Shown: piece after piece, positions 1 through 64,000 of the stretch
How positions within the stretch are numbered: position 1 is the first letter of the stretch
Layout: every line of letters starts with the position of its first letter
Virus record (IMG/VR): IMGVR_UViG_3300017917_004576
Location: 32,001 to 96,000 of that record
Direction: 5' to 3' (one strand)
DNA: 64,000 bases
DNA from: a virus
Notes under the pieces: generated by a model
The model's database searches: none
Told to the model about the DNA's origin: nothing
Seen by the model: only the letters and a program-made list of their open reading frames with translations
Translations under genes and position numbers: made by a program

Positions 1-717
1 CCTCGCAAAGATTGGATTTATGAAAGTGGCGTAGTTTATGAAAGTGGAAGCCCGACAACTTTTTCTGGAATTTATCTTAATAATACATTTTTACCAGCAC
101 CAACAGGTAGTGGAAGTTACGGATATAATGTTAATTATCCACTAGGACAAATAGTTTTTAACAATGCTGTTTCTTCTAAAAGCTCTGTTTTAGCTAGTTA
201 TTCTTATAGATACGTACAAGTATATAAAAGTAGCGATAATGTATGGTGGAAAGAAGTACAAAAAGAAACCTATAATCCATCTAATTTTAATAAACAAGAC
301 TATAGCATAACAGCTAATCATAGAGTTCAATTACCAGCAATTATTGTGGAACTAATTCCACGCACAATATTGGTTCCGCACCAATTGGGTACAACAGAAA
401 ATATTATTATACAAGATGTATTTTTACATGTTTATACAGAGAATGCTAATCAAAGAAATACCCTTGTAGATATTTTAATTCATCAAAAAGACAAAACATT
501 AAATTTATATGATGTTTCTAAAGTTATCAAAAATAATAGATATATTTTGAATAAATTTGGAAATATTAACCCTAGTGGATATAATTATCCAAATATTGTT
601 GAGTCTTTTTCAAATTATTGGTGTACTATTAAAGATAGTTCAGTTGGAGAATTAAATAGTTTGAGTAGCTCTTTGTATAACGGTGTTGTGAGATGGTCAA
701 TAGAAATTTTTCCATAG
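1..717 (+). CDS. Putative tail terminator/completion (neck) protein, 5'-truncated by the window
   Basis: Frame 1 is open from base 1 (PRKDWIYESG...HRVQLPAIIVELIPRT...WSIEIFP*), so the ORF-track start at 346 is internal. It lies directly upstream of the tube-like gene. Function is inferred from position. Confidence 0.5.
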   Translation, partial: PRKDWIYESGVVYESGSPTTFSGIYLNNTFLPAPTGSGSYGYNVNYPLGQIVFNNAVSSKSSVLASYSYRYVQVYKSSDNVWWKEVQKETYNPSNFNKQDYSITANHRVQLPAIIVELIPRTILVPHQLGTTENIIIQDVFLHVYTENANQRNTLVDILIHQKDKTLNLYDVSKVIKNNRYILNKFGNINPSGYNYPNIVESFSNYWCTIKDSSVGELNSLSSSLYNGVVRWSIEIFP

Positions 718-729
718 TTACATCAGAAC

Positions 730-747
730 GGTGTATTAAAACATAAA
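730..747 (+). promoter_or_regulatory. Candidate phage late-promoter motif (GGTGTAT...)
   Basis: GGTGTATTAAAACATAAA lies about 45 nt upstream of the tube gene. Related motifs occur in other intergenic gaps (4307, 28735) and at 61698 on the minus strand. Confidence 0.4.
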
Positions 748-775
748 CCATATTTCATAAAACGGAGATTCTTCC

Positions 776-1897
776 ATGGCACGAAACAACAGAATTTTTT
801 ATGCAACTCAAGCTATAGCTCTAAAGCCACAAAGTGATACCACAACACCTCCAACATATTTTTCAGGTGGCGCCGATGGATGGTACTATCCTCGTGGTGT
901 TCAAAGCGCTGGTATAACAACAAATTTTGCTTTGGAACAAGTTTTCCAACTTGGTCAAATCGAACTATATGAAAACGTTGAAGACGTACCAGAAGTTGAA
1001 GTAACAATTAATAAGGTTATCGACGGAACAGCACCATTATACCTAATGTGTATGGGTGGTTCGACTGGTATTCCTGGGGCCAATGGTCAAGAATTAGTTA
1101 ATTTAGCAAACAATAGAGTAAATTTTAGACTTGGTATCTATTCAGATACTAATAGTGCCGCAACTGGTACTGTTCCAACATGGGTAGATTGTTCTGGCAT
1201 GTATCTTAGCAGCGTAAGTTTCACTATTCCTGTTGATGGTAATGCAACAGAAGACGTTACACTTGTTGGAAATAATAAATACTGGAATAGCACAAATGTT
1301 GGAGCAGCTAACGCTGGATTTTTCAGCACCCAAGCCGATGCTGGCACAATGACAGCTCCCTCTATTGGTAGACGTTATAAATTCAATAGCAGTCAAAGCG
1401 TTATTCCAACTGGAGCTGGTGGAGGTATTCCAATTCCAGAAAATCGCACTATGCCATATCTACAGAGTGTTACTGTTAGTACCGATCTTGGTCGTGAAGC
1501 TATTAATGAACTTGGCGCTATGGCCCCATACTATCGTTATGTTACATTCCCAGTTGAAGTAACTAGCGAATTCGAGGTTATTGGAGATAACGGCGATCAA
1601 GTAGAAGGTCAAGACTTTGATGGTCAGGTTGGTTGCGATGTTGTATACAAAAATCTTCAAGATAAGCCTGTGAAGATTGTTGTGTGTGGCAGCGGAGTAA
1701 ATGACTATTTAGAAATAGATCTTGGTACTAAGAATAAACTCACTAGTGTTAACTATACTGGTGGCGAAGCTGGTGGTGATAATGTTACCATCACATATAG
1801 CTATCAAACTTTCAATAAGTTTAAGGTTACAGCTAGTGGCACTTTCCAAGAAGTTAAATGGATCGATAACGCTAACGACGCTGTTGTTGGTGACTGA
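776..1897 (+). CDS. Major tail tube protein (putative)
   Basis: 373-aa acidic, Gly/Thr/Val-rich, beta-strand-like protein with a GGAG RBS. Two internally similar halves (GVQSAGITTNFALEQVFQLG / YLQSVTVSTDLGREAINELG). Canonical position upstream of chaperones and TMP. Ends in tandem stops TGA TAG TAG. Confidence 0.65.
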   Translation: MARNNRIFYATQAIALKPQSDTTTPPTYFSGGADGWYYPRGVQSAGITTNFALEQVFQLGQIELYENVEDVPEVEVTINKVIDGTAPLYLMCMGGSTGIPGANGQELVNLANNRVNFRLGIYSDTNSAATGTVPTWVDCSGMYLSSVSFTIPVDGNATEDVTLVGNNKYWNSTNVGAANAGFFSTQADAGTMTAPSIGRRYKFNSSQSVIPTGAGGGIPIPENRTMPYLQSVTVSTDLGREAINELGAMAPYYRYVTFPVEVTSEFEVIGDNGDQVEGQDFDGQVGCDVVYKNLQDKPVKIVVCGSGVNDYLEIDLGTKNKLTSVNYTGGEAGGDNVTITYSYQTFNKFKVTASGTFQEVKWIDNANDAVVGD

Positions 1898-1936
1898 TAG
1901 TAGAGGTAAAAAAGATAAAAGGATGATTCCTGGACT

Positions 1937-2086
1937 ATGGACGAATTGTTTAATATAATCGGCAAGCTGTATGTTGATATATCTAACGCTCAAAAAGTAT
2001 TAGAGATAATGAGACAGCAGCTTTCGGAAAAGGAAAACGAGATACAACGACTAAAGACTTCTCATACAGAAGGTTCGGATGAATGA
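1937..2086 (+). CDS. Small coiled-coil hypothetical protein (49 aa; not in ORF track)
   Basis: ATG at 1937 gives MDELFNIIGKLYVDISNAQKVLEIMRQQLSEKENEIQRLKTSHTEGSDE*. It fills the gap and overlaps the next start. Confidence 0.6.
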   Translation: MDELFNIIGKLYVDISNAQKVLEIMRQQLSEKENEIQRLKTSHTEGSDE

Positions 2087-3104
2087 TGATCTGGAATTAT
2101 TATTATATAGAATTTTTTATGGAAGTTTAATTTTTTACTATAATAATGAAAAATATGTTTTAAAATCACCAACCATACCTATTAAATACGAAGCGCAATT
2201 ATTATATAATAATATCATTAATGATGAAAAATATAATGACTGGATAAGAGAAGAAAATTTAGAAAATTTATTAATACTTTTAAGTTTATGGACAAAAGAC
2301 ACCAAAATGATTATTAAGGATTTAGATAAAAAAATAGAAAATAGCAAAGCTGACTACTATTCAAATTTTAAACTTTCTGATAAAAAAAATAGTATCAAAA
2401 AAAATCTTGATAATTATAAAAAACAATTAAATTCTATACTATCTAAAAAAGAAGAACTATATTCTAATACATTAGAGGGATATGCTAATAGTATAAAAAA
2501 TGAATATATTATTTCTCACACATTAATTCAGAACAAAGATAAAGTATTTGTTTCTAGTAAAAATGCATCTAATTATATGTTATTTAATAATATTGTTAGT
2601 GAACTTAATAAATACAGTATATCCATAACTGATTTTAAAAAATTGGCTCGCAGCCAACTATGGCGATCATATTGGAATGTTAAAAAGAATAATGTGTTCG
2701 ATGGAAACTTAACAGATGACCAGAGAACACTGATAGGTATTAGCCAAATGTACGATAGGGTATATGAGCACCCTGAATGTCCTGATGATGATATTCTAGA
2801 AGATGACGATGCTCTCGATGGATGGATGATAATACAAAAACGTAAAATAGAAAAAGATAAAAAACAACAACAAATAGATAATATGAATCCAAAACTTAAA
2901 AATGCTCAGGAAGTTTTTATAATGGCTAATAATGTTAATCAAGCAGAGGAAATTATATCATTAAACAGTCCGGAGTCGTTGAATAGAATGAAAAGCAAAA
3001 TAAGCCATGTGCAAAAATTTGGACAAACAGAAGAAAGTCAACTACCAGATGTACAGTTAGATCTAAGAAATCAACTTAACCAACAAATTAAAAACAGGAA
3101 ATAA
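2079..3104 (+). CDS. Hypothetical protein, possible tail assembly chaperone
   Basis: 341-aa helical protein between tube and TMP, with motif YDRVYEHPECPDDDILEDDDALDGW. Function is inferred from position only. Confidence 0.45.
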   Translation: MNDDLELLLYRIFYGSLIFYYNNEKYVLKSPTIPIKYEAQLLYNNIINDEKYNDWIREENLENLLILLSLWTKDTKMIIKDLDKKIENSKADYYSNFKLSDKKNSIKKNLDNYKKQLNSILSKKEELYSNTLEGYANSIKNEYIISHTLIQNKDKVFVSSKNASNYMLFNNIVSELNKYSISITDFKKLARSQLWRSYWNVKKNNVFDGNLTDDQRTLIGISQMYDRVYEHPECPDDDILEDDDALDGWMIIQKRKIEKDKKQQQIDNMNPKLKNAQEVFIMANNVNQAEEIISLNSPESLNRMKSKISHVQKFGQTEESQLPDVQLDLRNQLNQQIKNRK

Positions 3105-3107
3105 TAT

Positions 3108-3395
3108 ATGAATAATAGTGAACAAGAATTATTAGATAATCTATACAAAAGATTTCAAACAACTATGATAGGAGCATTGGCAAGATTTGAAGATCATTTT
3201 GGACATTTATGGGATAAAGAACCTGACGATAGTCCAATTTGGGATACTTGGGAATATACTAGGAACAGTATACTAAATAATGGAAATAAGCAAGCTCGTG
3301 CTGCTATTGATGACATTAAAAAATATTTATCAAAGAATACTATTAGTTCAAAATATACTTATAAACTTAATTTCAAAGAGGAGAATAACAAATGA
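3108..3395 (+). CDS. Hypothetical protein
   Basis: 95-aa ORF tightly packed between its neighbours; ATGA overlap with the next gene. Confidence 0.6.
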   Translation: MNNSEQELLDNLYKRFQTTMIGALARFEDHFGHLWDKEPDDSPIWDTWEYTRNSILNNGNKQARAAIDDIKKYLSKNTISSKYTYKLNFKEENNK

Positions 3396-4300
3396 AAACA
3401 AAAACTTTTAAGCTCGAAGTTGATGGTGTCGAAAAAGAATTTTTAGTACGAAGCCCAACCTTAGAAAATCAGAGAGAAGCTCAAAAAGTTTATAATCAAG
3501 CTTTTACAGATGCTATTAAAAGTAAAAGTGTTGTACGAGCAAAGCTAGATGATTTATTAGAAGATCAGGGCTTGTGGAATGATGAGAAACAAGCTAAGTT
3601 TACTGAACTACAAAAAGATCTGCTAGATGGAGAAAAAAGATTAGCAAAAGGTGGCTTTAGTTTAAATGAAGCCAAAGATCTTGCTATCAAGATGAAAAGC
3701 ATACGAGATGAAATAAGAGATCTTATTAGCGTAAGAACAAGTTTAGATAATCATAGCGCAGAAGGTCAAGCTGATAATAGTAGATTTAATTATTTAGTTA
3801 GTGTTTGTTTGGTGTATAATGATACTAAACAGCCTGTTTACAAAAATATGGAAGAGTATCTAAATAGCAGCACAGAAAAGGTTGCTATAATGGGCGCTCA
3901 AAATTTAGCTAATATGCTGTATGGTCTTGATAACGATTATGAAAGTAATTTACCAGAAAATAAGTTCTTAAAGAAATTTAAATTTATTGATGAAAAATTA
4001 CGACTAGTAGATAAGAAAGGCAGATTAATAGATAGAGAAGGTAGACTGATCGATGAGAGTGGTCGATTTATTGATGAAGAAGGTAATTTTGTTGATAAGT
4101 TTGGTAACAAAGTAGATAAAGATGGAGAATATTTGGTTGATAGTCAACCATTCCTTGATGAAAATGGAAATCCAATAATATTAGATGAGGAAAAACCCAA
4201 AGATGATAAGGTTGAACCATCAGTTCCAACAGAAAGCCCGGTTGTTCAAGAAGCCCAACCAGTTTCTGCATCAACTGAACAAACAGTGTCAACAACTTGA
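3392..4300 (+). CDS. Putative tail assembly chaperone with C-terminal DxxG heptapeptide repeats
   Basis: 302 aa, immediately upstream of the TMP, GAGGAG RBS. N-terminal chaperone-like start (KTFKLEVDGVEKEFLVRSPT), a coiled coil, then tandem (R/N)-(L/F)-(I/V)-D-x-x-G repeats. Confidence 0.5.
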   Translation: MKTKTFKLEVDGVEKEFLVRSPTLENQREAQKVYNQAFTDAIKSKSVVRAKLDDLLEDQGLWNDEKQAKFTELQKDLLDGEKRLAKGGFSLNEAKDLAIKMKSIRDEIRDLISVRTSLDNHSAEGQADNSRFNYLVSVCLVYNDTKQPVYKNMEEYLNSSTEKVAIMGAQNLANMLYGLDNDYESNLPENKFLKKFKFIDEKLRLVDKKGRLIDREGRLIDESGRFIDEEGNFVDKFGNKVDKDGEYLVDSQPFLDENGNPIILDEEKPKDDKVEPSVPTESPVVQEAQPVSASTEQTVSTT

Positions 4301-4330
4301 TAAATTAGTGTATATAATATTGGGTTATAT

Positions 4331-4371
4331 TATTCCCCGTTTAGAGTTTCTTCTAATCGGGGAATATTTTT
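4331..4371 (+). terminator. Intrinsic terminator-like hairpin upstream of TMP
   Basis: TATTCCCCG (4331-4339) pairs with CGGGGAATA (4358-4366); inner stem TTAGAG/TTCTAA; followed by TTTTT. Confidence 0.6.
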
Positions 4372-4394
4372 ATCTTAATCTAGGAATTTGATTT

Positions 4395-7300
4395 ATGGCA
4401 CAAGCCTTTAATTTAACCGCACAATTAAATTTGCGTGGACCATCAAATGTTAGGCAAATAGTTTCGGATGTTAAAAAACAACTTGGTACAATTACTGGTG
4501 ATATAAAATTTAATATTGATCCATCAGCAATTAATAATACAACAAAACTTAGTAAATCATTACAACAACTAAGTTCCGACCTATCTTCTGTTTCGTCCAA
4601 CGCTACTGCGGCAGCATCTGCTATTAAAAATTTTGGTCAAAGTATAAATTCTATTAGTAATTCTTCTAATAAATTATCTTCTAATATAAATAAAACAATA
4701 AGTAGTTCTGGTAATTTAGGAACAACAGTAACAAAAACAGCAAAAAATATTTCTGTAGCACGAACAGAGATGGAAGAATTTGGTCGTCAAAGCGCATTAG
4801 CCATTCGTCGTTTTGCTGCATTTAGTGCTGTAACAGGAGTATTTTTTAGTCTTAATAGAGCAATTAATAGCGGATTGAAAAGCTTTATAGAATTTGATAA
4901 AGAATTAGTGCGATTACAGCAAGTTACTGGTCAAAGCGCCGATGGATTAAAAGGACTCCAAGATGAAATTACAAGACTATCAACTGGTCTTGGTGTTAGT
5001 TCTGATAGTTTAATTCAAGTATCATCAACATTAGCTCAGGCAGGATTAAGCGCTAGAGAAACTGAACAGGCCTTAAAAGCATTAGCATTAACAGAATTAG
5101 CGCCTAGTTTTGATGATATTAATCAAACAGTCGAAGGATCTATTGCTCTAATGAGACAGTTTGGCATAGCAGCAAAAGATTTAGAAAAAGCATTAGGTAG
5201 TGTTAATAGTGTTGCAGCAGCTTTTGCTGTTGAGTCTAGCGATATTATTGCGGCTATACAACGAACCGGTGGTGTGTTTGCAACCGCGAGTAAAGGAGTT
5301 AGCGAAGGAGCAGACGCTCTTAATGAATTTATAGCCGTGTTTACTAGTGTTCGTGCCACAACGCGTGAAAGCGCCGAAACAATCGCTACAGGTTTGAGAA
5401 CTATTTTTACACGTATTCAAAGACAAGGTACTATAGAAGCACTCAAAGAATTTGGTGTTACACTGACTGATGCCGAAGGTAAATTTGTTGGTGCATACAA
5501 GGCTGTACAGTTACTTAGCGAAGGATTAAGTAGTATAGATCCTAGAGACATAAGATTTAGCCAAATAGTTGAAGAGCTTGGTGGTTTTCGTCAAATTGGC
5601 AAAGTTATTCCATTGATTCAACAGTTTGCTACCGCACAAGATGCTTTGAGAGTGGCTCAGGCTGGTCAGGGTAGTTTGGCAGCAGATGCTGCTAAAGCAC
5701 AATTAAGTTTAGCCAATCAAATAGCTAAAGTGAGAGAAGAATTTTTAACATTAATTCGTAGTTTGGGACAAAGTGATACTTTTCAAACTTTAGCTAGAGG
5801 AGCATTAACATTTGCTAGTGGTCTTATTAAGATTACAGATGCTGTTAAAGGTGTTTTACCTTCACTTGCTATTTTAGCAGCTGGGGCTAGTTTTAGAGGA
5901 TTAAGTCAATTTACTAGCGGATTTATTGGTGGTTTGAAAAAAGTTCCAAAAGGAGGACCAGGAGCACAACAACCACAAAGCGTGGTTGGTTCTATTGGAA
6001 GAAATATTGGAAGTAGTCTTGTTGGTGCTAAAACAGAACAAGTTAGTAGAGACTTAGATCAAAATAGCGCCGCTCTAGATAAGCTTTCTGGTAAAATAGA
6101 TTCTTTGGTATCTTCAATGTCTTCTATTAATGGCTTAACATCCGGTATAACTGCATTGAATACCAACTTAGTATCTATTAATAGCGCTTTAGCATCATAT
6201 AATTCTGCATTACTAAATAATACCAATGCTTTATCTAGTAATAGTAGCTCTCTAGAGAATGTTTATGCTGCTTTAGTTAATTTAGATGCTACTTTAGATA
6301 GAAAAGATTTCGGAGGCGGTGGACCAACTACTGCTAGTGGTGGTGGTCGTATTTTGGGTTTCTCTAAAGGAGGCAGTGTTCCCGGTAGCGGAAGAGGAGA
6401 TAAAGTACCAGCATTATTAGAACCTGGCGAAGTGGTAATGAGTAATCGAGCTGTTAATAAGTATGGAAGAGGTAATTTGGTTAATATGAATAAAAGATAT
6501 TTTAAAGGAGGTATAGCCCGAGAAAAGCTTCAAACACTAGTTGAAAAAAGCAATAGTATTAAAAAATATATTAATGACACTATCAATCCAGATGATGAAG
6601 CATTAACAAAGATAGTTCCATTTCGTGTTGATCTTGATGATAATGATTTCAGAGAAATGAAACAAATCATGATAGATACTGAAAGGCAAAGACTTAGATA
6701 TTTAGAAACATATCGTGATGATCCCACAGCAAATAAACAAGTGGGACAGAGAGCCAGAAGCAGCAAAGACCCTAGAACAGTTGTTGGATTTCTTGGTCTG
6801 AAAAAACCAGAATCTCATTGGGGTCCAGGTAATGCTTTTCAACAGCATTTAATTAAAAGACTAAATATTTCACCAAGCGATATGCCCCCTAATCTTGGCA
6901 CACCACAAGAACAATTTAAAGATATTATAGACGAACATTATGCTGTTTTAGACTACCAAGACGGTGATGCTAAATTTTGGAAAGATCTAAGTTATTTTGA
7001 TACACAACCCGGAAAAATAGACATACTAAATAAACAATTTAAAAATGTAGTCAATAATAATCAACTAAAACCAAAACCAACCCCAAATTATGAACTTTTT
7101 ACTTTACCGGATACGCGAGTTTATTATCCTGAGATTGGCACAAAAGAACAATTTATGCGAGATTATGCGGCGTTTACCACAGCAGATTATGCAAAAACAC
7201 ATCTTCCAGCAGGAGCTTATTCTATTGGTGGAAAAATTCAAAAATTTGCTGGTGGAGGAGAAGCGCTACAGTCCAAGTTATCAACTATAAGAACTCTTTT

Positions 7301-10300
7301 GGGCGAATTTTATGGAGGTGATGAACAACTTATATCAAAATCAATTTCTAATTCTATGATAATTGATGAGGCTCGTGCTGATAAAATTATTGCTAACTTA
7401 GAATCATCTAGATCACAGTTGCCATTATTTAAAAAACTATTTTCAGAAAAATCGTCTTCTGTTGGTGTTTTAAATGGATTTCCAATAGCCAGGTATGGTG
7501 CTATTGGTGGTACTGAGACTATGAGATTTGATGAACTAAAAGACGAAGAAACTATTAGAGAGTTTATAAAAAGAGGAAAATTAGCAACACAAGCTTCGCG
7601 TGGTCCGGTTGGTAAACGCATAGTTTATGGTGATCAAAAAGCAGCAAGACGAAGGTTTGCGGTTGGCGGAACAGTAGAGGGCATAGCTGCTAAAGAAAAA
7701 AAATCTATTGAAACTGTAATTTTAGAACAATTATCCAGTTTTGGAGATGCTAGCGGAGTTAAAAAAATACTAGGATTAGGAGCTGGAGAAAGAGAGATTA
7801 GCTCTATATTGAATGCTAGTAATATTAGAGCCGGTAAAAACATAGAAAAAGCTATTAAATTTATAAATAGGGCGCTAGCTAAGACAGGAAAACAAGATGC
7901 TGCTAGAGAAGCAAAAGAAGCAGCCATGAGAAAAGTTGCAATTGCCGGATTATTTCCATTAGATTATAATAAAGATTTTTCAGACTGGAAGTTGGAAGAT
8001 GGTAGAGAAATTTATGGTTATGTTAGAGGATTTCAATCTAGCTTTTTACCACAAATAGAAGCTATGCAAGAGGCCAATAGAGCTACTCGTCAAAAATTTG
8101 CTGAAGATATTCAAGATACGGCAGCATTAGGCGGATTAGGTAATAGAAATATTCAGGGGCCAATTCAACCATTAGCAATAGATTTTGATGAAACACTAGC
8201 TCTTGGAACAAAAATGCTAGATGAAAATGGCGAAGAAGATTTACCAGCCTACTCTGATAGAAAAAAAGTTATGGAAAGTCTAGCCCAAGCTAGACCAACC
8301 TCACTAGCTAAAAGATTGGCCAGTATAGAACAAAAAAATCCTGGATATGTTAGGATGTTTAGTCGTATCTTAACGGCCCGTCCTCAAAGTACGGCGGATA
8401 TTATAGCATCAACTCTTAATAGGTTCGGATTACCATATTTAGAACAAGATGTTACTGGAGTTAGTCAAGGACTAGGAACAAATATAGCAAAAGCTAAAGC
8501 CGCTGATGTTGCAAGAGCCGAAAAATTAATCGATGATAATGAAAAAAATATTAGAGCAACAATGGCTGCTGGTAAAAGTACTTTTCGTTATGGTGAAGTA
8601 CCAGAGCTCAAAGGACCAGCAGAAGAAAAATTTGGACAATCTAATATTGAAGGAGGTATGCTAGAAGCAGCATTATCACAATTATTGGGCTATAATATAA
8701 ATGTTGATGCTTTACAAAGAAATAGAGCGATTGATTTTCCTAATGGCCTAGGCAGAGGCGCTCAACTTTTTGGATTACCTCCGAATATTGAAACAGAAGT
8801 AAAAAGAACTTTGGACGGAGACAGTTTTTCAAAAGCCAGAGAAGAATTTAGTAGATACTTTAAAGAAAATCCACAAGCCTTTGCTAAAGGAGGAACAGCA
8901 ACATTTGGTTCTGGAGCATTTAAATTCCCCAAAAGAATAAGTAATGCTTATGTTCGGGAAATGGAAAAATTATTAGAACAAGAACAAATGGAAAAGGTTT
9001 TTTCAACATATCCTGGTAATGAAAGAATGGTTGTGGACGAGGAGGCTGTGAAAAAAGGATATGAATCTCCTTTTACTAGAGAACTATTCATAAATTCGTT
9101 TAAGGATAAAATAAATAGAAATACAGTTTTTGAAAGAATGGGGCAATTTGCGCGAGTTATAGGATTGCCACCCACCGATCTTTTATCTGCAATACCAACT
9201 CAATTAGACTTTGGTGTTAATTATCCTGCTACAGCATTATTTAGCAAGGATCCTTCTGGCCCAGGAACCAGGGGACTACAAGGAGTGGATCTGACACCAT
9301 ATGGTTATACTGAACAAGATAAACAAGATTTATTCGGATATACTAAACTAATAGAAGAAAAAAAGAAACAAATATTAAAAACAATTAAAACTCCTGTTAC
9401 AACATATGAAGATGGTAGTTTTAGCTATGATACGGCTTTAGCAGAAAAACTAAGAGCAGAATTAGACGATTTACAAAAACAACAAAGATCTCTTATTGAT
9501 AAAAACAATGCGGCTATCAAAGCTGCAAAAGAATCCAGACTACAATCCGCAAACCAGAGTGGTCGTGGTAGCGTTGGCATAGCGACGAATCCATTTAATA
9601 CAAGTCAACGTCAAGATTATAGTATTTTGTATCATGAATTAACTCATCAACTTTTTAATAGTCTTAGAACTAAAAACGCTCAATCATTCGAAGCATACAA
9701 GGCAAAAGTTTCTAGTTTATTTAGTGGAAACAATGATGATGTGGCCGATGCTTTTGATGCTCTGGTTGGAAATACAGGATATAATAGTGCTGATGTCGCC
9801 TATGGAAGAAGTTATAAACTTAGTGGACTAAGCAGCTTGATGATAGGATCAGCCAAAGAGTCATTTGCAAAATATGTTAATAGTGATCCAGAATATATTC
9901 CAGAATTAAGAAAAACTTGGGCAGCAACTAATTCTACAACAACCGCCAAAGCTTTTAAACCACTGAATCCTAAAGTTAATGATATTTTATTAAGAGGTAA
10001 AATAAGCCAAGATGTTATAGATAAATATGAAGATAATGGTAAAGAAGAATTTTTAACAACATTAATACAAAAATTACCATTATTAGATGAAAATCTAAGC
10101 GGAGTTTTGGATAGTACTCTGGATGACCTATTGGGAGGTGCTGGAATAAGTAGACAAAAATTTGCTCTCGGTGGATTAGCAGATTCTAAAGATGCTATGT
10201 CTGGATTAATGCAAGGATTATATGGAAATAGAAATCAACAAACAGACAAAAAAGAAAAAGATTTTGGGAAAATAAGCATTACAGAAGATGGCGATATGCT

Positions 10301-13300
10301 TAGTGTTGGATATCTTAAAAATGATAGTAGATCAGGATATGTACAAGCAATGAAATATAAAGATAATCTATGGTATGTTGGATTATCAAAAGCTACTAAA
10401 GGATATGGACCAAGATTGTACGATGTGGCTATGGAGGCTGTTACTGAAAAAGGAGCTATGCTAACTTCTGACAGAAGCATGGTTAGCGCGGATGCTCAAA
10501 AGGTTTGGGCTTATTATTTTAAAAATAGAGGAGATGTTAAAAAAACACCATTAGAACCAGAAAATTGGACTAAAAATCAAGCACTAATAGACCCTAAGCT
10601 TTATGGAAGAAGAGAAACATGGCCACCAGCAACCGATCCGGCTTGGATACTACAGAGCGGCTATAGTAAGAGCCCTACCTTGCTTAATGATCCAGAACAA
10701 GTAAAAAGAAATAATAATAAAGCAAAAAAACCTATTGATTCTAGAAGCATGGCTCTATCATATTTTCAAAGAGCCGATGGCGGACCAATAAGCCGTTTTG
10801 CTGATGGTGGTTCTGTTCCGGCCTTAGTAAGTAACGGCGAAGCTTATGTGCCTCCTAAACTTGCTAAACGTATTGGTTACGGAACACTAGATCGTATGAA
10901 TCAAGCTGATAAAAATGGTATGGGGCGATTTAGTGATGGTGGAATTAGCGTATTTAAGGGACCGGGAAGTGGAACTAGCGATAGCATACCCACAAATCTA
11001 CCAGTAGGAAGTTTTATAATAAGAGAAAAGGCCACTAAAGCACTAGGTTTAAATAGTGGTGGTATTGTTGGAATAAGAAGATTTAAAGACGGTGATAAGG
11101 TTTCTTATGGAAGAAAAGACACAACTGGTATTCGGATGCCCATGCCTGATCTTGGATTTCTAAAGACAAGCGCAATATTATTAGTAGATAGCTTTAGAAC
11201 TACAGAACAAATGATAAGTAATAGCTATTCAGCCTGGCAAGAGATAGACAAAGTGGCTCCGATTTTAGCAAAGACTTTAGATAGATATTATAGTACTATC
11301 GATGCAACATTAGATGATGCTAGTTTGATGGTGCAAAGCTACCGTGCAGTAGTCGTGTCTTTGGCTAAACAAGGAAAAACAACGGCAGAAGTTGATGCTA
11401 TAATGACTCATTATATTGATGCTCTAAATAAAGCAATAGATACATATCAAAATCCTGCCCCTATAGAGTCTCCAAAATCAACAACAACATATACAGTTAC
11501 TCCACCACGCCCTCGTCGCAGAAACAGATCTTCTTTATCACCAACCCCACCTCCCGTACCCAAATCTGCCGAGCAAAAACTAGCAGCAGTAGAAAACGAA
11601 GCAATTGCTCAAAGAATAGAGTCAAAAGAAAGAATCAAATCAGAATATGACCCATTATACAGAGCAGCATCGTCCAGAGAAGATAAGCAAGCGATACAAG
11701 ATGAAGCTAGGCTAAAATTTCAAGCTGTTGATGCTACCATACAGGCCAATAAAGCTGCTCAACAACAAATAATACTACAAGAACTATTGGCTCAAAGAGC
11801 TAAAGAAGCTAATCAATCCACAGAAGAATATATATCTGGGTTACAACAAGAAATTGATACTAGATCAATCAATATTATGGAGCAAGATTTTAGCAATGTA
11901 CTAGGACCAGATGTGCCGTCCACACAAGAAGCAAGACAACAAGCACTTAGCGAGACTATTAGATCTAGAGGACTACAAGCATTTGATGTGACTGATCTAG
12001 GACAAGGCACCAATATAAAAGATATAATATCACAAATTTCCGAAACAAAAAATAAGGCCCAGGCTGCTGCCACAGCGAACGATTATTTGGCTTTGAGAGC
12101 AAGACTAGCCGGACAAAGTCTTGAGGAATATTCTCAGTCATTATCTGATCAGGCTTTAAATTTAGCTGAACAATTTAAGAATAATCTTCCTAGAGCTTTA
12201 GATAGTTTTCAAGAACAATTATTTGATGCTAAACAAAGTCTTGAAAATATAAGCGCTAGAGAAGCAAAAGGAGAATATGCTAATCAAGAAGGACAAGAGA
12301 GAAAAGCTATAGATATTTCACAACTAGAAGAAAGTATAGGAGATACTCTTGAAAATATTCTAGGAGAAAATTTTTCTGGAGATGATAGAAATAAAATATT
12401 ACAAGATATTATGGAAAAGCTAAAAAATGCTGATTCAACACAAGCTTTTAATGTTCAAAGTCTTTCCGACGCTATAAAACAAATATCAACCGATGAAGCA
12501 ATAGCTTCAAGAGCAACAGCAACAGTCGCTGCCCAAAATAAAATACAACCAAATCAAATTACAGGAGCTACAGCAGAAGCTCTAAAATCCAGAGGAGAAA
12601 CTCAACAACTATTTAAGGAAATCGATAAAATATCTGCAAAATTTAGTAAATTTGGTTTAGCTATAGGAGCTGCTGGTAGCGTTATAGCTAAATTTATAGA
12701 TGCAACAGAAAGTAGAAGTGCAGCGATGGCAGCGGCAGCAATTTCTGGTGGCACATCCACAGCTTCCACGCTAGCAGTTGGTGTTGGACAAGGTCTTCAA
12801 ACTTTAAAAGATTTATCTGATCCTAAAGGATTATTTGGTAACACTGGTATAGGAAAATTGGCTGGATCAGTATTGCCTGGTCTCAAAGAAGTATTGACCG
12901 GTCCTTTCGGAATAATTGCTGGGGCGGGGATCTCTTTAGCAGCAGCTTTTAAAGATGCTTACAATGCGGCACGAGAATTTGATAAGCAGCTAAATACTAA
13001 AACTGTTGAAAATAGTTTGAGTAAAGTTGGCACAATGTTTGATCAGTTTGGTAAAGATATGAGTCAGAAAGATTTGCTTGGAGATATCAGCAAAGAATTA
13101 AACACTGCTATATCAGCCGCTATGAAAAATATTAATATCGATGCCACTGTACCAAAAATGTTTTGGGTTAATATGATAGATGCTGCTATGGGCGGAAGCG
13201 AAGCTGCTCAACGAAGTATAGTTCTTGAAAAACAAGGAGTTGGTGCTTATTTTAATACTATTATGCCAGGAGGGAATCAGCAGTTGGAATCGTATATGTC

Positions 13301-16300
13301 CGATCTTGCTCCACAATTAGCATCCCAACAATCTGCTTCCCTAAAACCAGCTGCTGAAAACGCATTTAGATTATTTGAGCAACAATTACGAACAGGAAGT
13401 TCGTCAGATGACATAATGGATCAACTTAAAACAGCAGGAGGAGGAGTATCACAATTTGCCACAGCTATTGCTCGTTCTAATCCTATTATAGAAGAACAAA
13501 TTATTAAAACTCAAGCACGAGCAGATATAAGCGATACCGAGAAACAAAAAATTGTTGATAGTATAATTGCTAGAGAAGCAGAAAAACAAACTATACTAAA
13601 TACCACAGCAACTCTTAGACAAATAGAATTTGAAAAATTAAATAAGGGAACAGACTCATTTGTTAATAGTTTGGAAAGAATCTATAGCAATATGGAAATG
13701 AGTATAAATAAGGCTAGTTTCGATATTCAAAAACTATCAGCAAGTGCCGATCTTGCATCAGAAGCTTTGAGTGGAAATGCTAAAGCCGGACAGATTAATT
13801 TAGAAGCTATTAATGTATTACAAAATAGAAGAGCATATTCACCAGAACAACAAAATCAAGCTGTTGACTTAGCTGGATCTTTTTTTGGATCAACTAGTCC
13901 CGCTATATCATCAATACTTAATATTGGAGATAAATTAGAAAGTACTATTTTACAAACCATCAATAGAACACGCGGTGCCGAGCCAGGAGCAACCAACGAA
14001 CGAGTATTGGCCAGTATAAGATCAGCTCTTGATAGACAACTAACCGATTTACAAATACCAGATAGTCTGGTTCCATCCATTAGCAATCAAATAAGGGATG
14101 CTCTCAAAGACATATCAACACAAGGAGATCTAGATACTGTTAATTTTAATGAAATAGCAGAAAAAGTTCCGGCGCTAACCAAACAAATTGATGCTGCTAG
14201 ACGAGCACAAGAAACTGCTGTTAGAGCATTAGAGTTTTATCAATCTCAATTAAATGAGTATGCTAATGCTATGAATAGTATGGTAGAGTTGCAATTTAAT
14301 GCTAGTAAAGATTTTGCTAGAGCATCGGATATTATAAGTAGCTCATCTGATGAATTATCTAAAGCTTTTGGTAGAGAAATTAGCTTGAGAGATACTTTAA
14401 CACAGTCTTTGGGTAAAACACGAAGACAAACAGGAGGAGCAACAGATCCTGTTGATATATCTAGAAATATTACAAATTTAGAAAATTCTAGAAAAATTTT
14501 ACAAGGAGCTTCGGAGACCGCCGCAGCAAAAGGACCAGCTGCTCAAGACGAATTTAAAATCATGCAAGATAGGCTTCGCAATAATAATTTGGCATTACGA
14601 CAAAATTTCGATGCTCTAAAAAATTTAGCAGATAGTAGTGAAATAGCTAGCGCTGCATTAAATAAAATACAAGAAATTCAACAAAGAAGACAGGCCGGTG
14701 CTAATCTTATCGAAAAACTTGTAACATCTAGTCCAGAAGAAATTAATAAACTTAATAGTGCCATAGCTAGATTACAAAATAATATGATGGGAGTTGCTAA
14801 TGTTGGAACCACAAGCGAACAGCGAGGAGAGAGTCTACAAGCATTTAATATGATAGCTCCATTATTAGGAGAAGGAGCTAAACAAAATGAATTAAGAGCT
14901 AATGTGCTAGAAAGTATGTTGCTTGAAAGCGGACAGGGCGTCAACCCAATGTTTGCACAAGTTTTAGATAGTTTACGAAATCCGGAAGGTGATCCGGAGA
15001 TGCAAGAGGCTATTAGCGTCTATAAAGAAGGCGTTAATTTACAAGCTAGTGCAAATTCTAGACTTGGCGAAATTAAACAATTAATGTTGGAAAATACAGC
15101 AGATGCTGCTGCCGAGAAATTAAAAGTTGCTATGCAAGGAGTAAAGTTTACATTTGAAGAAACAGTATTAAGTGATATTAGATCAGAAATTATTAACTTA
15201 AAGAAGTTGGTTGAGAAAAGAGGACCCGCTGCTGCTGGATTAGCAAATGGCGGAATAGTTTATGCTAGTAATGGAAGAATGATTGATTTTCAATCTAAAG
15301 GCACAGATACTGTACCAGCTATGTTAACGCCAGGAGAGTTTGTTGTAAATAGAGCCTCAACAAAACGCAATCTTCCATTATTACAAAGTATAAATAAAAA
15401 TAAGGGAGGTAAAGTTAATTATTTAGCCGATGGTGGGATTGTGCCTGGTTTTGGTTGGTCAAATAGAAAAACAGAAACTGAATTACGAAGAAATAGAACA
15501 GATACCGACCTAGAGACCCAGGATAGATTTATGGTTTTTCAAGACGATAAAGATCCTACATCAAGGAATGATAATTTTAAAGAATATATTATTGGACCAG
15601 CAGTATCATATAAACAAGGACCAATCCCGGAAGAAAAAATTACAGGCGGCGAGTTGAAAAATCTCTCGGTATTGCAAAACAGTACTAGAATACATAATGA
15701 TACTCCTGGTTTTTTTCTCAAGACTATAAAAACCTTTTATTCTGGTAGTTCAGACGAATATGGGCGCACAGCACTCCCGATTGTTTTGAAATCTGACAGC
15801 TCTATATCTGAAGAATTTAGAAGAGGTCTTAAAAATATTACATTATTTCAAAAACCAGAAATAATATCAAAGCAGAAACGCTTGGTCATGCCACAAATTG
15901 AAAAATATAAAGAATATTATTCTAAATTAATTACTAAGCTAGATAATAATATTAATTTTAAAGATATTATCGAAAATACTCCAAAAGACACATCAGATGT
16001 TAGCATTAAATTAAATAATAGTACTCCGTATAATGTTGAGACTACGATAGATAATTTATCTAGTATTTCTAAAGATAAAAAATATTTATTGGATTCTAAT
16101 ATTAATGATTTTGTAAAGGATGCTCTGTATCCTTTATTTACTCCAGGATCCACAGTTCCAGCAGGATGGACAGTTAATAATAAAGACTATTCTAATAGTA
16201 AAGATTTGGCCTCTAAGATCAAACCAGAAATACTTCCAAAAGACTACGATCTGATTGATATTGTTAAAGAAAATTTAGACCGTTTAAAAAGAATAGATAT

Positions 16301-19300
16301 TAATAATCCTAGATTTTTTCAAGAAACACAAGGATCACAAAATAGAAAAGAAAATGTCAGTTTATTAAAAGATTTTTATGACGGTAAACTATTTTCGATA
16401 CAATTGGATGATTCTGTTTTAGATGGGGAAAAAGCTAAAGGTAAATCTTTACCATTAACTTTATATAATATAAATAATGAACAAGATTGGTTAGATAAAA
16501 TTAGAAATTATCAAGATGAATTAGACAAGATTGATCCGGAAATGCTTTCCAAAACCCTTCCTATCAATCCTACTAATTTTATTAGATTAGATGATAAAAT
16601 AAATAGAAGTAGTAAGATTTTTCCATGGACAGGAAAGGATTTTAATAGTATAACTAAAATTGATTCAGAAAACTTTGTAAAAGATTCAAGAGGATCTTTC
16701 TTAAAAAACCAGTATTTCGGACCCATAACAACAGAAAACCAAGGAGACGAAAAATCTGGCTTGATGTTTCCTTATAAAATAGTTTCTAAAGGAACGACAT
16801 ATGATGAGTCTATAAGAGGTTTTGATCGGCCTTTAGAAAAGTACATGGTAATATCTTCTGATACAAAAAATGAAACAGCACCCTTCGCTAATTTAACTAA
16901 ATCACTTTATATTCCCGCTACTAATTGGGATGATTTTATCATAGATCTTAAATCACAAATAGAGGCTAATCAAAAAGATCCGACTACTGGATATGATTTT
17001 AATTATGCTTTTAATCCTGTTAATTCAGATTTAAATAAATATATGTCAGCCCCTGACATTAGACAAGCGCAAGAAAACCATGCTATTGTACCATCAACAG
17101 ACGGTACTTTGAATGTAAATGATATATTTTTTAGAAATCAAGCTTATTCTGATTTTCTAAATAAAAAAGAAGCAGAAGAAGCCCAAAGTAAAGCTATAGA
17201 TAGTGCAAAGAAAAAATTTAGAGTAACACTAGAAGATACAGAAGCTTTTACAAACGCTAAAAAAGTTGGCGTTGCACGAGCACTATTTGATATTGGCAAA
17301 AAGCAACTAGGACTAACATCATCAAAACCAACTAATTTGGATGGTGTTCGCTCTGTTATATCGGAATTGAGTCAGAAAGCAACACAGTTGTCTAAAAACT
17401 TCTCTAAAGCAGCTCCAAATCAAAGAATTACTAATCCACAGTGGTTAATGAATGATGCTTATAGAGCATTTTTTGTAGAATTATATAAAGGACAATACTC
17501 TGGCAAAGACGATGATACTCCTCAATTTTTGAAAGGATTAGGATTGCCAATAGATGATGCTGATTTTGGTCCCGGAGCAAACCCTATCGATGTTCCTGGT
17601 TTTAGAGGCAAAAAAGAGTCACCATATCGAGACTATAATGCAGCCGCTTTAGGTCGAGCTCAAACTGCTATTAAAAATATTATTAATCGAGAAATAGCAA
17701 TGAAAAGCGGAACCGCTTTTGCTGGAAAATTAAGCGATGAAGATAAACAAAAACTTAAAATTAGTAGTTCAGATGCTAGAATCTATAAGGAAGGTAGTGA
17801 TACTTTTTATCAGCCGGGCGAAGATATTGTACCTAAGTCATATCAACAAGTTGCTGAAATTGGATTAAATCCAAGAAATGTATTTCCTACCGAAACTTTT
17901 AGAAGTGATAACTATTTAAATGCTTTACAGGAATTATATAAAACAGGAACGGATCAAAATGGAAATCTTGTATTCAATTATGGAGATCCGTCAGCCTTAA
18001 CAGCAGCTAAAAGTATTGATATATTAAAAAATTGGTATACAAATTATCAGGATAAATATTTAAATTTAGGAGCAGATTTTGCAGAATCTCAAGTATCCTT
18101 ACAGGACGCAGCAACACAAGCAGATCTTAATGCTTACAAAGAATCAACAGCCCAGCCAGCTCATGCTTTTTTGACAGGAAATAAATACGGAGTATTACCC
18201 GATAGTAATCGTTTATTAGATCAAATTCAACTAGAGATCAAGGAACCAATTAAGAGAGCAAGAGGTGGATTAATATATGCCTCGAATGGAACATTGGTAA
18301 ACTTTCAACCAAAAGGAACCGATACTGTTCCTGCTATGCTAACTCCTGGCGAATTTGTTGTAAATAGAGCAGCAACACAGAAAAATTTACCATTATTACA
18401 GAGTATTAACAGCGGTAAATATGCAAATGGAGGTGTTGTATATGCTCAGAATGGAGGCAGTATTAGGTCTCAAAGTTTTTCTTCAGGTGACGATGATAGC
18501 GAGACAATAAATGCTATTTATACTGTGACCAAGGCAACTCTTTCTGGAAATAATAGATTAAATCAATTAATTATTTTGACTAATGATATTATTAAAAATC
18601 TTCAAGCTCTAATAGACACTAATAGTTATCTTATTCCTATTAATAGTAATGTACAAGATCTTACTAGTTATATAAAAACAATAGATTTTTGCTGCAGAGA
18701 TTCTGTATCATCTTCTGAAGATAGACCTAAGGATGTACAGGATTCAGCACCAGAAGGATCAGGAGAACCACCACAGATACCTCGTCCAGTTTGGTTAGAT
18801 GAATTAAATAATATTCCAAAACCATCTTGGCTGCCTATTAATATGGAGCCTAATTATCCAGAGTGGTTGCCTATTATAATAGATAGACCAATTTGGCTCG
18901 ATGAGCTAACCAATTTAAATAAAACCATCACAATAGAGCCAAGTTTTGAGATTCCTATTCCATTAGAAAAATTTGGTTGTTGTAAAGATGAAACTGGTCA
19001 ATCCATAACCCCATTACCTAGATATCCAGAAGATCCTAATCAACCTATTACTCCATTACCAACAGTTAAGCCACCCATCTTTGCGGAGTCTTCGTATCAG
19101 CCTGGAGAAAAACAATTATCTGCTAAAGATTTTCCATATGATATAGATGTTCCGAAACAAATAGACATCGCTCCTGCTATGCCGTCCAGAAATAGTAGGA
19201 TGGACGATGTTGACGAAAGACTAGGCGTTAATACGCCAGAACAAAGTAGAAGATATTGGGCAGAAGAAGAACGGGCAGTAGATGACCGTAAAAGAGTAAG

Positions 19301-21155
19301 AGAAGAAACCAATACGAATAGGGCTTCAAGATCATTGGATGTTCTTAAAGGGACAGTTGGGGCAAAAGATGCTGCATATTCAACTATAGAGACTATACAA
19401 GCATTACAAGAAGGTAGAGGATTGGACGCTGCGATTGGTGGTTTATCTATGATTGAAAATATTAGTAATATTAGTCCATTAAAAATGGGACCTGTTGGTG
19501 ATATTGCTGGTATAGCGGGATCGGCGACAAACATTGCAAGGGGCATATATGAAGCTACTGGTGGAAATTTTGACAGACTACAGGAACAAGGACTTAGTGA
19601 TGCATTAAACATAGCACAAAACACATCCTCACTAGCTGGAACAACAGGATTATCAAAAAATTTAGGAATCGCTGGAGTTGTTTTACAAACTGGCAAAGAT
19701 GTTTATGAAGAGATTACTTCTACGCCAGATACTGTTGATGCTCAACAAAGAGGTATAGTAGAACGAGGTCTTTTAGCAGCTACCACAGGAAGCGGAGATG
19801 TTGGAGGATCAGATTTAGCAAAACTAGTAGGTTTTGAGCGGGATAGTTCTGCAGATATCATGGCTGCTTATTATGAGAATGTATTAAGTAAAACAGCACA
19901 AGGGGCAACGGTTGGTGGTGTTCCAGGAGCTATAGTTGGATTAAGCACAGCTACCGCTGGAGAGGTTTATAAAGCAGGATCTGGTCTTGCAAGAGATACA
20001 TCTGTCGCTAGAGAATCTCAGGCCAAAACAGATAGAATGTTAGAAGAAAGCAAAACCAAAGAATATGTAGTGGACGACCAGGGGCTTTTAACCCAAGTAG
20101 ATAAAAAATCAGATGATTGGAGTATGGGCATAGATATAAGCACAGAATCAGCTATTAAAGAAGTGGCTATACTTCAGGATAGAATACAAGAACTTGAATC
20201 TGCTCAAAATACGGGATCCTTAAGCTATGATAATCAGGATATAGCATCAGCAATATCGCTAGAACAAGAAAAACTAGGCTTAGCACAACAAAGATTACAG
20301 AATCTAGCCGTTCAACAAGTAGATCAAGAGAATTGGACATTCTCCGAGCTCGGTACAGATAGTCCAGAAGTTAAAGCTAGATTAGACGAATTTAATAGTA
20401 GATTAGCAGCAGCAATAGATCAACTTGGTTTAGACATAGTAAATAATTTGGATCAAGCCAAATTAGAACAACCTGTTACCAAAAACAAAGGAGGATTGAT
20501 TTATGCTAGTAATGGAACATTAGTTAATTTTAGACCAAAAGGAACAGATACCATACCAGCCATGTTAACTCCTGGTGAATTTGTTATAAATAGAAATTCA
20601 ACACAAAAATATAGACCAGTATTAGAAGCTATCAACAATGGTAATTACAATAGAGGCGGAATAGTTAATTATCTTAATAAGGGTGGATATATTCCAGAAT
20701 ATAAATTTATTGGTGGATTAATGGGATCTGCAGGATCTGCTATCCCATCCTTTGATTTTACTAAATATCTGAATAGTCTGGTTGGATCTATTAGTAGTAG
20801 TATAACAGAAGCTTTCGATAAAGCAGTATCTAGCCTAAAACAACCAAACAATGCTGCTGGTGGTGTATCTAATAACGGGGCCGATCTTACTAGTATTGAT
20901 AATTTTGTTAATAGATTAAATAATATTGCTAATATACTTAGTAATATTTATATACCACCACAAATTACTATAACAGGAAAACATGATGTTGTTGTCACAA
21001 TTAATGGAGATACAGTATTGAATCAATTGCGTCCGGATATAGCCGGAATAGTTATATCTGCTATTAGAGGGGCGTTTGCGGATCTTAAAGCAAAAAATCC
21101 AGAAAATAATACTATTGATTTTAATATAGATATAGATCCTAGAAGATTTACATAA
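4395..21155 (+). CDS. Giant tail tape-measure protein (5586 aa) with embedded enzyme-like cargo domains
   Basis: N-terminal TP901-like TMP core (FIEFDKELVRLQQVTG...LAQAGLSARE...ETIATGLRTIFTRIQ), Ala/Gly-rich hydrophobic segments, repeated TMP-type motifs GTDTVPAMLTPGEFVVN and FAxGG. Located after tube and chaperones. Confidence 0.85.
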   Translation: MAQAFNLTAQLNLRGPSNVRQIVSDVKKQLGTITGDIKFNIDPSAINNTTKLSKSLQQLSSDLSSVSSNATAAASAIKNFGQSINSISNSSNKLSSNINKTISSSGNLGTTVTKTAKNISVARTEMEEFGRQSALAIRRFAAFSAVTGVFFSLNRAINSGLKSFIEFDKELVRLQQVTGQSADGLKGLQDEITRLSTGLGVSSDSLIQVSSTLAQAGLSARETEQALKALALTELAPSFDDINQTVEGSIALMRQFGIAAKDLEKALGSVNSVAAAFAVESSDIIAAIQRTGGVFATASKGVSEGADALNEFIAVFTSVRATTRESAETIATGLRTIFTRIQRQGTIEALKEFGVTLTDAEGKFVGAYKAVQLLSEGLSSIDPRDIRFSQIVEELGGFRQIGKVIPLIQQFATAQDALRVAQAGQGSLAADAAKAQLSLANQIAKVREEFLTLIRSLGQSDTFQTLARGALTFASGLIKITDAVKGVLPSLAILAAGASFRGLSQFTSGFIGGLKKVPKGGPGAQQPQSVVGSIGRNIGSSLVGAKTEQVSRDLDQNSAALDKLSGKIDSLVSSMSSINGLTSGITALNTNLVSINSALASYNSALLNNTNALSSNSSSLENVYAALVNLDATLDRKDFGGGGPTTASGGGRILGFSKGGSVPGSGRGDKVPALLEPGEVVMSNRAVNKYGRGNLVNMNKRYFKGGIAREKLQTLVEKSNSIKKYINDTINPDDEALTKIVPFRVDLDDNDFREMKQIMIDTERQRLRYLETYRDDPTANKQVGQRARSSKDPRTVVGFLGLKKPESHWGPGNAFQQHLIKRLNISPSDMPPNLGTPQEQFKDIIDEHYAVLDYQDGDAKFWKDLSYFDTQPGKIDILNKQFKNVVNNNQLKPKPTPNYELFTLPDTRVYYPEIGTKEQFMRDYAAFTTADYAKTHLPAGAYSIGGKIQKFAGGGEALQSKLSTIRTLLGEFYGGDEQLISKSISNSMIIDEARADKIIANLESSRSQLPLFKKLFSEKSSSVGVLNGFPIARYGAIGGTETMRFDELKDEETIREFIKRGKLATQASRGPVGKRIVYGDQKAARRRFAVGGTVEGIAAKEKKSIETVILEQLSSFGDASGVKKILGLGAGEREISSILNASNIRAGKNIEKAIKFINRALAKTGKQDAAREAKEAAMRKVAIAGLFPLDYNKDFSDWKLEDGREIYGYVRGFQSSFLPQIEAMQEANRATRQKFAEDIQDTAALGGLGNRNIQGPIQPLAIDFDETLALGTKMLDENGEEDLPAYSDRKKVMESLAQARPTSLAKRLASIEQKNPGYVRMFSRILTARPQSTADIIASTLNRFGLPYLEQDVTGVSQGLGTNIAKAKAADVARAEKLIDDNEKNIRATMAAGKSTFRYGEVPELKGPAEEKFGQSNIEGGMLEAALSQLLGYNINVDALQRNRAIDFPNGLGRGAQLFGLPPNIETEVKRTLDGDSFSKAREEFSRYFKENPQAFAKGGTATFGSGAFKFPKRISNAYVREMEKLLEQEQMEKVFSTYPGNERMVVDEEAVKKGYESPFTRELFINSFKDKINRNTVFERMGQFARVIGLPPTDLLSAIPTQLDFGVNYPATALFSKDPSGPGTRGLQGVDLTPYGYTEQDKQDLFGYTKLIEEKKKQILKTIKTPVTTYEDGSFSYDTALAEKLRAELDDLQKQQRSLIDKNNAAIKAAKESRLQSANQSGRGSVGIATNPFNTSQRQDYSILYHELTHQLFNSLRTKNAQSFEAYKAKVSSLFSGNNDDVADAFDALVGNTGYNSADVAYGRSYKLSGLSSLMIGSAKESFAKYVNSDPEYIPELRKTWAATNSTTTAKAFKPLNPKVNDILLRGKISQDVIDKYEDNGKEEFLTTLIQKLPLLDENLSGVLDSTLDDLLGGAGISRQKFALGGLADSKDAMSGLMQGLYGNRNQQTDKKEKDFGKISITEDGDMLSVGYLKNDSRSGYVQAMKYKDNLWYVGLSKATKGYGPRLYDVAMEAVTEKGAMLTSDRSMVSADAQKVWAYYFKNRGDVKKTPLEPENWTKNQALIDPKLYGRRETWPPATDPAWILQSGYSKSPTLLNDPEQVKRNNNKAKKPIDSRSMALSYFQRADGGPISRFADGGSVPALVSNGEAYVPPKLAKRIGYGTLDRMNQADKNGMGRFSDGGISVFKGPGSGTSDSIPTNLPVGSFIIREKATKALGLNSGGIVGIRRFKDGDKVSYGRKDTTGIRMPMPDLGFLKTSAILLVDSFRTTEQMISNSYSAWQEIDKVAPILAKTLDRYYSTIDATLDDASLMVQSYRAVVVSLAKQGKTTAEVDAIMTHYIDALNKAIDTYQNPAPIESPKSTTTYTVTPPRPRRRNRSSLSPTPPPVPKSAEQKLAAVENEAIAQRIESKERIKSEYDPLYRAASSREDKQAIQDEARLKFQAVDATIQANKAAQQQIILQELLAQRAKEANQSTEEYISGLQQEIDTRSINIMEQDFSNVLGPDVPSTQEARQQALSETIRSRGLQAFDVTDLGQGTNIKDIISQISETKNKAQAAATANDYLALRARLAGQSLEEYSQSLSDQALNLAEQFKNNLPRALDSFQEQLFDAKQSLENISAREAKGEYANQEGQERKAIDISQLEESIGDTLENILGENFSGDDRNKILQDIMEKLKNADSTQAFNVQSLSDAIKQISTDEAIASRATATVAAQNKIQPNQITGATAEALKSRGETQQLFKEIDKISAKFSKFGLAIGAAGSVIAKFIDATESRSAAMAAAAISGGTSTASTLAVGVGQGLQTLKDLSDPKGLFGNTGIGKLAGSVLPGLKEVLTGPFGIIAGAGISLAAAFKDAYNAAREFDKQLNTKTVENSLSKVGTMFDQFGKDMSQKDLLGDISKELNTAISAAMKNINIDATVPKMFWVNMIDAAMGGSEAAQRSIVLEKQGVGAYFNTIMPGGNQQLESYMSDLAPQLASQQSASLKPAAENAFRLFEQQLRTGSSSDDIMDQLKTAGGGVSQFATAIARSNPIIEEQIIKTQARADISDTEKQKIVDSIIAREAEKQTILNTTATLRQIEFEKLNKGTDSFVNSLERIYSNMEMSINKASFDIQKLSASADLASEALSGNAKAGQINLEAINVLQNRRAYSPEQQNQAVDLAGSFFGSTSPAISSILNIGDKLESTILQTINRTRGAEPGATNERVLASIRSALDRQLTDLQIPDSLVPSISNQIRDALKDISTQGDLDTVNFNEIAEKVPALTKQIDAARRAQETAVRALEFYQSQLNEYANAMNSMVELQFNASKDFARASDIISSSSDELSKAFGREISLRDTLTQSLGKTRRQTGGATDPVDISRNITNLENSRKILQGASETAAAKGPAAQDEFKIMQDRLRNNNLALRQNFDALKNLADSSEIASAALNKIQEIQQRRQAGANLIEKLVTSSPEEINKLNSAIARLQNNMMGVANVGTTSEQRGESLQAFNMIAPLLGEGAKQNELRANVLESMLLESGQGVNPMFAQVLDSLRNPEGDPEMQEAISVYKEGVNLQASANSRLGEIKQLMLENTADAAAEKLKVAMQGVKFTFEETVLSDIRSEIINLKKLVEKRGPAAAGLANGGIVYASNGRMIDFQSKGTDTVPAMLTPGEFVVNRASTKRNLPLLQSINKNKGGKVNYLADGGIVPGFGWSNRKTETELRRNRTDTDLETQDRFMVFQDDKDPTSRNDNFKEYIIGPAVSYKQGPIPEEKITGGELKNLSVLQNSTRIHNDTPGFFLKTIKTFYSGSSDEYGRTALPIVLKSDSSISEEFRRGLKNITLFQKPEIISKQKRLVMPQIEKYKEYYSKLITKLDNNINFKDIIENTPKDTSDVSIKLNNSTPYNVETTIDNLSSISKDKKYLLDSNINDFVKDALYPLFTPGSTVPAGWTVNNKDYSNSKDLASKIKPEILPKDYDLIDIVKENLDRLKRIDINNPRFFQETQGSQNRKENVSLLKDFYDGKLFSIQLDDSVLDGEKAKGKSLPLTLYNINNEQDWLDKIRNYQDELDKIDPEMLSKTLPINPTNFIRLDDKINRSSKIFPWTGKDFNSITKIDSENFVKDSRGSFLKNQYFGPITTENQGDEKSGLMFPYKIVSKGTTYDESIRGFDRPLEKYMVISSDTKNETAPFANLTKSLYIPATNWDDFIIDLKSQIEANQKDPTTGYDFNYAFNPVNSDLNKYMSAPDIRQAQENHAIVPSTDGTLNVNDIFFRNQAYSDFLNKKEAEEAQSKAIDSAKKKFRVTLEDTEAFTNAKKVGVARALFDIGKKQLGLTSSKPTNLDGVRSVISELSQKATQLSKNFSKAAPNQRITNPQWLMNDAYRAFFVELYKGQYSGKDDDTPQFLKGLGLPIDDADFGPGANPIDVPGFRGKKESPYRDYNAAALGRAQTAIKNIINREIAMKSGTAFAGKLSDEDKQKLKISSSDARIYKEGSDTFYQPGEDIVPKSYQQVAEIGLNPRNVFPTETFRSDNYLNALQELYKTGTDQNGNLVFNYGDPSALTAAKSIDILKNWYTNYQDKYLNLGADFAESQVSLQDAATQADLNAYKESTAQPAHAFLTGNKYGVLPDSNRLLDQIQLEIKEPIKRARGGLIYASNGTLVNFQPKGTDTVPAMLTPGEFVVNRAATQKNLPLLQSINSGKYANGGVVYAQNGGSIRSQSFSSGDDDSETINAIYTVTKATLSGNNRLNQLIILTNDIIKNLQALIDTNSYLIPINSNVQDLTSYIKTIDFCCRDSVSSSEDRPKDVQDSAPEGSGEPPQIPRPVWLDELNNIPKPSWLPINMEPNYPEWLPIIIDRPIWLDELTNLNKTITIEPSFEIPIPLEKFGCCKDETGQSITPLPRYPEDPNQPITPLPTVKPPIFAESSYQPGEKQLSAKDFPYDIDVPKQIDIAPAMPSRNSRMDDVDERLGVNTPEQSRRYWAEEERAVDDRKRVREETNTNRASRSLDVLKGTVGAKDAAYSTIETIQALQEGRGLDAAIGGLSMIENISNISPLKMGPVGDIAGIAGSATNIARGIYEATGGNFDRLQEQGLSDALNIAQNTSSLAGTTGLSKNLGIAGVVLQTGKDVYEEITSTPDTVDAQQRGIVERGLLAATTGSGDVGGSDLAKLVGFERDSSADIMAAYYENVLSKTAQGATVGGVPGAIVGLSTATAGEVYKAGSGLARDTSVARESQAKTDRMLEESKTKEYVVDDQGLLTQVDKKSDDWSMGIDISTESAIKEVAILQDRIQELESAQNTGSLSYDNQDIASAISLEQEKLGLAQQRLQNLAVQQVDQENWTFSELGTDSPEVKARLDEFNSRLAAAIDQLGLDIVNNLDQAKLEQPVTKNKGGLIYASNGTLVNFRPKGTDTIPAMLTPGEFVINRNSTQKYRPVLEAINNGNYNRGGIVNYLNKGGYIPEYKFIGGLMGSAGSAIPSFDFTKYLNSLVGSISSSITEAFDKAVSSLKQPNNAAGGVSNNGADLTSIDNFVNRLNNIANILSNIYIPPQITITGKHDVVVTINGDTVLNQLRPDIAGIVISAIRGAFADLKAKNPENNTIDFNIDIDPRRFT
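15240..20720 (+). repeat. Three dispersed ~65-aa repeats in TMP (about 15240-15437, 18255-18458, 20480-20720)
   Basis: GG(I/L)(V/I)YASNG..(I/V)(D/N)F..KGTDT(V/I)PAMLTPGEFV(V/I)NR..T.....L..IN occurs three times, with mostly synonymous nucleotide differences. More divergent copies are at about 6351-6512 and 10770-11090. Confidence 0.9.
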
Positions 21156-21156
21156 T

Positions 21157-24100
21157 ATGAATAAAATAACTAAAATATTTAATAATATAGGTTTTTATTG
21201 CTCTATTAATCAAAATATTATTGTTCCCAATAAAGCCATAGCAGGCTATAAATTATTAGAACAAGATAGTATTGGATATTTTATACCATATTTAATTCGA
21301 AATATAAAAGATGGATATAAATGGGAAATTGGAGTTGGTGAAGTTCAGATTGTTGATAGTTTATTAACTATTAAAAAAGTCGAAATATCTAGCTCATCAA
21401 ATAATAATAAGTCAGTAGTATTTACTGGTAATGAAAATGAATTTTATCTCTTTGTAAATAATACTAATTTTAATACTAGTTTTAATAATGTTATTCTTAA
21501 AAATGATCACTTTACTATTGATAATGTAACAAGCATTTATTTGGTAGATAATAATGATAAAAATATTGATTGTGTATTGCCTCAATCTAAAAATGCTAGA
21601 AATCTAGTTATCGATATCAAGCCCATTTCGTCTGCCCATAATGTGATTATTAGAAATCATAACGGTTCAATTTTTGAGTCAACAAAAAATTCAATCAGGC
21701 TAGTTTGCGATGGACAAACTTGGTACATATTAAATGAGAATGATCACTATGATTATGCTTCGTTATCCAATCCAAGTTTTTCTGCTCAAAGCAATCCTGG
21801 CGGGGCAGCATATTCTTTTCAATATAATGATGGATCGAATGGACTACTAGGATCAGAAGCATATTGGAGTTCTGGCGATACTAATAAGTTACTATTAGGA
21901 TCTAGCTCAGAGTCTCTGGCTCATACTGTTATACCGACTTCTGGTTCGGCAGATACAATATTTAATCAAGATTATCAAGCTAGCGATTTTATAATATATG
22001 GTAGTGGACAACCATATAGAAATTTATTTTTCAGTTATGATGGTAGAGTTGGTATTAATATTCCATCTGGATCCAGACCTCAAACTATTTTTCATGTTGT
22101 AAATTATAGTTGTAGTGAAATATTAAGACTAGAAAATAGAACCAGTTGCCAACCAGCTAAACTAACTATTTATCACAAGCCGTCATCATCACTATCTGAC
22201 AACACAGTATGTTCGATATTAAATTTAGCTGGTAAAGATTCTAATAATATTCAAACAGACTATGCTCTTATTAGAGGCTTGGCATCTAGTCCAACAAACA
22301 GACACGGTGGCTTAGTATTAAGTATTGCTTCCGGAAATAATCAACAAAATATAGTTTCTGGAGATTTAAGTAATATTAATATAGGATATGATAATAGTAA
22401 ACAACTTAATATCAGCAATAATGGAAATGTCGCATTGTCTGGTTCGAATATCAGCGCGCTCGGATTATCTTCTGTCACGATAGGAACCAATAATGCAAAT
22501 ATAGTGTGTAATAATAATAGTATAACCACAAATTTCAATACATTATTTTTGGGATCAGGATCAATAACTTCAAATGGAATTTTATCAGCTAGTAATATAT
22601 CTGCAAGCACAATAACACTACCTAATATTGCTGCTAGTAGTATATTGGCATTATCTAATAATAAAACAATAGTACCAATAAATGGCATATCTGTAAATAG
22701 TGGAAATAATGGTTTAATTTTTAATAATATTTCTGGTAATAAATTTTTAACCACAGACAGCAACAATAATGTTGTTGGCGTTTATGATACAGACGACTAT
22801 TTCTTGACAGAAAAAGATATTGTGTGGAACAAATATCAACGCAGATCATGCACAATATGTTTAAAACAAGTAATTTTTGATGATAGTATTCCATCAGAAG
22901 AATTTAGTATTGGCGATCAAGTAGAAATTATTAATGGAAATAATACTATATATAGAACTATTACCGATATGGTAATGGATCAAAATAGTATCTCAGAATT
23001 AATTCTAAATCAAAATGTAACAAGTAATAGTGTCGATAGCTTATCAGTTTTTTCCATATCAAAGGGTGGCTATTTAACAATACAAAAGAGTACCACAGAT
23101 ATAGATTCCGACTCAACATCTATTAGGCTTAGTATTAGACCTAATTTTGAAACAATTTTTAATACAGCACAAAAAAATATTGATTTTAGTATATATGGTA
23201 CGGATACCATACCGGCTTTTAAAGTATATGCTAATGTTGGCTCAAAAACACAAATATCTGGAACATATTATAATTATGCTACTGAAAATAATACAATAGC
23301 ATCCATACCAGTTAATATTGGTGGTAGCGGAATAAATAATAACTTTAGTTCTGCTAATTTTAAATATAATAGTAGTAATAATGTTTTTAGTGGTATAGTA
23401 TCATCTGTTGGAACCAATGGTATTAGTAGTCATTATGGAACATATGACCAAAATGGAAACGTTGCAGAGTGGCTAGAGCCAGATCCTATTGATTCTAATA
23501 ATTCTATTCAATATGCTGCTGGTGGATCAACAGAAACACATGATGCAATATATCTAAAAAGTATTGAACCCGCAGTTATAACTAGTGGGTATAATCATAT
23601 AGGATTTAGAATCGCCAGCGTATCCAATATAACAGATAGTTCACCAATAGGATCTATTCTAAATTTTAGTTTTCAAACAATTAACGACGCATATAACATT
23701 GCGGACACAGATAGTCTATATCTTAGGTCATCTGAAGAATCGTATGACACAGAAAATATATTCAATTTAGGATATGTTGATAGAAACTATAGAATTAGTA
23801 CATACGAAACAACTAATGCTCAATATGCTAGATATCTTAATGCTGTTGCCACAGGAATAAATTATACTAGTAGTGGATTGTATGATACTAGGATGGATAC
23901 TGAAGATAGCGGCGGTATACTTAGAAATACTAATGGTTCTTCATATTCTTATACTACAAAATTGAACATGGCTAATAAGCCAGTAAATTTTATTAGTTAT
24001 ATTAATGCTATAAAATTTGTTAATTGGCTACATAACGGAACTCCTTCTGGTATAGATTTTGCTGATAAATTAATTGATGAAATTTTGGACGATGGTGCAT

Positions 24101-24717
24101 ATAGTTTACTAAGAGAAAATAATAGTTATTTAATAACACATAATAGTAATAAGAAGTATTTCTTACCCAATATTCATCAGTGGCATAAAGCAGCATATTT
24201 TCAACCAGTACCAGCCGTACTTGTTTCTGGCAAACCGGTTGTGACCATAAATACAGACACTCCATATATTGTTGCAACAGAAAAGATAACTACTACTCAA
24301 TCTCAAAATACTAACTCAACAGTTGTTCCCAAACAACTTTTGGCGGATCTAACAGTAAGTGGTTGGCTAGTTGTTGATAAACTTATAGTGAGAGACGGAA
24401 CAATTGCTTCTTCACTGAGCGATATTGGATTTGAGCCAGAAGTACCAACTGAAGAAACTATTAGTGGACAAACAATTGTAGATGGAGATCCACCACCACA
24501 ACAAAATGAAACAGGTGGATCTAACAGCAATGTGTATTGGTCAAACTCAACAGCTTCTGTTAGAAAAGATGGAGTATATGGTGAAACAGAGCCTCCCTAT
24601 CCACCAAATGGTAATGGAGAATCATTAGATTGTGAAGACCCACTACTTATAGAGACAAATAATATTCCGTACTGGTGTAGACCAAGCGGTATATTTATAG
24701 GTCCTTATTTTTATTAA
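21157..24717 (+). CDS. Tail fibre/receptor-binding-like protein carrying a circularly permuted FGE-sulfatase (CLec-fold) domain
   Basis: Fibre-like motifs (WEIGVG, SIRLVCDGQTWYIL, FQYNDG, DGRVGIN). FGE motifs YGTYDQNGNVAEW, IGFRIAS, YETTNAQYARYLNAV, KPVNFISYINAIKFVNWLHNG and FLPNIHQWHKAAY. Confidence 0.75.
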   Translation: MNKITKIFNNIGFYCSINQNIIVPNKAIAGYKLLEQDSIGYFIPYLIRNIKDGYKWEIGVGEVQIVDSLLTIKKVEISSSSNNNKSVVFTGNENEFYLFVNNTNFNTSFNNVILKNDHFTIDNVTSIYLVDNNDKNIDCVLPQSKNARNLVIDIKPISSAHNVIIRNHNGSIFESTKNSIRLVCDGQTWYILNENDHYDYASLSNPSFSAQSNPGGAAYSFQYNDGSNGLLGSEAYWSSGDTNKLLLGSSSESLAHTVIPTSGSADTIFNQDYQASDFIIYGSGQPYRNLFFSYDGRVGINIPSGSRPQTIFHVVNYSCSEILRLENRTSCQPAKLTIYHKPSSSLSDNTVCSILNLAGKDSNNIQTDYALIRGLASSPTNRHGGLVLSIASGNNQQNIVSGDLSNINIGYDNSKQLNISNNGNVALSGSNISALGLSSVTIGTNNANIVCNNNSITTNFNTLFLGSGSITSNGILSASNISASTITLPNIAASSILALSNNKTIVPINGISVNSGNNGLIFNNISGNKFLTTDSNNNVVGVYDTDDYFLTEKDIVWNKYQRRSCTICLKQVIFDDSIPSEEFSIGDQVEIINGNNTIYRTITDMVMDQNSISELILNQNVTSNSVDSLSVFSISKGGYLTIQKSTTDIDSDSTSIRLSIRPNFETIFNTAQKNIDFSIYGTDTIPAFKVYANVGSKTQISGTYYNYATENNTIASIPVNIGGSGINNNFSSANFKYNSSNNVFSGIVSSVGTNGISSHYGTYDQNGNVAEWLEPDPIDSNNSIQYAAGGSTETHDAIYLKSIEPAVITSGYNHIGFRIASVSNITDSSPIGSILNFSFQTINDAYNIADTDSLYLRSSEESYDTENIFNLGYVDRNYRISTYETTNAQYARYLNAVATGINYTSSGLYDTRMDTEDSGGILRNTNGSSYSYTTKLNMANKPVNFISYINAIKFVNWLHNGTPSGIDFADKLIDEILDDGAYSLLRENNSYLITHNSNKKYFLPNIHQWHKAAYFQPVPAVLVSGKPVVTINTDTPYIVATEKITTTQSQNTNSTVVPKQLLADLTVSGWLVVDKLIVRDGTIASSLSDIGFEPEVPTEETISGQTIVDGDPPPQQNETGGSNSNVYWSNSTASVRKDGVYGETEPPYPPNGNGESLDCEDPLLIETNNIPYWCRPSGIFIGPYFY

Positions 24718-24729
24718 TAGGAATTAAAT

Positions 24730-27306
24730 ATGTTATGGTATAATATTCTAAATCCACGTAATTGGCCTGGTGTTAATATTCAAACAGGAAATAATAAAAT
24801 AGATGGAGTATATTATAATCTATTAAGTAGCAATCATGTTAGCTTAGCAGCTAGTGGTAGTATGTTCTTAGCAGCTAATAGCGGTATAAAGTTAATTAGT
24901 AAATCTTTTGTAGATACAAGCGGTATTAGAGCAAGTACTATTTTAGCAGAAAATTTTGGTAAAATTAATGCTACCGGAGGTATTATTCCATTTTATTCTG
25001 GCGTTAATAGTGGAATAGTGATTAAAAAGGATGACTCAACACTAATAACTACTGATTATATTGTATATAATACTGGTAATTTTCTATCTTTTCCAGGAGG
25101 TTCCCCTGGATCGCTATTATATCTTGTTCCTCAATTTATACAAGATGGTGTTGTCGTCCCCACAACTAGAAAAATTGCCACATTTGACTATATCAACTTA
25201 GTGCCCGAATCAACAGATGCTGAAGGAGAAATTCTTTTTCCTGCTAGCATAAGCACAAATGTTGCTATAAAGGCTAATAGTGGTATTGTGTTAGGACCAA
25301 ATAATGATCTTGAATCTTATAAAGGATATATATTAACTCACAATGGTTCTGGTAATGTTGCTCAGTGGAAACCAGCAACATATCTAAGGGAAAATTATGA
25401 TTCACAAGTCCCATATGAGGGATTAGAAGATGTTGGTTTATCGTGGATTAGATTTCCAAGAAGACCGGTATCATTTTTATCTAATAATAGAATAGCATTT
25501 TATTTATCTGATAGAACATGGTCTCCATATCCAGCTGTCACAAGTATAGAGCAGATAATTAAGGAGTTCGGTGACGGTTTGGATACTATAAGATTAGAAA
25601 ATTTGGGTGGGGATGGAGAAGAAAGACAATATGTTTTTAGTAAATTCGCCACCACTGATATTTCTCCATTTGCAGAATCTGTTCCGACTGGCTTGGTTAT
25701 AGGTCCGTATGACTTTACAGATATTTTTGAGTCAACAGAAATTTTTGACCCTATGGAAACCGTTGGCGTCGGACAGTCCCCAACACCTGTTCCTGTTTTA
25801 ATAGTACACATGTGTCCATCTGATCCATTATTACAAAGCACATTCTTAGATCAGAATGGATTTGCTTTTTCTGTTACGAAAGGTGGCTATTTACCTATGC
25901 AGTTGTCTCCGGATGCTATAGATCCACTATTGTGTCCAGATGCTACAAATTTAACTTTTAAACCATCAACATCTAATAATATTAGTATAAGACCAAATAT
26001 TTTTACTTCATTCAATATGCTTGGAGAAAATATTGATTTCTTAATTTATGGCAAAAAAACTATTCCATATAATAATTATGTTAGTGATATATATGAACTA
26101 AATGAAAATTATATTCCTAAAGGTTTAGAACCAGCTTTTAAAGTAGACGCTAATATCGAAAATTCTGTTATAGGATCTCCATCTGGTGTTGTATTTAGTA
26201 GATATTTAGATAGAAATAAAACTATTCCATCTGGATGGAGTTTTGATGATAAAGCTAAAATTAGTATAAATACTAGTGGATCATATATTTTATCTAGTAT
26301 ACCAAGTGGAAATTCTACATTATCTACATATGCAGATTTAACAATAAGTGGACACACATATTCTACAACAATAACGACAGAAGACATATATTTAAAACCT
26401 GCACCATCTCAAGATAATACAGGAAAATATATTGCTAATGCTTTATTAACTATAGATAGTAATGGAAAAATTGTATCTAGAACACCAAGAACCAATCCAA
26501 CGGTACCATCTAGACCATTGAATGTTAGAGGGTCTGTTGGTCATTACAATGCCGGTGCCGGTAATTACGAATATTCAATTCAGTGGGATGCTCCAACAAA
26601 CGATGGAAATAGTAGTATTATTAAATATTATATTCAATTTTCATTAGACGATGGATCAACTTGGACTAACGCTCAGGATACAGCCCCAAACAGCACGGCC
26701 TATATTGATAGAGGAATATCCAATCAACAATCTTGTACTATCAAAAGTGTTGGTAGCAATATTATTTTCAGAGTAGCTGCTCAAAATAAAGTTGGTATCG
26801 GATCTTATTCCGAAGCCACATCAATATTTGTAACAAATACAACCGTACCAACTTCTCCCATATCACTATCTGGAACTAGAGAAGTTATAGATACTAATAT
26901 TTCTCAAATTAATTTATCTTGGGGCGATAGCGCCCAATTAGGACTTGGTGGAGAAGCAGCGTTTTCTGGTTATGTGATAGAAGAATCAGAAGATTATGGT
27001 AATACTTGGTACTATTATAATTTACCATCTGGAAATAATTTTATCACAGATACCGACGAGACTATAACAGGCTTATCTAGTAGAAAAGATTATTTATATA
27101 GAATTAGTGCATGGAATACCAGCGGGCCTAGCGCATATTCATTTTTATATTCTTCTGGCTTGACCATAATTGAAATTGATCCAGAAGAAGGTGAGGCTGT
27201 TATTGATAATAATACTCAAACAGCAGAAGAAATACAAGAAGCAGAAGATATCTTAGGTAATTGGGATTTTGGTGTTATTTTATTCACAGGAGTGTGTAGC
27301 ATATGA
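24730..27306 (+). CDS. Tail fibre-like protein with two C-terminal fibronectin type III domains; partial paralog of 21157-24717
   Basis: FN3 signatures PSRPLNV...IQWDAPTNDGNSSIIKYYIQ...FRVAAQNKVGIGSYS and INLSW...ITGLSSRKDYLYRISAWNTSG. Shares KGGYL, SIRPN, NIDF.IYG, PAFKV.AN and ADLT.SG with the upstream gene. Confidence 0.75.
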   Translation: MLWYNILNPRNWPGVNIQTGNNKIDGVYYNLLSSNHVSLAASGSMFLAANSGIKLISKSFVDTSGIRASTILAENFGKINATGGIIPFYSGVNSGIVIKKDDSTLITTDYIVYNTGNFLSFPGGSPGSLLYLVPQFIQDGVVVPTTRKIATFDYINLVPESTDAEGEILFPASISTNVAIKANSGIVLGPNNDLESYKGYILTHNGSGNVAQWKPATYLRENYDSQVPYEGLEDVGLSWIRFPRRPVSFLSNNRIAFYLSDRTWSPYPAVTSIEQIIKEFGDGLDTIRLENLGGDGEERQYVFSKFATTDISPFAESVPTGLVIGPYDFTDIFESTEIFDPMETVGVGQSPTPVPVLIVHMCPSDPLLQSTFLDQNGFAFSVTKGGYLPMQLSPDAIDPLLCPDATNLTFKPSTSNNISIRPNIFTSFNMLGENIDFLIYGKKTIPYNNYVSDIYELNENYIPKGLEPAFKVDANIENSVIGSPSGVVFSRYLDRNKTIPSGWSFDDKAKISINTSGSYILSSIPSGNSTLSTYADLTISGHTYSTTITTEDIYLKPAPSQDNTGKYIANALLTIDSNGKIVSRTPRTNPTVPSRPLNVRGSVGHYNAGAGNYEYSIQWDAPTNDGNSSIIKYYIQFSLDDGSTWTNAQDTAPNSTAYIDRGISNQQSCTIKSVGSNIIFRVAAQNKVGIGSYSEATSIFVTNTTVPTSPISLSGTREVIDTNISQINLSWGDSAQLGLGGEAAFSGYVIEESEDYGNTWYYYNLPSGNNFITDTDETITGLSSRKDYLYRISAWNTSGPSAYSFLYSSGLTIIEIDPEEGEAVIDNNTQTAEEIQEAEDILGNWDFGVILFTGVCSI

Positions 27307-27845
27307 GACTTCAACTTAAAAGAGATGAAACCGGAACAGGTTTTCCAGCACCAGATCAAATAGCTGTTGGAGAATTAGTTATAAACAGTAAAACAGGTAA
27401 ATTATATACAAAATTAGTGGATGGTTCAATTATGGAATGGATAGGACAAAAAATATGTTTTGAACCTTTACCAATTATATCATTTGAATATAATAATACT
27501 AATATATCTAATATAGATAAATTTTGTTGTGCTGGAGATAACATAATTGTTAAAGTAGATAAATTAAAAATAGAACCTTTTATTTATAATTTTGATTTTA
27601 TAGAACTAACACAAAATTCTGGATCAGAATTAATATCTATCTCTGATCCAAGATTTGAAACATATACAGAAACTGTCGATGGAATCACAAGAAATATTAG
27701 GAAAGCTGTTATTCCTATTAATTTTTCTATAAAAAATACAAACTATAATAATATTAGTATGTTCAAATTTATAGTTAGTGATTCTAATCTAACAACTATT
27801 ACTGAACAAATAATCACACTTAAATGTTTGGAAGCATCACTATGA
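27303..27845 (+). CDS. Short tail-fibre-like protein with N-terminal attachment motif
   Basis: Starts MRLQLKR...P....AVGELVINSKTGKLYTK, resembling the N-terminal anchoring segment of many phage fibres. Confidence 0.6.
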   Translation: MRLQLKRDETGTGFPAPDQIAVGELVINSKTGKLYTKLVDGSIMEWIGQKICFEPLPIISFEYNNTNISNIDKFCCAGDNIIVKVDKLKIEPFIYNFDFIELTQNSGSELISISDPRFETYTETVDGITRNIRKAVIPINFSIKNTNYNNISMFKFIVSDSNLTTITEQIITLKCLEASL

Positions 27846-28726
27846 TAAATATAAAGAATTTTAGTTTATCAGATGGTGAGTCTGGTATATTGCTAGTATT
27901 TCCACAAGTACCGCAATCTTTGCCAAATAAAGACATTTATATTATTGATTTTAAAGTTTCATCAGTTTTACCAACATTATCCCCACCGACTGTTTCATTT
28001 ATTCCGGAAAATCCCGCATATACAATAATAAAAAACAAAAATTTCTCACCAACTGTTAATATTAAAATAAAAGCTAATCATAATTTTGAAACACAGTCAT
28101 TGATTCAAAGTGTTATTAAAGATCAATATAATAATATTATTTATAATGATTATATTTTAGTTATATGTTCTCCAGTTTCAGAATTTAGTTTCAAAGGAAG
28201 ACTGTTGAGTTGGACAACATCAGAAGGCGTTGGTCCTAATGGTGGGTCTATTCTCAGAATGAATGATGCTAATGCTACTGCTTCTTTATTATCTGGAATG
28301 ATTGTTAAAGGGCCTGGAATACCGGAAGACAAAACAGTGTCAATTCGAAGCTTTATTCAGGGTAGTTCGACTGATATTGAATTATCAGAAAATTTAAATG
28401 TTTCGTTAAATAATTATTCTGGAACTTATATTTTTTCCAGGTCTTTGACATGTGCAAATAGTGAACAATTAATTAATAAAATTATACAAAATAATTATAC
28501 TATTCTAAATAAATCAAATAACTGGACGCAAACTTATGACGAACAAGTTATTGTGAAATTTGTTAGATTAGATCTATTGGATGATGATATTGAGGTCTTT
28601 TTACCCTTAAAAAATATTAGTGTTATAGTAGACAAAAATACAGCCGCTCCAATTCCCTCTGTTGCTGATATATATGGTGTTGGTAGAGTAATCAACTCCT
28701 CTATTTGCTTAGTAAATATTTCGTAG
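27842..28726 (+). CDS. Putative virion structural protein
   Basis: Likely start at 27842 (ATGA overlap with upstream stop). Beta-rich; contains LLSGMIVKGPGIP...IELS, a small motif seen in tail-associated proteins. Confidence 0.5.
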   Translation: MINIKNFSLSDGESGILLVFPQVPQSLPNKDIYIIDFKVSSVLPTLSPPTVSFIPENPAYTIIKNKNFSPTVNIKIKANHNFETQSLIQSVIKDQYNNIIYNDYILVICSPVSEFSFKGRLLSWTTSEGVGPNGGSILRMNDANATASLLSGMIVKGPGIPEDKTVSIRSFIQGSSTDIELSENLNVSLNNYSGTYIFSRSLTCANSEQLINKIIQNNYTILNKSNNWTQTYDEQVIVKFVRLDLLDDDIEVFLPLKNISVIVDKNTAAPIPSVADIYGVGRVINSSICLVNIS

Positions 28727-28734
28727 ATGACTTA

Positions 28735-28752
28735 GGTGTATATTACTTATAA
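28735..28752 (+). promoter_or_regulatory. Candidate phage late-promoter motif
   Basis: GGTGTA-TATTACT-TATAA in the 54-nt gap before 28781. Confidence 0.4.
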
Positions 28753-28780
28753 TTAAATTACTTTTAAGATATTAATTTAT

Positions 28781-29992
28781 ATGATTATTAATAATCAATT
28801 TTATATTTTTACATACGCTGGATCTGAACCATTAAACCTAATGGAAATTCCAGAGGAATTTAGCAATAATCCAATATTGTTATCACAATATAACACATTT
28901 ATACAATCTATAGACTCCATATATGGTAGTCAAAATATAAATGATAATATTCCAGTATTTTGGACTCGTAGGGTTTCTTTAACAGATTCTCTTGGAAATA
29001 ATAATATCGGTTATCAACCACACCCTGACTCAACTCTTACACAATTAGATTCAAAAGAATCTTATTATGTTATAGTAAGAAATTTGGATAGTCTACCTAT
29101 AATTGTTCCCATATTAGGAGATGCCGTAGCAGGATTCACTGATAATAGTCTAGCTCCAATTATAACAGGAATAAATAATATTTCTCTTTCAGCTAATTCT
29201 GGTAATAGTATTGTAATAAAACCAGAAATAGGACAACTTCAACAATATGAAACATATTCGTATGAGTACAAGGGCTTATCTGCAAATTGGCCAATTACCA
29301 TATCGCCAATATCCGGAATAATTAGGCCATCAACAGATAAGGCTAAATTAAGTTCAGTTTTATCTTTTTGTGCAACTTCTGGTTCCTGTTGTTCTTGTGT
29401 AATTGATCCAGATATAATTATGGGCAATATTAAAAATAGATGTCCTAACTTTAATGAGATAGATTTATATAGTACATTCGAATTAGAAATAAAACCAGTA
29501 TCTTTTAGTGGTATAACTGTTAAGAGCAATCCTATCACAATGGAGTGCAAAGACTGCTTACCAAGAGTACGCATTAATTTACAACAATATAGTCCATCTA
29601 TAGATCTTACATCCACAAACACTGTCAATGTTTCTTCTGTAATATCTAATTTGGAACCGACACAAAATTATACTTATGAATATGTTGGTATTGGTGGCAA
29701 TTGGCCAGCTATGTTTATAACACCAATTAGTGGAGTTATAACTTCTTACAGGCCAAATGAAGACTTTACACTAACATCAAGACTAACATTCTGTCCAACA
29801 ACTGGTCTTTGTCCATCTACGGATTCTTCTGTTTTAGATTATACTGTTGATCCAAAATTTATAGAATCTTATTACACATCTTTTGTTCTAAAAATTACCC
29901 CAAACACATGTACGGAGCCATATTATTTATTTCAAAACAGCAGTAGTGTATATAGCACGCCACTAACAATATATTGTAATGATTGCTTATAA
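28781..29992 (+). CDS. Cys-rich repeat (Ig-like) putative virion protein
   Basis: Two ~135-aa units with Y.YEY.G...NWP..I.PISG.I, FC...G.C and C.DCL. Confidence 0.55.
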   Translation: MIINNQFYIFTYAGSEPLNLMEIPEEFSNNPILLSQYNTFIQSIDSIYGSQNINDNIPVFWTRRVSLTDSLGNNNIGYQPHPDSTLTQLDSKESYYVIVRNLDSLPIIVPILGDAVAGFTDNSLAPIITGINNISLSANSGNSIVIKPEIGQLQQYETYSYEYKGLSANWPITISPISGIIRPSTDKAKLSSVLSFCATSGSCCSCVIDPDIIMGNIKNRCPNFNEIDLYSTFELEIKPVSFSGITVKSNPITMECKDCLPRVRINLQQYSPSIDLTSTNTVNVSSVISNLEPTQNYTYEYVGIGGNWPAMFITPISGVITSYRPNEDFTLTSRLTFCPTTGLCPSTDSSVLDYTVDPKFIESYYTSFVLKITPNTCTEPYYLFQNSSSVYSTPLTIYCNDCL

Positions 29993-30003
29993 GGTTTTTA
30001 ATT

Positions 30004-31143
30004 ATGAAAAAAAATAATAACTTTAATCTATCTATTCCAGTTAGTGGATTAATAAAAAGAGAAGATTATAGATACGATATAGTCGGACTTGGTGGGAATT
30101 GGCCCGTTATAGCGTTGCCTCCTAGCGGTTCTTTTACAGCAACAAGTAAAACTAGAAATATAGATACTACTATTATATTTTTACCCACAACAGGATCATC
30201 TCACAATCAAAACTATTTAGATTATGATCTATTAACTTGTGGGTATCAAACAGACGAAGTATTCACGAATATATCTGCCAAAGTCACTAGTTTGGGAGAT
30301 GGGTCAATTATTCAATCTCCGGTTCAACTTGTTAAATGCTCGGGATGCGTTTATCAAATGGGTGTTGATATTTCTGGATGTGGCAGTCAAAACTGCGAAA
30401 CTATTCCTAGTAAAATTACTTTAACGTCATCTAATATAGTTAGTATTACTGGGATAGCTAGTGGATTATTACCTAATGCGAAATATAATTATAGTTTTAC
30501 ATGTAATGATAGTAATTGGCCTAGCATATTAAAACCCATTAGTGGATCATTTATTGCGTCACAAGATGGAACAGAAACTATAGTTAGCAAATTAATGTTT
30601 TGCTATCCTTCCGGAAATTGTCCCAGCGGAACATCGAATTTATTACCATATACTCTTGATAGTATGGCTGAAAAAGATCTTAATAATAAAAAACTTCATA
30701 CGAACTTGACATTGAGTATACTATCGGAGTGTGGTGATTTAGCAACTAGTAAAGAGACCGCTATAGAATGCGATAATTGTCTACCGTGTGTTAGATACGC
30801 TAATATTGTTTTTAGTGGATCTCCATTAATAACGCTAGAACCAGGATGTTGTCAAGGTCAAAAATTTATGAGCGTTAATGTTAGTAATGCTATTCCTGGA
30901 GAAAAATATACTTATAATTTTGATAGTATTCCTTCTAGCGGCACACAGTTTTTAACATTTAGCCCAAGTAGTGGGGAGATTTATTTTGGGAGTGGCGGAT
31001 ATGGAAAAATAAATACTATAATGAGTACCAATCTTACTGATTATGCTCAAACTTTATTAACTGTTGAACTGATTCATACAAATACAAATATAAAGGTTCA
31101 TGACACTGTTGGATTAGCTTGCAGAAGTGATTCGTGTGATTGA
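30004..31143 (+). CDS. Cys-rich repeat (Ig-like) putative virion protein, paralog of 28781-29992
   Basis: Likely ATG at 30004 (MKKNNNF). Contains three related units (GGNWPVIALPPSGSF; SNWPSILKPISGSF; degenerate FSPSSGEI). Confidence 0.55.
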   Translation: MKKNNNFNLSIPVSGLIKREDYRYDIVGLGGNWPVIALPPSGSFTATSKTRNIDTTIIFLPTTGSSHNQNYLDYDLLTCGYQTDEVFTNISAKVTSLGDGSIIQSPVQLVKCSGCVYQMGVDISGCGSQNCETIPSKITLTSSNIVSITGIASGLLPNAKYNYSFTCNDSNWPSILKPISGSFIASQDGTETIVSKLMFCYPSGNCPSGTSNLLPYTLDSMAEKDLNNKKLHTNLTLSILSECGDLATSKETAIECDNCLPCVRYANIVFSGSPLITLEPGCCQGQKFMSVNVSNAIPGEKYTYNFDSIPSSGTQFLTFSPSSGEIYFGSGGYGKINTIMSTNLTDYAQTLLTVELIHTNTNIKVHDTVGLACRSDSCD

Positions 31144-31161
31144 CCAACTAAGGACTAAGAT

Positions 31162-31500
31162 ATGACAGATATTTTTGTTTCTACAGATATTATTCCGATT
31201 CAATTAAATAATTTATTAATATGTCATGAGTATCTTGTAACCTATAAAATACACTATGCTCAAAATCAATATAATGCTAATTTAGATAAATATTCTTTTA
31301 ATTTTAGAGCAGCTAGTTCTGTTAAAAATATTTTTGTTTTACTCACCAAAGATACGAGAATTAGTAATCTATTGTTAGAGGTTAATGTTTTTGATATTAA
31401 TGAAAATAATAGTTTAACTTATAGTAATTTTATTAAGTGTCCAGATTATAATAGTTGTGATCCTCCTATACCTACTCCCACACCAACAGTAATAGTATGA
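31162..31500 (+). CDS. Hypothetical protein ending in a Pro-Thr linker, possibly truncated
   Basis: 112 aa ending DPPIPTPTPTVIV*, with an AAGGA RBS. An out-of-frame Asp-box follows the stop. Confidence 0.55.
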   Translation: MTDIFVSTDIIPIQLNNLLICHEYLVTYKIHYAQNQYNANLDKYSFNFRAASSVKNIFVLLTKDTRISNLLLEVNVFDINENNSLTYSNFIKCPDYNSCDPPIPTPTPTVIV

Positions 31501-31567
31501 ATGGACAAGCATATATTAGTAATGATAGTGGAATTTCTTGGACACAAAAAAATATTTAATATAAAAT

Positions 31568-33571
31568 ATGGTATACAATCAATTAAATTTACAACAAGAT
31601 AATTTTACTACTCAGAGTGTTGGGAATACACCTAGGATAGTAATAAATTATAATGGAATTGATATTCATAGTATAACTGGACCAGTTCCTGTTGTTGATA
31701 TTAGTTATAGTTTTAATAATAATGGTAATGATCTAGCCGAAAGCGTAACAACAAATGTAACTCTTATTGGTAAAATTCTTAGATGGCCAGAAGGTCAAAA
31801 TATTGGTGGTGTAGATACTAATAAAGCAATGCCAGGATTTAGTGGTATTATAGCTGGTGTTAGTGGATTGAGAAAAATTTTTACAGACGAACCGTATGGT
31901 GTTCTGAAATTTAAGTGCGGCTCTTCAATATTACATGAAATAAGTGGATTAAGAGCACGAGATATACAAATTAATAATACAGAAGATAATTGGGCGCAAA
32001 CTGCGGACTATACAATTACTTTGGAAGGATCAGAAAGATTGTGGAGCGGAAGTGGCGATGATGCAATAGAAGCATTTGTTACAGAAAGACAGGACACATG
32101 GAATATCGAACCTTTAGACGACAGCACATACACAAATTTCACCAGATCTGTTACAGGAAAATACGAGTATAGTAATCCTAAGCTTAACAGACCACAAGGA
32201 GCCGGGGCAAATTCGTTCAGCACTCCCGGAGGACCATCATCAGAAACAAATTCTTTGCGAGTTACTAATATTCCGCAGTTTCGTATAACTAGAAGACTGT
32301 CCGCCAAAGGATCTGTTAGACCAAATGATCCGGCCGGGAAAATATCTAGATCGAATCTATATGATGAAAATACAAAACCTTATGTTTTTGCCAAAACATG
32401 GGTTGAGAATATGGCAAAAAAGAGTTTTCAAACATCGGATATAACAAATAATAGTTCTCCATATTTTAAAAATCCTTTTGATCAAAATTTATTTGCTTTT
32501 AATCATAATAGAACAATTAATATTGATATATATAATGGTACATACGAGATTAATGATACTTGGCTGGCAATGCCAAGCGGTATCCCATATACCGAAACTT
32601 ATACTTTGGAAACATCTACTGGAGAAGATTATATTAGAACAGTAAGGGTAGCTGGTACCATAGTGGGCTTAGTAATATCAGATCACGGATTAATGACAAA
32701 TAGTGGCGTTTTAGTTAGCGGCACTGGCAACGGTGGAGATATAAATTCTGCACTAAGACTAGATAACTATGCTGTTAATGGACAAAATTATGGAACCGCC
32801 TATAGTTCTCTAGATATGACCACCCCCACTTTTGGACAACCAACCTCTGCTTTAACGCCACAGTCTATATCTGGTACAAAATATGATAATGCTCGTAATG
32901 CTTGGCTAGAACATATTAAACCGATGCTTTATAGGAGAGCGTGTCTAGCTGTTAATAGTCCAGATAGAACAATGACCTATACTCCATCTTATCCTACAAA
33001 TCCTCCAACAGTTCCTAATAATCCTATATATAGTCAAGAAACATTATTAAGTACAATTCCCGTAAATACAAGCGAAGGACACGATCCGAGGAAAGGAACG
33101 ATTAATTATAGTTATGAATATAGTAGTCGATTAACAATTATTAGTGGTGTAATTAGCGAAAATATTAGTGTTAATTATGATAATCCTATAGATAGTACCA
33201 CAGAATTAAATATTATAGGTAGAGCTTTGGGTCCAATAATACAAAGAACCGGAAGATCTTTGCCTAAAAAAACAATTAGTATAGAAATAGGAATAATGCC
33301 AATAACAGGAATTAATCAATTATCTATCAATAGTCCAGAATGTCCGATGCACAAAAGCGGCTATCTTTTTCAAACTATCGAAAAAATTATAGAGGCACAT
33401 AGACCATATTCTCCAAGTAATTTCTTGACTAATGAACCAATACAGACCGAGGGTTTGGTGTATACATCTCAGGATGGTGAAACATGGAATCCTACTGCTG
33501 GAAAGTATTCTAGAAATGTTAGCTGGACATATCAGCAACTTTCAATAACAAGAGATTTTAGGGACCATTAA
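31568..33571 (+). CDS. Putative distal-tail/baseplate structural protein
   Basis: 667 aa, rich in beta strands (DYTITLEG, GTINYSYEY, GKYSRNVSWTY). Precedes the large hub-like gene; function inferred from position. Confidence 0.45.
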   Translation: MVYNQLNLQQDNFTTQSVGNTPRIVINYNGIDIHSITGPVPVVDISYSFNNNGNDLAESVTTNVTLIGKILRWPEGQNIGGVDTNKAMPGFSGIIAGVSGLRKIFTDEPYGVLKFKCGSSILHEISGLRARDIQINNTEDNWAQTADYTITLEGSERLWSGSGDDAIEAFVTERQDTWNIEPLDDSTYTNFTRSVTGKYEYSNPKLNRPQGAGANSFSTPGGPSSETNSLRVTNIPQFRITRRLSAKGSVRPNDPAGKISRSNLYDENTKPYVFAKTWVENMAKKSFQTSDITNNSSPYFKNPFDQNLFAFNHNRTINIDIYNGTYEINDTWLAMPSGIPYTETYTLETSTGEDYIRTVRVAGTIVGLVISDHGLMTNSGVLVSGTGNGGDINSALRLDNYAVNGQNYGTAYSSLDMTTPTFGQPTSALTPQSISGTKYDNARNAWLEHIKPMLYRRACLAVNSPDRTMTYTPSYPTNPPTVPNNPIYSQETLLSTIPVNTSEGHDPRKGTINYSYEYSSRLTIISGVISENISVNYDNPIDSTTELNIIGRALGPIIQRTGRSLPKKTISIEIGIMPITGINQLSINSPECPMHKSGYLFQTIEKIIEAHRPYSPSNFLTNEPIQTEGLVYTSQDGETWNPTAGKYSRNVSWTYQQLSITRDFRDH

Positions 33572-33572
33572 A

Positions 33573-36500
33573 ATGAAGGTTGTAGGACAAACACTGTTTT
33601 TAGGAGCTAGTGTTATTAGTTATAGTAGCAACATAGGTTGGGGTGGAAACGCAAGTAGTCTTACAGTAGAATTAATAGAAGATATTCAACCTTTTGGTAA
33701 AGTTCCTTTTAGAAAATTTTATCAAAATCAACCAGCGGACTATGGACATCTTCATGACGAGTCGTCAGCTCCTTTACCAGGCGAACCTCAAATATCTCCA
33801 TTGCCTAGTGGGCATAATGGAAATAGAAGTTTAGGTCAAGATTTTTATAATATTTCACACTATAATAGTAGTTTATCTTATTCGCCTAATCATTACTATG
33901 AATGCTCTGGTGACGATTGTTATGTGGATGAATTAGGAAATCCTTATAATCCTAACAGAACTAAACAGGATGGCACTCCCGATCCGCCAAAAGAAAGAAA
34001 TATTCCTGGTAAAATATATTATGAATGGATAAATAATAGATTTATTTCCAAATATTGGATGCATGGAGATCCAGGATTCTTTGCAACAGGCACCAAAGTA
34101 CAGCCAGGCGGATTCATATCTTTAAGTGCTGGCCATAATGGACAACCTTTTAATACTCCTGGTGCCAATGGTTTATGGACTTATGATATTATTAATACTC
34201 CGGTATATTTTAAATTTGATAATTTTGAATTTATAGGATTAGTTAAAAACTGGGAAAGAAATAACAGGCCAGGAGGAATAACATATAGTGTTACAATAGA
34301 AGGTTTTGAAAATTTATTAGATAACTGTTGGATAATATTGGATCCTTATGGAGGATCTATCTTTGGGGCGCAGGGAGCTGGTAAAGGAACTCCAGTTAAT
34401 GATATTAATTTAAATAATTTTAATTATAATGGATTATTAAGTCAAGGAAATATTCCAAATATTTTTAATGTATATGGATTTTTAGAAAGTTTTGGAATAG
34501 ACTTTTTTGGTGGATCTAATCGAAATGATAATGGACTAAGAGCAACAGATGTATTATCTGCGCTAGCAGCCCTGACATCTGCTCATACCAGACTAGAAAG
34601 AGATGCTGCTTTTTCTCCATTTGGACGAATACTAACAAAATCCATGGCAGATATTAATGGTAATATTCAAGATATTAAATCATTTGGTATTATAACACCA
34701 ACGATAGGAACTAATAGAAATATTATAAATAATCCTCCACCACTATATAATAGTTTTAGTCTTGACTTATCAGATATTGGAGGACTTATATCCGATTATA
34801 GAATAGATAATTCTTCACAAAGCATATCGTCATTATTACAAGAATTAACAACAGCAAATGGAACAGACTATACCATTAAAGTTATACCATCTATAGTCAA
34901 TAATACTTTATATCAATTTGCAATTAAAGTAATGACTGTTGATAGAACCACATATAGATCACCGAATAATATTCGCTCCATCGTTACAAATTTAGAAAAT
35001 CAGAGATTTTCTATATCTAATAGTAATTTTGGACAAGATGTTAATCCAAATATAACTCATAAATTTATTATAGGCGGACCTCAACAAAGATTATTACAGG
35101 TTAAGAACTATAGACTCCCATATGCTCAAACTAATTATGTTTATAATCCTGTTATTAAAAAATTTATTACTTTAAATAGACCATCTAATAAAGCACGAGT
35201 TCCTGATGTTATGTCAACACGCCATCCATACATTTCAACTTTAAGTTTGGGTCCGTATATAGGAGATAGAATAAATACTAACGACACTGAAAGAGATACT
35301 AGATTCACCAGCCTAGATAGTCAGTGGAAAGATATTGAAGTTAGCGCTATAGGACGAAGTGAAGAAATTATAAAAGGAAATTATAAAAATAGTAATATTT
35401 ATTTATCTGAGTATAAAAGTTATATTGTTAGAGAAGATGATCTAAATAAGGATGTGCAGCCTAGTCAACCGAATGTACCTTGTGTTCCTAATACTCCAAC
35501 AATATTTAATAATGAAACACAATATGTTGATACTGATTGCGTGTATTATGTACCAACAACTTGTCCAGTAAGAGACTATGGAGATAACTTATCAAAACCA
35601 GATGGATGTCTTAATAATCCTACTCAACCTGGAGGTAATCAGGTAACCACAGACCCAACTATGGATGAAATTCCAGATTTTAGCGATGGAGGTTTTGTAC
35701 CAGTTACTGGTTTTGATGCTCCTGCTAGTAGATATCTGAATTTACATAATGATTGGATATGTCCATATTTTGGCAGAACTCTAGAAGAGCAATTACCACC
35801 AGCTGATGATGCTAATGAATTTAGAAGTATACGACCAGTACATCTTGATATATGGACAAATCAAATAGTTGTTAGTTTTTATATGCATGAACTACCTCAA
35901 TTAAATATAGGGGAACCATTACCTTTATATGATAGTAGTATATTTGATAAAAATCGATCAACTATGGATGTTATGGGCCCTGGAATAGATAGGGGAGAAG
36001 TTGGAGCTGGTGCGGGCGGCACAACTGCGGGATCAAGCCAGCCACCAAATCCAGCAGAAGAAGGAAATGCTGCCGAAGGATCTTGGCAACCTTTAGGAAC
36101 AGATCCAAAAAGAAGATATTTTTATAATAAACCAGGATTTACTGTTACAGAAAGTGAGATGAGAGCAGCCCAAGTAGGTTTTCCCAGCTATTTGGCATAT
36201 TGCTTAGGAAAAAGTAAATATAGTAAACCTGATTTATTTATGATGTTGGTTTCAGCTTATCAACTTAAAGGTGAATTATTCGCTAATGAGGATCTTACAA
36301 CATATTATAGTATTAATGATAATGATATACAAGAGCCTGGATTAAAAAGAGGTGGTGGTGTTGGAGAGAGAAATATAAATCATGAAGGTGTTAATTCAAT
36401 ACCTGGTGATAATATAAAAACAAATATGAATATAAACTGGAATTTATATTTAAATCATAATTTTATTAAAGATTTACAAGTAGTTTGTGAATTTATTAAA

Positions 36501-39500
36501 AGTTTAGCAGATAAATACTATGGTAAGCAATATATGGTTAAGCTACCAGATATGATATTGTATAGAGATTCCCAATATGCCAGTATCAGAATACCGGGAG
36601 TATATAGTAGCGTAGCAGTGTATGCTGGTAGTAATAAGATTTTTGGAAATTATGAATTAGCTGAAGGAGCTTGGGAAGAACCAGGCAACTTTATAGATGA
36701 TTGTATAATGATTGGTACGAATGCATCAAAAATTTTTACTGATGATAATAATCTGATAGAGCCAATAGCTGGTTATAATAATAGTTTAAATATAGACGAT
36801 GTTAGACAAAGGTGGTGTCAATTAGATGCTCAAGAAAGAATAAAAAGATTATTTGGAGAAGGAGACAATAGTATTGGGCAACAAATGCTTGATAGCCTAA
36901 GTGAAGCTGCTAATGAGATTGATGATATTATAGATAATTTAGATCAGTCAGATGCTGAACTAGGTAGTGTTCCCCAAATACAAGCCGAAAACAGAATACG
37001 AACAATATTAAATGATATAGTAAAAAAACATAATAGAGAATTAGAAGCTCAGAAACAAATTAGAGAATTTGGAACAACTATTAACTGTATTAGCGGTTTA
37101 GATAGAGCTAGAATACAGATTATTTGGAATAATATGTGGGCCAGTATTAATAAAAGTATTCAGGAATATTTAGAAGATCCAACTGTTACAGGATTGGGGG
37201 ACTTAGCTGATCAGTGGCCATCAATCATCGACCAGGCTCAACAGTCGATACTGAATATGTCTTTACTTACTTTTGGTGTTCATTCGCTGGATATATCTAA
37301 TTTAGGCGGAGGGTCCGATGCTGATTATATTATTGTTCCAGTATCGTCCAAAAAAGAGCCATTTGGACGACAATCACCAAGATCATCTAAATTATTTATA
37401 AAAGCTAATAGAGATAAAATTATTTACGGAAATATTATTAATCTTACTGATCCTAGAGCGATCATGACTGTTGATAAACTAGAGGTCTTTGATAGTAGTT
37501 TAGCATATGTAAAAGATCCCGGTTTATCTATTATTGCAAATATAGCTATTGAAGATAGTAGTATCTATATACATGTAAAAAATAGACTTAATGAACTTAG
37601 AGAAAATAGAAACGAGGCATTAGAAAGTGGAGATAATCAACGTGCTGAACAAATATTAGACGATATGCGTGTTTTAAAAACAGAAGTAGATTATATTAGA
37701 TATTTAAAACAATATATTGTGCCAGAAATAGATCCTAGGTATTTAGTAACCACAGGATCAAAAGCTAATCCTAGTGTTGATCATGCGAGAATGGCCCCAA
37801 GAGCTGCCCATCCTTACTTTTTTGCCATACCCTTAAAAAGTAATCAATTTTGCTATGGTCCTTGGACAAATTATGCTGATAATTTTATTGCGCAGCCATA
37901 TATCAATAATTTAATTCATAATGCTAAAGTAGAATACGATGAAAATTTAGTGCCATGGAAATATGGTTCAGTCAGTGCCTTGGATCGTGCTGTTGGATAT
38001 AGACTAAATGCTGATGTTAATTATCAAACAATTTTAGAGAAAGGATCTGTATCAATTTTAGGCCCACCAATATTTGGTTTAGGAGGAATCTTTTTTGATA
38101 ATCCAAACTCTACTTTACCAGCAGGACAATATAGATTTGATAATGAAAACTATAGAACTAGATATGTCCCAAATACTTTTTTTGATACTAAAAGAAATGG
38201 ATATAGAGAAATAACTTATGATTGTTTAAGAATAGATCATAGAGGAGTATCCTTTAATGGTCCATTAATATCTAATATCAGCATACAAGTAGGTGTTGAT
38301 GGTGTTACTACAACATATCAGTTTCAAACATATAATCCCAGAACAGGTCTATATAGTAAAACATATGCTGATGCTATTAGAGAAGCAAATAACGATACTA
38401 ATAAATTACAAAAAGCCATAGCTAATATACAAAATAATCTTACATCAAAAATCGAAACACAAAGACTAAAAATCTTAAAAGAAGCGAGAACTGGTAGGGC
38501 TCCGTTTGGTATCGATAAATTTAAGACAGACTTATATGGAGAAAGTCCAATAGAGATTTTTGTTGGACAAAATACTAGTAGTTTAAAGAATCCAGTTTGG
38601 TGGACAAATATTAATACTAATTTGATTAAAGATGCTGGAGACAATCCTTTGCCAATTGGAAACACTATTGAAGATCGAAAGCGATTTTTAAGTCAAAAAA
38701 GAATGTATTCATGGGTCGGTGCCGTAATGGGAAAGGAGGTAGGAGCTGAATTATTACAACAATATAATACTAAAGCGGCTATGAGTTTGGATGGACTAAT
38801 GTCCCCAGTGTCTTTTTATCCAACACAAGGAAATAGAACGTTTAATATTAGTACATATGTAGGTGGTAGTGGCGTTCCAGTAGGAGGAGGTAATACAGAT
38901 ACAACATGCCCGTATTGCTATAATAAAAGATATGTGACAATACCTTATATTGACTATCATACTAATGCTGGAGAATCATTAACAACTACATTTTATGATA
39001 ATAAAACACCAGCAGATATACAAATTCCCTGCCCTGTTTGTAGTAGAGCAAAGATATATATTAAGAAAAATGATAAATTTCCAGATAGCGAAACAGGATT
39101 ACCGGATATTAATTTATATAGTTTAAATCCAATAGTTGTTTCGTCTGGAGAATTTAGAAATCCATATGCTTCTGGTATTGATCGATGTAGACATTCTATC
39201 GGAGCTATTAGTAGAGGAGAATACAATCCTACCGAAGAAAGTTTTTATATAAATACCAATATTAACACTTATAGAAATGGACATAATCCTGATTTTTCTA
39301 GATTTGATACTAAAGTCAAAGAACTAGAAAATATTAATGTGTTGCTCAATCAAAGATTTTTAGCTTTGAGAGGCCCATTAATGATGCATGGTTGGGGATT
39401 CGATACCGATGGATATCCTATACCCAATGCTTATGATATGCCATATAGTATAGACGATAAAGGAAGACATTTGAGATTTCAGCTTGTGTCCGATACTGGA

Positions 39501-40313
39501 AATAATAAGTTTGGTTCGAATAATTTAGAAACATTTGGTAAATATGAAGTATCAATCGGAGACACTGCTCCATTAGGAGATATAATTACAACAAGATACG
39601 AATGGAAAGGCACCGGAAATGGTATAAATACTGGAAATGGAAAATGGACCAAAAAAAATAAACCATCTAAAAAATTCTATCTTAATTGGGCAGAAAGGCC
39701 TGATCTTTGGCCCGTTGGCCCAATCGATGTTAGATGGGATAATGAGAGAAGAGTATGGGATGCTAGTGGCGGCGGCTGCAAAGAAGAGATTTTACCGCCA
39801 TTTATAGTAACTAATAGAACAGATATATCAACACTACAAGAATTTTTAGAAAATAAAACAGAAAATAAATGTCCATATAGAAATATTTATGTTACATTGG
39901 AAAGCGACATGATTAAAGAAGATGATTATGATAGTACATATTCTACAAGAGCTTTTATTGATGATATAGAATATAATAAAGAACCTGTGCAAAATGGATA
40001 TAGAAGATTAGTATACGTTATAGATAAAACAGGCTATACTGCACCAAGAGGAACCAAGCTATTGTGTAGATACGATAGATTTAGTGGTTTTTATGAGCCT
40101 ATAGGAAAACCGTCTGTGACAGCAATAGGAACAATAGGAACAGGTAATCAAGCAAGAATAGAAGCACATTATGTATCTGGAAGAAGAGCTGGACAAGCAC
40201 CAGTTTTTGTTATATCTTATTCCAATCCATTAGGACTATCAGCATCTGTTGGGACCAAAGGAATTTTTATTTTTATCAATGGAAAATGGACACTTTCGTC
40301 TGCTAGATCATGA
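33573..40313 (+). CDS. Large tail-tip/baseplate hub-like protein (2246 aa)
   Basis: N-terminus FLGASVISYSSNIGWGG..SSLTVELIED; ISNISIQVGVDGVTTTYQFQTY followed by a coiled coil, typical of hub/Tal-like architecture; CPYC...CPVC pair. Confidence 0.55.
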   Translation: MKVVGQTLFLGASVISYSSNIGWGGNASSLTVELIEDIQPFGKVPFRKFYQNQPADYGHLHDESSAPLPGEPQISPLPSGHNGNRSLGQDFYNISHYNSSLSYSPNHYYECSGDDCYVDELGNPYNPNRTKQDGTPDPPKERNIPGKIYYEWINNRFISKYWMHGDPGFFATGTKVQPGGFISLSAGHNGQPFNTPGANGLWTYDIINTPVYFKFDNFEFIGLVKNWERNNRPGGITYSVTIEGFENLLDNCWIILDPYGGSIFGAQGAGKGTPVNDINLNNFNYNGLLSQGNIPNIFNVYGFLESFGIDFFGGSNRNDNGLRATDVLSALAALTSAHTRLERDAAFSPFGRILTKSMADINGNIQDIKSFGIITPTIGTNRNIINNPPPLYNSFSLDLSDIGGLISDYRIDNSSQSISSLLQELTTANGTDYTIKVIPSIVNNTLYQFAIKVMTVDRTTYRSPNNIRSIVTNLENQRFSISNSNFGQDVNPNITHKFIIGGPQQRLLQVKNYRLPYAQTNYVYNPVIKKFITLNRPSNKARVPDVMSTRHPYISTLSLGPYIGDRINTNDTERDTRFTSLDSQWKDIEVSAIGRSEEIIKGNYKNSNIYLSEYKSYIVREDDLNKDVQPSQPNVPCVPNTPTIFNNETQYVDTDCVYYVPTTCPVRDYGDNLSKPDGCLNNPTQPGGNQVTTDPTMDEIPDFSDGGFVPVTGFDAPASRYLNLHNDWICPYFGRTLEEQLPPADDANEFRSIRPVHLDIWTNQIVVSFYMHELPQLNIGEPLPLYDSSIFDKNRSTMDVMGPGIDRGEVGAGAGGTTAGSSQPPNPAEEGNAAEGSWQPLGTDPKRRYFYNKPGFTVTESEMRAAQVGFPSYLAYCLGKSKYSKPDLFMMLVSAYQLKGELFANEDLTTYYSINDNDIQEPGLKRGGGVGERNINHEGVNSIPGDNIKTNMNINWNLYLNHNFIKDLQVVCEFIKSLADKYYGKQYMVKLPDMILYRDSQYASIRIPGVYSSVAVYAGSNKIFGNYELAEGAWEEPGNFIDDCIMIGTNASKIFTDDNNLIEPIAGYNNSLNIDDVRQRWCQLDAQERIKRLFGEGDNSIGQQMLDSLSEAANEIDDIIDNLDQSDAELGSVPQIQAENRIRTILNDIVKKHNRELEAQKQIREFGTTINCISGLDRARIQIIWNNMWASINKSIQEYLEDPTVTGLGDLADQWPSIIDQAQQSILNMSLLTFGVHSLDISNLGGGSDADYIIVPVSSKKEPFGRQSPRSSKLFIKANRDKIIYGNIINLTDPRAIMTVDKLEVFDSSLAYVKDPGLSIIANIAIEDSSIYIHVKNRLNELRENRNEALESGDNQRAEQILDDMRVLKTEVDYIRYLKQYIVPEIDPRYLVTTGSKANPSVDHARMAPRAAHPYFFAIPLKSNQFCYGPWTNYADNFIAQPYINNLIHNAKVEYDENLVPWKYGSVSALDRAVGYRLNADVNYQTILEKGSVSILGPPIFGLGGIFFDNPNSTLPAGQYRFDNENYRTRYVPNTFFDTKRNGYREITYDCLRIDHRGVSFNGPLISNISIQVGVDGVTTTYQFQTYNPRTGLYSKTYADAIREANNDTNKLQKAIANIQNNLTSKIETQRLKILKEARTGRAPFGIDKFKTDLYGESPIEIFVGQNTSSLKNPVWWTNINTNLIKDAGDNPLPIGNTIEDRKRFLSQKRMYSWVGAVMGKEVGAELLQQYNTKAAMSLDGLMSPVSFYPTQGNRTFNISTYVGGSGVPVGGGNTDTTCPYCYNKRYVTIPYIDYHTNAGESLTTTFYDNKTPADIQIPCPVCSRAKIYIKKNDKFPDSETGLPDINLYSLNPIVVSSGEFRNPYASGIDRCRHSIGAISRGEYNPTEESFYINTNINTYRNGHNPDFSRFDTKVKELENINVLLNQRFLALRGPLMMHGWGFDTDGYPIPNAYDMPYSIDDKGRHLRFQLVSDTGNNKFGSNNLETFGKYEVSIGDTAPLGDIITTRYEWKGTGNGINTGNGKWTKKNKPSKKFYLNWAERPDLWPVGPIDVRWDNERRVWDASGGGCKEEILPPFIVTNRTDISTLQEFLENKTENKCPYRNIYVTLESDMIKEDDYDSTYSTRAFIDDIEYNKEPVQNGYRRLVYVIDKTGYTAPRGTKLLCRYDRFSGFYEPIGKPSVTAIGTIGTGNQARIEAHYVSGRRAGQAPVFVISYSNPLGLSASVGTKGIFIFINGKWTLSSARS

Positions 40314-43300
40314 ATAACTGTATAGTTTATAACAAAAGTTTTTTAGAGGACCTGATCGATTTCGAATCATCCGTTAAGGATGCTGTATTAAATTTTAATG
40401 CTATATCTTCATTGATTACAAATACAACACATGAAGATAATATTTGGACACCACTATTTGTTAATATTGACAATAGTAGAGAATATTGTCCCTATAAACT
40501 ACTATCTGATTTAGGATATATTTCTGGATACGATAATAATTATAATTTTTTAGGAATTCAAGATTTTTTGTCTTTAAAAAATCCAAGATTTAATTTTTGG
40601 AATGTTGAAAATGGAGAGATGGTAGCTGACTGGGTATTAAATAATCCATTATCATCGCATTTTCCTGTGAAAGGTTTGTTGTTGTGGTTCAAAAAATTGC
40701 CAATATCGCTATCCAGTCCGTCGCCCATAGACACTTTTCCAAATAATAGTAGATTATTATTTAATGGCAGGGTTTTTATTAAAATAGATAATGAAACATT
40801 ATATGAGGTTGGAGATAATACTAAAATATCTCATAGATTTACCAGTAATACTATTGCTTTTAATTATGGTGATAATAATCCTTATAATAATTTTGTTAAA
40901 ATAAATACTTTGGGTGGCGGAACCACTCCATTATTTACCATAACTAATAATCATAGTGCAGAAAATAGATCTTTTCAAACAACATCTACTATTTACCAAG
41001 AATCCGATATTATTATCAATGGTGGTAAATATTTATTATGGGTACCAAATGGAGATGTATATAGTTATTATACAAATCTAGATGAAAGCACAAGAATTTT
41101 AGAGCCAAAAGCATTTTGCCCATCATCTCTTTATCAAGCCTATAATGCTTGTTATCATAGAATAACATTAGATAATGCGAAAGATTTTGAAAAAAGACAG
41201 CTTAATATCGCTAGATGCTATAAAAATTTAGCCAAATATTTAGCCACAAGTCCATATATAGATGAGTTTTCTATTAGTAGACTATCAAATAAAAAAATTA
41301 GAGATATTAGCAATAACTATATACTAGACACTAATCTGCAAAATGCATTAATTAAAACAGTGCAGTATTTAGAATCAAAAAGTTTAATAGACGATATAAA
41401 AAATACTTTAAATACTAATATAATCTTTAATTTACATGATCTAAAATTAAAAATAATACAAAAATATGGATTAAAATTACAATTATCTAATAGTAGCGCA
41501 ATATATAGCACACAGCCATTGAGACATGGCGCTAATATTGTTGTGAATCAAGTAGGAGCCTATTTAGTAGATAAAAATATTAAGAATACCCATGTTGTTG
41601 CTAATCAAAATATTAAGATTGGTGGCTTAACTGTTGGCACAAATTTTAATGAAGAAGAATCTAAGGTATCTTTTATTGGTCCTCCATCGCCACAAACAGA
41701 TGTTGGGCTCGGGCAAGATGGCGGCGGCTACGCTCGACCAAGACCATTATATGCTATGAATGCATATATGCCAAAGATAAAAAATAGTAGAAAAAATAAA
41801 ATCAATCTTGTAATGGAAAAAACCTGTAATATTCCTAATCATCCAGAAAATATTAATCCTTCATCAGAAAATAGTCCTTTTAATGTTTTATTTAAGTTTG
41901 GTAGATCTATTAAGTTTTTTACAGATCTGATAAAGTTTAATGTTGTTACAGATGATTTCGAGTTAGACACATATAGATACGCAGAAGATCCTTCTGCTCC
42001 ATCGGAAATTATTGCAAAAGACTATATTCAATGTAGATGGGAGCAGGTTAGCGGACCACCCATATTTTTTATTGATCATATAAAAATGTATATTTCTCCC
42101 AATAGTGGCCCAGCAATAGTGGTTTCGAATGGAAGATTTACAGACTTATCGGGATATGATATATCTACTGATGTTTTTATTGGATCAACAGAGGCATATG
42201 TTTGGCCTAGCCAATCTGGTAGATATCAAATAAAATGCACTATAAAAACACCATATGGTACCTTTGTAAAGATTAAAACCTTTTATGTTACAGCTCCTGT
42301 AATTGCGGATTGGCGAGCTGCTGGAACCAATGAAAATGCAATACCACGAGATCCAGACCCAGAAGAAATATTTGTTCCAGAACCATCGGACGAATTTTAT
42401 ATTAAACAAAAAGAGAGCCTACCTATTTATCTTAATCAAGATAATTTAAGAGTTATAGTGCCAAAATTTAATAAAATTGCTTTGAATGCAAATGGGCTAT
42501 GTTGGCCAGTAGATACTAATTTGTATATCAAAAAAATTAAGCATAGACCTCAACTATTAGTTAATTTACCGATGTTTCAATTTATGTTTGATAATAAAGG
42601 ATCATCTGATCCAAGTACATTATTATTAGAATATAATTTAAACAATATAAAATATAGATTAGATAAAATAGTATTAGAAAATACTAGAATTAATAACGAT
42701 CCAAAATGTGCTGATTGTTTTAGTTTCTATTTACCACAATTATATAGTAATGGAAATGTTTGGAATAGGATCAAAGGCAGTGCTGGAGGAACAGAAGTCG
42801 CTTTCTCTCTTGTGGGGATTAGCAAAGCCGATGGTCTGGAACAAATATTTCGTTATTATACTCTTCCTTCGATATCTACAGATTATAGTCCACCAATTAA
42901 ATCTTATGGTGGTTATGATCAAAATATAATTAATACTCTAGATATTTCTACGATTCCAGATCATATAGGTCCAGGACAAACTTTTTCGGCTATTACGGGC
43001 AGACCCTTATATTATTCTGCCGATAAGCCTGGAGAAGAAGCCCCTTTTGGTAAAAAGAAATATTGTTTCGAGGACTATTTACCAGAATCAACTTCTAGTT
43101 ATCTATCTTTCAACAAAGGAGTTTTTCATCCTCAAAGCGGATGGATTCCACACGATAGTATCCACTATAATAGTGTTAGAAATACATCTAGTGTGTTAAA
43201 ATTTAATCCTGGCGCAAGAGACTCGTTTAGTTTTACCGGCCCAAGTATTACAAACTTGAATAATGAGGGATATATTGTAGAAAATAATATTGTATATATA

Positions 43301-46300
43301 TTACCTAAAATATGTAAATCCACAATTAATTTAGGCGTAATTCCTGATGCTCAATTTTTACCATATACTCAGCCGTGTAATATAAATATAACACCCTGTA
43401 GACCTGATGTGCCACCAGAATGGGAATGGCTGAATCAACTACATAGAGACACTACAGATCAATATCCAAATAGTACACCTGGTATAAATGATGCTCATGG
43501 ATATAGAGTATTGGGAGGAGGAGTACCCAAAAGAATAGAAAGAAGAATTAATTCTAATTCAAATCCAGTTATGGATGAATTCAATTTTACTAGTGATACT
43601 ATGAATAATAGTTTTAATTATCTTTTTACTCAATCTGGGCCAGCATATCCAATTAGCCCCATTCCTAATGAAGTTAATAACTTTTTTAGGATTCTAACAA
43701 CGCCAAGAGATAATATAGATCCAGAGACAGGAGATATTTCTTCTGGTCTGCCCCAACCAAATTGTTTAAAACCAGACGGATCAAAACCAGAAGGAGGTTA
43801 TTACAAAGGAGTCCCGGATCCTACTGGAGAATGGAAAGGTATAAGAAATCCAAGAGTACTAGATTTTACTATTCAAGATCTTGAAGTAAAATTAAATTTT
43901 TTGAATTATGTTAATACAAAAGATATTGCCATATCATTGGCTTTAAGTCCGTGTACAGATGAGTATGCTAGAATATGTGATGCTAAGTGTAAGGATCCTC
44001 CTCGTTTTCCTCTAGAGTCTGCTATAAAACCTGAAGCAAATACTTTTATTGATCAAACAGTAGGAACTACTGTGGATGGTCCTTATAGGTTATTAGGTAA
44101 TGGATATACTAAATTTAATAATTGGACACCAAGGGCTGGTGATGGTAATATAAATTTTAAAAACAGTTTATCTTTTATTCCATTAGGTAATGATGATTTT
44201 GACGATTATCTTCGTATACTAACCATAATGAATACGGTCTATGATCCTATTAAAATAGAAAATGAAGCTTTTGAAGATGTACTAAAACCACAAGTGTTAT
44301 ATTTGTTAAATCAAGAATATATTCAAAATCATAGTATGAATTTAAGTTTAACTTTTTCAGATAATGCAAATAAATATAGTGTGCTGTATGACAAGAGCTT
44401 TGCAACAAAAGGCTCTGGTGTCGGCTCGATATCTCAAAGCAGTCTTCGATATGGCGCTGGTGATGCAGTATTCAACGAAATAGATGTAGATAATCAAACC
44501 GCTCCGCCATATAATAATCAATATATTATTGGTAATAATGATAGTATCAAACCAACAACAAGCTCGATATATTACTCGGATCGTCAGGCTGCTATTTATC
44601 AAAATATTATGACTACTAATAAAATAAATATAGTCAATAATAGCTTTGCAAAATATAGAGCTAAGCCATTATTTCATAATTCTTCTTGTATAGGAGTAAA
44701 TGTACCGGTTGGGAGGCCCAGATACGATAGTCAAACTTCTTTTTCTTTGAACATAACAGTATATGACGAATCTGACGATATGTTTCCGTTAAACAATAAT
44801 GTCGGCTCTATGATGTTTACGAACGCCTATGACTTTGCTGGAAAAATCAATACTAGTCAATTTGACAACGCTCTATGCAGCTGGGATCTGTTATTACATG
44901 TAAATAATATCATTAAACCAACAATGCCTAATTTAAGCTCGTGTCATACCTACGGGAATAATGAAGCATTAGCATTAATAGATTATTCTAATAAACCTAA
45001 ATATGCTGGCTATAGTTTTATAGCAAATCTTAAGAATCATAAACATCTTTTACCATTTAGTAATATTAATGCTCCTAATATATTTTTTTATGACTATAGT
45101 CTATGTCAATCAGCTAAACTAGACCAACTAGGATCTCCGACGCCGGGCTATCTCGTTGATTTTCCAACAAATGCAATTTTAAATATAATGACAATTATAG
45201 CAGGAATGGCTGGCATGAGCGGAGCCGGTCTGGTCGGAATAGGTGCCGGAATAGCTGGATCAGGCCCAGGTTTGGATAGTGCATATGGGGCTCTTGTCGC
45301 ATATTTTAGTAGTATTAGAGCAGCTGAATATCAACAAGATATTTCGCATGACATTTTTCATCAAGACTATAGTAGATATCCTTTTGGTAGTCCAGAAAAA
45401 ATATTAATTAATTTTAGTAAAGATGGCGTATTCTGGTATAAAGCAGAGGCTTCGATATTTAAATATATCAATACTCCTGTTTTATCTCAAAAACAATATA
45501 CATATATTAAATTAAATAAAAATTCATTTCCTATATTATCTAGATTTACATTTGATTTTGTAACAGATATTAGGGATTTGATAGACGATAAGTATATTAA
45601 GCCGTTATCGTTGCCTTGTAGCAGCGCAGCCTCTTTGGTTGGTCCGATAACATATAATAATACGTCTTATAATTCATATGATCTGGTAGATGTTTCTTTT
45701 TCGATAGACGATGAATCTAACGCTACGGAATCATGCCAGAATGGAATCTATTCTGTTACAGATAATCAGTGGACCTTATTGACAGGCAATCCATTATTAA
45801 TAAATAGTAATCTAGATTATATTTCTGATAACAATATTCTTTTTAATAATCAAGATATTTATCGTACAAATAATATTTTTTCAAATTTTACTGTCAATGC
45901 AACAGATAACCAAATAATTATTTTAAATGGTAAAATACCCTATGAAATATTTTCTCTTAATGATAATGTAGATGTAAGTGGTAATAATCTGGAACCAGAT
46001 CCTATCATAGAAGAACCAATCGGTCCGGAAACTACGCCAGGATTACCAACAGAAGACAATACTCCGCAACCTATTTTACAACGAGCTACCGGGCCAACAT
46101 ATACTAGAAAAGTTATAGCAAAAGCTCTAATCTATAAAGACCACAAACCATATAGCGTATTAAAAATGGATAGGTCAATGCTTGGAGTCGATTTTATAAG
46201 TCCGCAAGATAATGTTGTTGTTGTTTTTGATCTATCGTCATCTTTTGATAATAAAGAAAGTCCATTAAATCAATATGCTTTTGAAAAAGACAGTATTGAT

Positions 46301-48424
46301 ACACAATATCCCCCAGAAATATTAAAGACCACACATAGTATAGGATCATATGGGAACGGATCTAATTTTAGAAATAAAAATATACTTAATACAGTTCCAT
46401 CATATAATAATATTAAAAAACTTGATGATATATTAAATAATCATATTAATGATAAATTTAAAAAACCAAAAATTACTATTAATAATAATATTATAATTTC
46501 ATCGGAGTCTATTGGATATCCACATAAAATTATAGATATACCAGAAATAATGAATCAAAAAAATTATATAGTTCAAGAAACTAATTTAGATGATGCCATA
46601 AAAAATAAATTAGAGTATGTTTTTAACAATATTGAATCTACATATTCTCTATTTTATATTAAGAATAATCAACTTAAAAAAGAAAATATTCCATTAATTG
46701 GTAATATCAGTATAGAAGATGATTTGGAAATTAAAAAAACTATAACTCCAATAAATGGAGAGGGGCTAGGTCCAGACCAACCTATTGGACAAGAAATGTC
46801 AGATACAACATATAATTATCTTATAGCTAGGCTAAATATTTTAGAAGACCAACGAGAATATCCTAGTCTAGAACAGAGCATAGGGGTGGATAATCAAACT
46901 AATCAAATCTTAGAATCTAGAAACTTAAATTATATAAATAAGCACTTAGTAGCATTATCAAATTATAATATTCATAAAAAAAGAACGGAATATGCTTTAA
47001 GGGTACTTTATAAAGAAAAAGAAGACATATTAAGATTATTAAGCGAAATAAGTATCAAGCAAACAGCCGAAATTAATCTAATTAATAATAATACTATTAT
47101 TGGAGATATTATTTCTGAAGATACTAATAATATTGAAATAAAAATACAAGAAGAAATACAAAAAATAGAAAAAGATAATATTCTAAATATTAGAAGAGCT
47201 TTTACTAGAAACACATCGGGCATTAGAGGACAAGAAATAGCTAAAATCTCTTTAATAGCACCATTTGAATGGATGCGTAGTTTTAATGTTTATGATATCA
47301 ATTATGAGAAAAATAATGACGACTACTGGATCAACTTAGATCCACATCAATCTTGCAGCATAGCGGAAGAATTAAGACCCAAGGTGCTCAAAAAGATAGA
47401 ATATATATGTAGAGGAACACCATTTATACAAACTATCGCTGGCACACCATTATTACCAAGCAACAATATTTGTATAAGATTAAGAGGACAATCTATACAA
47501 AATAATATAGGGGATCATGTTACTTTCAAAAAAAGCAATAAAAACTCTGGTAGAGGACCATCTTATGAATCTTATATATATGAAATTAATGAAAATATTA
47601 TAAATTCTAAAAAAACTAATTTAGAGAATAAACTTAGACAACAAGGATTACCAATATATTGGAAAGAATGGATATCGAGAAGAGATTATCATATAAATGG
47701 TGATACAGAAAATCTCGATCTTGCTTATGATAATAAAGAAATACTCGTAACCGCTTTTGAAACATACGACATATTACTTACAGAAGTAGAAAATAATAAT
47801 GGTAAAGCTATTATAAAAACTACTTCGGATGGAGACGTGAATGAGTTTGGAAAAGAAGGTGGAATTCCAGCTCTCGCTAGTAGAGAATCGAGATCACCAA
47901 ACGGTTACGGCCTGCTAAGTCAAGGAATTAGGGTGGAACAATCTGTTAAAATCTATAATGTTTGTAATTTAGACAATATCAATAATTTAAAAGTTAAAAT
48001 TAGAAAATTACCACGACTAGTAAGAGGAATGGATATGCTATCTACCATATTTAGATATGGTATAGAGGTTCCGTACAGAGCATATCCTAGAAGATCTGCT
48101 CTTGAACCCTTAGATCCTTTCATAGTTGTTAGCGCCGGATCATTTAGTGGCGGAGTAAATGTTATTAATAACGATTTCCATTATTGGAAATGTATGGAAA
48201 TAGACAATACTACGAATACATTAATTCCATCTTCAACTCCATTATTTTTTCAATTAATGAATGAGATGATGTATAGGGCATTCTATGGATCTGTTGATGG
48301 TATAGAAATTAAAACCAATGACATGATTAGTCAATTTTTATGGGAATTAATTCCATATGAATTTTTTACCAAGCCTAAAATAATTTCAGAACCACCATTA
48401 GGAGACGATGCTGTGCAGCTCTAA
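40310..48424 (+). CDS. Very large tail-tip/central-fibre-like protein (2704 aa)
   Basis: PKD/Ig-like segment (CRWEQVSGP...PSQSGRYQIKCTIKTPYG), proprotein-convertase P-domain-like strands (TIQDLEVKLN...LTFSDNA...LCSWDLLL) and a Gly-rich hydrophobic helix. Confidence 0.5.
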   Translation: MNNCIVYNKSFLEDLIDFESSVKDAVLNFNAISSLITNTTHEDNIWTPLFVNIDNSREYCPYKLLSDLGYISGYDNNYNFLGIQDFLSLKNPRFNFWNVENGEMVADWVLNNPLSSHFPVKGLLLWFKKLPISLSSPSPIDTFPNNSRLLFNGRVFIKIDNETLYEVGDNTKISHRFTSNTIAFNYGDNNPYNNFVKINTLGGGTTPLFTITNNHSAENRSFQTTSTIYQESDIIINGGKYLLWVPNGDVYSYYTNLDESTRILEPKAFCPSSLYQAYNACYHRITLDNAKDFEKRQLNIARCYKNLAKYLATSPYIDEFSISRLSNKKIRDISNNYILDTNLQNALIKTVQYLESKSLIDDIKNTLNTNIIFNLHDLKLKIIQKYGLKLQLSNSSAIYSTQPLRHGANIVVNQVGAYLVDKNIKNTHVVANQNIKIGGLTVGTNFNEEESKVSFIGPPSPQTDVGLGQDGGGYARPRPLYAMNAYMPKIKNSRKNKINLVMEKTCNIPNHPENINPSSENSPFNVLFKFGRSIKFFTDLIKFNVVTDDFELDTYRYAEDPSAPSEIIAKDYIQCRWEQVSGPPIFFIDHIKMYISPNSGPAIVVSNGRFTDLSGYDISTDVFIGSTEAYVWPSQSGRYQIKCTIKTPYGTFVKIKTFYVTAPVIADWRAAGTNENAIPRDPDPEEIFVPEPSDEFYIKQKESLPIYLNQDNLRVIVPKFNKIALNANGLCWPVDTNLYIKKIKHRPQLLVNLPMFQFMFDNKGSSDPSTLLLEYNLNNIKYRLDKIVLENTRINNDPKCADCFSFYLPQLYSNGNVWNRIKGSAGGTEVAFSLVGISKADGLEQIFRYYTLPSISTDYSPPIKSYGGYDQNIINTLDISTIPDHIGPGQTFSAITGRPLYYSADKPGEEAPFGKKKYCFEDYLPESTSSYLSFNKGVFHPQSGWIPHDSIHYNSVRNTSSVLKFNPGARDSFSFTGPSITNLNNEGYIVENNIVYILPKICKSTINLGVIPDAQFLPYTQPCNINITPCRPDVPPEWEWLNQLHRDTTDQYPNSTPGINDAHGYRVLGGGVPKRIERRINSNSNPVMDEFNFTSDTMNNSFNYLFTQSGPAYPISPIPNEVNNFFRILTTPRDNIDPETGDISSGLPQPNCLKPDGSKPEGGYYKGVPDPTGEWKGIRNPRVLDFTIQDLEVKLNFLNYVNTKDIAISLALSPCTDEYARICDAKCKDPPRFPLESAIKPEANTFIDQTVGTTVDGPYRLLGNGYTKFNNWTPRAGDGNINFKNSLSFIPLGNDDFDDYLRILTIMNTVYDPIKIENEAFEDVLKPQVLYLLNQEYIQNHSMNLSLTFSDNANKYSVLYDKSFATKGSGVGSISQSSLRYGAGDAVFNEIDVDNQTAPPYNNQYIIGNNDSIKPTTSSIYYSDRQAAIYQNIMTTNKINIVNNSFAKYRAKPLFHNSSCIGVNVPVGRPRYDSQTSFSLNITVYDESDDMFPLNNNVGSMMFTNAYDFAGKINTSQFDNALCSWDLLLHVNNIIKPTMPNLSSCHTYGNNEALALIDYSNKPKYAGYSFIANLKNHKHLLPFSNINAPNIFFYDYSLCQSAKLDQLGSPTPGYLVDFPTNAILNIMTIIAGMAGMSGAGLVGIGAGIAGSGPGLDSAYGALVAYFSSIRAAEYQQDISHDIFHQDYSRYPFGSPEKILINFSKDGVFWYKAEASIFKYINTPVLSQKQYTYIKLNKNSFPILSRFTFDFVTDIRDLIDDKYIKPLSLPCSSAASLVGPITYNNTSYNSYDLVDVSFSIDDESNATESCQNGIYSVTDNQWTLLTGNPLLINSNLDYISDNNILFNNQDIYRTNNIFSNFTVNATDNQIIILNGKIPYEIFSLNDNVDVSGNNLEPDPIIEEPIGPETTPGLPTEDNTPQPILQRATGPTYTRKVIAKALIYKDHKPYSVLKMDRSMLGVDFISPQDNVVVVFDLSSSFDNKESPLNQYAFEKDSIDTQYPPEILKTTHSIGSYGNGSNFRNKNILNTVPSYNNIKKLDDILNNHINDKFKKPKITINNNIIISSESIGYPHKIIDIPEIMNQKNYIVQETNLDDAIKNKLEYVFNNIESTYSLFYIKNNQLKKENIPLIGNISIEDDLEIKKTITPINGEGLGPDQPIGQEMSDTTYNYLIARLNILEDQREYPSLEQSIGVDNQTNQILESRNLNYINKHLVALSNYNIHKKRTEYALRVLYKEKEDILRLLSEISIKQTAEINLINNNTIIGDIISEDTNNIEIKIQEEIQKIEKDNILNIRRAFTRNTSGIRGQEIAKISLIAPFEWMRSFNVYDINYEKNNDDYWINLDPHQSCSIAEELRPKVLKKIEYICRGTPFIQTIAGTPLLPSNNICIRLRGQSIQNNIGDHVTFKKSNKNSGRGPSYESYIYEINENIINSKKTNLENKLRQQGLPIYWKEWISRRDYHINGDTENLDLAYDNKEILVTAFETYDILLTEVENNNGKAIIKTTSDGDVNEFGKEGGIPALASRESRSPNGYGLLSQGIRVEQSVKIYNVCNLDNINNLKVKIRKLPRLVRGMDMLSTIFRYGIEVPYRAYPRRSALEPLDPFIVVSAGSFSGGVNVINNDFHYWKCMEIDNTTNTLIPSSTPLFFQLMNEMMYRAFYGSVDGIEIKTNDMISQFLWELIPYEFFTKPKIISEPPLGDDAVQL

Positions 48425-48428
48425 TTAA

Positions 48429-48791
48429 ATGTTTTGTAATTTCATATTAAAAAATAACAATATATATAAATGCAGTAAATGCGGTATAGAGATTTCGACA
48501 AATGATGGAGATGCTCCGATATTTCCATGTTCCTCAATAGATATCGATTCTGATCAACCAGACTTCATTAAGGAACTAAGGGACTTGTCTACAGACATAT
48601 TGGATAAAACAATAAATAATGAAGATATTGCTTCTGATGATGAAATAGAAAGACGTTTTAAAATTTGCGAAAGCTGTGAATTTTTTAAGCACTCAATATG
48701 CTCACAGTGCGGATGTCCAGTAAATAGAACACGTAATTATATTAATAAATTAAGCTTGGTCAACGAGCAATGTCCGATGAATCGATGGTAA
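48429..48791 (+). CDS. Cys-rich small protein (DUF6171-like C-terminus)
   Basis: N-terminal C...CSKCG...C and C-terminal RRFKICESCEFF...CSQCGCPV...K....EQCPMNRW. Confidence 0.6.
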   Translation: MFCNFILKNNNIYKCSKCGIEISTNDGDAPIFPCSSIDIDSDQPDFIKELRDLSTDILDKTINNEDIASDDEIERRFKICESCEFFKHSICSQCGCPVNRTRNYINKLSLVNEQCPMNRW

Positions 48792-49115
48792 TTATTCTTT
48801 ATCTTTAGTCCACTTGTGCCATCCACTATGTGGAAGATAGTTTCCATTATCATCTTTACGTTTTGGAAATAATGTTCCGCCCTTTTTGTGCTGACCAAAT
48901 GCTAAGACAGCACCACAATCAGAACATCTCAATTCATAGTAATCGTTTCCATCAACATTTCTAACAACAAACTTAATATTGGTGCTACCACACATACCAC
49001 ATTTGGCTTCTCCAAAAATTTCTTGGATTAGAGCAAGCTCTTTAAATATTTCTTTTTGCCCGCTGCCTTCTAATTCAAATTGTAATTTATCATTAGCTTT
49101 GTATAGTACTTTCAT
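48792..49115 (-). CDS. Zinc-ribbon hypothetical protein
   Basis: CGMCGS...YELRCSDCGA (two CxxC) with a basic C-terminus. Confidence 0.6.
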   Translation of the reverse strand: MKVLYKANDKLQFELEGSGQKEIFKELALIQEIFGEAKCGMCGSTNIKFVVRNVDGNDYYELRCSDCGAVLAFGQHKKGGTLFPKRKDDNGNYLPHSGWHKWTKDKE

Positions 49116-49118
49116 AAA

Positions 49119-49847
49119 TTATTTCCATTCGTTAGAGTAGCCTAAAATATCTTGTGGTATACTATCAATATTTTGTTGGTATTTTGATAATAATCTTATT
49201 ATATCAACCGCACTCTCATGTGTCAAACTATAAATATTCTTAGTTTCCATATTATTTTGTTCTAATAATTTGATAACATTAATATTTAATCTCTGAGCCA
49301 AAACGTCTATAAAATTAATTTGTTGGTTACTAATCTTATTTACTGTATCATGATCAGGATGGTCTTCTATATCTTTTGATAATTCTTCGGCCGCTACTAC
49401 TTTGCGTAGTCTTAACGCTCTTCTTAGGGCTCTTCCTTCTGCCCTAGTTTCCGCAACAGCAACGGGATGATTACGGTATACTTTATCGCAGTTGCCCCAG
49501 TAAACGTCCGCAGAGCCATCCACAGACACAATATTTAAACCGTTTAAGTCCTGAACAGCTGGATTTAAACAGTAAGATAGGGAATGTATGACCGTTGCTC
49601 TTTTTTCATTTTCTGGACTAGGAGACTGAACAACCGAACTTGTTGACGATATTAATCTGCAATTTAGGACGGTTTCAAAAATACGTCTTAAACCATCCGT
49701 TGTTGGATTACCAGCAATCTTCTCGTCGTCTGATAAAAGTCCAAGAACATAGTCTGTCCAATCTAAGTCAGCAATAGTTGGAATTTTCTTTTCAACGATA
49801 TTATCTTCGGTATTCTCAATTGTTTCGTTCTTATCTTTTTTAGCCAT
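49119..49847 (-). CDS. Putative single-strand annealing protein (Rad52/Sak-like)
   Basis: Core ...VSVDGSADV...HPVAVAETRAEGRALRRALRL...AEEL. The C-terminal helical module ISNQQINFI...LTHESAVDII resembles SSAP tails. Confidence 0.55.
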   Translation of the reverse strand: MAKKDKNETIENTEDNIVEKKIPTIADLDWTDYVLGLLSDDEKIAGNPTTDGLRRIFETVLNCRLISSTSSVVQSPSPENEKRATVIHSLSYCLNPAVQDLNGLNIVSVDGSADVYWGNCDKVYRNHPVAVAETRAEGRALRRALRLRKVVAAEELSKDIEDHPDHDTVNKISNQQINFIDVLAQRLNINVIKLLEQNNMETKNIYSLTHESAVDIIRLLSKYQQNIDSIPQDILGYSNEWK

Positions 49848-50652
49848 TGGTATCCTTTATAGTAAATTTCTGTTGCCCAGAAATAAGGTTAGAGTGATTT
49901 GTTTTTATAATTTGAAGTATTTGATCATAAATTAAGAAGGCGCGAGCATCAGAATAATCTTTGGTTTGTATGATCCTCAATAAATTCCATCCTTTACCAA
50001 TTATTAGTCCTTCTTTTTTATTATCGTAATTTTTATTTCTTTTTAATGATTCTTGACCCCAAACAGGGGTAAAGTGAGATGGACCATCGACCTCTATCGC
50101 TAGATTTATACTAGGAACGAACAGATCAATCTGCAACCTCGTATTCACCAGAGTTTGTTCTTTATGAAATTCTACTTTGTATCCGTCATTTAATAGTCTT
50201 TTATGTAGATATTTTTCTAGTTTTGATCCTACCTTACTTGTGGCTCTGACCGCGGTATTAGCAGATTTAAGAATGTTCTCTTTTGTATTATCGTCTAAAT
50301 TTTCCCAATTTTGTTTAGCTTGAAGTTTTCTTTTTTGTATTTCATCATCTTCTAGATTTTCCCATGCATTTAATACGCCCATACCTATCTTTTGTTTTGT
50401 ATCTTGAGATCTTTCTTTCCCTTTTGTTGGATGCGAATGCTTACCAGTTTTTAGAGCATTTTTTTGAGCTTCGCTCTTATCTCGTATTTTAATATTTAAT
50501 TTTTTAGCATCTCTCCTTATTCTATTAGCGTATGTGTCATACATAACAGCTATATCTGCAAAACTTTTACCTTGTTCAGAATATAGAGATAGAATTAGAT
50601 CTTTTTTGTCTTGGTCAGACAAATTATCGTAAGATGTGTTGTATTTTTTCAT
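49840..50652 (-). CDS. DUF559/Vsr-like endonuclease with HTH and NUMOD3-like repeats (putative free-standing homing endonuclease)
   Basis: HTH (SFADIAVMYDTYANRIRR), basic repeat KGKERSQDTKQKIG, nuclease motifs SKLE...QIDLFVPSINLAIEVDGPSHF...GWNLLRI. Confidence 0.7.
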   Translation of the reverse strand: MKKYNTSYDNLSDQDKKDLILSLYSEQGKSFADIAVMYDTYANRIRRDAKKLNIKIRDKSEAQKNALKTGKHSHPTKGKERSQDTKQKIGMGVLNAWENLEDDEIQKRKLQAKQNWENLDDNTKENILKSANTAVRATSKVGSKLEKYLHKRLLNDGYKVEFHKEQTLVNTRLQIDLFVPSINLAIEVDGPSHFTPVWGQESLKRNKNYDNKKEGLIIGKGWNLLRIIQTKDYSDARAFLIYDQILQIIKTNHSNLISGQQKFTIKDTNG

Positions 50653-51082
50653 AATTAAAACTCTCCATAATATCTAATGGTTTTCTCCAAGACATATCAT
50701 ATATATCATATATATATTGGTTAGAAGCTATAAAATCTATATCATTGTAGATATCTTTCCATTCATTGTATAGATTATTTCTATTTTTAATCCATGGTAT
50801 ATCATTACAGTATAATATCTTTTTATTAATATTTGGAAATTTTTTCGATATAATAAGACTAACCAAATCGAATGTCCATAAATCGCCTTTAAAAAACTTA
50901 GCATGGGAAAGATGTAATATTGGTATATTATAGGTTAATACTTTATCGCAATTACTATTGAATATTACAATATTATAATAGGGATTATTATCTATTAAAA
51001 GTTTAATATTTTTTAGAATATTATCATAATATTCATTATTTTCTATGCTAATGATCATAAAGCCTATGCTTTTTTTATTCAC
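50624..51082 (-). CDS. Hypothetical protein, possible glycosyltransferase-fold fragment
   Basis: 152 aa in the GT cluster; KKILYCNDIPW...DFIASNQYI resembles the end of a GT-B N-terminal domain. Confidence 0.4.
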   Translation of the reverse strand: MNKKSIGFMIISIENNEYYDNILKNIKLLIDNNPYYNIVIFNSNCDKVLTYNIPILHLSHAKFFKGDLWTFDLVSLIISKKFPNINKKILYCNDIPWIKNRNNLYNEWKDIYNDIDFIASNQYIYDIYDMSWRKPLDIMESFNYEKIQHILR

Positions 51083-51788
51083 GGAATAGTACCTTTAAAA
51101 AATTAGAATACGACTGAAAACTTTTACTATTTTTATAAGTTGTGGGCTGTAAGGTTTCAAGATCATCTTTGGACAAAACTAAACACTGGCTCGCCCACGC
51201 TTCTGGAACATAATCATCATTTATTGCTAAATAGTATTTAGACTGTCGCAGTAATAAGGCTTTATCATTTTCGGAGACGAGTCCTAAATTTTGAGGATGA
51301 ATAATAGCATTATTATTGAATAATTTAATAGGTAGTTTACTTGTTGGATATAAAAAATTATTTAGCCAATTTGGCAACGAGTCGATACCGTCTAGAAAAG
51401 ATATAATATGATTATTCTTTAATGTTTGATCTGGAGAAGAAAAAAACAGCTCATTGTTAACTAATTTAGGAATACTAATTGTATCATAATCAGATGGATT
51501 TTTATCTTTTTGCAAAATCTTTTTAATATTTAAGTTTTTTCTTAATTGAATATTATTATCATTATATACGAATATGTTTATATTTTTACCAAAATCATCT
51601 ATAAATTGATATTCTTCCTGTTCCATAATTGACGCTATGAAAATTACATGACTAAAATTATAAGTATAATATAGTTTATATAGATTATTCTTAGTTTCTG
51701 TAACTATCTTATTACAAAAATCAGTGCTAGATAAACCTATATTATTAATAAATTTAATGTTTTTATACTGTACTAATAAATTATTCAT
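51075..51788 (-). CDS. Degenerate GT-B glycosyltransferase-like protein
   Basis: NLGLVSENDKALLLRQSKYYL...YVPEAWASQCLVL resembles the GT4/Glyco_trans_1 C-terminal donor-binding motif. Confidence 0.45.
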   Translation of the reverse strand: MNNLLVQYKNIKFINNIGLSSTDFCNKIVTETKNNLYKLYYTYNFSHVIFIASIMEQEEYQFIDDFGKNINIFVYNDNNIQLRKNLNIKKILQKDKNPSDYDTISIPKLVNNELFFSSPDQTLKNNHIISFLDGIDSLPNWLNNFLYPTSKLPIKLFNNNAIIHPQNLGLVSENDKALLLRQSKYYLAINDDYVPEAWASQCLVLSKDDLETLQPTTYKNSKSFQSYSNFLKVLFRE

Positions 51789-52453
51789 ATAAATATCCTG
51801 GCGCTTGTAATATCTTTAGCATTATTTATTTTCATTATGTTATTTTTGTTAATATAAATTTTCTTAAACACAATATTTTTTTGTAGTAAAAAGTTGATAG
51901 CCTCAAACAGATACATTTGTTTAAACATAGAACTATCGCATGACAAGAAGGTGTCTATGGCCAAATTATTAAAATAGACTATCTCCGACCACGACTGTTC
52001 CATATCAAAAAAAAGATATTCGAGATTTGTAGATAATGATGATCCTATTGTAAAATTTTTTTTAGGCTTGTTAAGCATAAATATTTTTGACTCATTATTT
52101 AGAAAGCTTTTATCTATAATTTTGTCTTTAATCAGTATTCCACTGTTGATTACTAACAAATTTTTTGGTCTATACTTATTAATATAAGTTATAAGATTTT
52201 GTGCTTGATTAGTATGCTCATATTCGTTATTAATTAAAAAATTAATATTTTTATATCTATAAAGCTTACTAATAATCTTGTCATAATCAAAACCTATATT
52301 AATTGTTATATTAGATATTTTATTTATTTTTTGAGCCTGACTAATTTGGTATTCCAAAACACTCATATTCTTTTTTAGATTAAGTAAACACTTTGATCCT
52401 ATAGATTTCATTCCTTTCGTTATTTCTGGAGTTATTATTAGTATATCAATCAT
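51785..52453 (-). CDS. Sugar/choline-phosphate nucleotidyltransferase-like protein (GT-A/NTP_transferase fold), possibly degenerate
   Basis: DILIIT...TKGMKSIGSKCLLNL...VLEYQI, NNEYEHTNQ, LLVINSGIL, MYLFEAIN and MKINNAKDI resemble LicC/GlmU-type enzymes, but the LAAG motif is absent. ATG at 52453 is the likely start. Confidence 0.6.
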   Translation of the reverse strand: MIDILIITPEITKGMKSIGSKCLLNLKKNMSVLEYQISQAQKINKISNITINIGFDYDKIISKLYRYKNINFLINNEYEHTNQAQNLITYINKYRPKNLLVINSGILIKDKIIDKSFLNNESKIFMLNKPKKNFTIGSSLSTNLEYLFFDMEQSWSEIVYFNNLAIDTFLSCDSSMFKQMYLFEAINFLLQKNIVFKKIYINKNNIMKINNAKDITSARIFI

Positions 52454-53168
52454 AATAATCAAATAATATATTCGTATTTTGTTCTATAGTATAGTCTATA
52501 TTTTTTGAGAAAAGCTTATAGTTATCTGTGCCTATAAAAACGCCATCAATATTTGAATCTATATTAGAACATTTATAATAATGAATAGATTTTTGTTCCA
52601 CATTCACCAAATAATTGATTTCTTGTATGCTATCGTTCTTAACAACATGATCTAATCCTGCTTCTGTTAGAATCCACAACACATTTTGGATATTTTTCTT
52701 ATTTGTTTCCAGTGCAATGTGAAGAGCTTGTGGTCCAGGAATATCTTCTAAAAATTTATGGATCTTATATTTAATACCAAGATTGTTGATTTTTTTTGTT
52801 AAATTTTCGGTATTGTTATAACAGACTATGGTTATATAGTATGGCTTAATAGATAGATTATTTAAGTTGTTTATCAGCAGATCAATATCTGGAGATTTGT
52901 CTAGAATAACTGCGATGGAGTAGCGAATTGTGTTTTGTTGTTTAATATATTCTATAAGATCCACAGAATGAAATTTATCAATATTTTCTTTGTATATTTT
53001 ATTACTTATTCCATATCTGCACTGATAGTTTTCTATAATATTAAATTCATTATCAATACGTATATTGTGAATATCTTTTATTATTGTTGGAATATCAAAA
53101 AAACACGCTTTATCGTCTGATGTTGTTTTTTTAGCGAAATAACAGTCTTGACATAGTGTATTTCTCAT
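52446..53168 (-). CDS. Hypothetical protein (Cys-rich N-terminus, possible GT-A-like remainder)
   Basis: TLCQDCYFA...C...C at the N-terminus followed by an alpha/beta pattern; lies within the GT cluster. Confidence 0.4.
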   Translation of the reverse strand: MRNTLCQDCYFAKKTTSDDKACFFDIPTIIKDIHNIRIDNEFNIIENYQCRYGISNKIYKENIDKFHSVDLIEYIKQQNTIRYSIAVILDKSPDIDLLINNLNNLSIKPYYITIVCYNNTENLTKKINNLGIKYKIHKFLEDIPGPQALHIALETNKKNIQNVLWILTEAGLDHVVKNDSIQEINYLVNVEQKSIHYYKCSNIDSNIDGVFIGTDNYKLFSKNIDYTIEQNTNILFDYYD

Positions 53169-53569
53169 AACTGTTTTCTCTCTAAGAATAGTGTTGTAAA
53201 ATATTCTTCTTGATTTATATGTATAATATCGAAAGTATTAAAGTCTATAAATGTATAAAGACTATCTATAGACAGTAAGCTTTGTTTATTCTGAAAAAAG
53301 GTTAAGAAATCTTGATATGACATACTTCCAGCCATAAAATTTTTAGTGATACTGGTAACATTATTAATTGTAATAATGAGTTTTCCAAGAGGTTTTAGCT
53401 TAGATAATAATATATTAATAACCTGTCCATGGGCATTCTCTGGTAAGAATTCTAAACACGCAACTTTAATACTATCGCAAGAATAGTTAATTATTGATGC
53501 AAGATCATTTATGTGAATAGTGTTTTTATCAGAAGGTTCTGTGATGGATATGTTGATATTACGGCTCAT
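53165..53569 (-). CDS. Degenerate class I SAM methyltransferase-like protein
   Basis: SCDSIKVACLEFL...ILLSKLKPLGKLIITIN resembles Methyltransf_11 motifs (D.I....LEH...LKPGG.L.I). No GxG motif I. Confidence 0.4.
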   Translation of the reverse strand: MSRNINISITEPSDKNTIHINDLASIINYSCDSIKVACLEFLPENAHGQVINILLSKLKPLGKLIITINNVTSITKNFMAGSMSYQDFLTFFQNKQSLLSIDSLYTFIDFNTFDIIHINQEEYFTTLFLERKQL

Positions 53570-54410
53570 AAATATATACTCTTTTAAAGACTTGATTAAA
53601 AACTTGATTTATATTATGTTGCATATTTTTTATATTTATATATGTATTAGAATAAGATTGTATTTCTTTTGGTAAAGAATAGTTTTCTAGTATGGATTTT
53701 ATTTGCTCGTTTATATTTTTATTGTTGATATTTTTTATTAGAGGATTATAAAACTCTTGAGATAATGGAATATTTGTTAAAACAAAACAATTTAAAGCAG
53801 AACTAAGGATAGCGTCGTATTGACCTTGTGTTACAATACATATTTTATATTTAGATATTATATTTAATATATCTTCATAAGAACTAATATCGTTTTTATT
53901 TAATATGTCACAACTATTTGCTAATGTTTTGATATAGTTATATAGCTCTATATTGACATTACTATGATCAATATTTAATATTAAAATGTCTTTATCTTTT
54001 GTCATATCAATATTCTCTGGTAGGCCATATTGTAGAATATGACAATTATTGTCCATGTTCCATAACTCTTTAATAGTTTTACTAAAAAATATTCTATGAC
54101 TATTTCTTAGTTTTCTATCTAGGATATATTTATCTTCTTTTTTAATTATATTTGATGGTGGATCATGGAATACCAGAACACTATTTACATTATATTCTAA
54201 AGACAGCTTTTCTATGTTTTGAGAATAAAACAAAGGATCGTCGGATAAGATAGCTGAAAAAGGTTGAGATGGTTCGGTAATGATATTATAATCAGAATTA
54301 ACATTTAACATATAAAAAAATATGTTCTTTTTACCAATATAGTATATGGTTTTATTATCTAGTAAATTATTAATAATGTTTGAACAGGCTAAATTATTTA
54401 ACATAGGCAT
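53559..54410 (-). CDS. GT-B glycosyltransferase-like protein
   Basis: LVFHD, IFFSKTIKELW, ILQYGL and SYEDILNIISKYKICI...SALNCFVLTN match a GT-B pattern; the catalytic EGFG-type motif is degenerate. Confidence 0.5.
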   Translation of the reverse strand: MPMLNNLACSNIINNLLDNKTIYYIGKKNIFFYMLNVNSDYNIITEPSQPFSAILSDDPLFYSQNIEKLSLEYNVNSVLVFHDPPSNIIKKEDKYILDRKLRNSHRIFFSKTIKELWNMDNNCHILQYGLPENIDMTKDKDILILNIDHSNVNIELYNYIKTLANSCDILNKNDISSYEDILNIISKYKICIVTQGQYDAILSSALNCFVLTNIPLSQEFYNPLIKNINNKNINEQIKSILENYSLPKEIQSYSNTYINIKNMQHNINQVFNQVFKRVYIYEP

Positions 54411-55362
54411 CTATAATTTCGCTAAGATTGTTTTTTAAACTGGGATATTTTTTCTCAGATAAAAGGTCGATATCTTGTGTATTTTTTAATTTACCATATT
54501 TATGCAGATCGTTTTGATCCCATTGTATAGTAACATTAGATGTATTTAATACAATATGTTTACCATATTCTTTAGCAAGCATAAGATGAAGATCATTGTC
54601 TTTGTGTATATAGATATCACCAGTATTATGTATTGATCTGATGGACGTTTCGTTTAACAATGTGGGAACAATTATAACTTTCGAAATAGTATTATTGATT
54701 TCAAATTTTTTATACACGCTCTTTATATATTCATTGCATTTATTGAGCATTTCCTGATCAATATCTTGTATAAATAATACCAAACAATTATTTTCTTGAT
54801 TAAGTTTAATAAAATCTACAATTATTTTTTTTGTATCATAATCTATATTGGATTGAATTATGGTATAATATTTTTTATATCTATTATAGATACCTAAATT
54901 AAATATATTATTTGTTGGAGATAATAATTTATTATTAATATTGTTATTAAGAAATAAACCATTATCAATATTAAGATATTCTAATAATTTTTTATGAATA
55001 TTATTACTATATAATAGCAATCCCCTATTACTTAGAAATATATATTTTTGTGATATACTATCATCAGGAATAATATCTTTATAATTAGGAAAAAAGATAT
55101 GATATGGTATCTTAGAATTATAAGAAATAGTATTGATCTCTGTGTTTTGTATTAATAGATCAAAAGATTTAGACTGATGATTTTCCATTGACAGAATTGT
55201 ATCATTTAATTTGCTGGCTAGATTATTAACTCTATTTGATATAAATATGGGTCTAGCTGTCACAGTATATTGTTTCAGATCCTTTAAATTCAATAATAGA
55301 TTCAAAGACAAATAACCATCGATACTTAATGATCTATAAGGACCTATATATAGAATATTCAT
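54394..55362 (-). CDS. GT4-like glycosyltransferase (degenerate)
   Basis: MNILYIGPYR...GY start, YYTI, IHNTGDIYI and LAKEYGKHIV resemble GT4 architecture without an intact EG(F/W)G motif. Confidence 0.5.
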   Translation of the reverse strand: MNILYIGPYRSLSIDGYLSLNLLLNLKDLKQYTVTARPIFISNRVNNLASKLNDTILSMENHQSKSFDLLIQNTEINTISYNSKIPYHIFFPNYKDIIPDDSISQKYIFLSNRGLLLYSNNIHKKLLEYLNIDNGLFLNNNINNKLLSPTNNIFNLGIYNRYKKYYTIIQSNIDYDTKKIIVDFIKLNQENNCLVLFIQDIDQEMLNKCNEYIKSVYKKFEINNTISKVIIVPTLLNETSIRSIHNTGDIYIHKDNDLHLMLAKEYGKHIVLNTSNVTIQWDQNDLHKYGKLKNTQDIDLLSEKKYPSLKNNLSEIIDAYVK

Positions 55363-57002
55363 ATATCATTCTTTAAATGTGCATATTGTATAAAGTCTTC
55401 TTCAAATTTAATATTTTTTTGTCTGACTTCTTCTGATCTATTATTATTATCTATCATAGTATTGATATGATCGCATAAATTATTTATACCATATCCAGAG
55501 ATTTGTGTTGGAGATACATAATGGAAACCATAGTCTGCATTCTGAAGCATATTCAAAAACTTGAAAGACGATAAAAGTTCACTATTCTTCATCGTATTAT
55601 TGCATAGGTTAATGAATTGTGAAAAATTAGAATCCTTATTAGATATGCTCGCTTTGCGCAAGATTGGTAGAGGTTTGGACCAGTCTGCTCTAAAGTCTAG
55701 ATTATCAAAATAATTCTCCCAAATTTTTGCAATATTATCCCAGTTATAATATTTTTCTGTTAAATTTCTTATTCGAACTCTATTATTATTTCTAATAGAT
55801 ATTGGTTTATCTAATTCTTTTAGTATAATATCAATTAGGCAATCATTATCTGGATATACTCTAATAGCTTTTGTTTCGAGTTCTTTGAAATATGTTTTAA
55901 TTTTTATTGGATATGCTTCTAATTTTGATATGATATCTATCATAGCACTATATTCTACGGTTGCTATTGGGACACCACAAGCGGCGGCTTCGACTTGAGG
56001 CATACCAAATCCTTCGCATATAGCATATTGAACATATAAATCAAATGTATTGTAGATTATACTGAGTTGTTCGTCAGTAACGCCTTGAGATACAGATGGA
56101 AATTGCGATGATTTATTAAAACATTTTGAGCATACTTTTTGAGGTCCACAGTATACACAGCTCTCTATATTAGAACAGTTCTTACATAGGTATGTAAAAA
56201 GAACATTATTAGATATTTGATGATCATTTAGCAACTCAGGGATATCCCACCCCATGTCCGGATATGTTGTATGTAGATATAGAAATATTTTATCAGATCG
56301 TTTTTCTTTCTCAAAAATGGATAATATTTTTTTAAAAGAAACTAAAAGCTCCGGAATAAGTTTTCTTTTTTGGTTTCTCATAACAGAACCAACTATAAAT
56401 ACATCATTATCTATGCCCAGAATTTGTCTACAACTATTTTTATCCTTAATATTAAAAATATCTAAATCAACACCAGGACTAGCAGTAGCAATATATTTTA
56501 TTTTATCATTAGTTTGCTGTTTAAGGATTTGAGCGCCCCAATCACTATATGTAAAAATAGCATCTGTTGATAGAAATACATCTACCCACTCTTCTTGTTG
56601 CGGTGCAGAATCTACTGTGGGCATGAGAATATGATGAAAATAAGATCTTAAAGGGGATAGAGTTTGGTATCCACTCATCCAAAAATCTCTAACATCAACC
56701 ACAATATCTGGCTTAAAATCTAATAGAACCTTTTCGAATCTCCATTTTCCAAATTGATTATCTGTCCTAGACATATATTCTTTATATCTAGGATCGTTGT
56801 CCCTTACGGCATTAGCATAATAAATCCAATCTATATTTTTATCTCTCGGATCATTAACCATCCCATAAGAAGCAAATTCTGCAACAATATATTTATTGGT
56901 TTTATGCCATCTCGATAATATTTGTTTTGCATATTTTCCAAAACCAGAATTTATGAAACTAGCTTCGGAACACATCAATATTTTTAATTTAGATTTTACC
57001 AT
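55359..57002 (-). CDS. GT4-family (GT-B) glycosyltransferase with Zn-ribbon-like insertion
   Basis: KILMCSEA...SGFG, FKPDIVV, SPGVDLDIF, MRNQKRK, YNTFDLYVQYAICEGFGMPQVEAAACGVP and YNWDNIAKIW. Insertion CKNC...CVYC...CSKC. Confidence 0.85.
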   Translation of the reverse strand: MVKSKLKILMCSEASFINSGFGKYAKQILSRWHKTNKYIVAEFASYGMVNDPRDKNIDWIYYANAVRDNDPRYKEYMSRTDNQFGKWRFEKVLLDFKPDIVVDVRDFWMSGYQTLSPLRSYFHHILMPTVDSAPQQEEWVDVFLSTDAIFTYSDWGAQILKQQTNDKIKYIATASPGVDLDIFNIKDKNSCRQILGIDNDVFIVGSVMRNQKRKLIPELLVSFKKILSIFEKEKRSDKIFLYLHTTYPDMGWDIPELLNDHQISNNVLFTYLCKNCSNIESCVYCGPQKVCSKCFNKSSQFPSVSQGVTDEQLSIIYNTFDLYVQYAICEGFGMPQVEAAACGVPIATVEYSAMIDIISKLEAYPIKIKTYFKELETKAIRVYPDNDCLIDIILKELDKPISIRNNNRVRIRNLTEKYYNWDNIAKIWENYFDNLDFRADWSKPLPILRKASISNKDSNFSQFINLCNNTMKNSELLSSFKFLNMLQNADYGFHYVSPTQISGYGINNLCDHINTMIDNNNRSEEVRQKNIKFEEDFIQYAHLKNDI

Positions 57003-57008
57003 TATGGA

Positions 57009-57045
57009 ATAGAATAAGGGGGATATTTCACCCCCAATATTCTAT
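57009..57045 (-). terminator. Hairpin/terminator between ssb and GT4 gene
   Basis: GGGGG-N8-CCCCC stem extended by ATAGAATA/TATTCTAT. On the minus strand it is followed by a T-rich tract. Confidence 0.5.
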
Positions 57046-57065
57046 ATACATTCCTTTAGGTTTGG

Positions 57066-57434
57066 TCAGAAAGCAACCGGTTCTGATTCTTCGGTCTTTG
57101 ATCTACTAAGCTTAGTAATCTTTGAAAAGTTATTAACTCTAACCTTTAGACTACTATGCTTAACTCCATCCTTTTCCCATGTATCGTTTCTAAGGGACCC
57201 CTCAACCATAACCAGATCACCTTTCTTTAGTGACTCAGCAATAGTTTCGGCTCCGCTATCCCATGCTTCGCAATTAATAAAAGATGTAATTCGATCTTTT
57301 TCTCCATTCGATTTTACATAATCCCTATTAACAGCAATGGTAAAATTTACCACACTAGTTTGTTTTCCATTTGGATTAACAACTCTTAACTCAGGATCTC
57401 GTGCAAGATTACCCTTCAACAATGTAATATTCAT
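57066..57434 (-). CDS. ssb: Single-stranded DNA-binding protein
   Basis: MNITLLKGNLARDPELR...NFTIAVNR...FINCEAW...KKGDLVMVEGSLRNDTWEKDG. GGAG RBS before ATG 57434. Short acidic tail EESEPVAF. Confidence 0.95.
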   Translation of the reverse strand: MNITLLKGNLARDPELRVVNPNGKQTSVVNFTIAVNRDYVKSNGEKDRITSFINCEAWDSGAETIAESLKKGDLVMVEGSLRNDTWEKDGVKHSSLKVRVNNFSKITKLSRSKTEESEPVAF

Positions 57435-57475
57435 TTTCAAAACTCCTAAAAGTAAAAACGCTACAACTATACAAT

Positions 57476-57503
57476 ATTATACCAAGCGGCAGCGTTTTGT
57501 CAA
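57476..57503 (-). promoter_or_regulatory. Consensus sigma70-type promoter for ssb
   Basis: Minus strand reads TTGACA (57503-57498), a 16-nt spacer ending TGG (extended -10), then TATAAT (57481-57476). It overlaps the dnaE piece-3 stop. Confidence 0.8.
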
Positions 57504-59113
57504 GACCTTGGTATAAAACATTTTTCTACTATAAAAGAATCTTTTTTAGGACTCTTATTACCTAGAAATATTAGTACATTTCCTTCAAACAGATAGTTTC
57601 GGTATTTAGATAATTGATCAGGAAATAAGATGACCGAGTCTAAGGACGCATATTGATCCTCTATCGTAACAAAAGCCATTTCTGCACCAGCATTTTTCCC
57701 ATTCTTTGTTTTAACAAAATTTATATTACTAATTTCACCAGCCAAAATAATATTTTTAATATTATTGGTATGTTTAAATATTTTGCAATCACAGTTTGTC
57801 ATGCTGATATCGTATGAATCTATTTTAAAACAGGTAATGGATGCTCCAAGCAACGCATTTTCTGTATCAGATAACCATTCTATTTTATCATTTAATGAGT
57901 ATGGTGGATTTTCATATAGCTTAATTAAATTTTGTATATTAGTTTTTCGTTTAGTATTGATCTTACTATTAGTTAGCAAATTCTCTAAAACTTGTCCTAG
58001 ATGTTTTTGGTTTATATCTAAAAGATCTAATTCTCTAGATGTTAATTCCGATATTATATCATACTCGAATAACATTTGTGTGCGTGACATATGATAATAA
58101 TCAAGAGCGCCACATGATATTAGCGCCTTAGCGGCTGTAGAGTTTATTTTATTGAGTAATTTTACTAAGCAGCCATACCATGATATGGAATTAAGATCAA
58201 TATTTTTGACTATCTCTATGATCTTATCATATACCGAATAACCAACCCCTTTTATATCTGTTAAGCCAAAATAAATTTTATCATCATTTATGGTAAAATG
58301 CTTATTAAGTTTTCTTAAATCTGGAACGCAAACAGTAACATCCATTTCTGTGGCGTTCCTGATTAATTCCTTGATTTCTTTTTGTGGATCCATCTTGTCT
58401 TTTGCGAACTTTAAATATGATGCAAAAAACACTTTCGCGAAGTGGGCTTTAGCATATGCTGATGAGTATGCATTCATAGCATAGCTTACAGCGTGACTCT
58501 TATTAAAACTATATCTTTGACTTTTTTCTATCCAACCAAAAATTTCTTCGCTCTCATCTTCCGATACAATATTAAGTTTTTTAACACCGTCTTTGAATTT
58601 AACTTTGATTTTGGCCATTTCTTCTGGTTTCTTTTTGCCTATAGCCTTACGAAGCATATCGGCCTCTTGAAGATCGAATCCAGCCACCGCCTGCGCGATT
58701 TGCATAGCCTGTTCTTGGTAAATCATCTCGCCATAGGTCGATTTTAATGAAGGCTCAAGAGAAGGGTGAAAATAGTCTAATTCTTCTTGACCATTTTTTT
58801 TATCTATATAATGATCACTAATACTTTTGCCTTCCCTATATGCCTCTAACGATCCTGGTCGCATAATACTAATTAACGCAGAAAGCTGCTCTATATTCTG
58901 TGGTTTAAGTTTTTTGGACATACTAGAGCCTAGTCTGGACTCTAATTGAAAAACTCCTTTTGTATTTCCTTGCGCTATCATATCCCATGTTTTGGAACAT
59001 TCTAGATTTAGATTTTCTAGTTTGCCATCGAAATCTATTCTAGGAATACCATCATTGGTATAGTCCAATACTTTAAATTTACAACCACAATCAAACGTAT
59101 AGTGATTATTCAT
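57500..59113 (-). CDS. dnaE: DNA polymerase III alpha, piece 3 (fingers, HhH, OB fold)
   Basis: GNTKGVFQLES, LISIMRPG, TYGEMIYQEQAMQIA, ADMLRKAIGKKK, YSFNKSHAVSYA, IYFGLTDIKGVG, MAFVTIED. Confidence 0.92.
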   Translation of the reverse strand: MNNHYTFDCGCKFKVLDYTNDGIPRIDFDGKLENLNLECSKTWDMIAQGNTKGVFQLESRLGSSMSKKLKPQNIEQLSALISIMRPGSLEAYREGKSISDHYIDKKNGQEELDYFHPSLEPSLKSTYGEMIYQEQAMQIAQAVAGFDLQEADMLRKAIGKKKPEEMAKIKVKFKDGVKKLNIVSEDESEEIFGWIEKSQRYSFNKSHAVSYAMNAYSSAYAKAHFAKVFFASYLKFAKDKMDPQKEIKELIRNATEMDVTVCVPDLRKLNKHFTINDDKIYFGLTDIKGVGYSVYDKIIEIVKNIDLNSISWYGCLVKLLNKINSTAAKALISCGALDYYHMSRTQMLFEYDIISELTSRELDLLDINQKHLGQVLENLLTNSKINTKRKTNIQNLIKLYENPPYSLNDKIEWLSDTENALLGASITCFKIDSYDISMTNCDCKIFKHTNNIKNIILAGEISNINFVKTKNGKNAGAEMAFVTIEDQYASLDSVILFPDQLSKYRNYLFEGNVLIFLGNKSPKKDSFIVEKCFIPRS

Positions 59114-59118
59114 AAATA

Positions 59119-59820
59119 TTATGCAGATGCTGTGGCGAAGGCGTTTTTGAATTTAACCTTATTACCAAGATTTCTATGAAGTTTCATAAATCTAATGAGA
59201 ATATCAGCGGTGGCTCTTACATCGTTTAACGCATCATGAGATCCGCTATTGCCAAGACCTAAATATTCTCTAACATTATCTAATGTATAGTTTTTTAGTT
59301 CGTTATTTCCTTCGAACCAATAAAATATCACATTCATTAAATCTATAACGTCTCGGGGATAAAAAAGAGATGTTCTTCCCTCCTTATTGACATTATTGTA
59401 TTTGGTACTTAGTCTTTCTATGATTCTAAGATCGAATCTATTTATATTGTATCCAGCGGCTATGGGCGCTGTAAAACAAGATTTTTTATCTGATCTTATA
59501 TGATATTTCTCTAAATAAGATACGAACATTTTCCATCCATTATCCTGATTTTGATAAGATTTCCAATCCTCTAATATTTTAGTTTTTTCACATCCTCTAA
59601 CCTTAGCATGGAAATCAAGAACATCACTATCATCATATATATAGTCAGGTTTTTCATCCAATATAGATGGTTTTAGATTAATATTAAATTCTGAATCTTT
59701 GATAATTTCTAATTTATATGGATCTATTATCAGAGAAGCGATTTGAACGGGGCTGCAAAGGTCGGGATTAGCCCCGTCCGTTTCTAAATCAAACACACAA
59801 ATTTTTTGTAAATTAGCCAT
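59119..59820 (-). CDS. dnaQ: DEDDh 3'-5' exonuclease (DNA Pol III epsilon-like)
   Basis: ExoI VFDLETDG, ExoII AGYNINRFD, ExoIII SHDALNDV. Confidence 0.85.
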   Translation of the reverse strand: MANLQKICVFDLETDGANPDLCSPVQIASLIIDPYKLEIIKDSEFNINLKPSILDEKPDYIYDDSDVLDFHAKVRGCEKTKILEDWKSYQNQDNGWKMFVSYLEKYHIRSDKKSCFTAPIAAGYNINRFDLRIIERLSTKYNNVNKEGRTSLFYPRDVIDLMNVIFYWFEGNNELKNYTLDNVREYLGLGNSGSHDALNDVRATADILIRFMKLHRNLGNKVKFKNAFATASA

Positions 59821-59995
59821 TTGTCTCCACTACTGTGTTTCCTGGGAAAAAAGTCCTTTGATTACTATCTGTAACAACGTGACAATTAGCGCTTCTGCAA
59901 CAACTTACTCTAACCTCTTGGATCTTAGTATACTCTACATTATTAACTTTAAAATTTTCGCCTACAGCAACTTGATCTAATGTTTTTGTTAACAT
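59813..59995 (-). CDS. Small beta-rich hypothetical protein (60 aa)
   Basis: Coupled to dnaE piece 2 (TAATG overlap) and overlaps the dnaQ start; contains SCCRSANC. Confidence 0.6.
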   Translation of the reverse strand: MLTKTLDQVAVGENFKVNNVEYTKIQEVRVSCCRSANCHVVTDSNQRTFFPGNTVVETNG

Positions 59996-60879
59996 TATAG
60001 TTCTCCATTTTTTAAGTATTCTGATACAGACATGATTTTGTCTAAATAAGCTATACCCAATATATCAAATTTAATTAAACCCAAACTCTCTAGATCATTC
60101 ATCTCCATGCCTGCTATCAGCTGATCATTTCTATTATCATAGACCATAGGACACAGAGATGCAAGATCTTCAGTACCTATTATTACACCAGCAGCATGTT
60201 TGCTTTGATTAGATTTTGTTCCTTCGAGTCTTATGGCCTGTTCAAATCTTTTTGATAATGGGCCAGCCAACGAACCATCTTCTGCTATATAGCACCATTC
60301 TTTCAGTTTATCTGTGTTATTCTCTAAAGCCCATCTAATAATCGAGGCTTCTCCGGTATCTTCTTTCATCTCTTGAAGCTCGTCGGCTATTTTGGCTTCG
60401 TCAGGAATAAATTTAGTAATAGAATTCATTTCTTCGAAAGATATATTACCATATACTCTTAGTACATCTTTTAATGCCCCTCTACCTTTCATAGTATTAA
60501 AAGTAATCATTTGTGATACTTTGCCATGTCCATATTTACTTTTTATATATTCTAATACTTGTTCTCGTTTATCTATTGGAATATCTATATCGATATCTGG
60601 CATTTGTATTCTGGCTGGAATGCTTTGTATTGGGCGAGTATTATCAAGCTGATCGACAATACCATATATCCACATTATATAACTATTAATAGTGTTTTCG
60701 GATAAAATATTTTTATTTACTATTATATGATTATAGTATGATATATTTTCTGGAGCCGAAAGAACTATAGAGCATTCATGTTCAAGAAATCTATTATTTT
60801 TTTCTTGTTCTAACCTTTCGATTATAGGCTGGCTTTTAATCTCATGTACTAGTCTAGTAAGTGTAGAATTTTTTTCCAT
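59995..60879 (-). CDS. dnaE: DNA polymerase III alpha, piece 2 (palm catalytic aspartates, thumb)
   Basis: MPDIDIDIP, KYGHGKVSQMITF, ALKDVLR, AIRLEG...SKHAAGVII and GLIKFDILG, preceded by an ~90-aa atypical extension. Confidence 0.9.
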   Translation of the reverse strand: MEKNSTLTRLVHEIKSQPIIERLEQEKNNRFLEHECSIVLSAPENISYYNHIIVNKNILSENTINSYIMWIYGIVDQLDNTRPIQSIPARIQMPDIDIDIPIDKREQVLEYIKSKYGHGKVSQMITFNTMKGRGALKDVLRVYGNISFEEMNSITKFIPDEAKIADELQEMKEDTGEASIIRWALENNTDKLKEWCYIAEDGSLAGPLSKRFEQAIRLEGTKSNQSKHAAGVIIGTEDLASLCPMVYDNRNDQLIAGMEMNDLESLGLIKFDILGIAYLDKIMSVSEYLKNGEL

Positions 60880-61667
60880 TTGTAGTCTATATATAAATGA
60901 TTGTTTAGTAAATATTTTGCTATAACTTTAATTTCACTCTTGTTTTGGTATATTAACTGATATAAGTCTCTATTTTTTATTTTTGTTGGTTTTTTATATT
61001 TTACAGGCAAGGCTTTGGACACTGTTTCCAAATTTTCTGGAAGATATGAACATATACCTATGTTGTAACCAGTGTAGACTTTATTTTTATTGGTTTGTTT
61101 TTTTATACTAACCCATCCATCAGCATCCCAATATCCTCTTATAAAATCTGGCCATAATAATTGATCCGACGGTAATTTTAAAGTACTATACCATGTTTTT
61201 CTTGGTATAATACCATATTTTGATATATTATTTGCTAAAATATCGCTAGTAAATTGAAATGTACACCTATTATCGTAGTCTTTTACTATATTAGAGCCTA
61301 TTAAAAATTTAGAAAATTTAATCAAATGTTTTTTTGATTCTGACCCCAAGCATAATTGTAGCTTATTACTATCACTAATATTTCCATCGCCAAAAATAAA
61401 ACCAAGCCAATAAGCTGATGCGGCATCTAATTTAGAAAAATCATTTAATAATTTTTTTTTACTATTTTTAGTAAATCTAGTTGATTTTGCTAAACAACCA
61501 CAACTTTTAACATGGTTAATCTTTATCATAGATAGTTTCTTATAACAGATATTGCCGCATTTACATTTACACTTAGCAATTGTTTCTCCTTTACTATCCG
61601 GAACTAAAGTTATTATAGTAAGTAAATTATAACTCTTATTTTTATAGTCTTTTATTTTAGTTTTCAT
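60849..61667 (-). mobile_element. Free-standing LAGLIDADG homing endonuclease gene inserted in dnaE
   Basis: Two LAGLIDADG motifs (AYWLGFIFGDGNI; DFIRGYWDADGWV) and an N-terminal CKCKCG...KSCGC module. GGAGG RBS before ATG 61667. Confidence 0.9.
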
Positions 61668-61689
61668 ATTGCCTCCGGAATTATACTGT

Positions 61690-62988
61690 TTATACACCAT
61701 TCTTAAATGTTTGTATAGAAAATTCCGGAAAAGATATGTGTTCTTTTACATTCCTGCCATCGGAATAAAATCTTTCAAATAGTAATTCATGTTTAATAGG
61801 ATCTATATCTGTAATACCTATTAAATAAGAAACCAAGCATCCGGCTGCGCTTCCTCGTCCTGGTCCTGCTAACCAATTATTATTTTTAACATGTCTTAGT
61901 ATGTCTTGAACAATTAGAAAATAACTACTAAGCCCAGCATTTTGCAAAACCTGTAGTTCATATTTTATTCTATCAACATAAATATCGTGTTGTGATTTGT
62001 CAATATTCGGTATAATTCTATTTTTCCAACCTTTTCTACATAATTCTCTTAAATATTCATCCGGAGAGAATCCTTCGGGACATTCGAATTTAGGCAATTT
62101 AGGTGGCGATAGTATATCAAAATTTTCTATTAGACTATCCACAAATAAAGTGTTTTCTATCTCTTCGTCATTATGAAGAGTTTTCATTTCTTCTGGAGAC
62201 AGAATATAGTATTTGTCGCTTTTAAAGAAACACTCCATAGGTACAGATTGATTATGAAGCATCTTAGTATTTATATCTGATAATGTTGTTTTAAGATTAT
62301 TACAGAGTAATATTCTTTGATCTATAGCATCATCTTGTTCGCAATAATGGGCATCCGGTGTGCATACCGCTTTTGTTTTACTTAATTGAGAGATTCTTCT
62401 TATTGTATCTGTTAAATATGTTTGTTGTTTTAGATATGCTTGATCAAATAGTTGTGTCTCTAGAAAAAAATTATCATTACCAAATATAGTTTTCATATAA
62501 TCTACAAAAGATAATCCATTATCTATAGCTTTGGATTCGTCGCATAATATCTTATCTGCTAATGTTGATCCCAAATGTCCACAGATACCTATAATATTAC
62601 CGTCTAGTATTTCTGCTAATTTTGCCAGACTTAAACGTGGCTTATGATAAAAGTAATCGGGTCTGTTAGATTCGGAAACAATCTTTATTAAGGTTTTCCA
62701 TCCTTGCAAATTCTTCGCCAATACCAAAAAATGTGATAATGAAGCATTTTCTTTTGTTTGTATACTCGGATCATCTTCACATATATATAATTCACAACCA
62801 AGAATTGGTTTTATATTTTTATTTCGCATTTTCTGATAGAATTGTACAGAACCGGCGATGTTCCCGTGATCGGTTAAGGCGCAAGAATTAATGCCTAACT
62901 TAGAACATCTATTGGCTATTTGTTCTGGACGATTAAGACCATCCAAAAGACTAAAATGCGAATGACAATGAAGAACAGAATAGGTCAT
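61690..62988 (-). CDS. dnaE: DNA polymerase III alpha, piece 1 (PHP domain plus start of palm)
   Basis: LHCHSHFSLLDG, ALTDHGN, KPILGCELY, HFLVLAKN, TPDAHY, YFLIVQD and GPGRGSAAGCLVSYLIGITDIDP...LLFERF; stops before PDIDxD. Confidence 0.92.
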   Translation of the reverse strand: MTYSVLHCHSHFSLLDGLNRPEQIANRCSKLGINSCALTDHGNIAGSVQFYQKMRNKNIKPILGCELYICEDDPSIQTKENASLSHFLVLAKNLQGWKTLIKIVSESNRPDYFYHKPRLSLAKLAEILDGNIIGICGHLGSTLADKILCDESKAIDNGLSFVDYMKTIFGNDNFFLETQLFDQAYLKQQTYLTDTIRRISQLSKTKAVCTPDAHYCEQDDAIDQRILLCNNLKTTLSDINTKMLHNQSVPMECFFKSDKYYILSPEEMKTLHNDEEIENTLFVDSLIENFDILSPPKLPKFECPEGFSPDEYLRELCRKGWKNRIIPNIDKSQHDIYVDRIKYELQVLQNAGLSSYFLIVQDILRHVKNNNWLAGPGRGSAAGCLVSYLIGITDIDPIKHELLFERFYSDGRNVKEHISFPEFSIQTFKNGV

Positions 62989-64000
62989 ACTGATCCTGGT
63001 GCTTTGTAAGATCCAAAAGAATGATTCGGGTGTTTGTACATACTCATTGTAGCATCGATCCCGTAAAGTTCAAGGTCGTGCTTGACTTGTTCGCACTTTG
63101 TCATGACAGATCCTTTTTGACATATTTGTCCATCTCTATACTCCTGCAAAGGTTCTATATTAGTATTCTCAAAAGTGGTTTTACCAAAATGACATAATTT
63201 ATTACACATCCATGTTTTATTAAGTTTAGGTCGTTTTGTTTTCTTAATAATATCAAATTTTTCTCTTAGCATATTCTCTGTATCTATTAAATCACTATCG
63301 TGAAATACCATAGAAAAAGGACCACCATCATTAATAAAGTAGATAGAAAAAATTACATTTTCAATATGCGGATATAATTTTTTAATAGCATAGTGATAAA
63401 TTTTGAGTTGTGGATCTTTCTCTAACTTTTCTTGGGTTTTTTCTTGACCGGTTGCCCAATCTAGTCTTCGTCCAGTATTATGTGTTGGAATATAATTTTC
63501 TGTACACAGATAAGTATTGTCTGGACTGTCTACGGAAATGCATTGAGTTTTTTGTATAATCGATTCTTCTATTTTAGAAACTCGTCTAACCCTAGATCTT
63601 CCAGATCCCCAATTTACATCCACAAGTTCTTTTTTCCTGTTCAATAGAAAAGGATTAATATCAATTGGACGAAACGAAATAGGATATATGATTATGTTTT
63701 TTTTGTAATTTGTATCTCTTTTAATACACGCTTGATTCGGTCTTTGCCCAAGGGTTAAAAGTAGGTCTTTAACATCGTCGGATAGTTTTTTATTACAAGA
63801 AGTAAAGATGGTTTGTTTTCTAATTGGATTTACATTTCCGTCTGTATCCATCAAACCCCTTAGTAAGTCTAGTCTTTGTTGAAAAGATGCTCTCAAATAA
63901 ATTTTTGGTATATGTTTATTATTCAATAGCTTTAAAGATTTTAGTATTTTTGTCACATTTAGGATCGATACTGTCTTATTTTTTGATCTTTTATCATTTT
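62985..64000 (-). CDS. Intein-containing PD-(D/E)xK (Cas4/RecB/AddB-like) exonuclease, 5'-truncated by the window
   Basis: Frame is open to the window edge. The C-extein begins TGRRLDW and contains DPQLKIYHYA (QLxxY) and WMCNKLCHF...C. Confidence 0.7.
   Translation of the reverse strand, partial: NDKRSKNKTVSILNVTKILKSLKLLNNKHIPKIYLRASFQQRLDLLRGLMDTDGNVNPIRKQTIFTSCNKKLSDDVKDLLLTLGQRPNQACIKRDTNYKKNIIIYPISFRPIDINPFLLNRKKELVDVNWGSGRSRVRRVSKIEESIIQKTQCISVDSPDNTYLCTENYIPTHNTGRRLDWATGQEKTQEKLEKDPQLKIYHYAIKKLYPHIENVIFSIYFINDGGPFSMVFHDSDLIDTENMLREKFDIIKKTKRPKLNKTWMCNKLCHFGKTTFENTNIEPLQEYRDGQICQKGSVMTKCEQVKHDLELYGIDATMSMYKHPNHSFGSYKAPGSV
63477..64000 (-). mobile_element. Intein (C-terminal part) with LAGLIDADG endonuclease
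   Basis: Block E LLRGLMDTDG, block F TQCISVDSPDNTYL, block G IPTHN followed by Thr (+1) at 63476-63474. Confidence 0.9.

Follow-up and report, generated by a model that had tools for sequence, protein, structure and literature searches.

A giant phage tape measure protein in which conserved joints bound exchangeable cassettes with predicted enzyme domains

We analyzed a window of 64,000 nucleotides (positions 32,001 to 96,000 of the IMG/VR virus record IMGVR_UViG_3300017917_004576) and found that one of its genes encodes a genuine tail tape measure protein (TMP) of 5,586 aa; the phage is tailed, uncultured and about 120 kb in size. Among 119 listed giant relatives, a scaffold (two ruler cores and the C-terminus) and the joints between its parts are conserved. 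What lies between the joints differs: segments have been gained or lost, exchanged for others or placed in another order, and the breakpoints fall at the joints. The explanation that we favor, and consider reasonably probable, is a TMP scaffold with joint-bounded enzyme cassettes that is carried into the host; the tail would thus probably bring ready-made enzymes into the cell.

Scaffold, joints and exchangeable segments

The gene (4395-21155 on the + strand, as are all features below) is one ORF with zero internal stops under table 11. The preliminary description had taken its product for a TMP, and this identity was borne out by a match to PF10145 (PhageMin_Tail/TP901-type) at aa 189-384 that scored 81.7 bits against a curated cut-off of 33.2 (E 8.3e-23); in addition, ten PHROG tape-measure families matched the protein. 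The contig of 120,068 bp also encodes a large terminase, a portal and tail fibers, whose genes lie upstream of the TMP gene and are co-directional with it, and the direct neighbors of the TMP gene had no family matches except for a downstream FGE-sulfatase-like and fn3 domain. A search for giant relatives returned 183 proteins at E<=0.001 out of 1,116 candidates scored, and all family counts rest on 120 listed proteins of this set (the query and 119 relatives), with TMP lengths of about 3,000 to 7,900 aa. Only because the ORF spans 16.8 kb did we consider that it might stem from a chimeric assembly or from reading several genes as one under the wrong genetic code, and no sign of either was found. 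More than 100 independent metagenomic relatives in the above length range share the scaffold end to end, and one cassette (S4, see below) recurs at 92-95% identity in 12 IMG/VR loci. As far as sequence data allow, the open frame and the independent relatives refute such an artefact, whose probability we regard as negligible.

Three parts make up the scaffold. Core 1 (aa 1-646; 4395-6332) is a canonical TMP N-terminal core that carries the PF10145 domain and PHROG matches and whose cluster included 102 of the 120 listed proteins. Core 2 (aa 2239-3615; 11109-15239) is a second ruler-like conserved core on the basis of its cluster (103 of 120), its coverage by relatives and its hydropathy, the strongest hydrophobic segment of the whole TMP being located at aa 2832-2852. 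Finally, the C-terminal end (aa 5435-5586; 20697-21152) is conserved, with parts of it covered by 37-107 of the 119 listed relatives, and we infer from the analogy with lambda and T5, as these are described in PMC12617516 and PMC10038345, that it may be the part held at the tail tip.

One and the same joint, in a full or a reduced form, occupies every junction. A recurring (F/Y/L/R)-(A/S)-x-G-G motif had been noticed before, and the pattern [FYLR][AS].GG indeed matched 13 times, in the places reported, compared with a mean of 1.09 in 500 shuffles (sd 1.07, max 5). These matches start at aa 656, 942, 951, 1088, 1496, 1923, 2126, 2135, 2179, 3616, 3677, 4621 and 4676 (nucleotides 6360, 7218, 7245, 7656, 8880, 10161, 10770, 10797, 10929, 15240, 15423, 18255 and 18420, respectively). 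The longer G.D.VPA.L.PGE.V blocks that had also been described were confirmed: the strict pattern G.D.[VI]PA.L.PGE has three matches (aa 3636, 4641 and 5383), less strict copies are located at aa 666 and 2193, and a profile built from the blocks detected six copies (aa 647-709, 2137-2184, 2179-2238, 3616-3683, 4620-4692 and 5362-5434). In its full form, the joint spans ~65 aa and reads GG-(I/V)-(V/I)-Y-A-S-N-G ... G-T-D-T-V-P-A-M-L-T-P-G-E-F-V ... GG, and its reduced forms are GGxVQKFAxGG or FAxGG. Across the 120 listed proteins, strict motifs reached a median of 11 each (range 3-22, versus 1.41 in shuffles) and blocks a median of 5 each, the last block ending a median of 147 aa before the C-terminus. 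In AlphaFold models the joints had pLDDT <50 and folded domains lay in between, suggesting that the joints are flexible linkers between which the cassettes fold independently.

Core 1 is followed by a joint block (aa 647-709; 6333-6521) that contains FSKGG and YFKGG (block profile E 1.2e-13; phrog_35029 E 4.2e-11). The full short joint YSIGGKIQKFAGGG (aa 942-955; 7218-7259) fits the family consensus GGxVQKFAxGG and had pLDDT <50 (model residues 236-260). Three minimal joints were found by the pattern, FAVGG (aa 1088-1092; 7656-7670), FAKGG (aa 1496-1500; 8880-8894; pLDDT <50) and FALGG (aa 1923-1927; 10161-10175), and HSPs to relatives end at each of them (q1086-1094 in many relatives, q1494-1500 and q1927-1930, respectively). 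Two degenerate joint blocks with RADGG, FADGG, FSDGG and LNSGG (aa 2126-2238; 10770-11108), recognized by the block profile and mostly of low pLDDT, precede Core 2. Behind it lie the blocks at aa 3616-3683 (15240-15443; E 1.4e-32) and aa 4620-4692 (18252-18470; E 2.4e-36) and the terminal joint block at aa 5362-5434 (20478-20696; E 7.7e-35); an alignment of 17 block rows had 15 invariant columns.

Coverage of the query by the 119 listed relatives was a mosaic. The 966 segments between joints fell into 255 clusters, 168 of which were singletons, and S3, S4, S5, S7 and S8 were present or absent independently of one another. For example, three relatives (P0003, P0004 and P0009) lack S5 from joint to joint, a fourth (P0002) has a different sequence in its place, and at least eight relatives had the reversed order, with S4 ahead of S3. 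More than a quarter of 1,018 long-HSP ends (28.9%) lay within 12 aa of a motif, compared with 5.8% at random, and none of 5,000 random placements reached such a value. Motif-bounded intervals of relatives also held ADP-ribosyltransferase (ART) domains, and SNase and EF-hand domains occurred in relatives as well (precomputed Pfam). Thus, the alignment of relatives upheld the earlier proposal of variable content between conserved motifs and cores, and the clustered breakpoints, together with low-pLDDT joints flanking folded domains, placed domain boundaries at the motifs. The view that all inter-motif segments are globular held for the folded cassettes that were modeled and failed for aa 2239-3615, which is the second ruler core.

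Predicted folds and catalytic residues of the cassettes

Cassette S3 (aa 1093-1495; 7671-8879) belonged to a cluster present in 100 of the 120 listed proteins, and its model, of high confidence over model residues 396-804, comprises an N-terminal subdomain, a HAD phosphatase domain and a small C-terminal module. The HAD domain (aa about 1254-1401; 8154-8597) resembled the 3'-phosphatase of T4 Pnkp. Structural comparison with VIA aligned 125 of 142 residues with 5uj0_B (Z 10.7, rmsd 3.5), with further matches to 1ltq_A (Z 9.8) and 4xrp_A (Z 9.5); 13 chains reached Z>=8, and of the 13 rows listed above Z 8.2 all but one were HAD-type enzymes. The best Foldseek rows were also mostly HAD enzymes, with a probability of 1.00 for AphA and PSP. 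HAD enzymes are characterized by motifs I (DxDxT), II (T/S), III (K) and IV (DD). D1263, D1265 and T1267 were found in 17 of 17 rows, including homologues down to 29% identity, T1327 in 17 rows, K1368 in 19 of 19 and D1380/D1381 in 16-17 of 19. Pfam HAD models did not match the window protein, and only one of 22 homologues had such a match (Acid_phosphat_B at E 0.047). The assignment is therefore made by fold at superfamily level, in no Pfam family, to a capless domain of the T4 Pnkp 3'-phosphatase type, with a fold closest to T4 Pnkp and an active site that is intact by its conserved residues. Both the fold and the catalytic residues thus confirm the HAD assignment.

The small module of S3 (aa about 1408-1495; 8616-8879) has an E..E..D..(E/D)xK pattern in which E1419, E1424, D1447, E/D1468 and K1470 are mostly conserved. 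It is covered by about 100 of the 119 listed relatives, and in several of them it stands alone (q1411-1500). A PD-(D/E)xK nuclease fold has an alpha-beta-beta-beta-alpha-beta core with D...(D/E)xK. The model had few and only short strands, and the structure lists, which the HAD domain dominated, contained no nuclease rows, so that such a fold was not seen.

Cassette S4 (aa 1501-1922; 8895-10160) is mostly helical in its model (pLDDT mostly >90), with HExxH at aa 1747-1751 within model helix 253-271 and EE at aa 1884-1885. H1747, E1748, H1751 and E1884/E1885 were invariant in all ten rows. A structural search gave no clear match, the sole metallopeptidase row being 1yqy_A (Z 6.9, rmsd 10.1); of a zincin, only the HExxH and the downstream EE, a candidate third metal ligand, were seen, and no zincin fold match stood out. 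A search of 1.84 billion representatives with S4 returned 40 matches, 31 of them in proteins >2,700 aa. With no relatives outside giant TMPs, S4 does not appear to have been recruited from a common stock of effectors, and it may have a structural role.

Cassette S5 (aa 1928-2125; 10176-10769), which is cleanly absent from some relatives, appeared to contain a GNAT-like domain. It matched 3lod at Z 7.3 (109/145 aligned) and 5trm_C at Z 7.1 (115/159 aligned), and other GNAT rows reached Z 5.9-6.2. All of these matches cover model residues 464-608 and fall short of the tool's caution line of Z 8, and Foldseek gave GNAT probabilities of 0.97-0.99 over 66-68 columns. The glycine pattern of GNAT motif A is associated with acyl-CoA binding, and G2003 and G2005 were found in 12 of 12 rows. 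The GNAT assignment is thus supported at moderate strength.

The remaining cassettes offered fewer clues, and Pfam models recognized no cassette of the window protein at all. S2a (aa 710-941; 6522-7217) is rare (cluster in 4 of 120 listed proteins), and its model, from a shallow alignment, had pLDDT mostly <60, whereas S2b (aa 956-1087; 7260-7655; 4 of 120) was modeled as a small helix/hairpin domain at pLDDT of about 70-85. S7 (aa 3684-4619; 15444-18251; 34 of 120) has a non-helical composition and matched neither Pfam nor the Atlas. S8 (aa 4693-5361; 18471-20477) was clustered with the C-terminus in 7 of 120 listed proteins, is covered by about 8 of the 119 relatives and holds the only four cysteines of the TMP, arranged as two CC pairs.

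The cassettes might instead provide mainly length, tuning tail length to the host envelope, with their enzyme-like features being relics of captured genes. The account of Thermus phage P23-45, in which TMP length sets tail length (PMC10770324), the wide range of TMP lengths in the family, and the lack of recognizable enzyme features in S2a, S7 and S8 would all agree with such a role. However, the HAD catalytic residues are invariant in all 17 homologues, the same holds for HExxH (10 of 10) and the GNAT GxG (12 of 12), and cassettes were modeled as compact folds rather than extended helices. Moreover, simple length tuning would favor duplication of cassettes within a protein, yet main-cluster cassettes were never duplicated in this way, and the numbers of segments and proteins were equal in most clusters. 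That the cassettes are mainly spacers seems very unlikely to us.

Joint cleavage and delivery of the cassettes

Ordinary TMPs have a single copy of the joint module, located close to the C-terminus in the region in which tail maturation cuts lambda gpH and T5 pb2. The block was found in 67 phage records, and all 28 annotated matches listed lay in TMP genes, two listed records being unannotated; the TMPs of Shewanella S0112 and Burkholderia SBP39, for instance, have a single, C-terminal joint. In a one-sequence search, lambda gpH matched the block profile at aa 752-785 (17.0 bits, E 1.8e-7), with FATGG at aa 733 and YATGG at aa 778 as flanks. According to PMC12617516, gpH matures to gpH* and gpHC, with cut site and protease not known. 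T5 pb2 is described as being cut after R1127 into pb2* and pb2C (PMC10038345), and this cut falls between R and AEGG of one of the only two strict motifs in pb2; the block profile did not match pb2, and the residue at the cut is Arg, versus mostly Phe, Tyr or Leu in the giant TMP family. Because the T5 cut sits in the C-terminal joint motif of ordinary TMPs, it raises the probability that joints are cut, and we consider such cleavage plausible, if clearly short of an even chance. Our analysis identified no protease that cuts joints, and the HExxH cassette cannot be a general processing protease because it is present in just 37 of the 120 listed proteins.

In the strongest form of this idea, the TMP would be an injected polyprotein in which a conserved protease of the lambda/T5 type cuts every joint and releases free enzymes inside the host before the DNA arrives. 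In the present phage, this payload would comprise a phosphatase that heals RNA ends, a metalloprotease and an acetyltransferase, those of relatives would include nucleases and ADP-ribosyltransferases, and phages would renew the set by exchanging cassettes at joints. We consider this form rather unlikely; if true, it would be a phage counterpart of effector-loaded secretion systems.

Alternatively, the joints might be structural and stay uncut, each a Gly-Gly hinge, a strand and a partner-binding module that lets unrelated domains be threaded serially through the lumen, with the inner tube wall, the tail assembly chaperone or sister chains as candidate partners; the cassettes of a one-piece protein would then act tethered to a membrane-spanning TMP channel. 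The 15 invariant block columns, in proteins otherwise 30-50% identical, fit a constant partner, and the predicted flexibility of the joints and the absence of a protease from our results point the same way, as does gp96 of P23-45, described as active while fused to the TMP (PMC10770324). Likewise, block copies within one gene have kept their protein sequence even though they differ as DNA. The three long blocks (15229, 18244 and 20470) make up a direct-repeat family of 178 nt with 68-74% DNA identity. Since the short joints share identical runs of at most 12 nt, the earlier suggestion that the GG motifs serve as homology anchors was also weakened. On the other hand, the one mapped TMP cut of T5 lies in the motif (PMC10038345), lambda is cut in the same region (PMC12617516), and a pure hinge would not require a conserved Phe-Ala ahead of GG. 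We regard wholly structural joints as possible, though doubtful.

In the explanation that we favor, joint-bounded enzyme cassettes on a TMP scaffold, the TMP would occupy the lumen of the tail extended or partly unfolded, like the TMPs of other long-tailed phages. It counts against this explanation that folded domains of 20-45 kDa, in three or six chains, cannot lie next to one another in the lumen, so that unfolded storage of the cassettes has to be assumed. As a rule, tape measures correspond to about 1.5 Å of tail length per residue, and if the whole chain measures the tail, the latter would be ~0.8 µm long. Expulsion of the TMP ahead of the DNA would bring the cassettes to the envelope or the cytoplasm of the host. 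Once refolded there, they could act early, for example by healing the ends of cleaved RNA or by modifying proteins, and the joints would be probable maturation or release sites for a protease not yet known. The overall reading of the preliminary description was thus supported in part. The TMP and its motif-bounded variable modules were borne out, as were the HAD domain and, moderately, the GNAT-like domain; homology anchoring was weakened, and the zincin and PD-(D/E)xK folds were not seen.

If the favored explanation is true, a large clade of uncultured phages with genomes of 100-250 kb delivers changeable, pre-made enzymes via the tail ruler, and these act before phage gene expression, at the stage at which an infection is won or lost through host defenses such as tRNA or mRNA cleavage, restriction and abortive infection. 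The multiplied joint would also point to a function for the so far unexplained cut by which lambda and T5 TMPs mature, and genuine cases of TMP domain shuffling would be supplied, a 2023 survey having described a mosaic signal in TMPs of which it could confirm no case (PMC10684548). The joints also mark natural domain boundaries and could serve as a guide when cargo is engineered into the tails of phages in laboratory phage-bacterium systems.

Comparison with known systems

An enzyme fused to a giant TMP already has a published precedent in gp96 of Thermus phage P23-45 (with P74-26, G20c and TSP4), a 5,002-aa TMP with an N-terminal virion RNA polymerase (PMC10770324). Both proteins are of similar giant size and have a built-in intracellular enzyme that enters, or would enter, the host, together with an extremely long tail, predicted in our case; gp96, in contrast, has a single N-terminal enzyme, and a joint array with cassette shuffling is not described in the portions of that account available to us. 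Thermus phages were not among the 67 records holding the block, and gp96 was compared by its description. Lambda gpH shares the block and FATGG/YATGG, in or adjoining the C-terminal fragment that is removed by cleavage as reported in PMC12617516, but it has 853 aa, one joint copy and no inserted cassettes. In T5 pb2, the cut within the motif parts a C-terminal enzyme domain from the ruler, whereas the cut is one, the enzyme is one and degrades the cell wall, and Arg occupies motif position 0, according to the description in PMC10038345.

Iyer et al. 2017 (PMC5512222) proposed that polyvalent proteins are co-injected with the DNA and set free by metallopeptidases of their own, and like them the giant TMPs unite effector-type domains of several unrelated kinds in a single very long chain: HAD, GNAT-like and HExxH here, and ART, SNase and EF-hand in relatives. 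In contrast, the available text of that paper describes no conserved joint and mentions tape measure proteins 0 times. The signature Pfam domains of polyvalent proteins (MPTase and LPD families) had no match in the window TMP, and an Atlas lead to LPD23 (score 0.85, 18% of cluster members) was under the tool's trust line. Sle1-type effectors of actinobacterial contractile injection systems likewise join a TMP-derived carrier, an exchangeable domain and a tail-like tube, but, as described in PMC13277306, they belong to a bacterial injection system and have one variable C-terminal domain rather than a phage ruler array.

Enzymatic parts inside the tape measure are also found elsewhere, SPbeta YomI being annotated as transglycosylase/TMP. 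Mycobacteriophage TM4 and others have TMPs with embedded cell-wall hydrolase motifs. These enzymes target peptidoglycan at entry, whereas the recognizable folds of the window TMP (Pnkp-like phosphatase and GNAT-like) and its relatives (ART) are of cytoplasmic types, many and exchangeable.

The tape measure gene and its genomic setting

The tail tape measure protein (TMP) is encoded on the plus strand at window positions 4395..21155, in a frame of 5,586 residues that is uninterrupted by stops under translation table 11. The contig of which the window forms bases 32001-96000 is 120,068 bp long, with a G+C content of about 33%. Residues 189-384 matched PF10145 with 81.7 bits (cut-off 33.2), and ten PHROG tape-measure families were matched by residues 1-660. 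The contig also encodes, upstream and in the same direction, a large terminase, portal and minor capsid protein, together with a homing endonuclease and Mtd_N-containing fibre proteins. A tblastn search of the core against 50,697 phage records revealed no close cultured phage; the best match, to SPbeta-like tape measures, was 26% identical and spanned 57% of the query.

The neighbourhood had several other features. The homing/HNH endonuclease (566 aa; phrog_3339, E 3.3e-62) lies amid the head genes at contig positions 15211-16911, between putative capsid and fibre genes, and three large fibre-like proteins are encoded upstream of the tail genes (contig positions 17627-26200), two of them with the Mtd_N (major tropism determinant N-terminal) domain. 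The product of the next gene after the TMP (window 21157-24717) is 1,186 aa long, bears an FGE-sulfatase/C-type-lectin-like domain at residues 860-1014 (PF03781, E 1.2e-9) and probably serves as a distal tail or receptor-binding protein. Two further giant ORFs of 2,246 and 2,704 aa (window 33573-40313 and 40310-48424) are translationally coupled, and neither had a Pfam match at E<=0.001. From about 48.8 kb (window position 48792) to the window end, all ORFs of at least 100 aa are on the minus strand, with the exception of an overlapping one at 57765..58094 (+), and G+C drops to 24-27% at window 50-56 kb. The strand switch near 48.8 kb probably marks the boundary between structural and early/replication modules.

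Joints are domain boundaries and evolutionary breakpoints

The TMP comprises two ruler cores (core 1, residues 1-646; core 2, residues 2239-3615) and a series of cassettes between which motifs, here called joints, occur in a short form ([FYLR][AS]xGG, the strict motif) and a long form (a block of about 65 aa, G.D.VPA.L.PGE). Both forms had been noticed in the preliminary description, and our counts support them: the strict motif was present in 13 copies at the sites named there (within window 6351-20720), versus 1.09 expected from 500 shuffles, none of which gave more than 5, and the long pattern in three strict and two loose copies, or six when searched with a profile made from the blocks. 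In an alignment of 17 block copies (3 from the TMP gene and 14 from relatives, picked for diversity among 357 strong instances), 15 columns were invariant, though the source proteins were otherwise 30-50% identical. Outside the long blocks, the consensus of the short joint was GG-x-V-Q-K-F-A-x-G-G-x-V (472 instances). The predicted complex of three joint-block copies scored 0.02 against a mark of 0.42, which gives no verdict either way.

Relatives were searched for with query residues 600-5586 among proteins of 3,072-9,776 aa. Among 1,116 candidates scored, 183 proteins had E<=0.001, of which 120 were listed including the query; this leaves 119 relatives, a set biased to proteins having words in common with the query. 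The contigs of those listed reached about 250 kb. BLASTP coverage of the query by this set was mosaic: approximately 85-110 of the 119 listed relatives covered residues 1-500, about 2750-3680, the joints and the last 230 residues, and only 5-18 covered residues 750-1100, 2250-2550, 3700-3950 and 4750-5300. The cassettes S3 (residues 1093-1495), S4 (1501-1922), S5 (1928-2125), S7 (3684-4619) and S8 (4693-5361) were present or absent independently of one another among the listed relatives. When the 120 listed proteins were cut at motifs and blocks, 966 segments of at least 80 aa fell into 255 clusters, including 168 singletons; core 2 occurred in 103 proteins, core 1 in 102, S3 in 100, S4 and S5 in 37 each and S7 in 34. 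Blocks numbered 2-10 per protein (median 5), and the last block ended a median of 147 aa from the C-terminus. The preliminary description had proposed checking whether the content between motifs varies while motifs and cores are kept, and this pattern was seen in coverage, cassette presence or absence, and clustering among the 119 listed relatives.

Individual relatives revealed where the exchanges had taken place. The alignment of P0004 covered query residues 934-1928 and then 2129-3683, two stretches that are contiguous in P0004 itself, and P0003 and P0009 behaved likewise, so that the GNAT-like cassette S5 was absent exactly from joint to joint in all three; in P0002, it was replaced by 259 other residues. 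In at least eight relatives (P0012, P0022, P0024, P0028, P0036, P0059, P0076 and P0096), S4 was located ahead of S3. Among 1,018 ends of HSPs of at least 150 aa, 28.9% had a strict motif no more than 12 aa away, compared with a mean of 5.8% and a maximum of 23.7% for random motif placements (0 of 5,000 as high as observed). This statistic was limited to HSPs of at least 150 aa because block-to-block paralogue matches inflate the figure obtained with short HSPs included (41.6% of 2,434 ends).

Structure prediction gave the same boundaries. A whole-protein MAFFT alignment (A1; 37 giant relatives and the query segment) misaligned S4 in many rows and was not used for folding; for this reason, the folded alignments were built from matched substrings of relatives (A2, residues 1490-2245, 19 rows; A3, residues 695-1502, 22 rows). 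In both models, pLDDT was below 50 at the joints and the domains between them were folded, including a small domain, S2b, in the A3 model; in that model, S2a (residues 710-941) had pLDDT mostly below 60 on a shallow alignment. Therefore, the joints are both domain boundaries and evolutionary breakpoints, and the architecture is that of a scaffold with cassettes.

The preliminary description had also suggested that joints act as homology anchors for cargo swapping, a reading that was weakened at the DNA level: the longest common run was 12 nt, mean identity in 30-nt windows was 0.48, and even the three best long blocks, which form a 178-nt repeat family, were only 68-74% identical. Because DNA identity between joints is this low, homology-guided recombination between them is unlikely, and we rejected it as the main mechanism. 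A better fit is recombination of the illegitimate or orthologous kind, with selection then favouring in-frame junctions at domain boundaries.

Folds and candidate enzymes of the cassettes

The preliminary description had proposed that several cassettes are enzyme-like, and this was upheld in part: fold and motifs argued for a HAD domain in S3 and a series of structure matches for a GNAT-like domain in S5, whereas the zincin assignment of S4 found no convincing structural match. The model of S3 (model residues 396-804) was confident, and its central part had the HAD fold. The top Foldseek rows were mostly HAD enzymes (e.g. AphA, E 1.2e-3, probability 1.00), and the best match by a Foldseek-independent aligner was the T4 Pnkp 3'-phosphatase (5uj0_B; Z 10.7, rmsd 3.5, 125/142 aligned), followed by T4 PNK (Z 9.8) and bacterial Pnkp1 (Z 9.5). 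Every homologous row, or almost every one, kept the four HAD motifs, and the catalytic residues of this cassette are intact. Many relatives also have a P-loop cassette (G-x-A-G-S-G-K in the A1 consensus) that is missing from the query TMP; beside a Pnkp-like phosphatase, such a cassette might supply the kinase part of an end-healing enzyme.

For S5, the GNAT matches were consistent (Z 5.9-7.3), each over most of the target chain. S4 was modelled with pLDDT mostly above 90 and has an invariant HExxH and EE, and three structure searches, with S4 inside a multi-domain model, gave lists filled by a helical hairpin. Only 40 relatives of S4 were found in 1.84 billion representative proteins, 31 of them longer than 2,700 aa and the other 9 shorter than 800 aa; its matching loci in IMG/VR were all 92-95% identical copies, with none more distant. 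In the ESM Atlas, the best score for S4 was 0.87, under the trust line, and S7 had no usable match. Foldseek searches of the PDB with both multi-domain models gave no rows at E<=0.001, the HAD and GNAT rows combining high probability with weak E-values. Likewise, Pfam recognised only the TMP core among nine TMP pieces and no cassette, no Pfam family was found in more than one member of A2 and A3 at E<=5, and profiles of A2, A3 and a further alignment (A4) against PDB sequences gave nothing below E 0.04. Among relatives, ADP-ribosyltransferase domains occurred inside motif-bounded intervals, and precomputed Pfam annotation listed SNase and EF-hand domains.

The TMP has only four cysteines in 5,586 aa, arranged as two CC pairs 96 residues apart inside S8 (residues 4766-4767 and 4862-4863; window 18690-18986).

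Joints in cultured phages and possible delivery

In several PHROG tape-measure families, the block matched the C-terminal region; it also had matches in 67 cultured-phage records. Of the matches listed, all 28 with an annotation fell within tape measure genes, and two listed records had none. A single block lies 60-70 aa from the end in the TMPs of Shewanella phage S0112 (934 aa) and Burkholderia phage SBP39 (940 aa), with either FADGG or the pair FSEGG and FATGG beside it. The TMP of Gordonia phage Shlim410 (about 2,180 aa) combines three significant blocks with six strict motifs; therefore, multi-joint tape measures exist in culture. The 3,404-aa TMP of Nodularia phage vB_NpeS-2AV2 has two tandem blocks at about residues 1002-1116, far from the C-terminus.

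Residues 752-785 of lambda gpH also scored 17 bits against the block profile (E 1.8e-7 for a single sequence), with FATGG (residue 733) and YATGG (residue 778) as flanks; this protein was not recovered by the A2, A3 and A4 profile searches of PDB sequences. The block region is in or next to the C-terminal part of gpH that is removed by the maturation cut, for which, according to PMC12617516, the exact site and protease are unknown. T5 pb2, which the block profile did not detect, is described in the main text of PMC10038345 as cut after R1127, between a hydrophobic stretch and the muralytic domain. In the sequence, this position reads R/AEGG (cut at the slash), a strict motif of which the 1,219-residue protein has just one other copy. 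These parallels with T5 and lambda suggest cutting at the joints, which by analogy may occur in the giant TMP, although we consider it less likely than not.

We infer that the chain would be kept extended in the tail lumen and would exit ahead of the DNA, carrying the cassettes into the host. The cyanophage CL131 paper gives the tail length of that phage and makes no link between TMP and tail length. The polyvalent-protein paper (PMC5512222) does not mention tape measures, and a 2023 survey could not confirm TMP mosaicism (PMC10684548). No description of a TMP in which cytoplasmic-type enzyme cassettes form a shuffled array delimited by joints was found in the literature searched, in which subscription journals were thinly covered, whereas TMPs with embedded enzymes and one giant TMP-enzyme fusion are already known. 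As reported in PMC10770324, gp96 of Thermus phage P23-45, a TMP of 5,002 aa, carries at its N-terminus a virion RNA polymerase responsible for transcribing pre-early genes; thus, a route for the delivery of TMP-borne enzymes exists.

What the first reader, a model, noticed from the sequence alone, without database searches (positions are those of the whole stretch)
59995..62988. DnaE split through its active site by a free-standing LAGLIDADG gene, with no visible intron or intein
Canonical DnaE reads GRGS...LLFERF...(S)MPDIDxD continuously. Here piece 1 ends LLFERFYSDGRNVKEHISFPEF...GV*, an endonuclease gene with its own RBS starts 22 nt later, and PDIDID lies in a separate ORF overlapping the endonuclease stop. 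Neither piece has split-intein termini (no C1 Hint start, no HN-C/S/T). The flanks are almost fully coding, leaving little room for a group I intron core. The dNTP-binding GRGS motif and the catalytic aspartates would therefore be on different polypeptides. The closest precedent I know is the mobE-split nrdA of Aeromonas phage Aeh1, which assembles a composite active site; cyanobacterial split DnaE instead uses a split intein.
Basis: partly seen in the sequence, partly recalled or inferred. Interest (0 to 1): 0.85.

Follow-up and report, generated by a model that had tools for sequence, protein, structure and literature searches.

The report
Phage polymerase split by mobile endonuclease cassette
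A freshwater phage's replicative DNA polymerase gene is cut in two inside its active site by a selfish endonuclease gene that brings its own short protein tail and 90-residue extension instead of an intron or intein, so the enzyme probably has to reassemble from separate pieces.

Summary
On the minus strand lie DnaE piece 1 (61690-62988: PHP, GRGS, LLFERF), a free-standing LAGLIDADG gene (60849-61667) and DnaE piece 2 (59995-60879: PDIDID, KFDILG).

No intron model matches here or in four relatives. No Hint motif or splicing residue is present.

New here: piece 1's 13-residue tail and piece 2's 92-residue N-extension are conserved as protein in lineages with only 36-64% DnaE identity (L044-L046). 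The extension occurs in 36 protein clusters. Three relatives (P0051, P0073, L029) carry tail plus extension as one in-frame, roughly 100-residue helical insertion with no endonuclease.

In 20 of 29 related viral loci the gene is uninterrupted and lacks the whole module. One of these, L007, is 98.9% identical to the window up to codon 344, then 76.9% over the 75 codons before the insert. This suggests recent import with a co-conversion tract.

Best reading: a mobile tail + endonuclease + extension cassette splits dnaE, and the pieces assemble non-covalently, as in phage Aeh1 NrdA/mobE. Assembly and activity are inferred, not shown. I class it as a new variant of a known kind.

The parts
61690..62988 (-). 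DnaE piece 1 (432 aa): PHP domain, N-terminal part of the palm with GRGS (61849-61860) and LLFERF, then a 13-residue tail and the stop codon
   Evidence: PHP E 1.4e-34; DNA_pol3_alpha profile 1-99, E 3.1e-32
61732..61956 (-). Codons 345-419 of piece 1: a diverged tract next to the insert, probably co-converted flank imported with the cassette
   Evidence: Window vs L007 is 98.9% identical over codons 1-344 but 76.9% over codons 345-419. Split-type alleles share FYS.GRNV.EH(I/V)S here.
61693..61731 (-). C-terminal tail of piece 1 (FPEFSIQTFKNGV). It is absent from uninterrupted relatives and conserved in all split relatives.
   Evidence: 18 of 120 listed clusters end ..(I/V)SF(P/T)EF(S/P)x..(G/S)(V/I)
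61665..61738 (-). RNA hairpin. The main stem pairs 61721-61731 with 61672-61682, covers the piece-1 stop and buries the endonuclease Shine-Dalgarno GGAGG (61672-61676).
   Evidence: -20.3 kcal/mol, z -4.1, 0 of 200 shuffles as good. Relatives pair their Shine-Dalgarno with different sequences, though less significantly (L046 z -2.0; L044, L045 not significant).
60849..61667 (-). Free-standing LAGLIDADG homing endonuclease gene (272 aa): an N-terminal Cys-rich region plus two LAGLIDADG motifs
   Evidence: LAGLIDADG_3, 34.2 bits; family of 268-273-aa proteins; invariant GDG and DADG; PDB 2dch_X, E 5.9e-8
59995..60879 (-). DnaE piece 2 (294 aa): N-extension followed by the C-terminal part of the palm, with MPDIDID (60583-60603) and KFDILG (60055-60072)
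   Evidence: AF2 mean pLDDT 90.5; 5lew_A Z 13.9, model 95-294 onto chain 421-609
60604..60879 (-). N-terminal extension of piece 2 (92 aa, helical). It has no counterpart in uninterrupted relatives. Conserved motifs are YY.HII.N and NSYIMW.
   Evidence: 36 clusters at E<=1e-3; dN/dS about 0.36; pLDDT 77-94
57500..59995 (-). Rest of the polymerase operon: 60-aa ORF (59813-59995), DnaQ-like exonuclease (59119-59820) and DnaE piece 3 (57500-59113: fingers, HhH, OB)
   Evidence: the order is conserved in the related loci that reach that far

Best explanation
The dnaE gene of this uncultivated freshwater phage has been invaded by a mobile cassette. The cassette consists of (i) about 13 codons that become a C-terminal tail on the upstream half, (ii) a free-standing LAGLIDADG homing endonuclease gene with its own, hairpin-masked ribosome-binding site, and (iii) about 90 codons that become a helical N-terminal extension on the downstream half.

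The cassette sits between the LLFERF..RIS codons and the MPDIDID codons. The nucleotide-binding GRGS motif and the catalytic aspartates are therefore made on two polypeptides. Nothing is spliced at RNA or protein level. The two halves, together with the separately encoded exonuclease and fingers/OB piece, assemble non-covalently. The tail and the extension most likely act as the docking module.

The endonuclease presumably cuts the uninterrupted allele at the conserved PDIDID-coding site. Repair then copies tail + endonuclease + extension plus some upstream flank, turning a one-gene palm into a two-gene palm.

Shown: the gene anatomy, the absence of intron and intein signatures, protein-level conservation of tail and extension, presence/absence polymorphism with a diverged flank, and the predicted fold.

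Inferred: independent translation, assembly through the module, polymerase activity, the cleavage site, and the direction of transfer.
For: Anatomy.

Related loci: of 29 related viral loci, 20 have pieces 1 and 2 as one ORF with no insert (L007 reads ..LLFERFYNAGRNTKDRISMPDIDIDIP..). Five have the cassette, 1 (L029) has an in-frame insertion and 3 are truncated.

The same three-part architecture occurs in diverged lineages: L044, L045 and L046, with piece-1 identity 64, 46 and 36% and endonuclease identity 55, 42 and 48%. Tails are conserved as protein (ISFPEFSIQTFKNGV, ISFPEFPIKDFNSSV, VSFEEFSYNKFVFGV, ISFSEFSYKDFISNGV) and stop at the same place.

Window vs L044, N-extension: pN 0.371 vs pS 0.639. 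Rest of piece 2: 0.148 vs 0.654.

A profile search of 1.84 billion representative proteins found 36 clusters with the extension (27 at E<=1e-10). By my sorting, it lies at the N-terminus of 30 of them, is internal in 2 (P0051, P0073), and the rest are 3 fragments and 1 doubtful hit.

Of the 120 best hits to piece-1 codons 340-432, 18 are 417-437-aa proteins ending in the tail. Seventy are uninterrupted, with 12 residues between FERF and the catalytic motif. Thirty-two were not parsed by my pattern. Five of the tail-bearing proteins share their longest-contig length with endonuclease homologues.

AlphaFold2: piece 2 has pLDDT 90.5 with a confident helical extension. The fused module from P0051 is helical with pLDDT 79.

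Mobility: in a tree of piece-1 residues 1-340 the window is identical to cassette-free L007. It sits in a 7-row clade (support 100/99) whose other 6 rows lack the module. L044 pairs with cassette-free L020 (91/93). DNA identity window-L007 drops from 98.9% to 76.9% in the 75 codons before the insert, and L007, not the window, matches its clade mates there.

The endonuclease Shine-Dalgarno is buried in a hairpin. The record holds no family A or B polymerase.

Precedent with experimental proof of the principle: Aeh1 NrdA-a/MobE/NrdA-b (PMC3045599).
Against: No RNA or protein data exist for this phage, so neither a spliced product nor the lack of one has been observed.

Piece 2 has no recognisable Shine-Dalgarno in the window. 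However, only 11 of 28 ORFs of at least 150 aa here have one.

The tail and extension show no consistent charge complementarity, unlike Aeh1, so how they would bind is unknown.

The tail region is only moderately confident (pLDDT about 63) in the module model.

The fused, endonuclease-free forms (P0051, P0073, L029) could mean the module is an older insertion domain into which the endonuclease landed, rather than an adaptor brought by it.

The direction of the window/L007 exchange rests on modest identity differences.
Confidence: 0.75

Rival explanations
1. The module (tail plus extension) is an old, lineage-specific insertion domain of these DnaE proteins with a function of its own. The LAGLIDADG gene merely landed in one of its loops. 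The halves hold together because they are two parts of one folded domain, not because the endonuclease brought adaptors.
For: Three endonuclease-free relatives carry the module in-frame inside a contiguous DnaE N-half: P0051 (689 aa), P0073 (678 aa) and L029 (780 aa). The module folds as a compact helical unit.
Against: In the window's own clade the module is absent from 6 of 7 rows, and it arrives together with the endonuclease and a diverged flank. Fused forms are rare: 2 of 36 clusters. They sit on long branches, so they could equally be endonuclease-loss derivatives. This rival differs from the best explanation only in origin, not in how the split enzyme works.
Confidence: 0.15
2. A degenerate or atypical split intein (very short N-fragment, long C-fragment) still ligates the two halves by protein trans-splicing.
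For: The layout of gene half, free-standing endonuclease and gene half matches the 'fractured genes' of Dassa et al. 2009, which include three DnaE loci (PMC2677866, passages). Naturally split inteins with very short N-fragments exist (recalled, no call).
Against: The junction residues are not those of an intein. The residue before (M/L/I)PDID is S, A, Q, T, E, I, N or Y. The +1 residue is M, L or I. There is no terminal Asn or His-Asn. No Hint or intein Pfam family appears at E<=10 in the extension or E<=1 in the fused proteins. The module is predicted all-helical, not beta-rich. Genuine inteins with C...HN|S ends do occur elsewhere in homologues P0047 and P0065, so they would be recognisable. 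In fused forms the module stays in-frame, with its ends no more intein-like.
Confidence: 0.04
3. A cryptic group I intron carries the endonuclease ORF, and the mRNA is spliced to restore ...HIS-MPDIDID.
For: Phage homing endonuclease genes often sit in group I introns. The 5' exon could end in U (..ATATCT). Rfam's group I model misses some introns (recalled).
Against: No group I or II hit in the window or in four relatives. The base before ATGCCAGAT is A, not the terminal G that group I introns need (read directly). The would-be 3' intron part is an open frame in 4 diverged lineages, with pN below pS, invariant residues and a confident predicted fold. It shows no conserved RNA structure: consensus energy -2.2 kcal/mol over 276 columns. 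Only about 40 nt precede the ORF. The tail and its stop codon are conserved as protein.
Confidence: 0.03
4. The split polymerase is inactive and on its way to decay, and the phage replicates with host enzymes.
For: No activity data exist. The record is only 82% complete, so another polymerase could lie in the missing part.
Against: All catalytic motifs are intact. Purifying selection is strong: piece 2 outside the extension has pN 0.148 vs pS 0.654, and piece 1 has 0.241 vs 0.647. The split form persists across lineages down to 36% identity and in 18 tail-bearing clusters. No family A or B polymerase is in the 120-kb record.
Confidence: 0.03

Closest known systems
Aeromonas phage Aeh1 nrdA-a / mobE / nrdA-b (Crona et al. 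2011, PMC3045599; abstract, introduction and discussion read)
   Same: [quoted passage not shown] The catalytic residues are partitioned on two polypeptides. A unique C-terminal tail and N-terminal tail are absent from uninterrupted homologues. The endonuclease gene overlaps the downstream half. Endonuclease expression is restrained by RNA structure. No RNA or protein splicing occurs.
   Different: The host enzyme here is a C-family replicative polymerase, not a ribonucleotide reductase. The endonuclease is LAGLIDADG, not HNH. The downstream 'tail' is a 90-residue folded helical domain. There is no charge complementarity. Aeh1 is described in that paper as a unique case among 1200 nrdA sequences. 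Here the cassette recurs in many diverged lineages, has fused endonuclease-free versions, and shows signs of a recent transfer into an uninterrupted allele. Function is proven for Aeh1 and only inferred here.
'Fractured genes' with split inteins and a free-standing endonuclease between the halves, including three DnaE loci (Dassa et al. 2009, PMC2677866; abstract and passages seen)
   Same: Same gene order (half, free-standing endonuclease, half). The hosts are phage-type replication enzymes from aquatic metagenomes. Hairpins lie upstream of the endonuclease genes and the reading frames overlap.
   Different: Those loci have all six Hint motifs and the catalytic residues, and their endonucleases are GIY-YIG or Vsr-like. 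Here no Hint motif or splicing residue was found, and the endonuclease is LAGLIDADG. Their supplementary table of insertion sites could not be opened, so I cannot say whether any of their DnaE sites coincides with this one.
Split B-family DNA polymerase gene 43 (43A/43B) of Aeromonas phages 25 and 44RR, and T4 topoisomerase genes 39/60 with mobA (review PMC2988022, passages seen; original Petrov et al. 2010 not read)
   Same: A phage replicative or DNA enzyme encoded in two cistrons and associated with a free-standing endonuclease. The pieces co-purify and are active (as stated in the review).
   Different: The polymerase family and split site differ. The endonucleases are seg/mob (GIY-YIG/HNH). 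No travelling adaptor module has been described for them in what I read.
Cyanobacterial split DnaE (split intein; as summarised in PMC2677866 introduction)
   Same: DnaE is encoded by two genes.
   Different: The halves are at separate loci and are ligated by a split intein at a different site. No endonuclease lies between them.

Membership tests
Group I intron | Match to the curated covariance model (Rfam Intron_gpI), or to any intron model | tested here: not met
   No intron family at E<=10 in window 57000-64000 or 60500-61850. None at E<=1 in L044, L045, L046 and L095.
Group I intron | Conserved RNA core with covariation in the non-ORF parts; terminal G before the 3' exon | tested here: not met
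   The RNAalifold consensus of the 276-column 3' part in 4 lineages is -2.2 kcal/mol with 15 pairs. The base before ATGCCAGAT is A. The region is protein-coding.
Group I intron | Excision from the transcript | not testable with these tools
   No RNA run is listed for this DNA.
Intein / split intein (Hint) | Nucleophile at intein residue 1, terminal Asn (usually His-Asn), and Cys/Ser/Thr at +1 | tested here: not met
   Junctions read ..IS|F(P/E/S)EF.. and ..(S/A/Q/T..)|(M/L/I)(P/A)D(I/V)D in 41 aligned sequences.
Intein / split intein (Hint) | Hint sequence blocks | tested here: not met
   No Hint or intein Pfam family in the 4 extensions at E<=10, nor in P0051, P0073 and L029 at E<=1.
Intein / split intein (Hint) | Beta-rich Hint fold | tested here: inconclusive
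   The AF2 models show only helices in the module. No intein appears among the fold-search rows, but absence from a fold list does not exclude a family.
Endonuclease-fragmented gene with adaptor tails (Aeh1 nrdA type) | Free-standing endonuclease ORF between two collinear halves of a gene that is contiguous in relatives | tested here: met
   (20 of 29 loci contiguous).
Endonuclease-fragmented gene with adaptor tails (Aeh1 nrdA type) | [quoted passage not shown] | tested here: met
Endonuclease-fragmented gene with adaptor tails (Aeh1 nrdA type) | Tails required for assembly or activity; halves translated separately and active together | not testable with these tools
   Needs expression and biochemistry.
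LAGLIDADG homing endonuclease | Family profile above the cut-off and two LAGLIDADG motifs with conserved acidic residues | tested here: met
   LAGLIDADG_3 scores 34.2 bits against a cut-off of 22.5. Invariant G104-D105-G106 and D192-A193-D194-G195 in 12 homologues. PDB 2dch_X at E 5.9e-8.
LAGLIDADG homing endonuclease | Cleaves the cassette-free allele and promotes its own inheritance | not testable with these tools
   Only indirect signs: presence/absence polymorphism and a diverged flank.
C-family DNA polymerase alpha subunit (DnaE) | PHP, palm, fingers, HhH and OB domains, with the catalytic aspartates | tested here: met
   All are present but spread over three ORFs. PDIDID and KFDILG are in piece 2 and GRGS in piece 1. 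The piece-2 model superposes on 5lew_A at Z 13.9, rmsd 2.8 over 178 residues.

The most novel reading that the evidence does not exclude
Tail + LAGLIDADG gene + extension may be a self-contained 'gene-splitting cassette', the functional analogue of an intein that never splices. It homes into uninterrupted dnaE and cuts the polymerase in two inside the active site. The same DNA supplies a two-part pseudo-palm module. The extension would be a decayed copy of the polymerase's own palm helices, and the tail (ISFPEFSI) a decayed copy of the catalytic strand (ISMPDIDI). Together they would re-dock the halves by a domain-swap-like complementation.

Support is weak but specific. All 7 C-family polymerase chains that the library is seen to hold are among the top 9 of 48,161 chains for the module model. 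Each aligns to the palm segment just upstream of the catalytic strand (Z 2.7-4.5).

Sequence comparisons do not support the duplication: 1078 of 2000 shuffles score as well, hhalign probability is 1%, and hhalign E is 0.16.
Probability: 0.3. Interest if true: 0.85.

Novelty: new variant of a known kind. Interest (0 to 1): 0.66.

Why it matters
Homing endonucleases are thought to survive in essential genes by hiding in introns or inteins. The only well-studied exception is Aeh1 NrdA, a single phage.

Here the same intron-free, intein-free solution appears in the catalytic core of a replicative C-family polymerase. It recurs in many diverged freshwater phage lineages. It comes with a conserved, foldable adaptor module and with close relatives that still have the uninterrupted gene.

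That makes several open questions directly testable:
- whether adaptor sequences travel with free-standing endonucleases as a general 'antidote' to gene fragmentation;
- how a polymerase active site can be rebuilt from two chains;
- whether such modules could serve as natural split-protein docking parts.

It also warns annotators that 430-aa and 290-aa 'DnaE fragments' in phage metagenomes can be functional halves rather than pseudogenes.

Tried and rejected
Intron: three Rfam scans and an alignment fold gave nothing.

Frameshift or read-through fusion of endonuclease and piece 2: rejected. Piece 2 is in the -1 frame relative to the endonuclease in the window, L044 and L045, but in the +1 frame in L046. 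No common slippery site is seen (read directly).

Tandem-duplication origin of the extension:
- Smith-Waterman against piece 1 was no better than shuffles (1078 of 2000 as good).
- hhalign of 4 and then 38 extension sequences against 11 palm-N sequences gave probability 1% and E 0.16.
- Only the fold search hints at it.
- I keep it as the novel case, not as a finding.

The L029 insertion against the window extension was marginal (99 of 2000 shuffles).

Foldseek against the PDB with the module model gave 0 matches at E<=10.

Charge complementarity of tail and extension, as in Aeh1: not seen.

Promoter and terminator scan: no more sites than in shuffles and no minus-strand terminator.

Expression: no RNA holder listed, so splicing and transcription could not be examined.

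Read laying:
- Runs X2 and X8 each have one contig across the whole stretch.
- In X6 the assembly breaks at 60574-60603 and 61957-61986, and the middle piece has word depth 29 against 61-68 on the flanks. This would fit a mixture of cassette-bearing and cassette-free genomes, but contig depth is not a sound measure, so I do not count it.
- The two joints listed for X12 have sides of 20-27 letters and are probably noise.

More distant cassette copies:
- The endonuclease protein alone found only near-identical loci in viral and metagenome contigs.
- The alignment query succeeded.
- The extension alignment added only L095.

Literature: two searches found no paper on this split. 'dnae, phage, laglidadg, split' held 8 papers, with 6 listed. 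'polymerase iii alpha, homing endonuclease, bacteriophage, two genes' held 1 paper. The library lacks most subscription journals, and supplements were closed. Supplementary Table S1 of PMC2677866 may list DnaE insertion sites that bear on this.

Full report
WHAT IS THERE. The window is part of a 120,068-base IMG/VR virus record estimated at 82% complete. It is AT-rich, with 24-37% G+C in 2-kb windows. Near-identical DNA is held by pond, lake, freshwater and subsurface metagenome runs.

On the minus strand the ORFs run in this order:
- a Cas4-like gene with an intein-like LAGLIDADG segment (62985-63998+);
- DnaE piece 1 (61690-62988, 432 aa; PHP E 1.4e-34; DNA_pol3_alpha profile positions 1-99);
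- a LAGLIDADG_3 gene (60849-61700 as listed; real start 61667);
- DnaE piece 2 (59995-60879, 294 aa; profile positions 96-260);
- a 60-aa ORF;
- a DnaQ-like exonuclease (RNase_T, E 4.3e-9);
- DnaE piece 3 (57500-59113; fingers E 6.3e-48, HhH, weak OB);
- SSB.

Piece 1 carries GRGS and LLFERF. Piece 2 carries MPDIDID and KFDILG.

NOT AN INTRON. Rfam scans with permissive filters found no group I or II intron:
- in 7,001 nt around the locus at E<=10;
- in the 1,351 nt of the insert at E<=10;
- in 30,545 nt of four diverged relatives with the same insert or module at E<=1.

The only stretch long enough for an intron core is the 276 nt between the endonuclease stop and MPDIDID. It has no conserved secondary structure in four lineages: consensus -2.2 kcal/mol with 15 pairs. 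It is instead an open frame in all four, with invariant residues and fewer non-synonymous than synonymous changes (pN 0.371, pS 0.639 against L044). Its predicted helical fold is confident (pLDDT 77-94). The base before ATGCCAGAT is A, not G.

NOT AN INTEIN. In 41 aligned sequences the residue before the catalytic motif varies and the next residue is M, L or I. No terminal Asn or His-Asn is present. No Hint family is found and the module is predicted helical. Homologues P0047 and P0065 do contain ordinary inteins elsewhere, with C...HN|S ends, so real inteins in this protein family look quite different.

THE CASSETTE. Of 29 related viral loci:
- 20 have pieces 1 and 2 as a single ORF of about 620 aa. 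There, piece-1 residues 1-420/425 and piece-2 residues 89-93 onward map onto overlapping DNA. L007 reads ..LLFERFYNAGRNTKDRISMPDIDIDIP...
- 5 have the insert at 99% identity.
- 3 are cut short.
- 1 (L029) has an in-frame insertion of about 115 residues at the same place.

So the insert adds three things: 13 tail codons, the endonuclease gene and 92 extension codons.

Homologues of the endonuclease (37 at E<=1e-3) led to L044, L045 and L046. Their polymerase is only 64, 46 and 36% identical in piece 1, and their endonuclease 55, 42 and 48% identical. They nevertheless have the same three-part insert at the same site. The tails are conserved as amino acids through many nucleotide changes, and the stop codon sits in the same place.

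A profile of the extension found 36 clusters among 1.84 billion representatives. In 30 it is the N-terminus of the protein: 20 of 255-304 aa, and 10 of 533-1171 aa in which pieces 2 and 3 are fused. In 2 (P0051, P0073) it is internal, preceded in-frame by a tail-like FSEYPY/FDEYPY segment and the whole N-half. L095 is the locus of P0051.

Searching with the end of piece 1, 18 of the 120 best clusters are 417-437-aa proteins ending in the tail. Seventy are uninterrupted and 32 were not parsed. Five of the 18 share their longest-contig length with endonuclease homologues.

MOBILITY. In a tree of piece-1 residues 1-340, the window is identical to cassette-free L007. It lies within a 7-row clade (100/99) whose other six members lack the module. 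L044 pairs with cassette-free L020 (91/93).

At DNA level the window and L007 are 98.9% identical over codons 1-344 but 76.9% over codons 345-419. Downstream of the insert they are 97.5% identical. In the diverged tract, L007 resembles its clade mates (76-79%) more than the window does (69-74%). The window's tract is relatively closer to cassette-bearing L044 (76.9% against 64.9% upstream). All 18 tail-bearing proteins share the FYS.GRNV.EH(I/V)S version of this tract.

The simplest reading is recent import of the cassette with an upstream co-conversion tract, which is the signature of homing. The reverse, replacement of the cassette in L007, is less likely but not excluded.

HOW IT PROBABLY WORKS. 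No minus-strand terminator lies in the locus, so the three genes are probably co-transcribed. The endonuclease Shine-Dalgarno is buried in a stable hairpin whose 5' arm is made of tail codons (z -4.1). In the three diverged lineages the Shine-Dalgarno also pairs with upstream sequence, using different letters, though only L046 approaches significance. This parallels MobE in Aeh1 and the hairpins of the fractured genes.

Piece 2 starts inside the endonuclease's last codons in all four lineages. It lacks a clear Shine-Dalgarno in the window, as do 17 of 28 long ORFs.

By analogy with Aeh1 NrdA, where such tails were shown to be essential (PMC3045599), I infer that the two halves associate non-covalently and that tail plus extension form the docking module. 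The existence of fused proteins in which tail and extension are one continuous helical domain fits a fragment-complementation mechanism. There is no charge complementarity. The tail is aromatic and hydrophobic.

ORIGIN OF THE MODULE (speculative). The tail ISFPEFSI resembles the catalytic strand ISMPDIDI. The fold search with the module placed 7 C-family polymerases among its top 9 of 48,161 chains, all aligned to the palm helices just before that strand (Z 2.7-4.5). These are the same 7 chains that match piece 2 at Z>=5. Sequence-based tests are negative. It is not independent evidence.

COMPARISON AND NOVELTY. The closest known system is Aeh1 nrdA-a/mobE/nrdA-b, followed by the split-intein 'fractured genes' and the split gp43 of Aeromonas phages. 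The T4-type free-standing endonucleases are GIY-YIG or HNH; this one is LAGLIDADG.

New here:
- the host enzyme and the split site;
- the size and fold of the adaptor;
- its recurrence across many lineages;
- the fused, endonuclease-free versions;
- a close cassette-free sister genome.

I found no paper on it in two searches. I rate it a new variant of a known kind, with interest 0.66.

Noticed in passing
window 57500-59995: A second break in DnaE. Piece 2 ends just after KFDILG, then come a conserved 60-aa ORF, a DnaQ-like exonuclease and piece 3 (fingers/HhH/OB). The order is kept in the related loci that reach that far, down to 45% identity (L030, L031, which lack a match to the 60-aa ORF). 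In other lineages the extension, piece 2 and piece 3 form one protein (e.g. P0038, 816 aa).
   Followed up: partly
window 62985-63998 (runs off the end): The upstream Cas4-like gene contains an intein-like segment with a LAGLIDADG_3 match and a ...THN|T end. In 14 of the 29 related loci only residues 170/175-337 of this protein match, so the segment is present in some genomes and absent in others.
   Followed up: partly
L029 9315-9953: The relative with the in-frame module has an HNH-type endonuclease gene directly after its DnaE N-half, with the same N-terminal Cys motif as the LAGLIDADG protein. No exonuclease or piece 3 lies within the next 6 kb.
   Followed up: no
P0047 and P0065 (homologues of extension+piece 2+piece 3): These long proteins carry ordinary inteins (C...HN|S) in the fingers region. 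P0047 also appears to carry one at the FNKS motif. The same polymerase family thus hosts several kinds of selfish insert.
   Followed up: no
window 60849-60879 and the same place in L044-L046: The start of piece 2 always lies 30-48 nt inside the 3' end of the endonuclease gene. In three lineages it uses the ATG formed by conserved (K/I)W codons. This suggests the two reading frames have co-evolved.
   Followed up: partly
window 60971-61003: In run X8, several 31-letter contigs of very high word depth (up to 600) lie on this spot inside the endonuclease gene. They are probably a short word shared with other abundant DNA.
   Followed up: no
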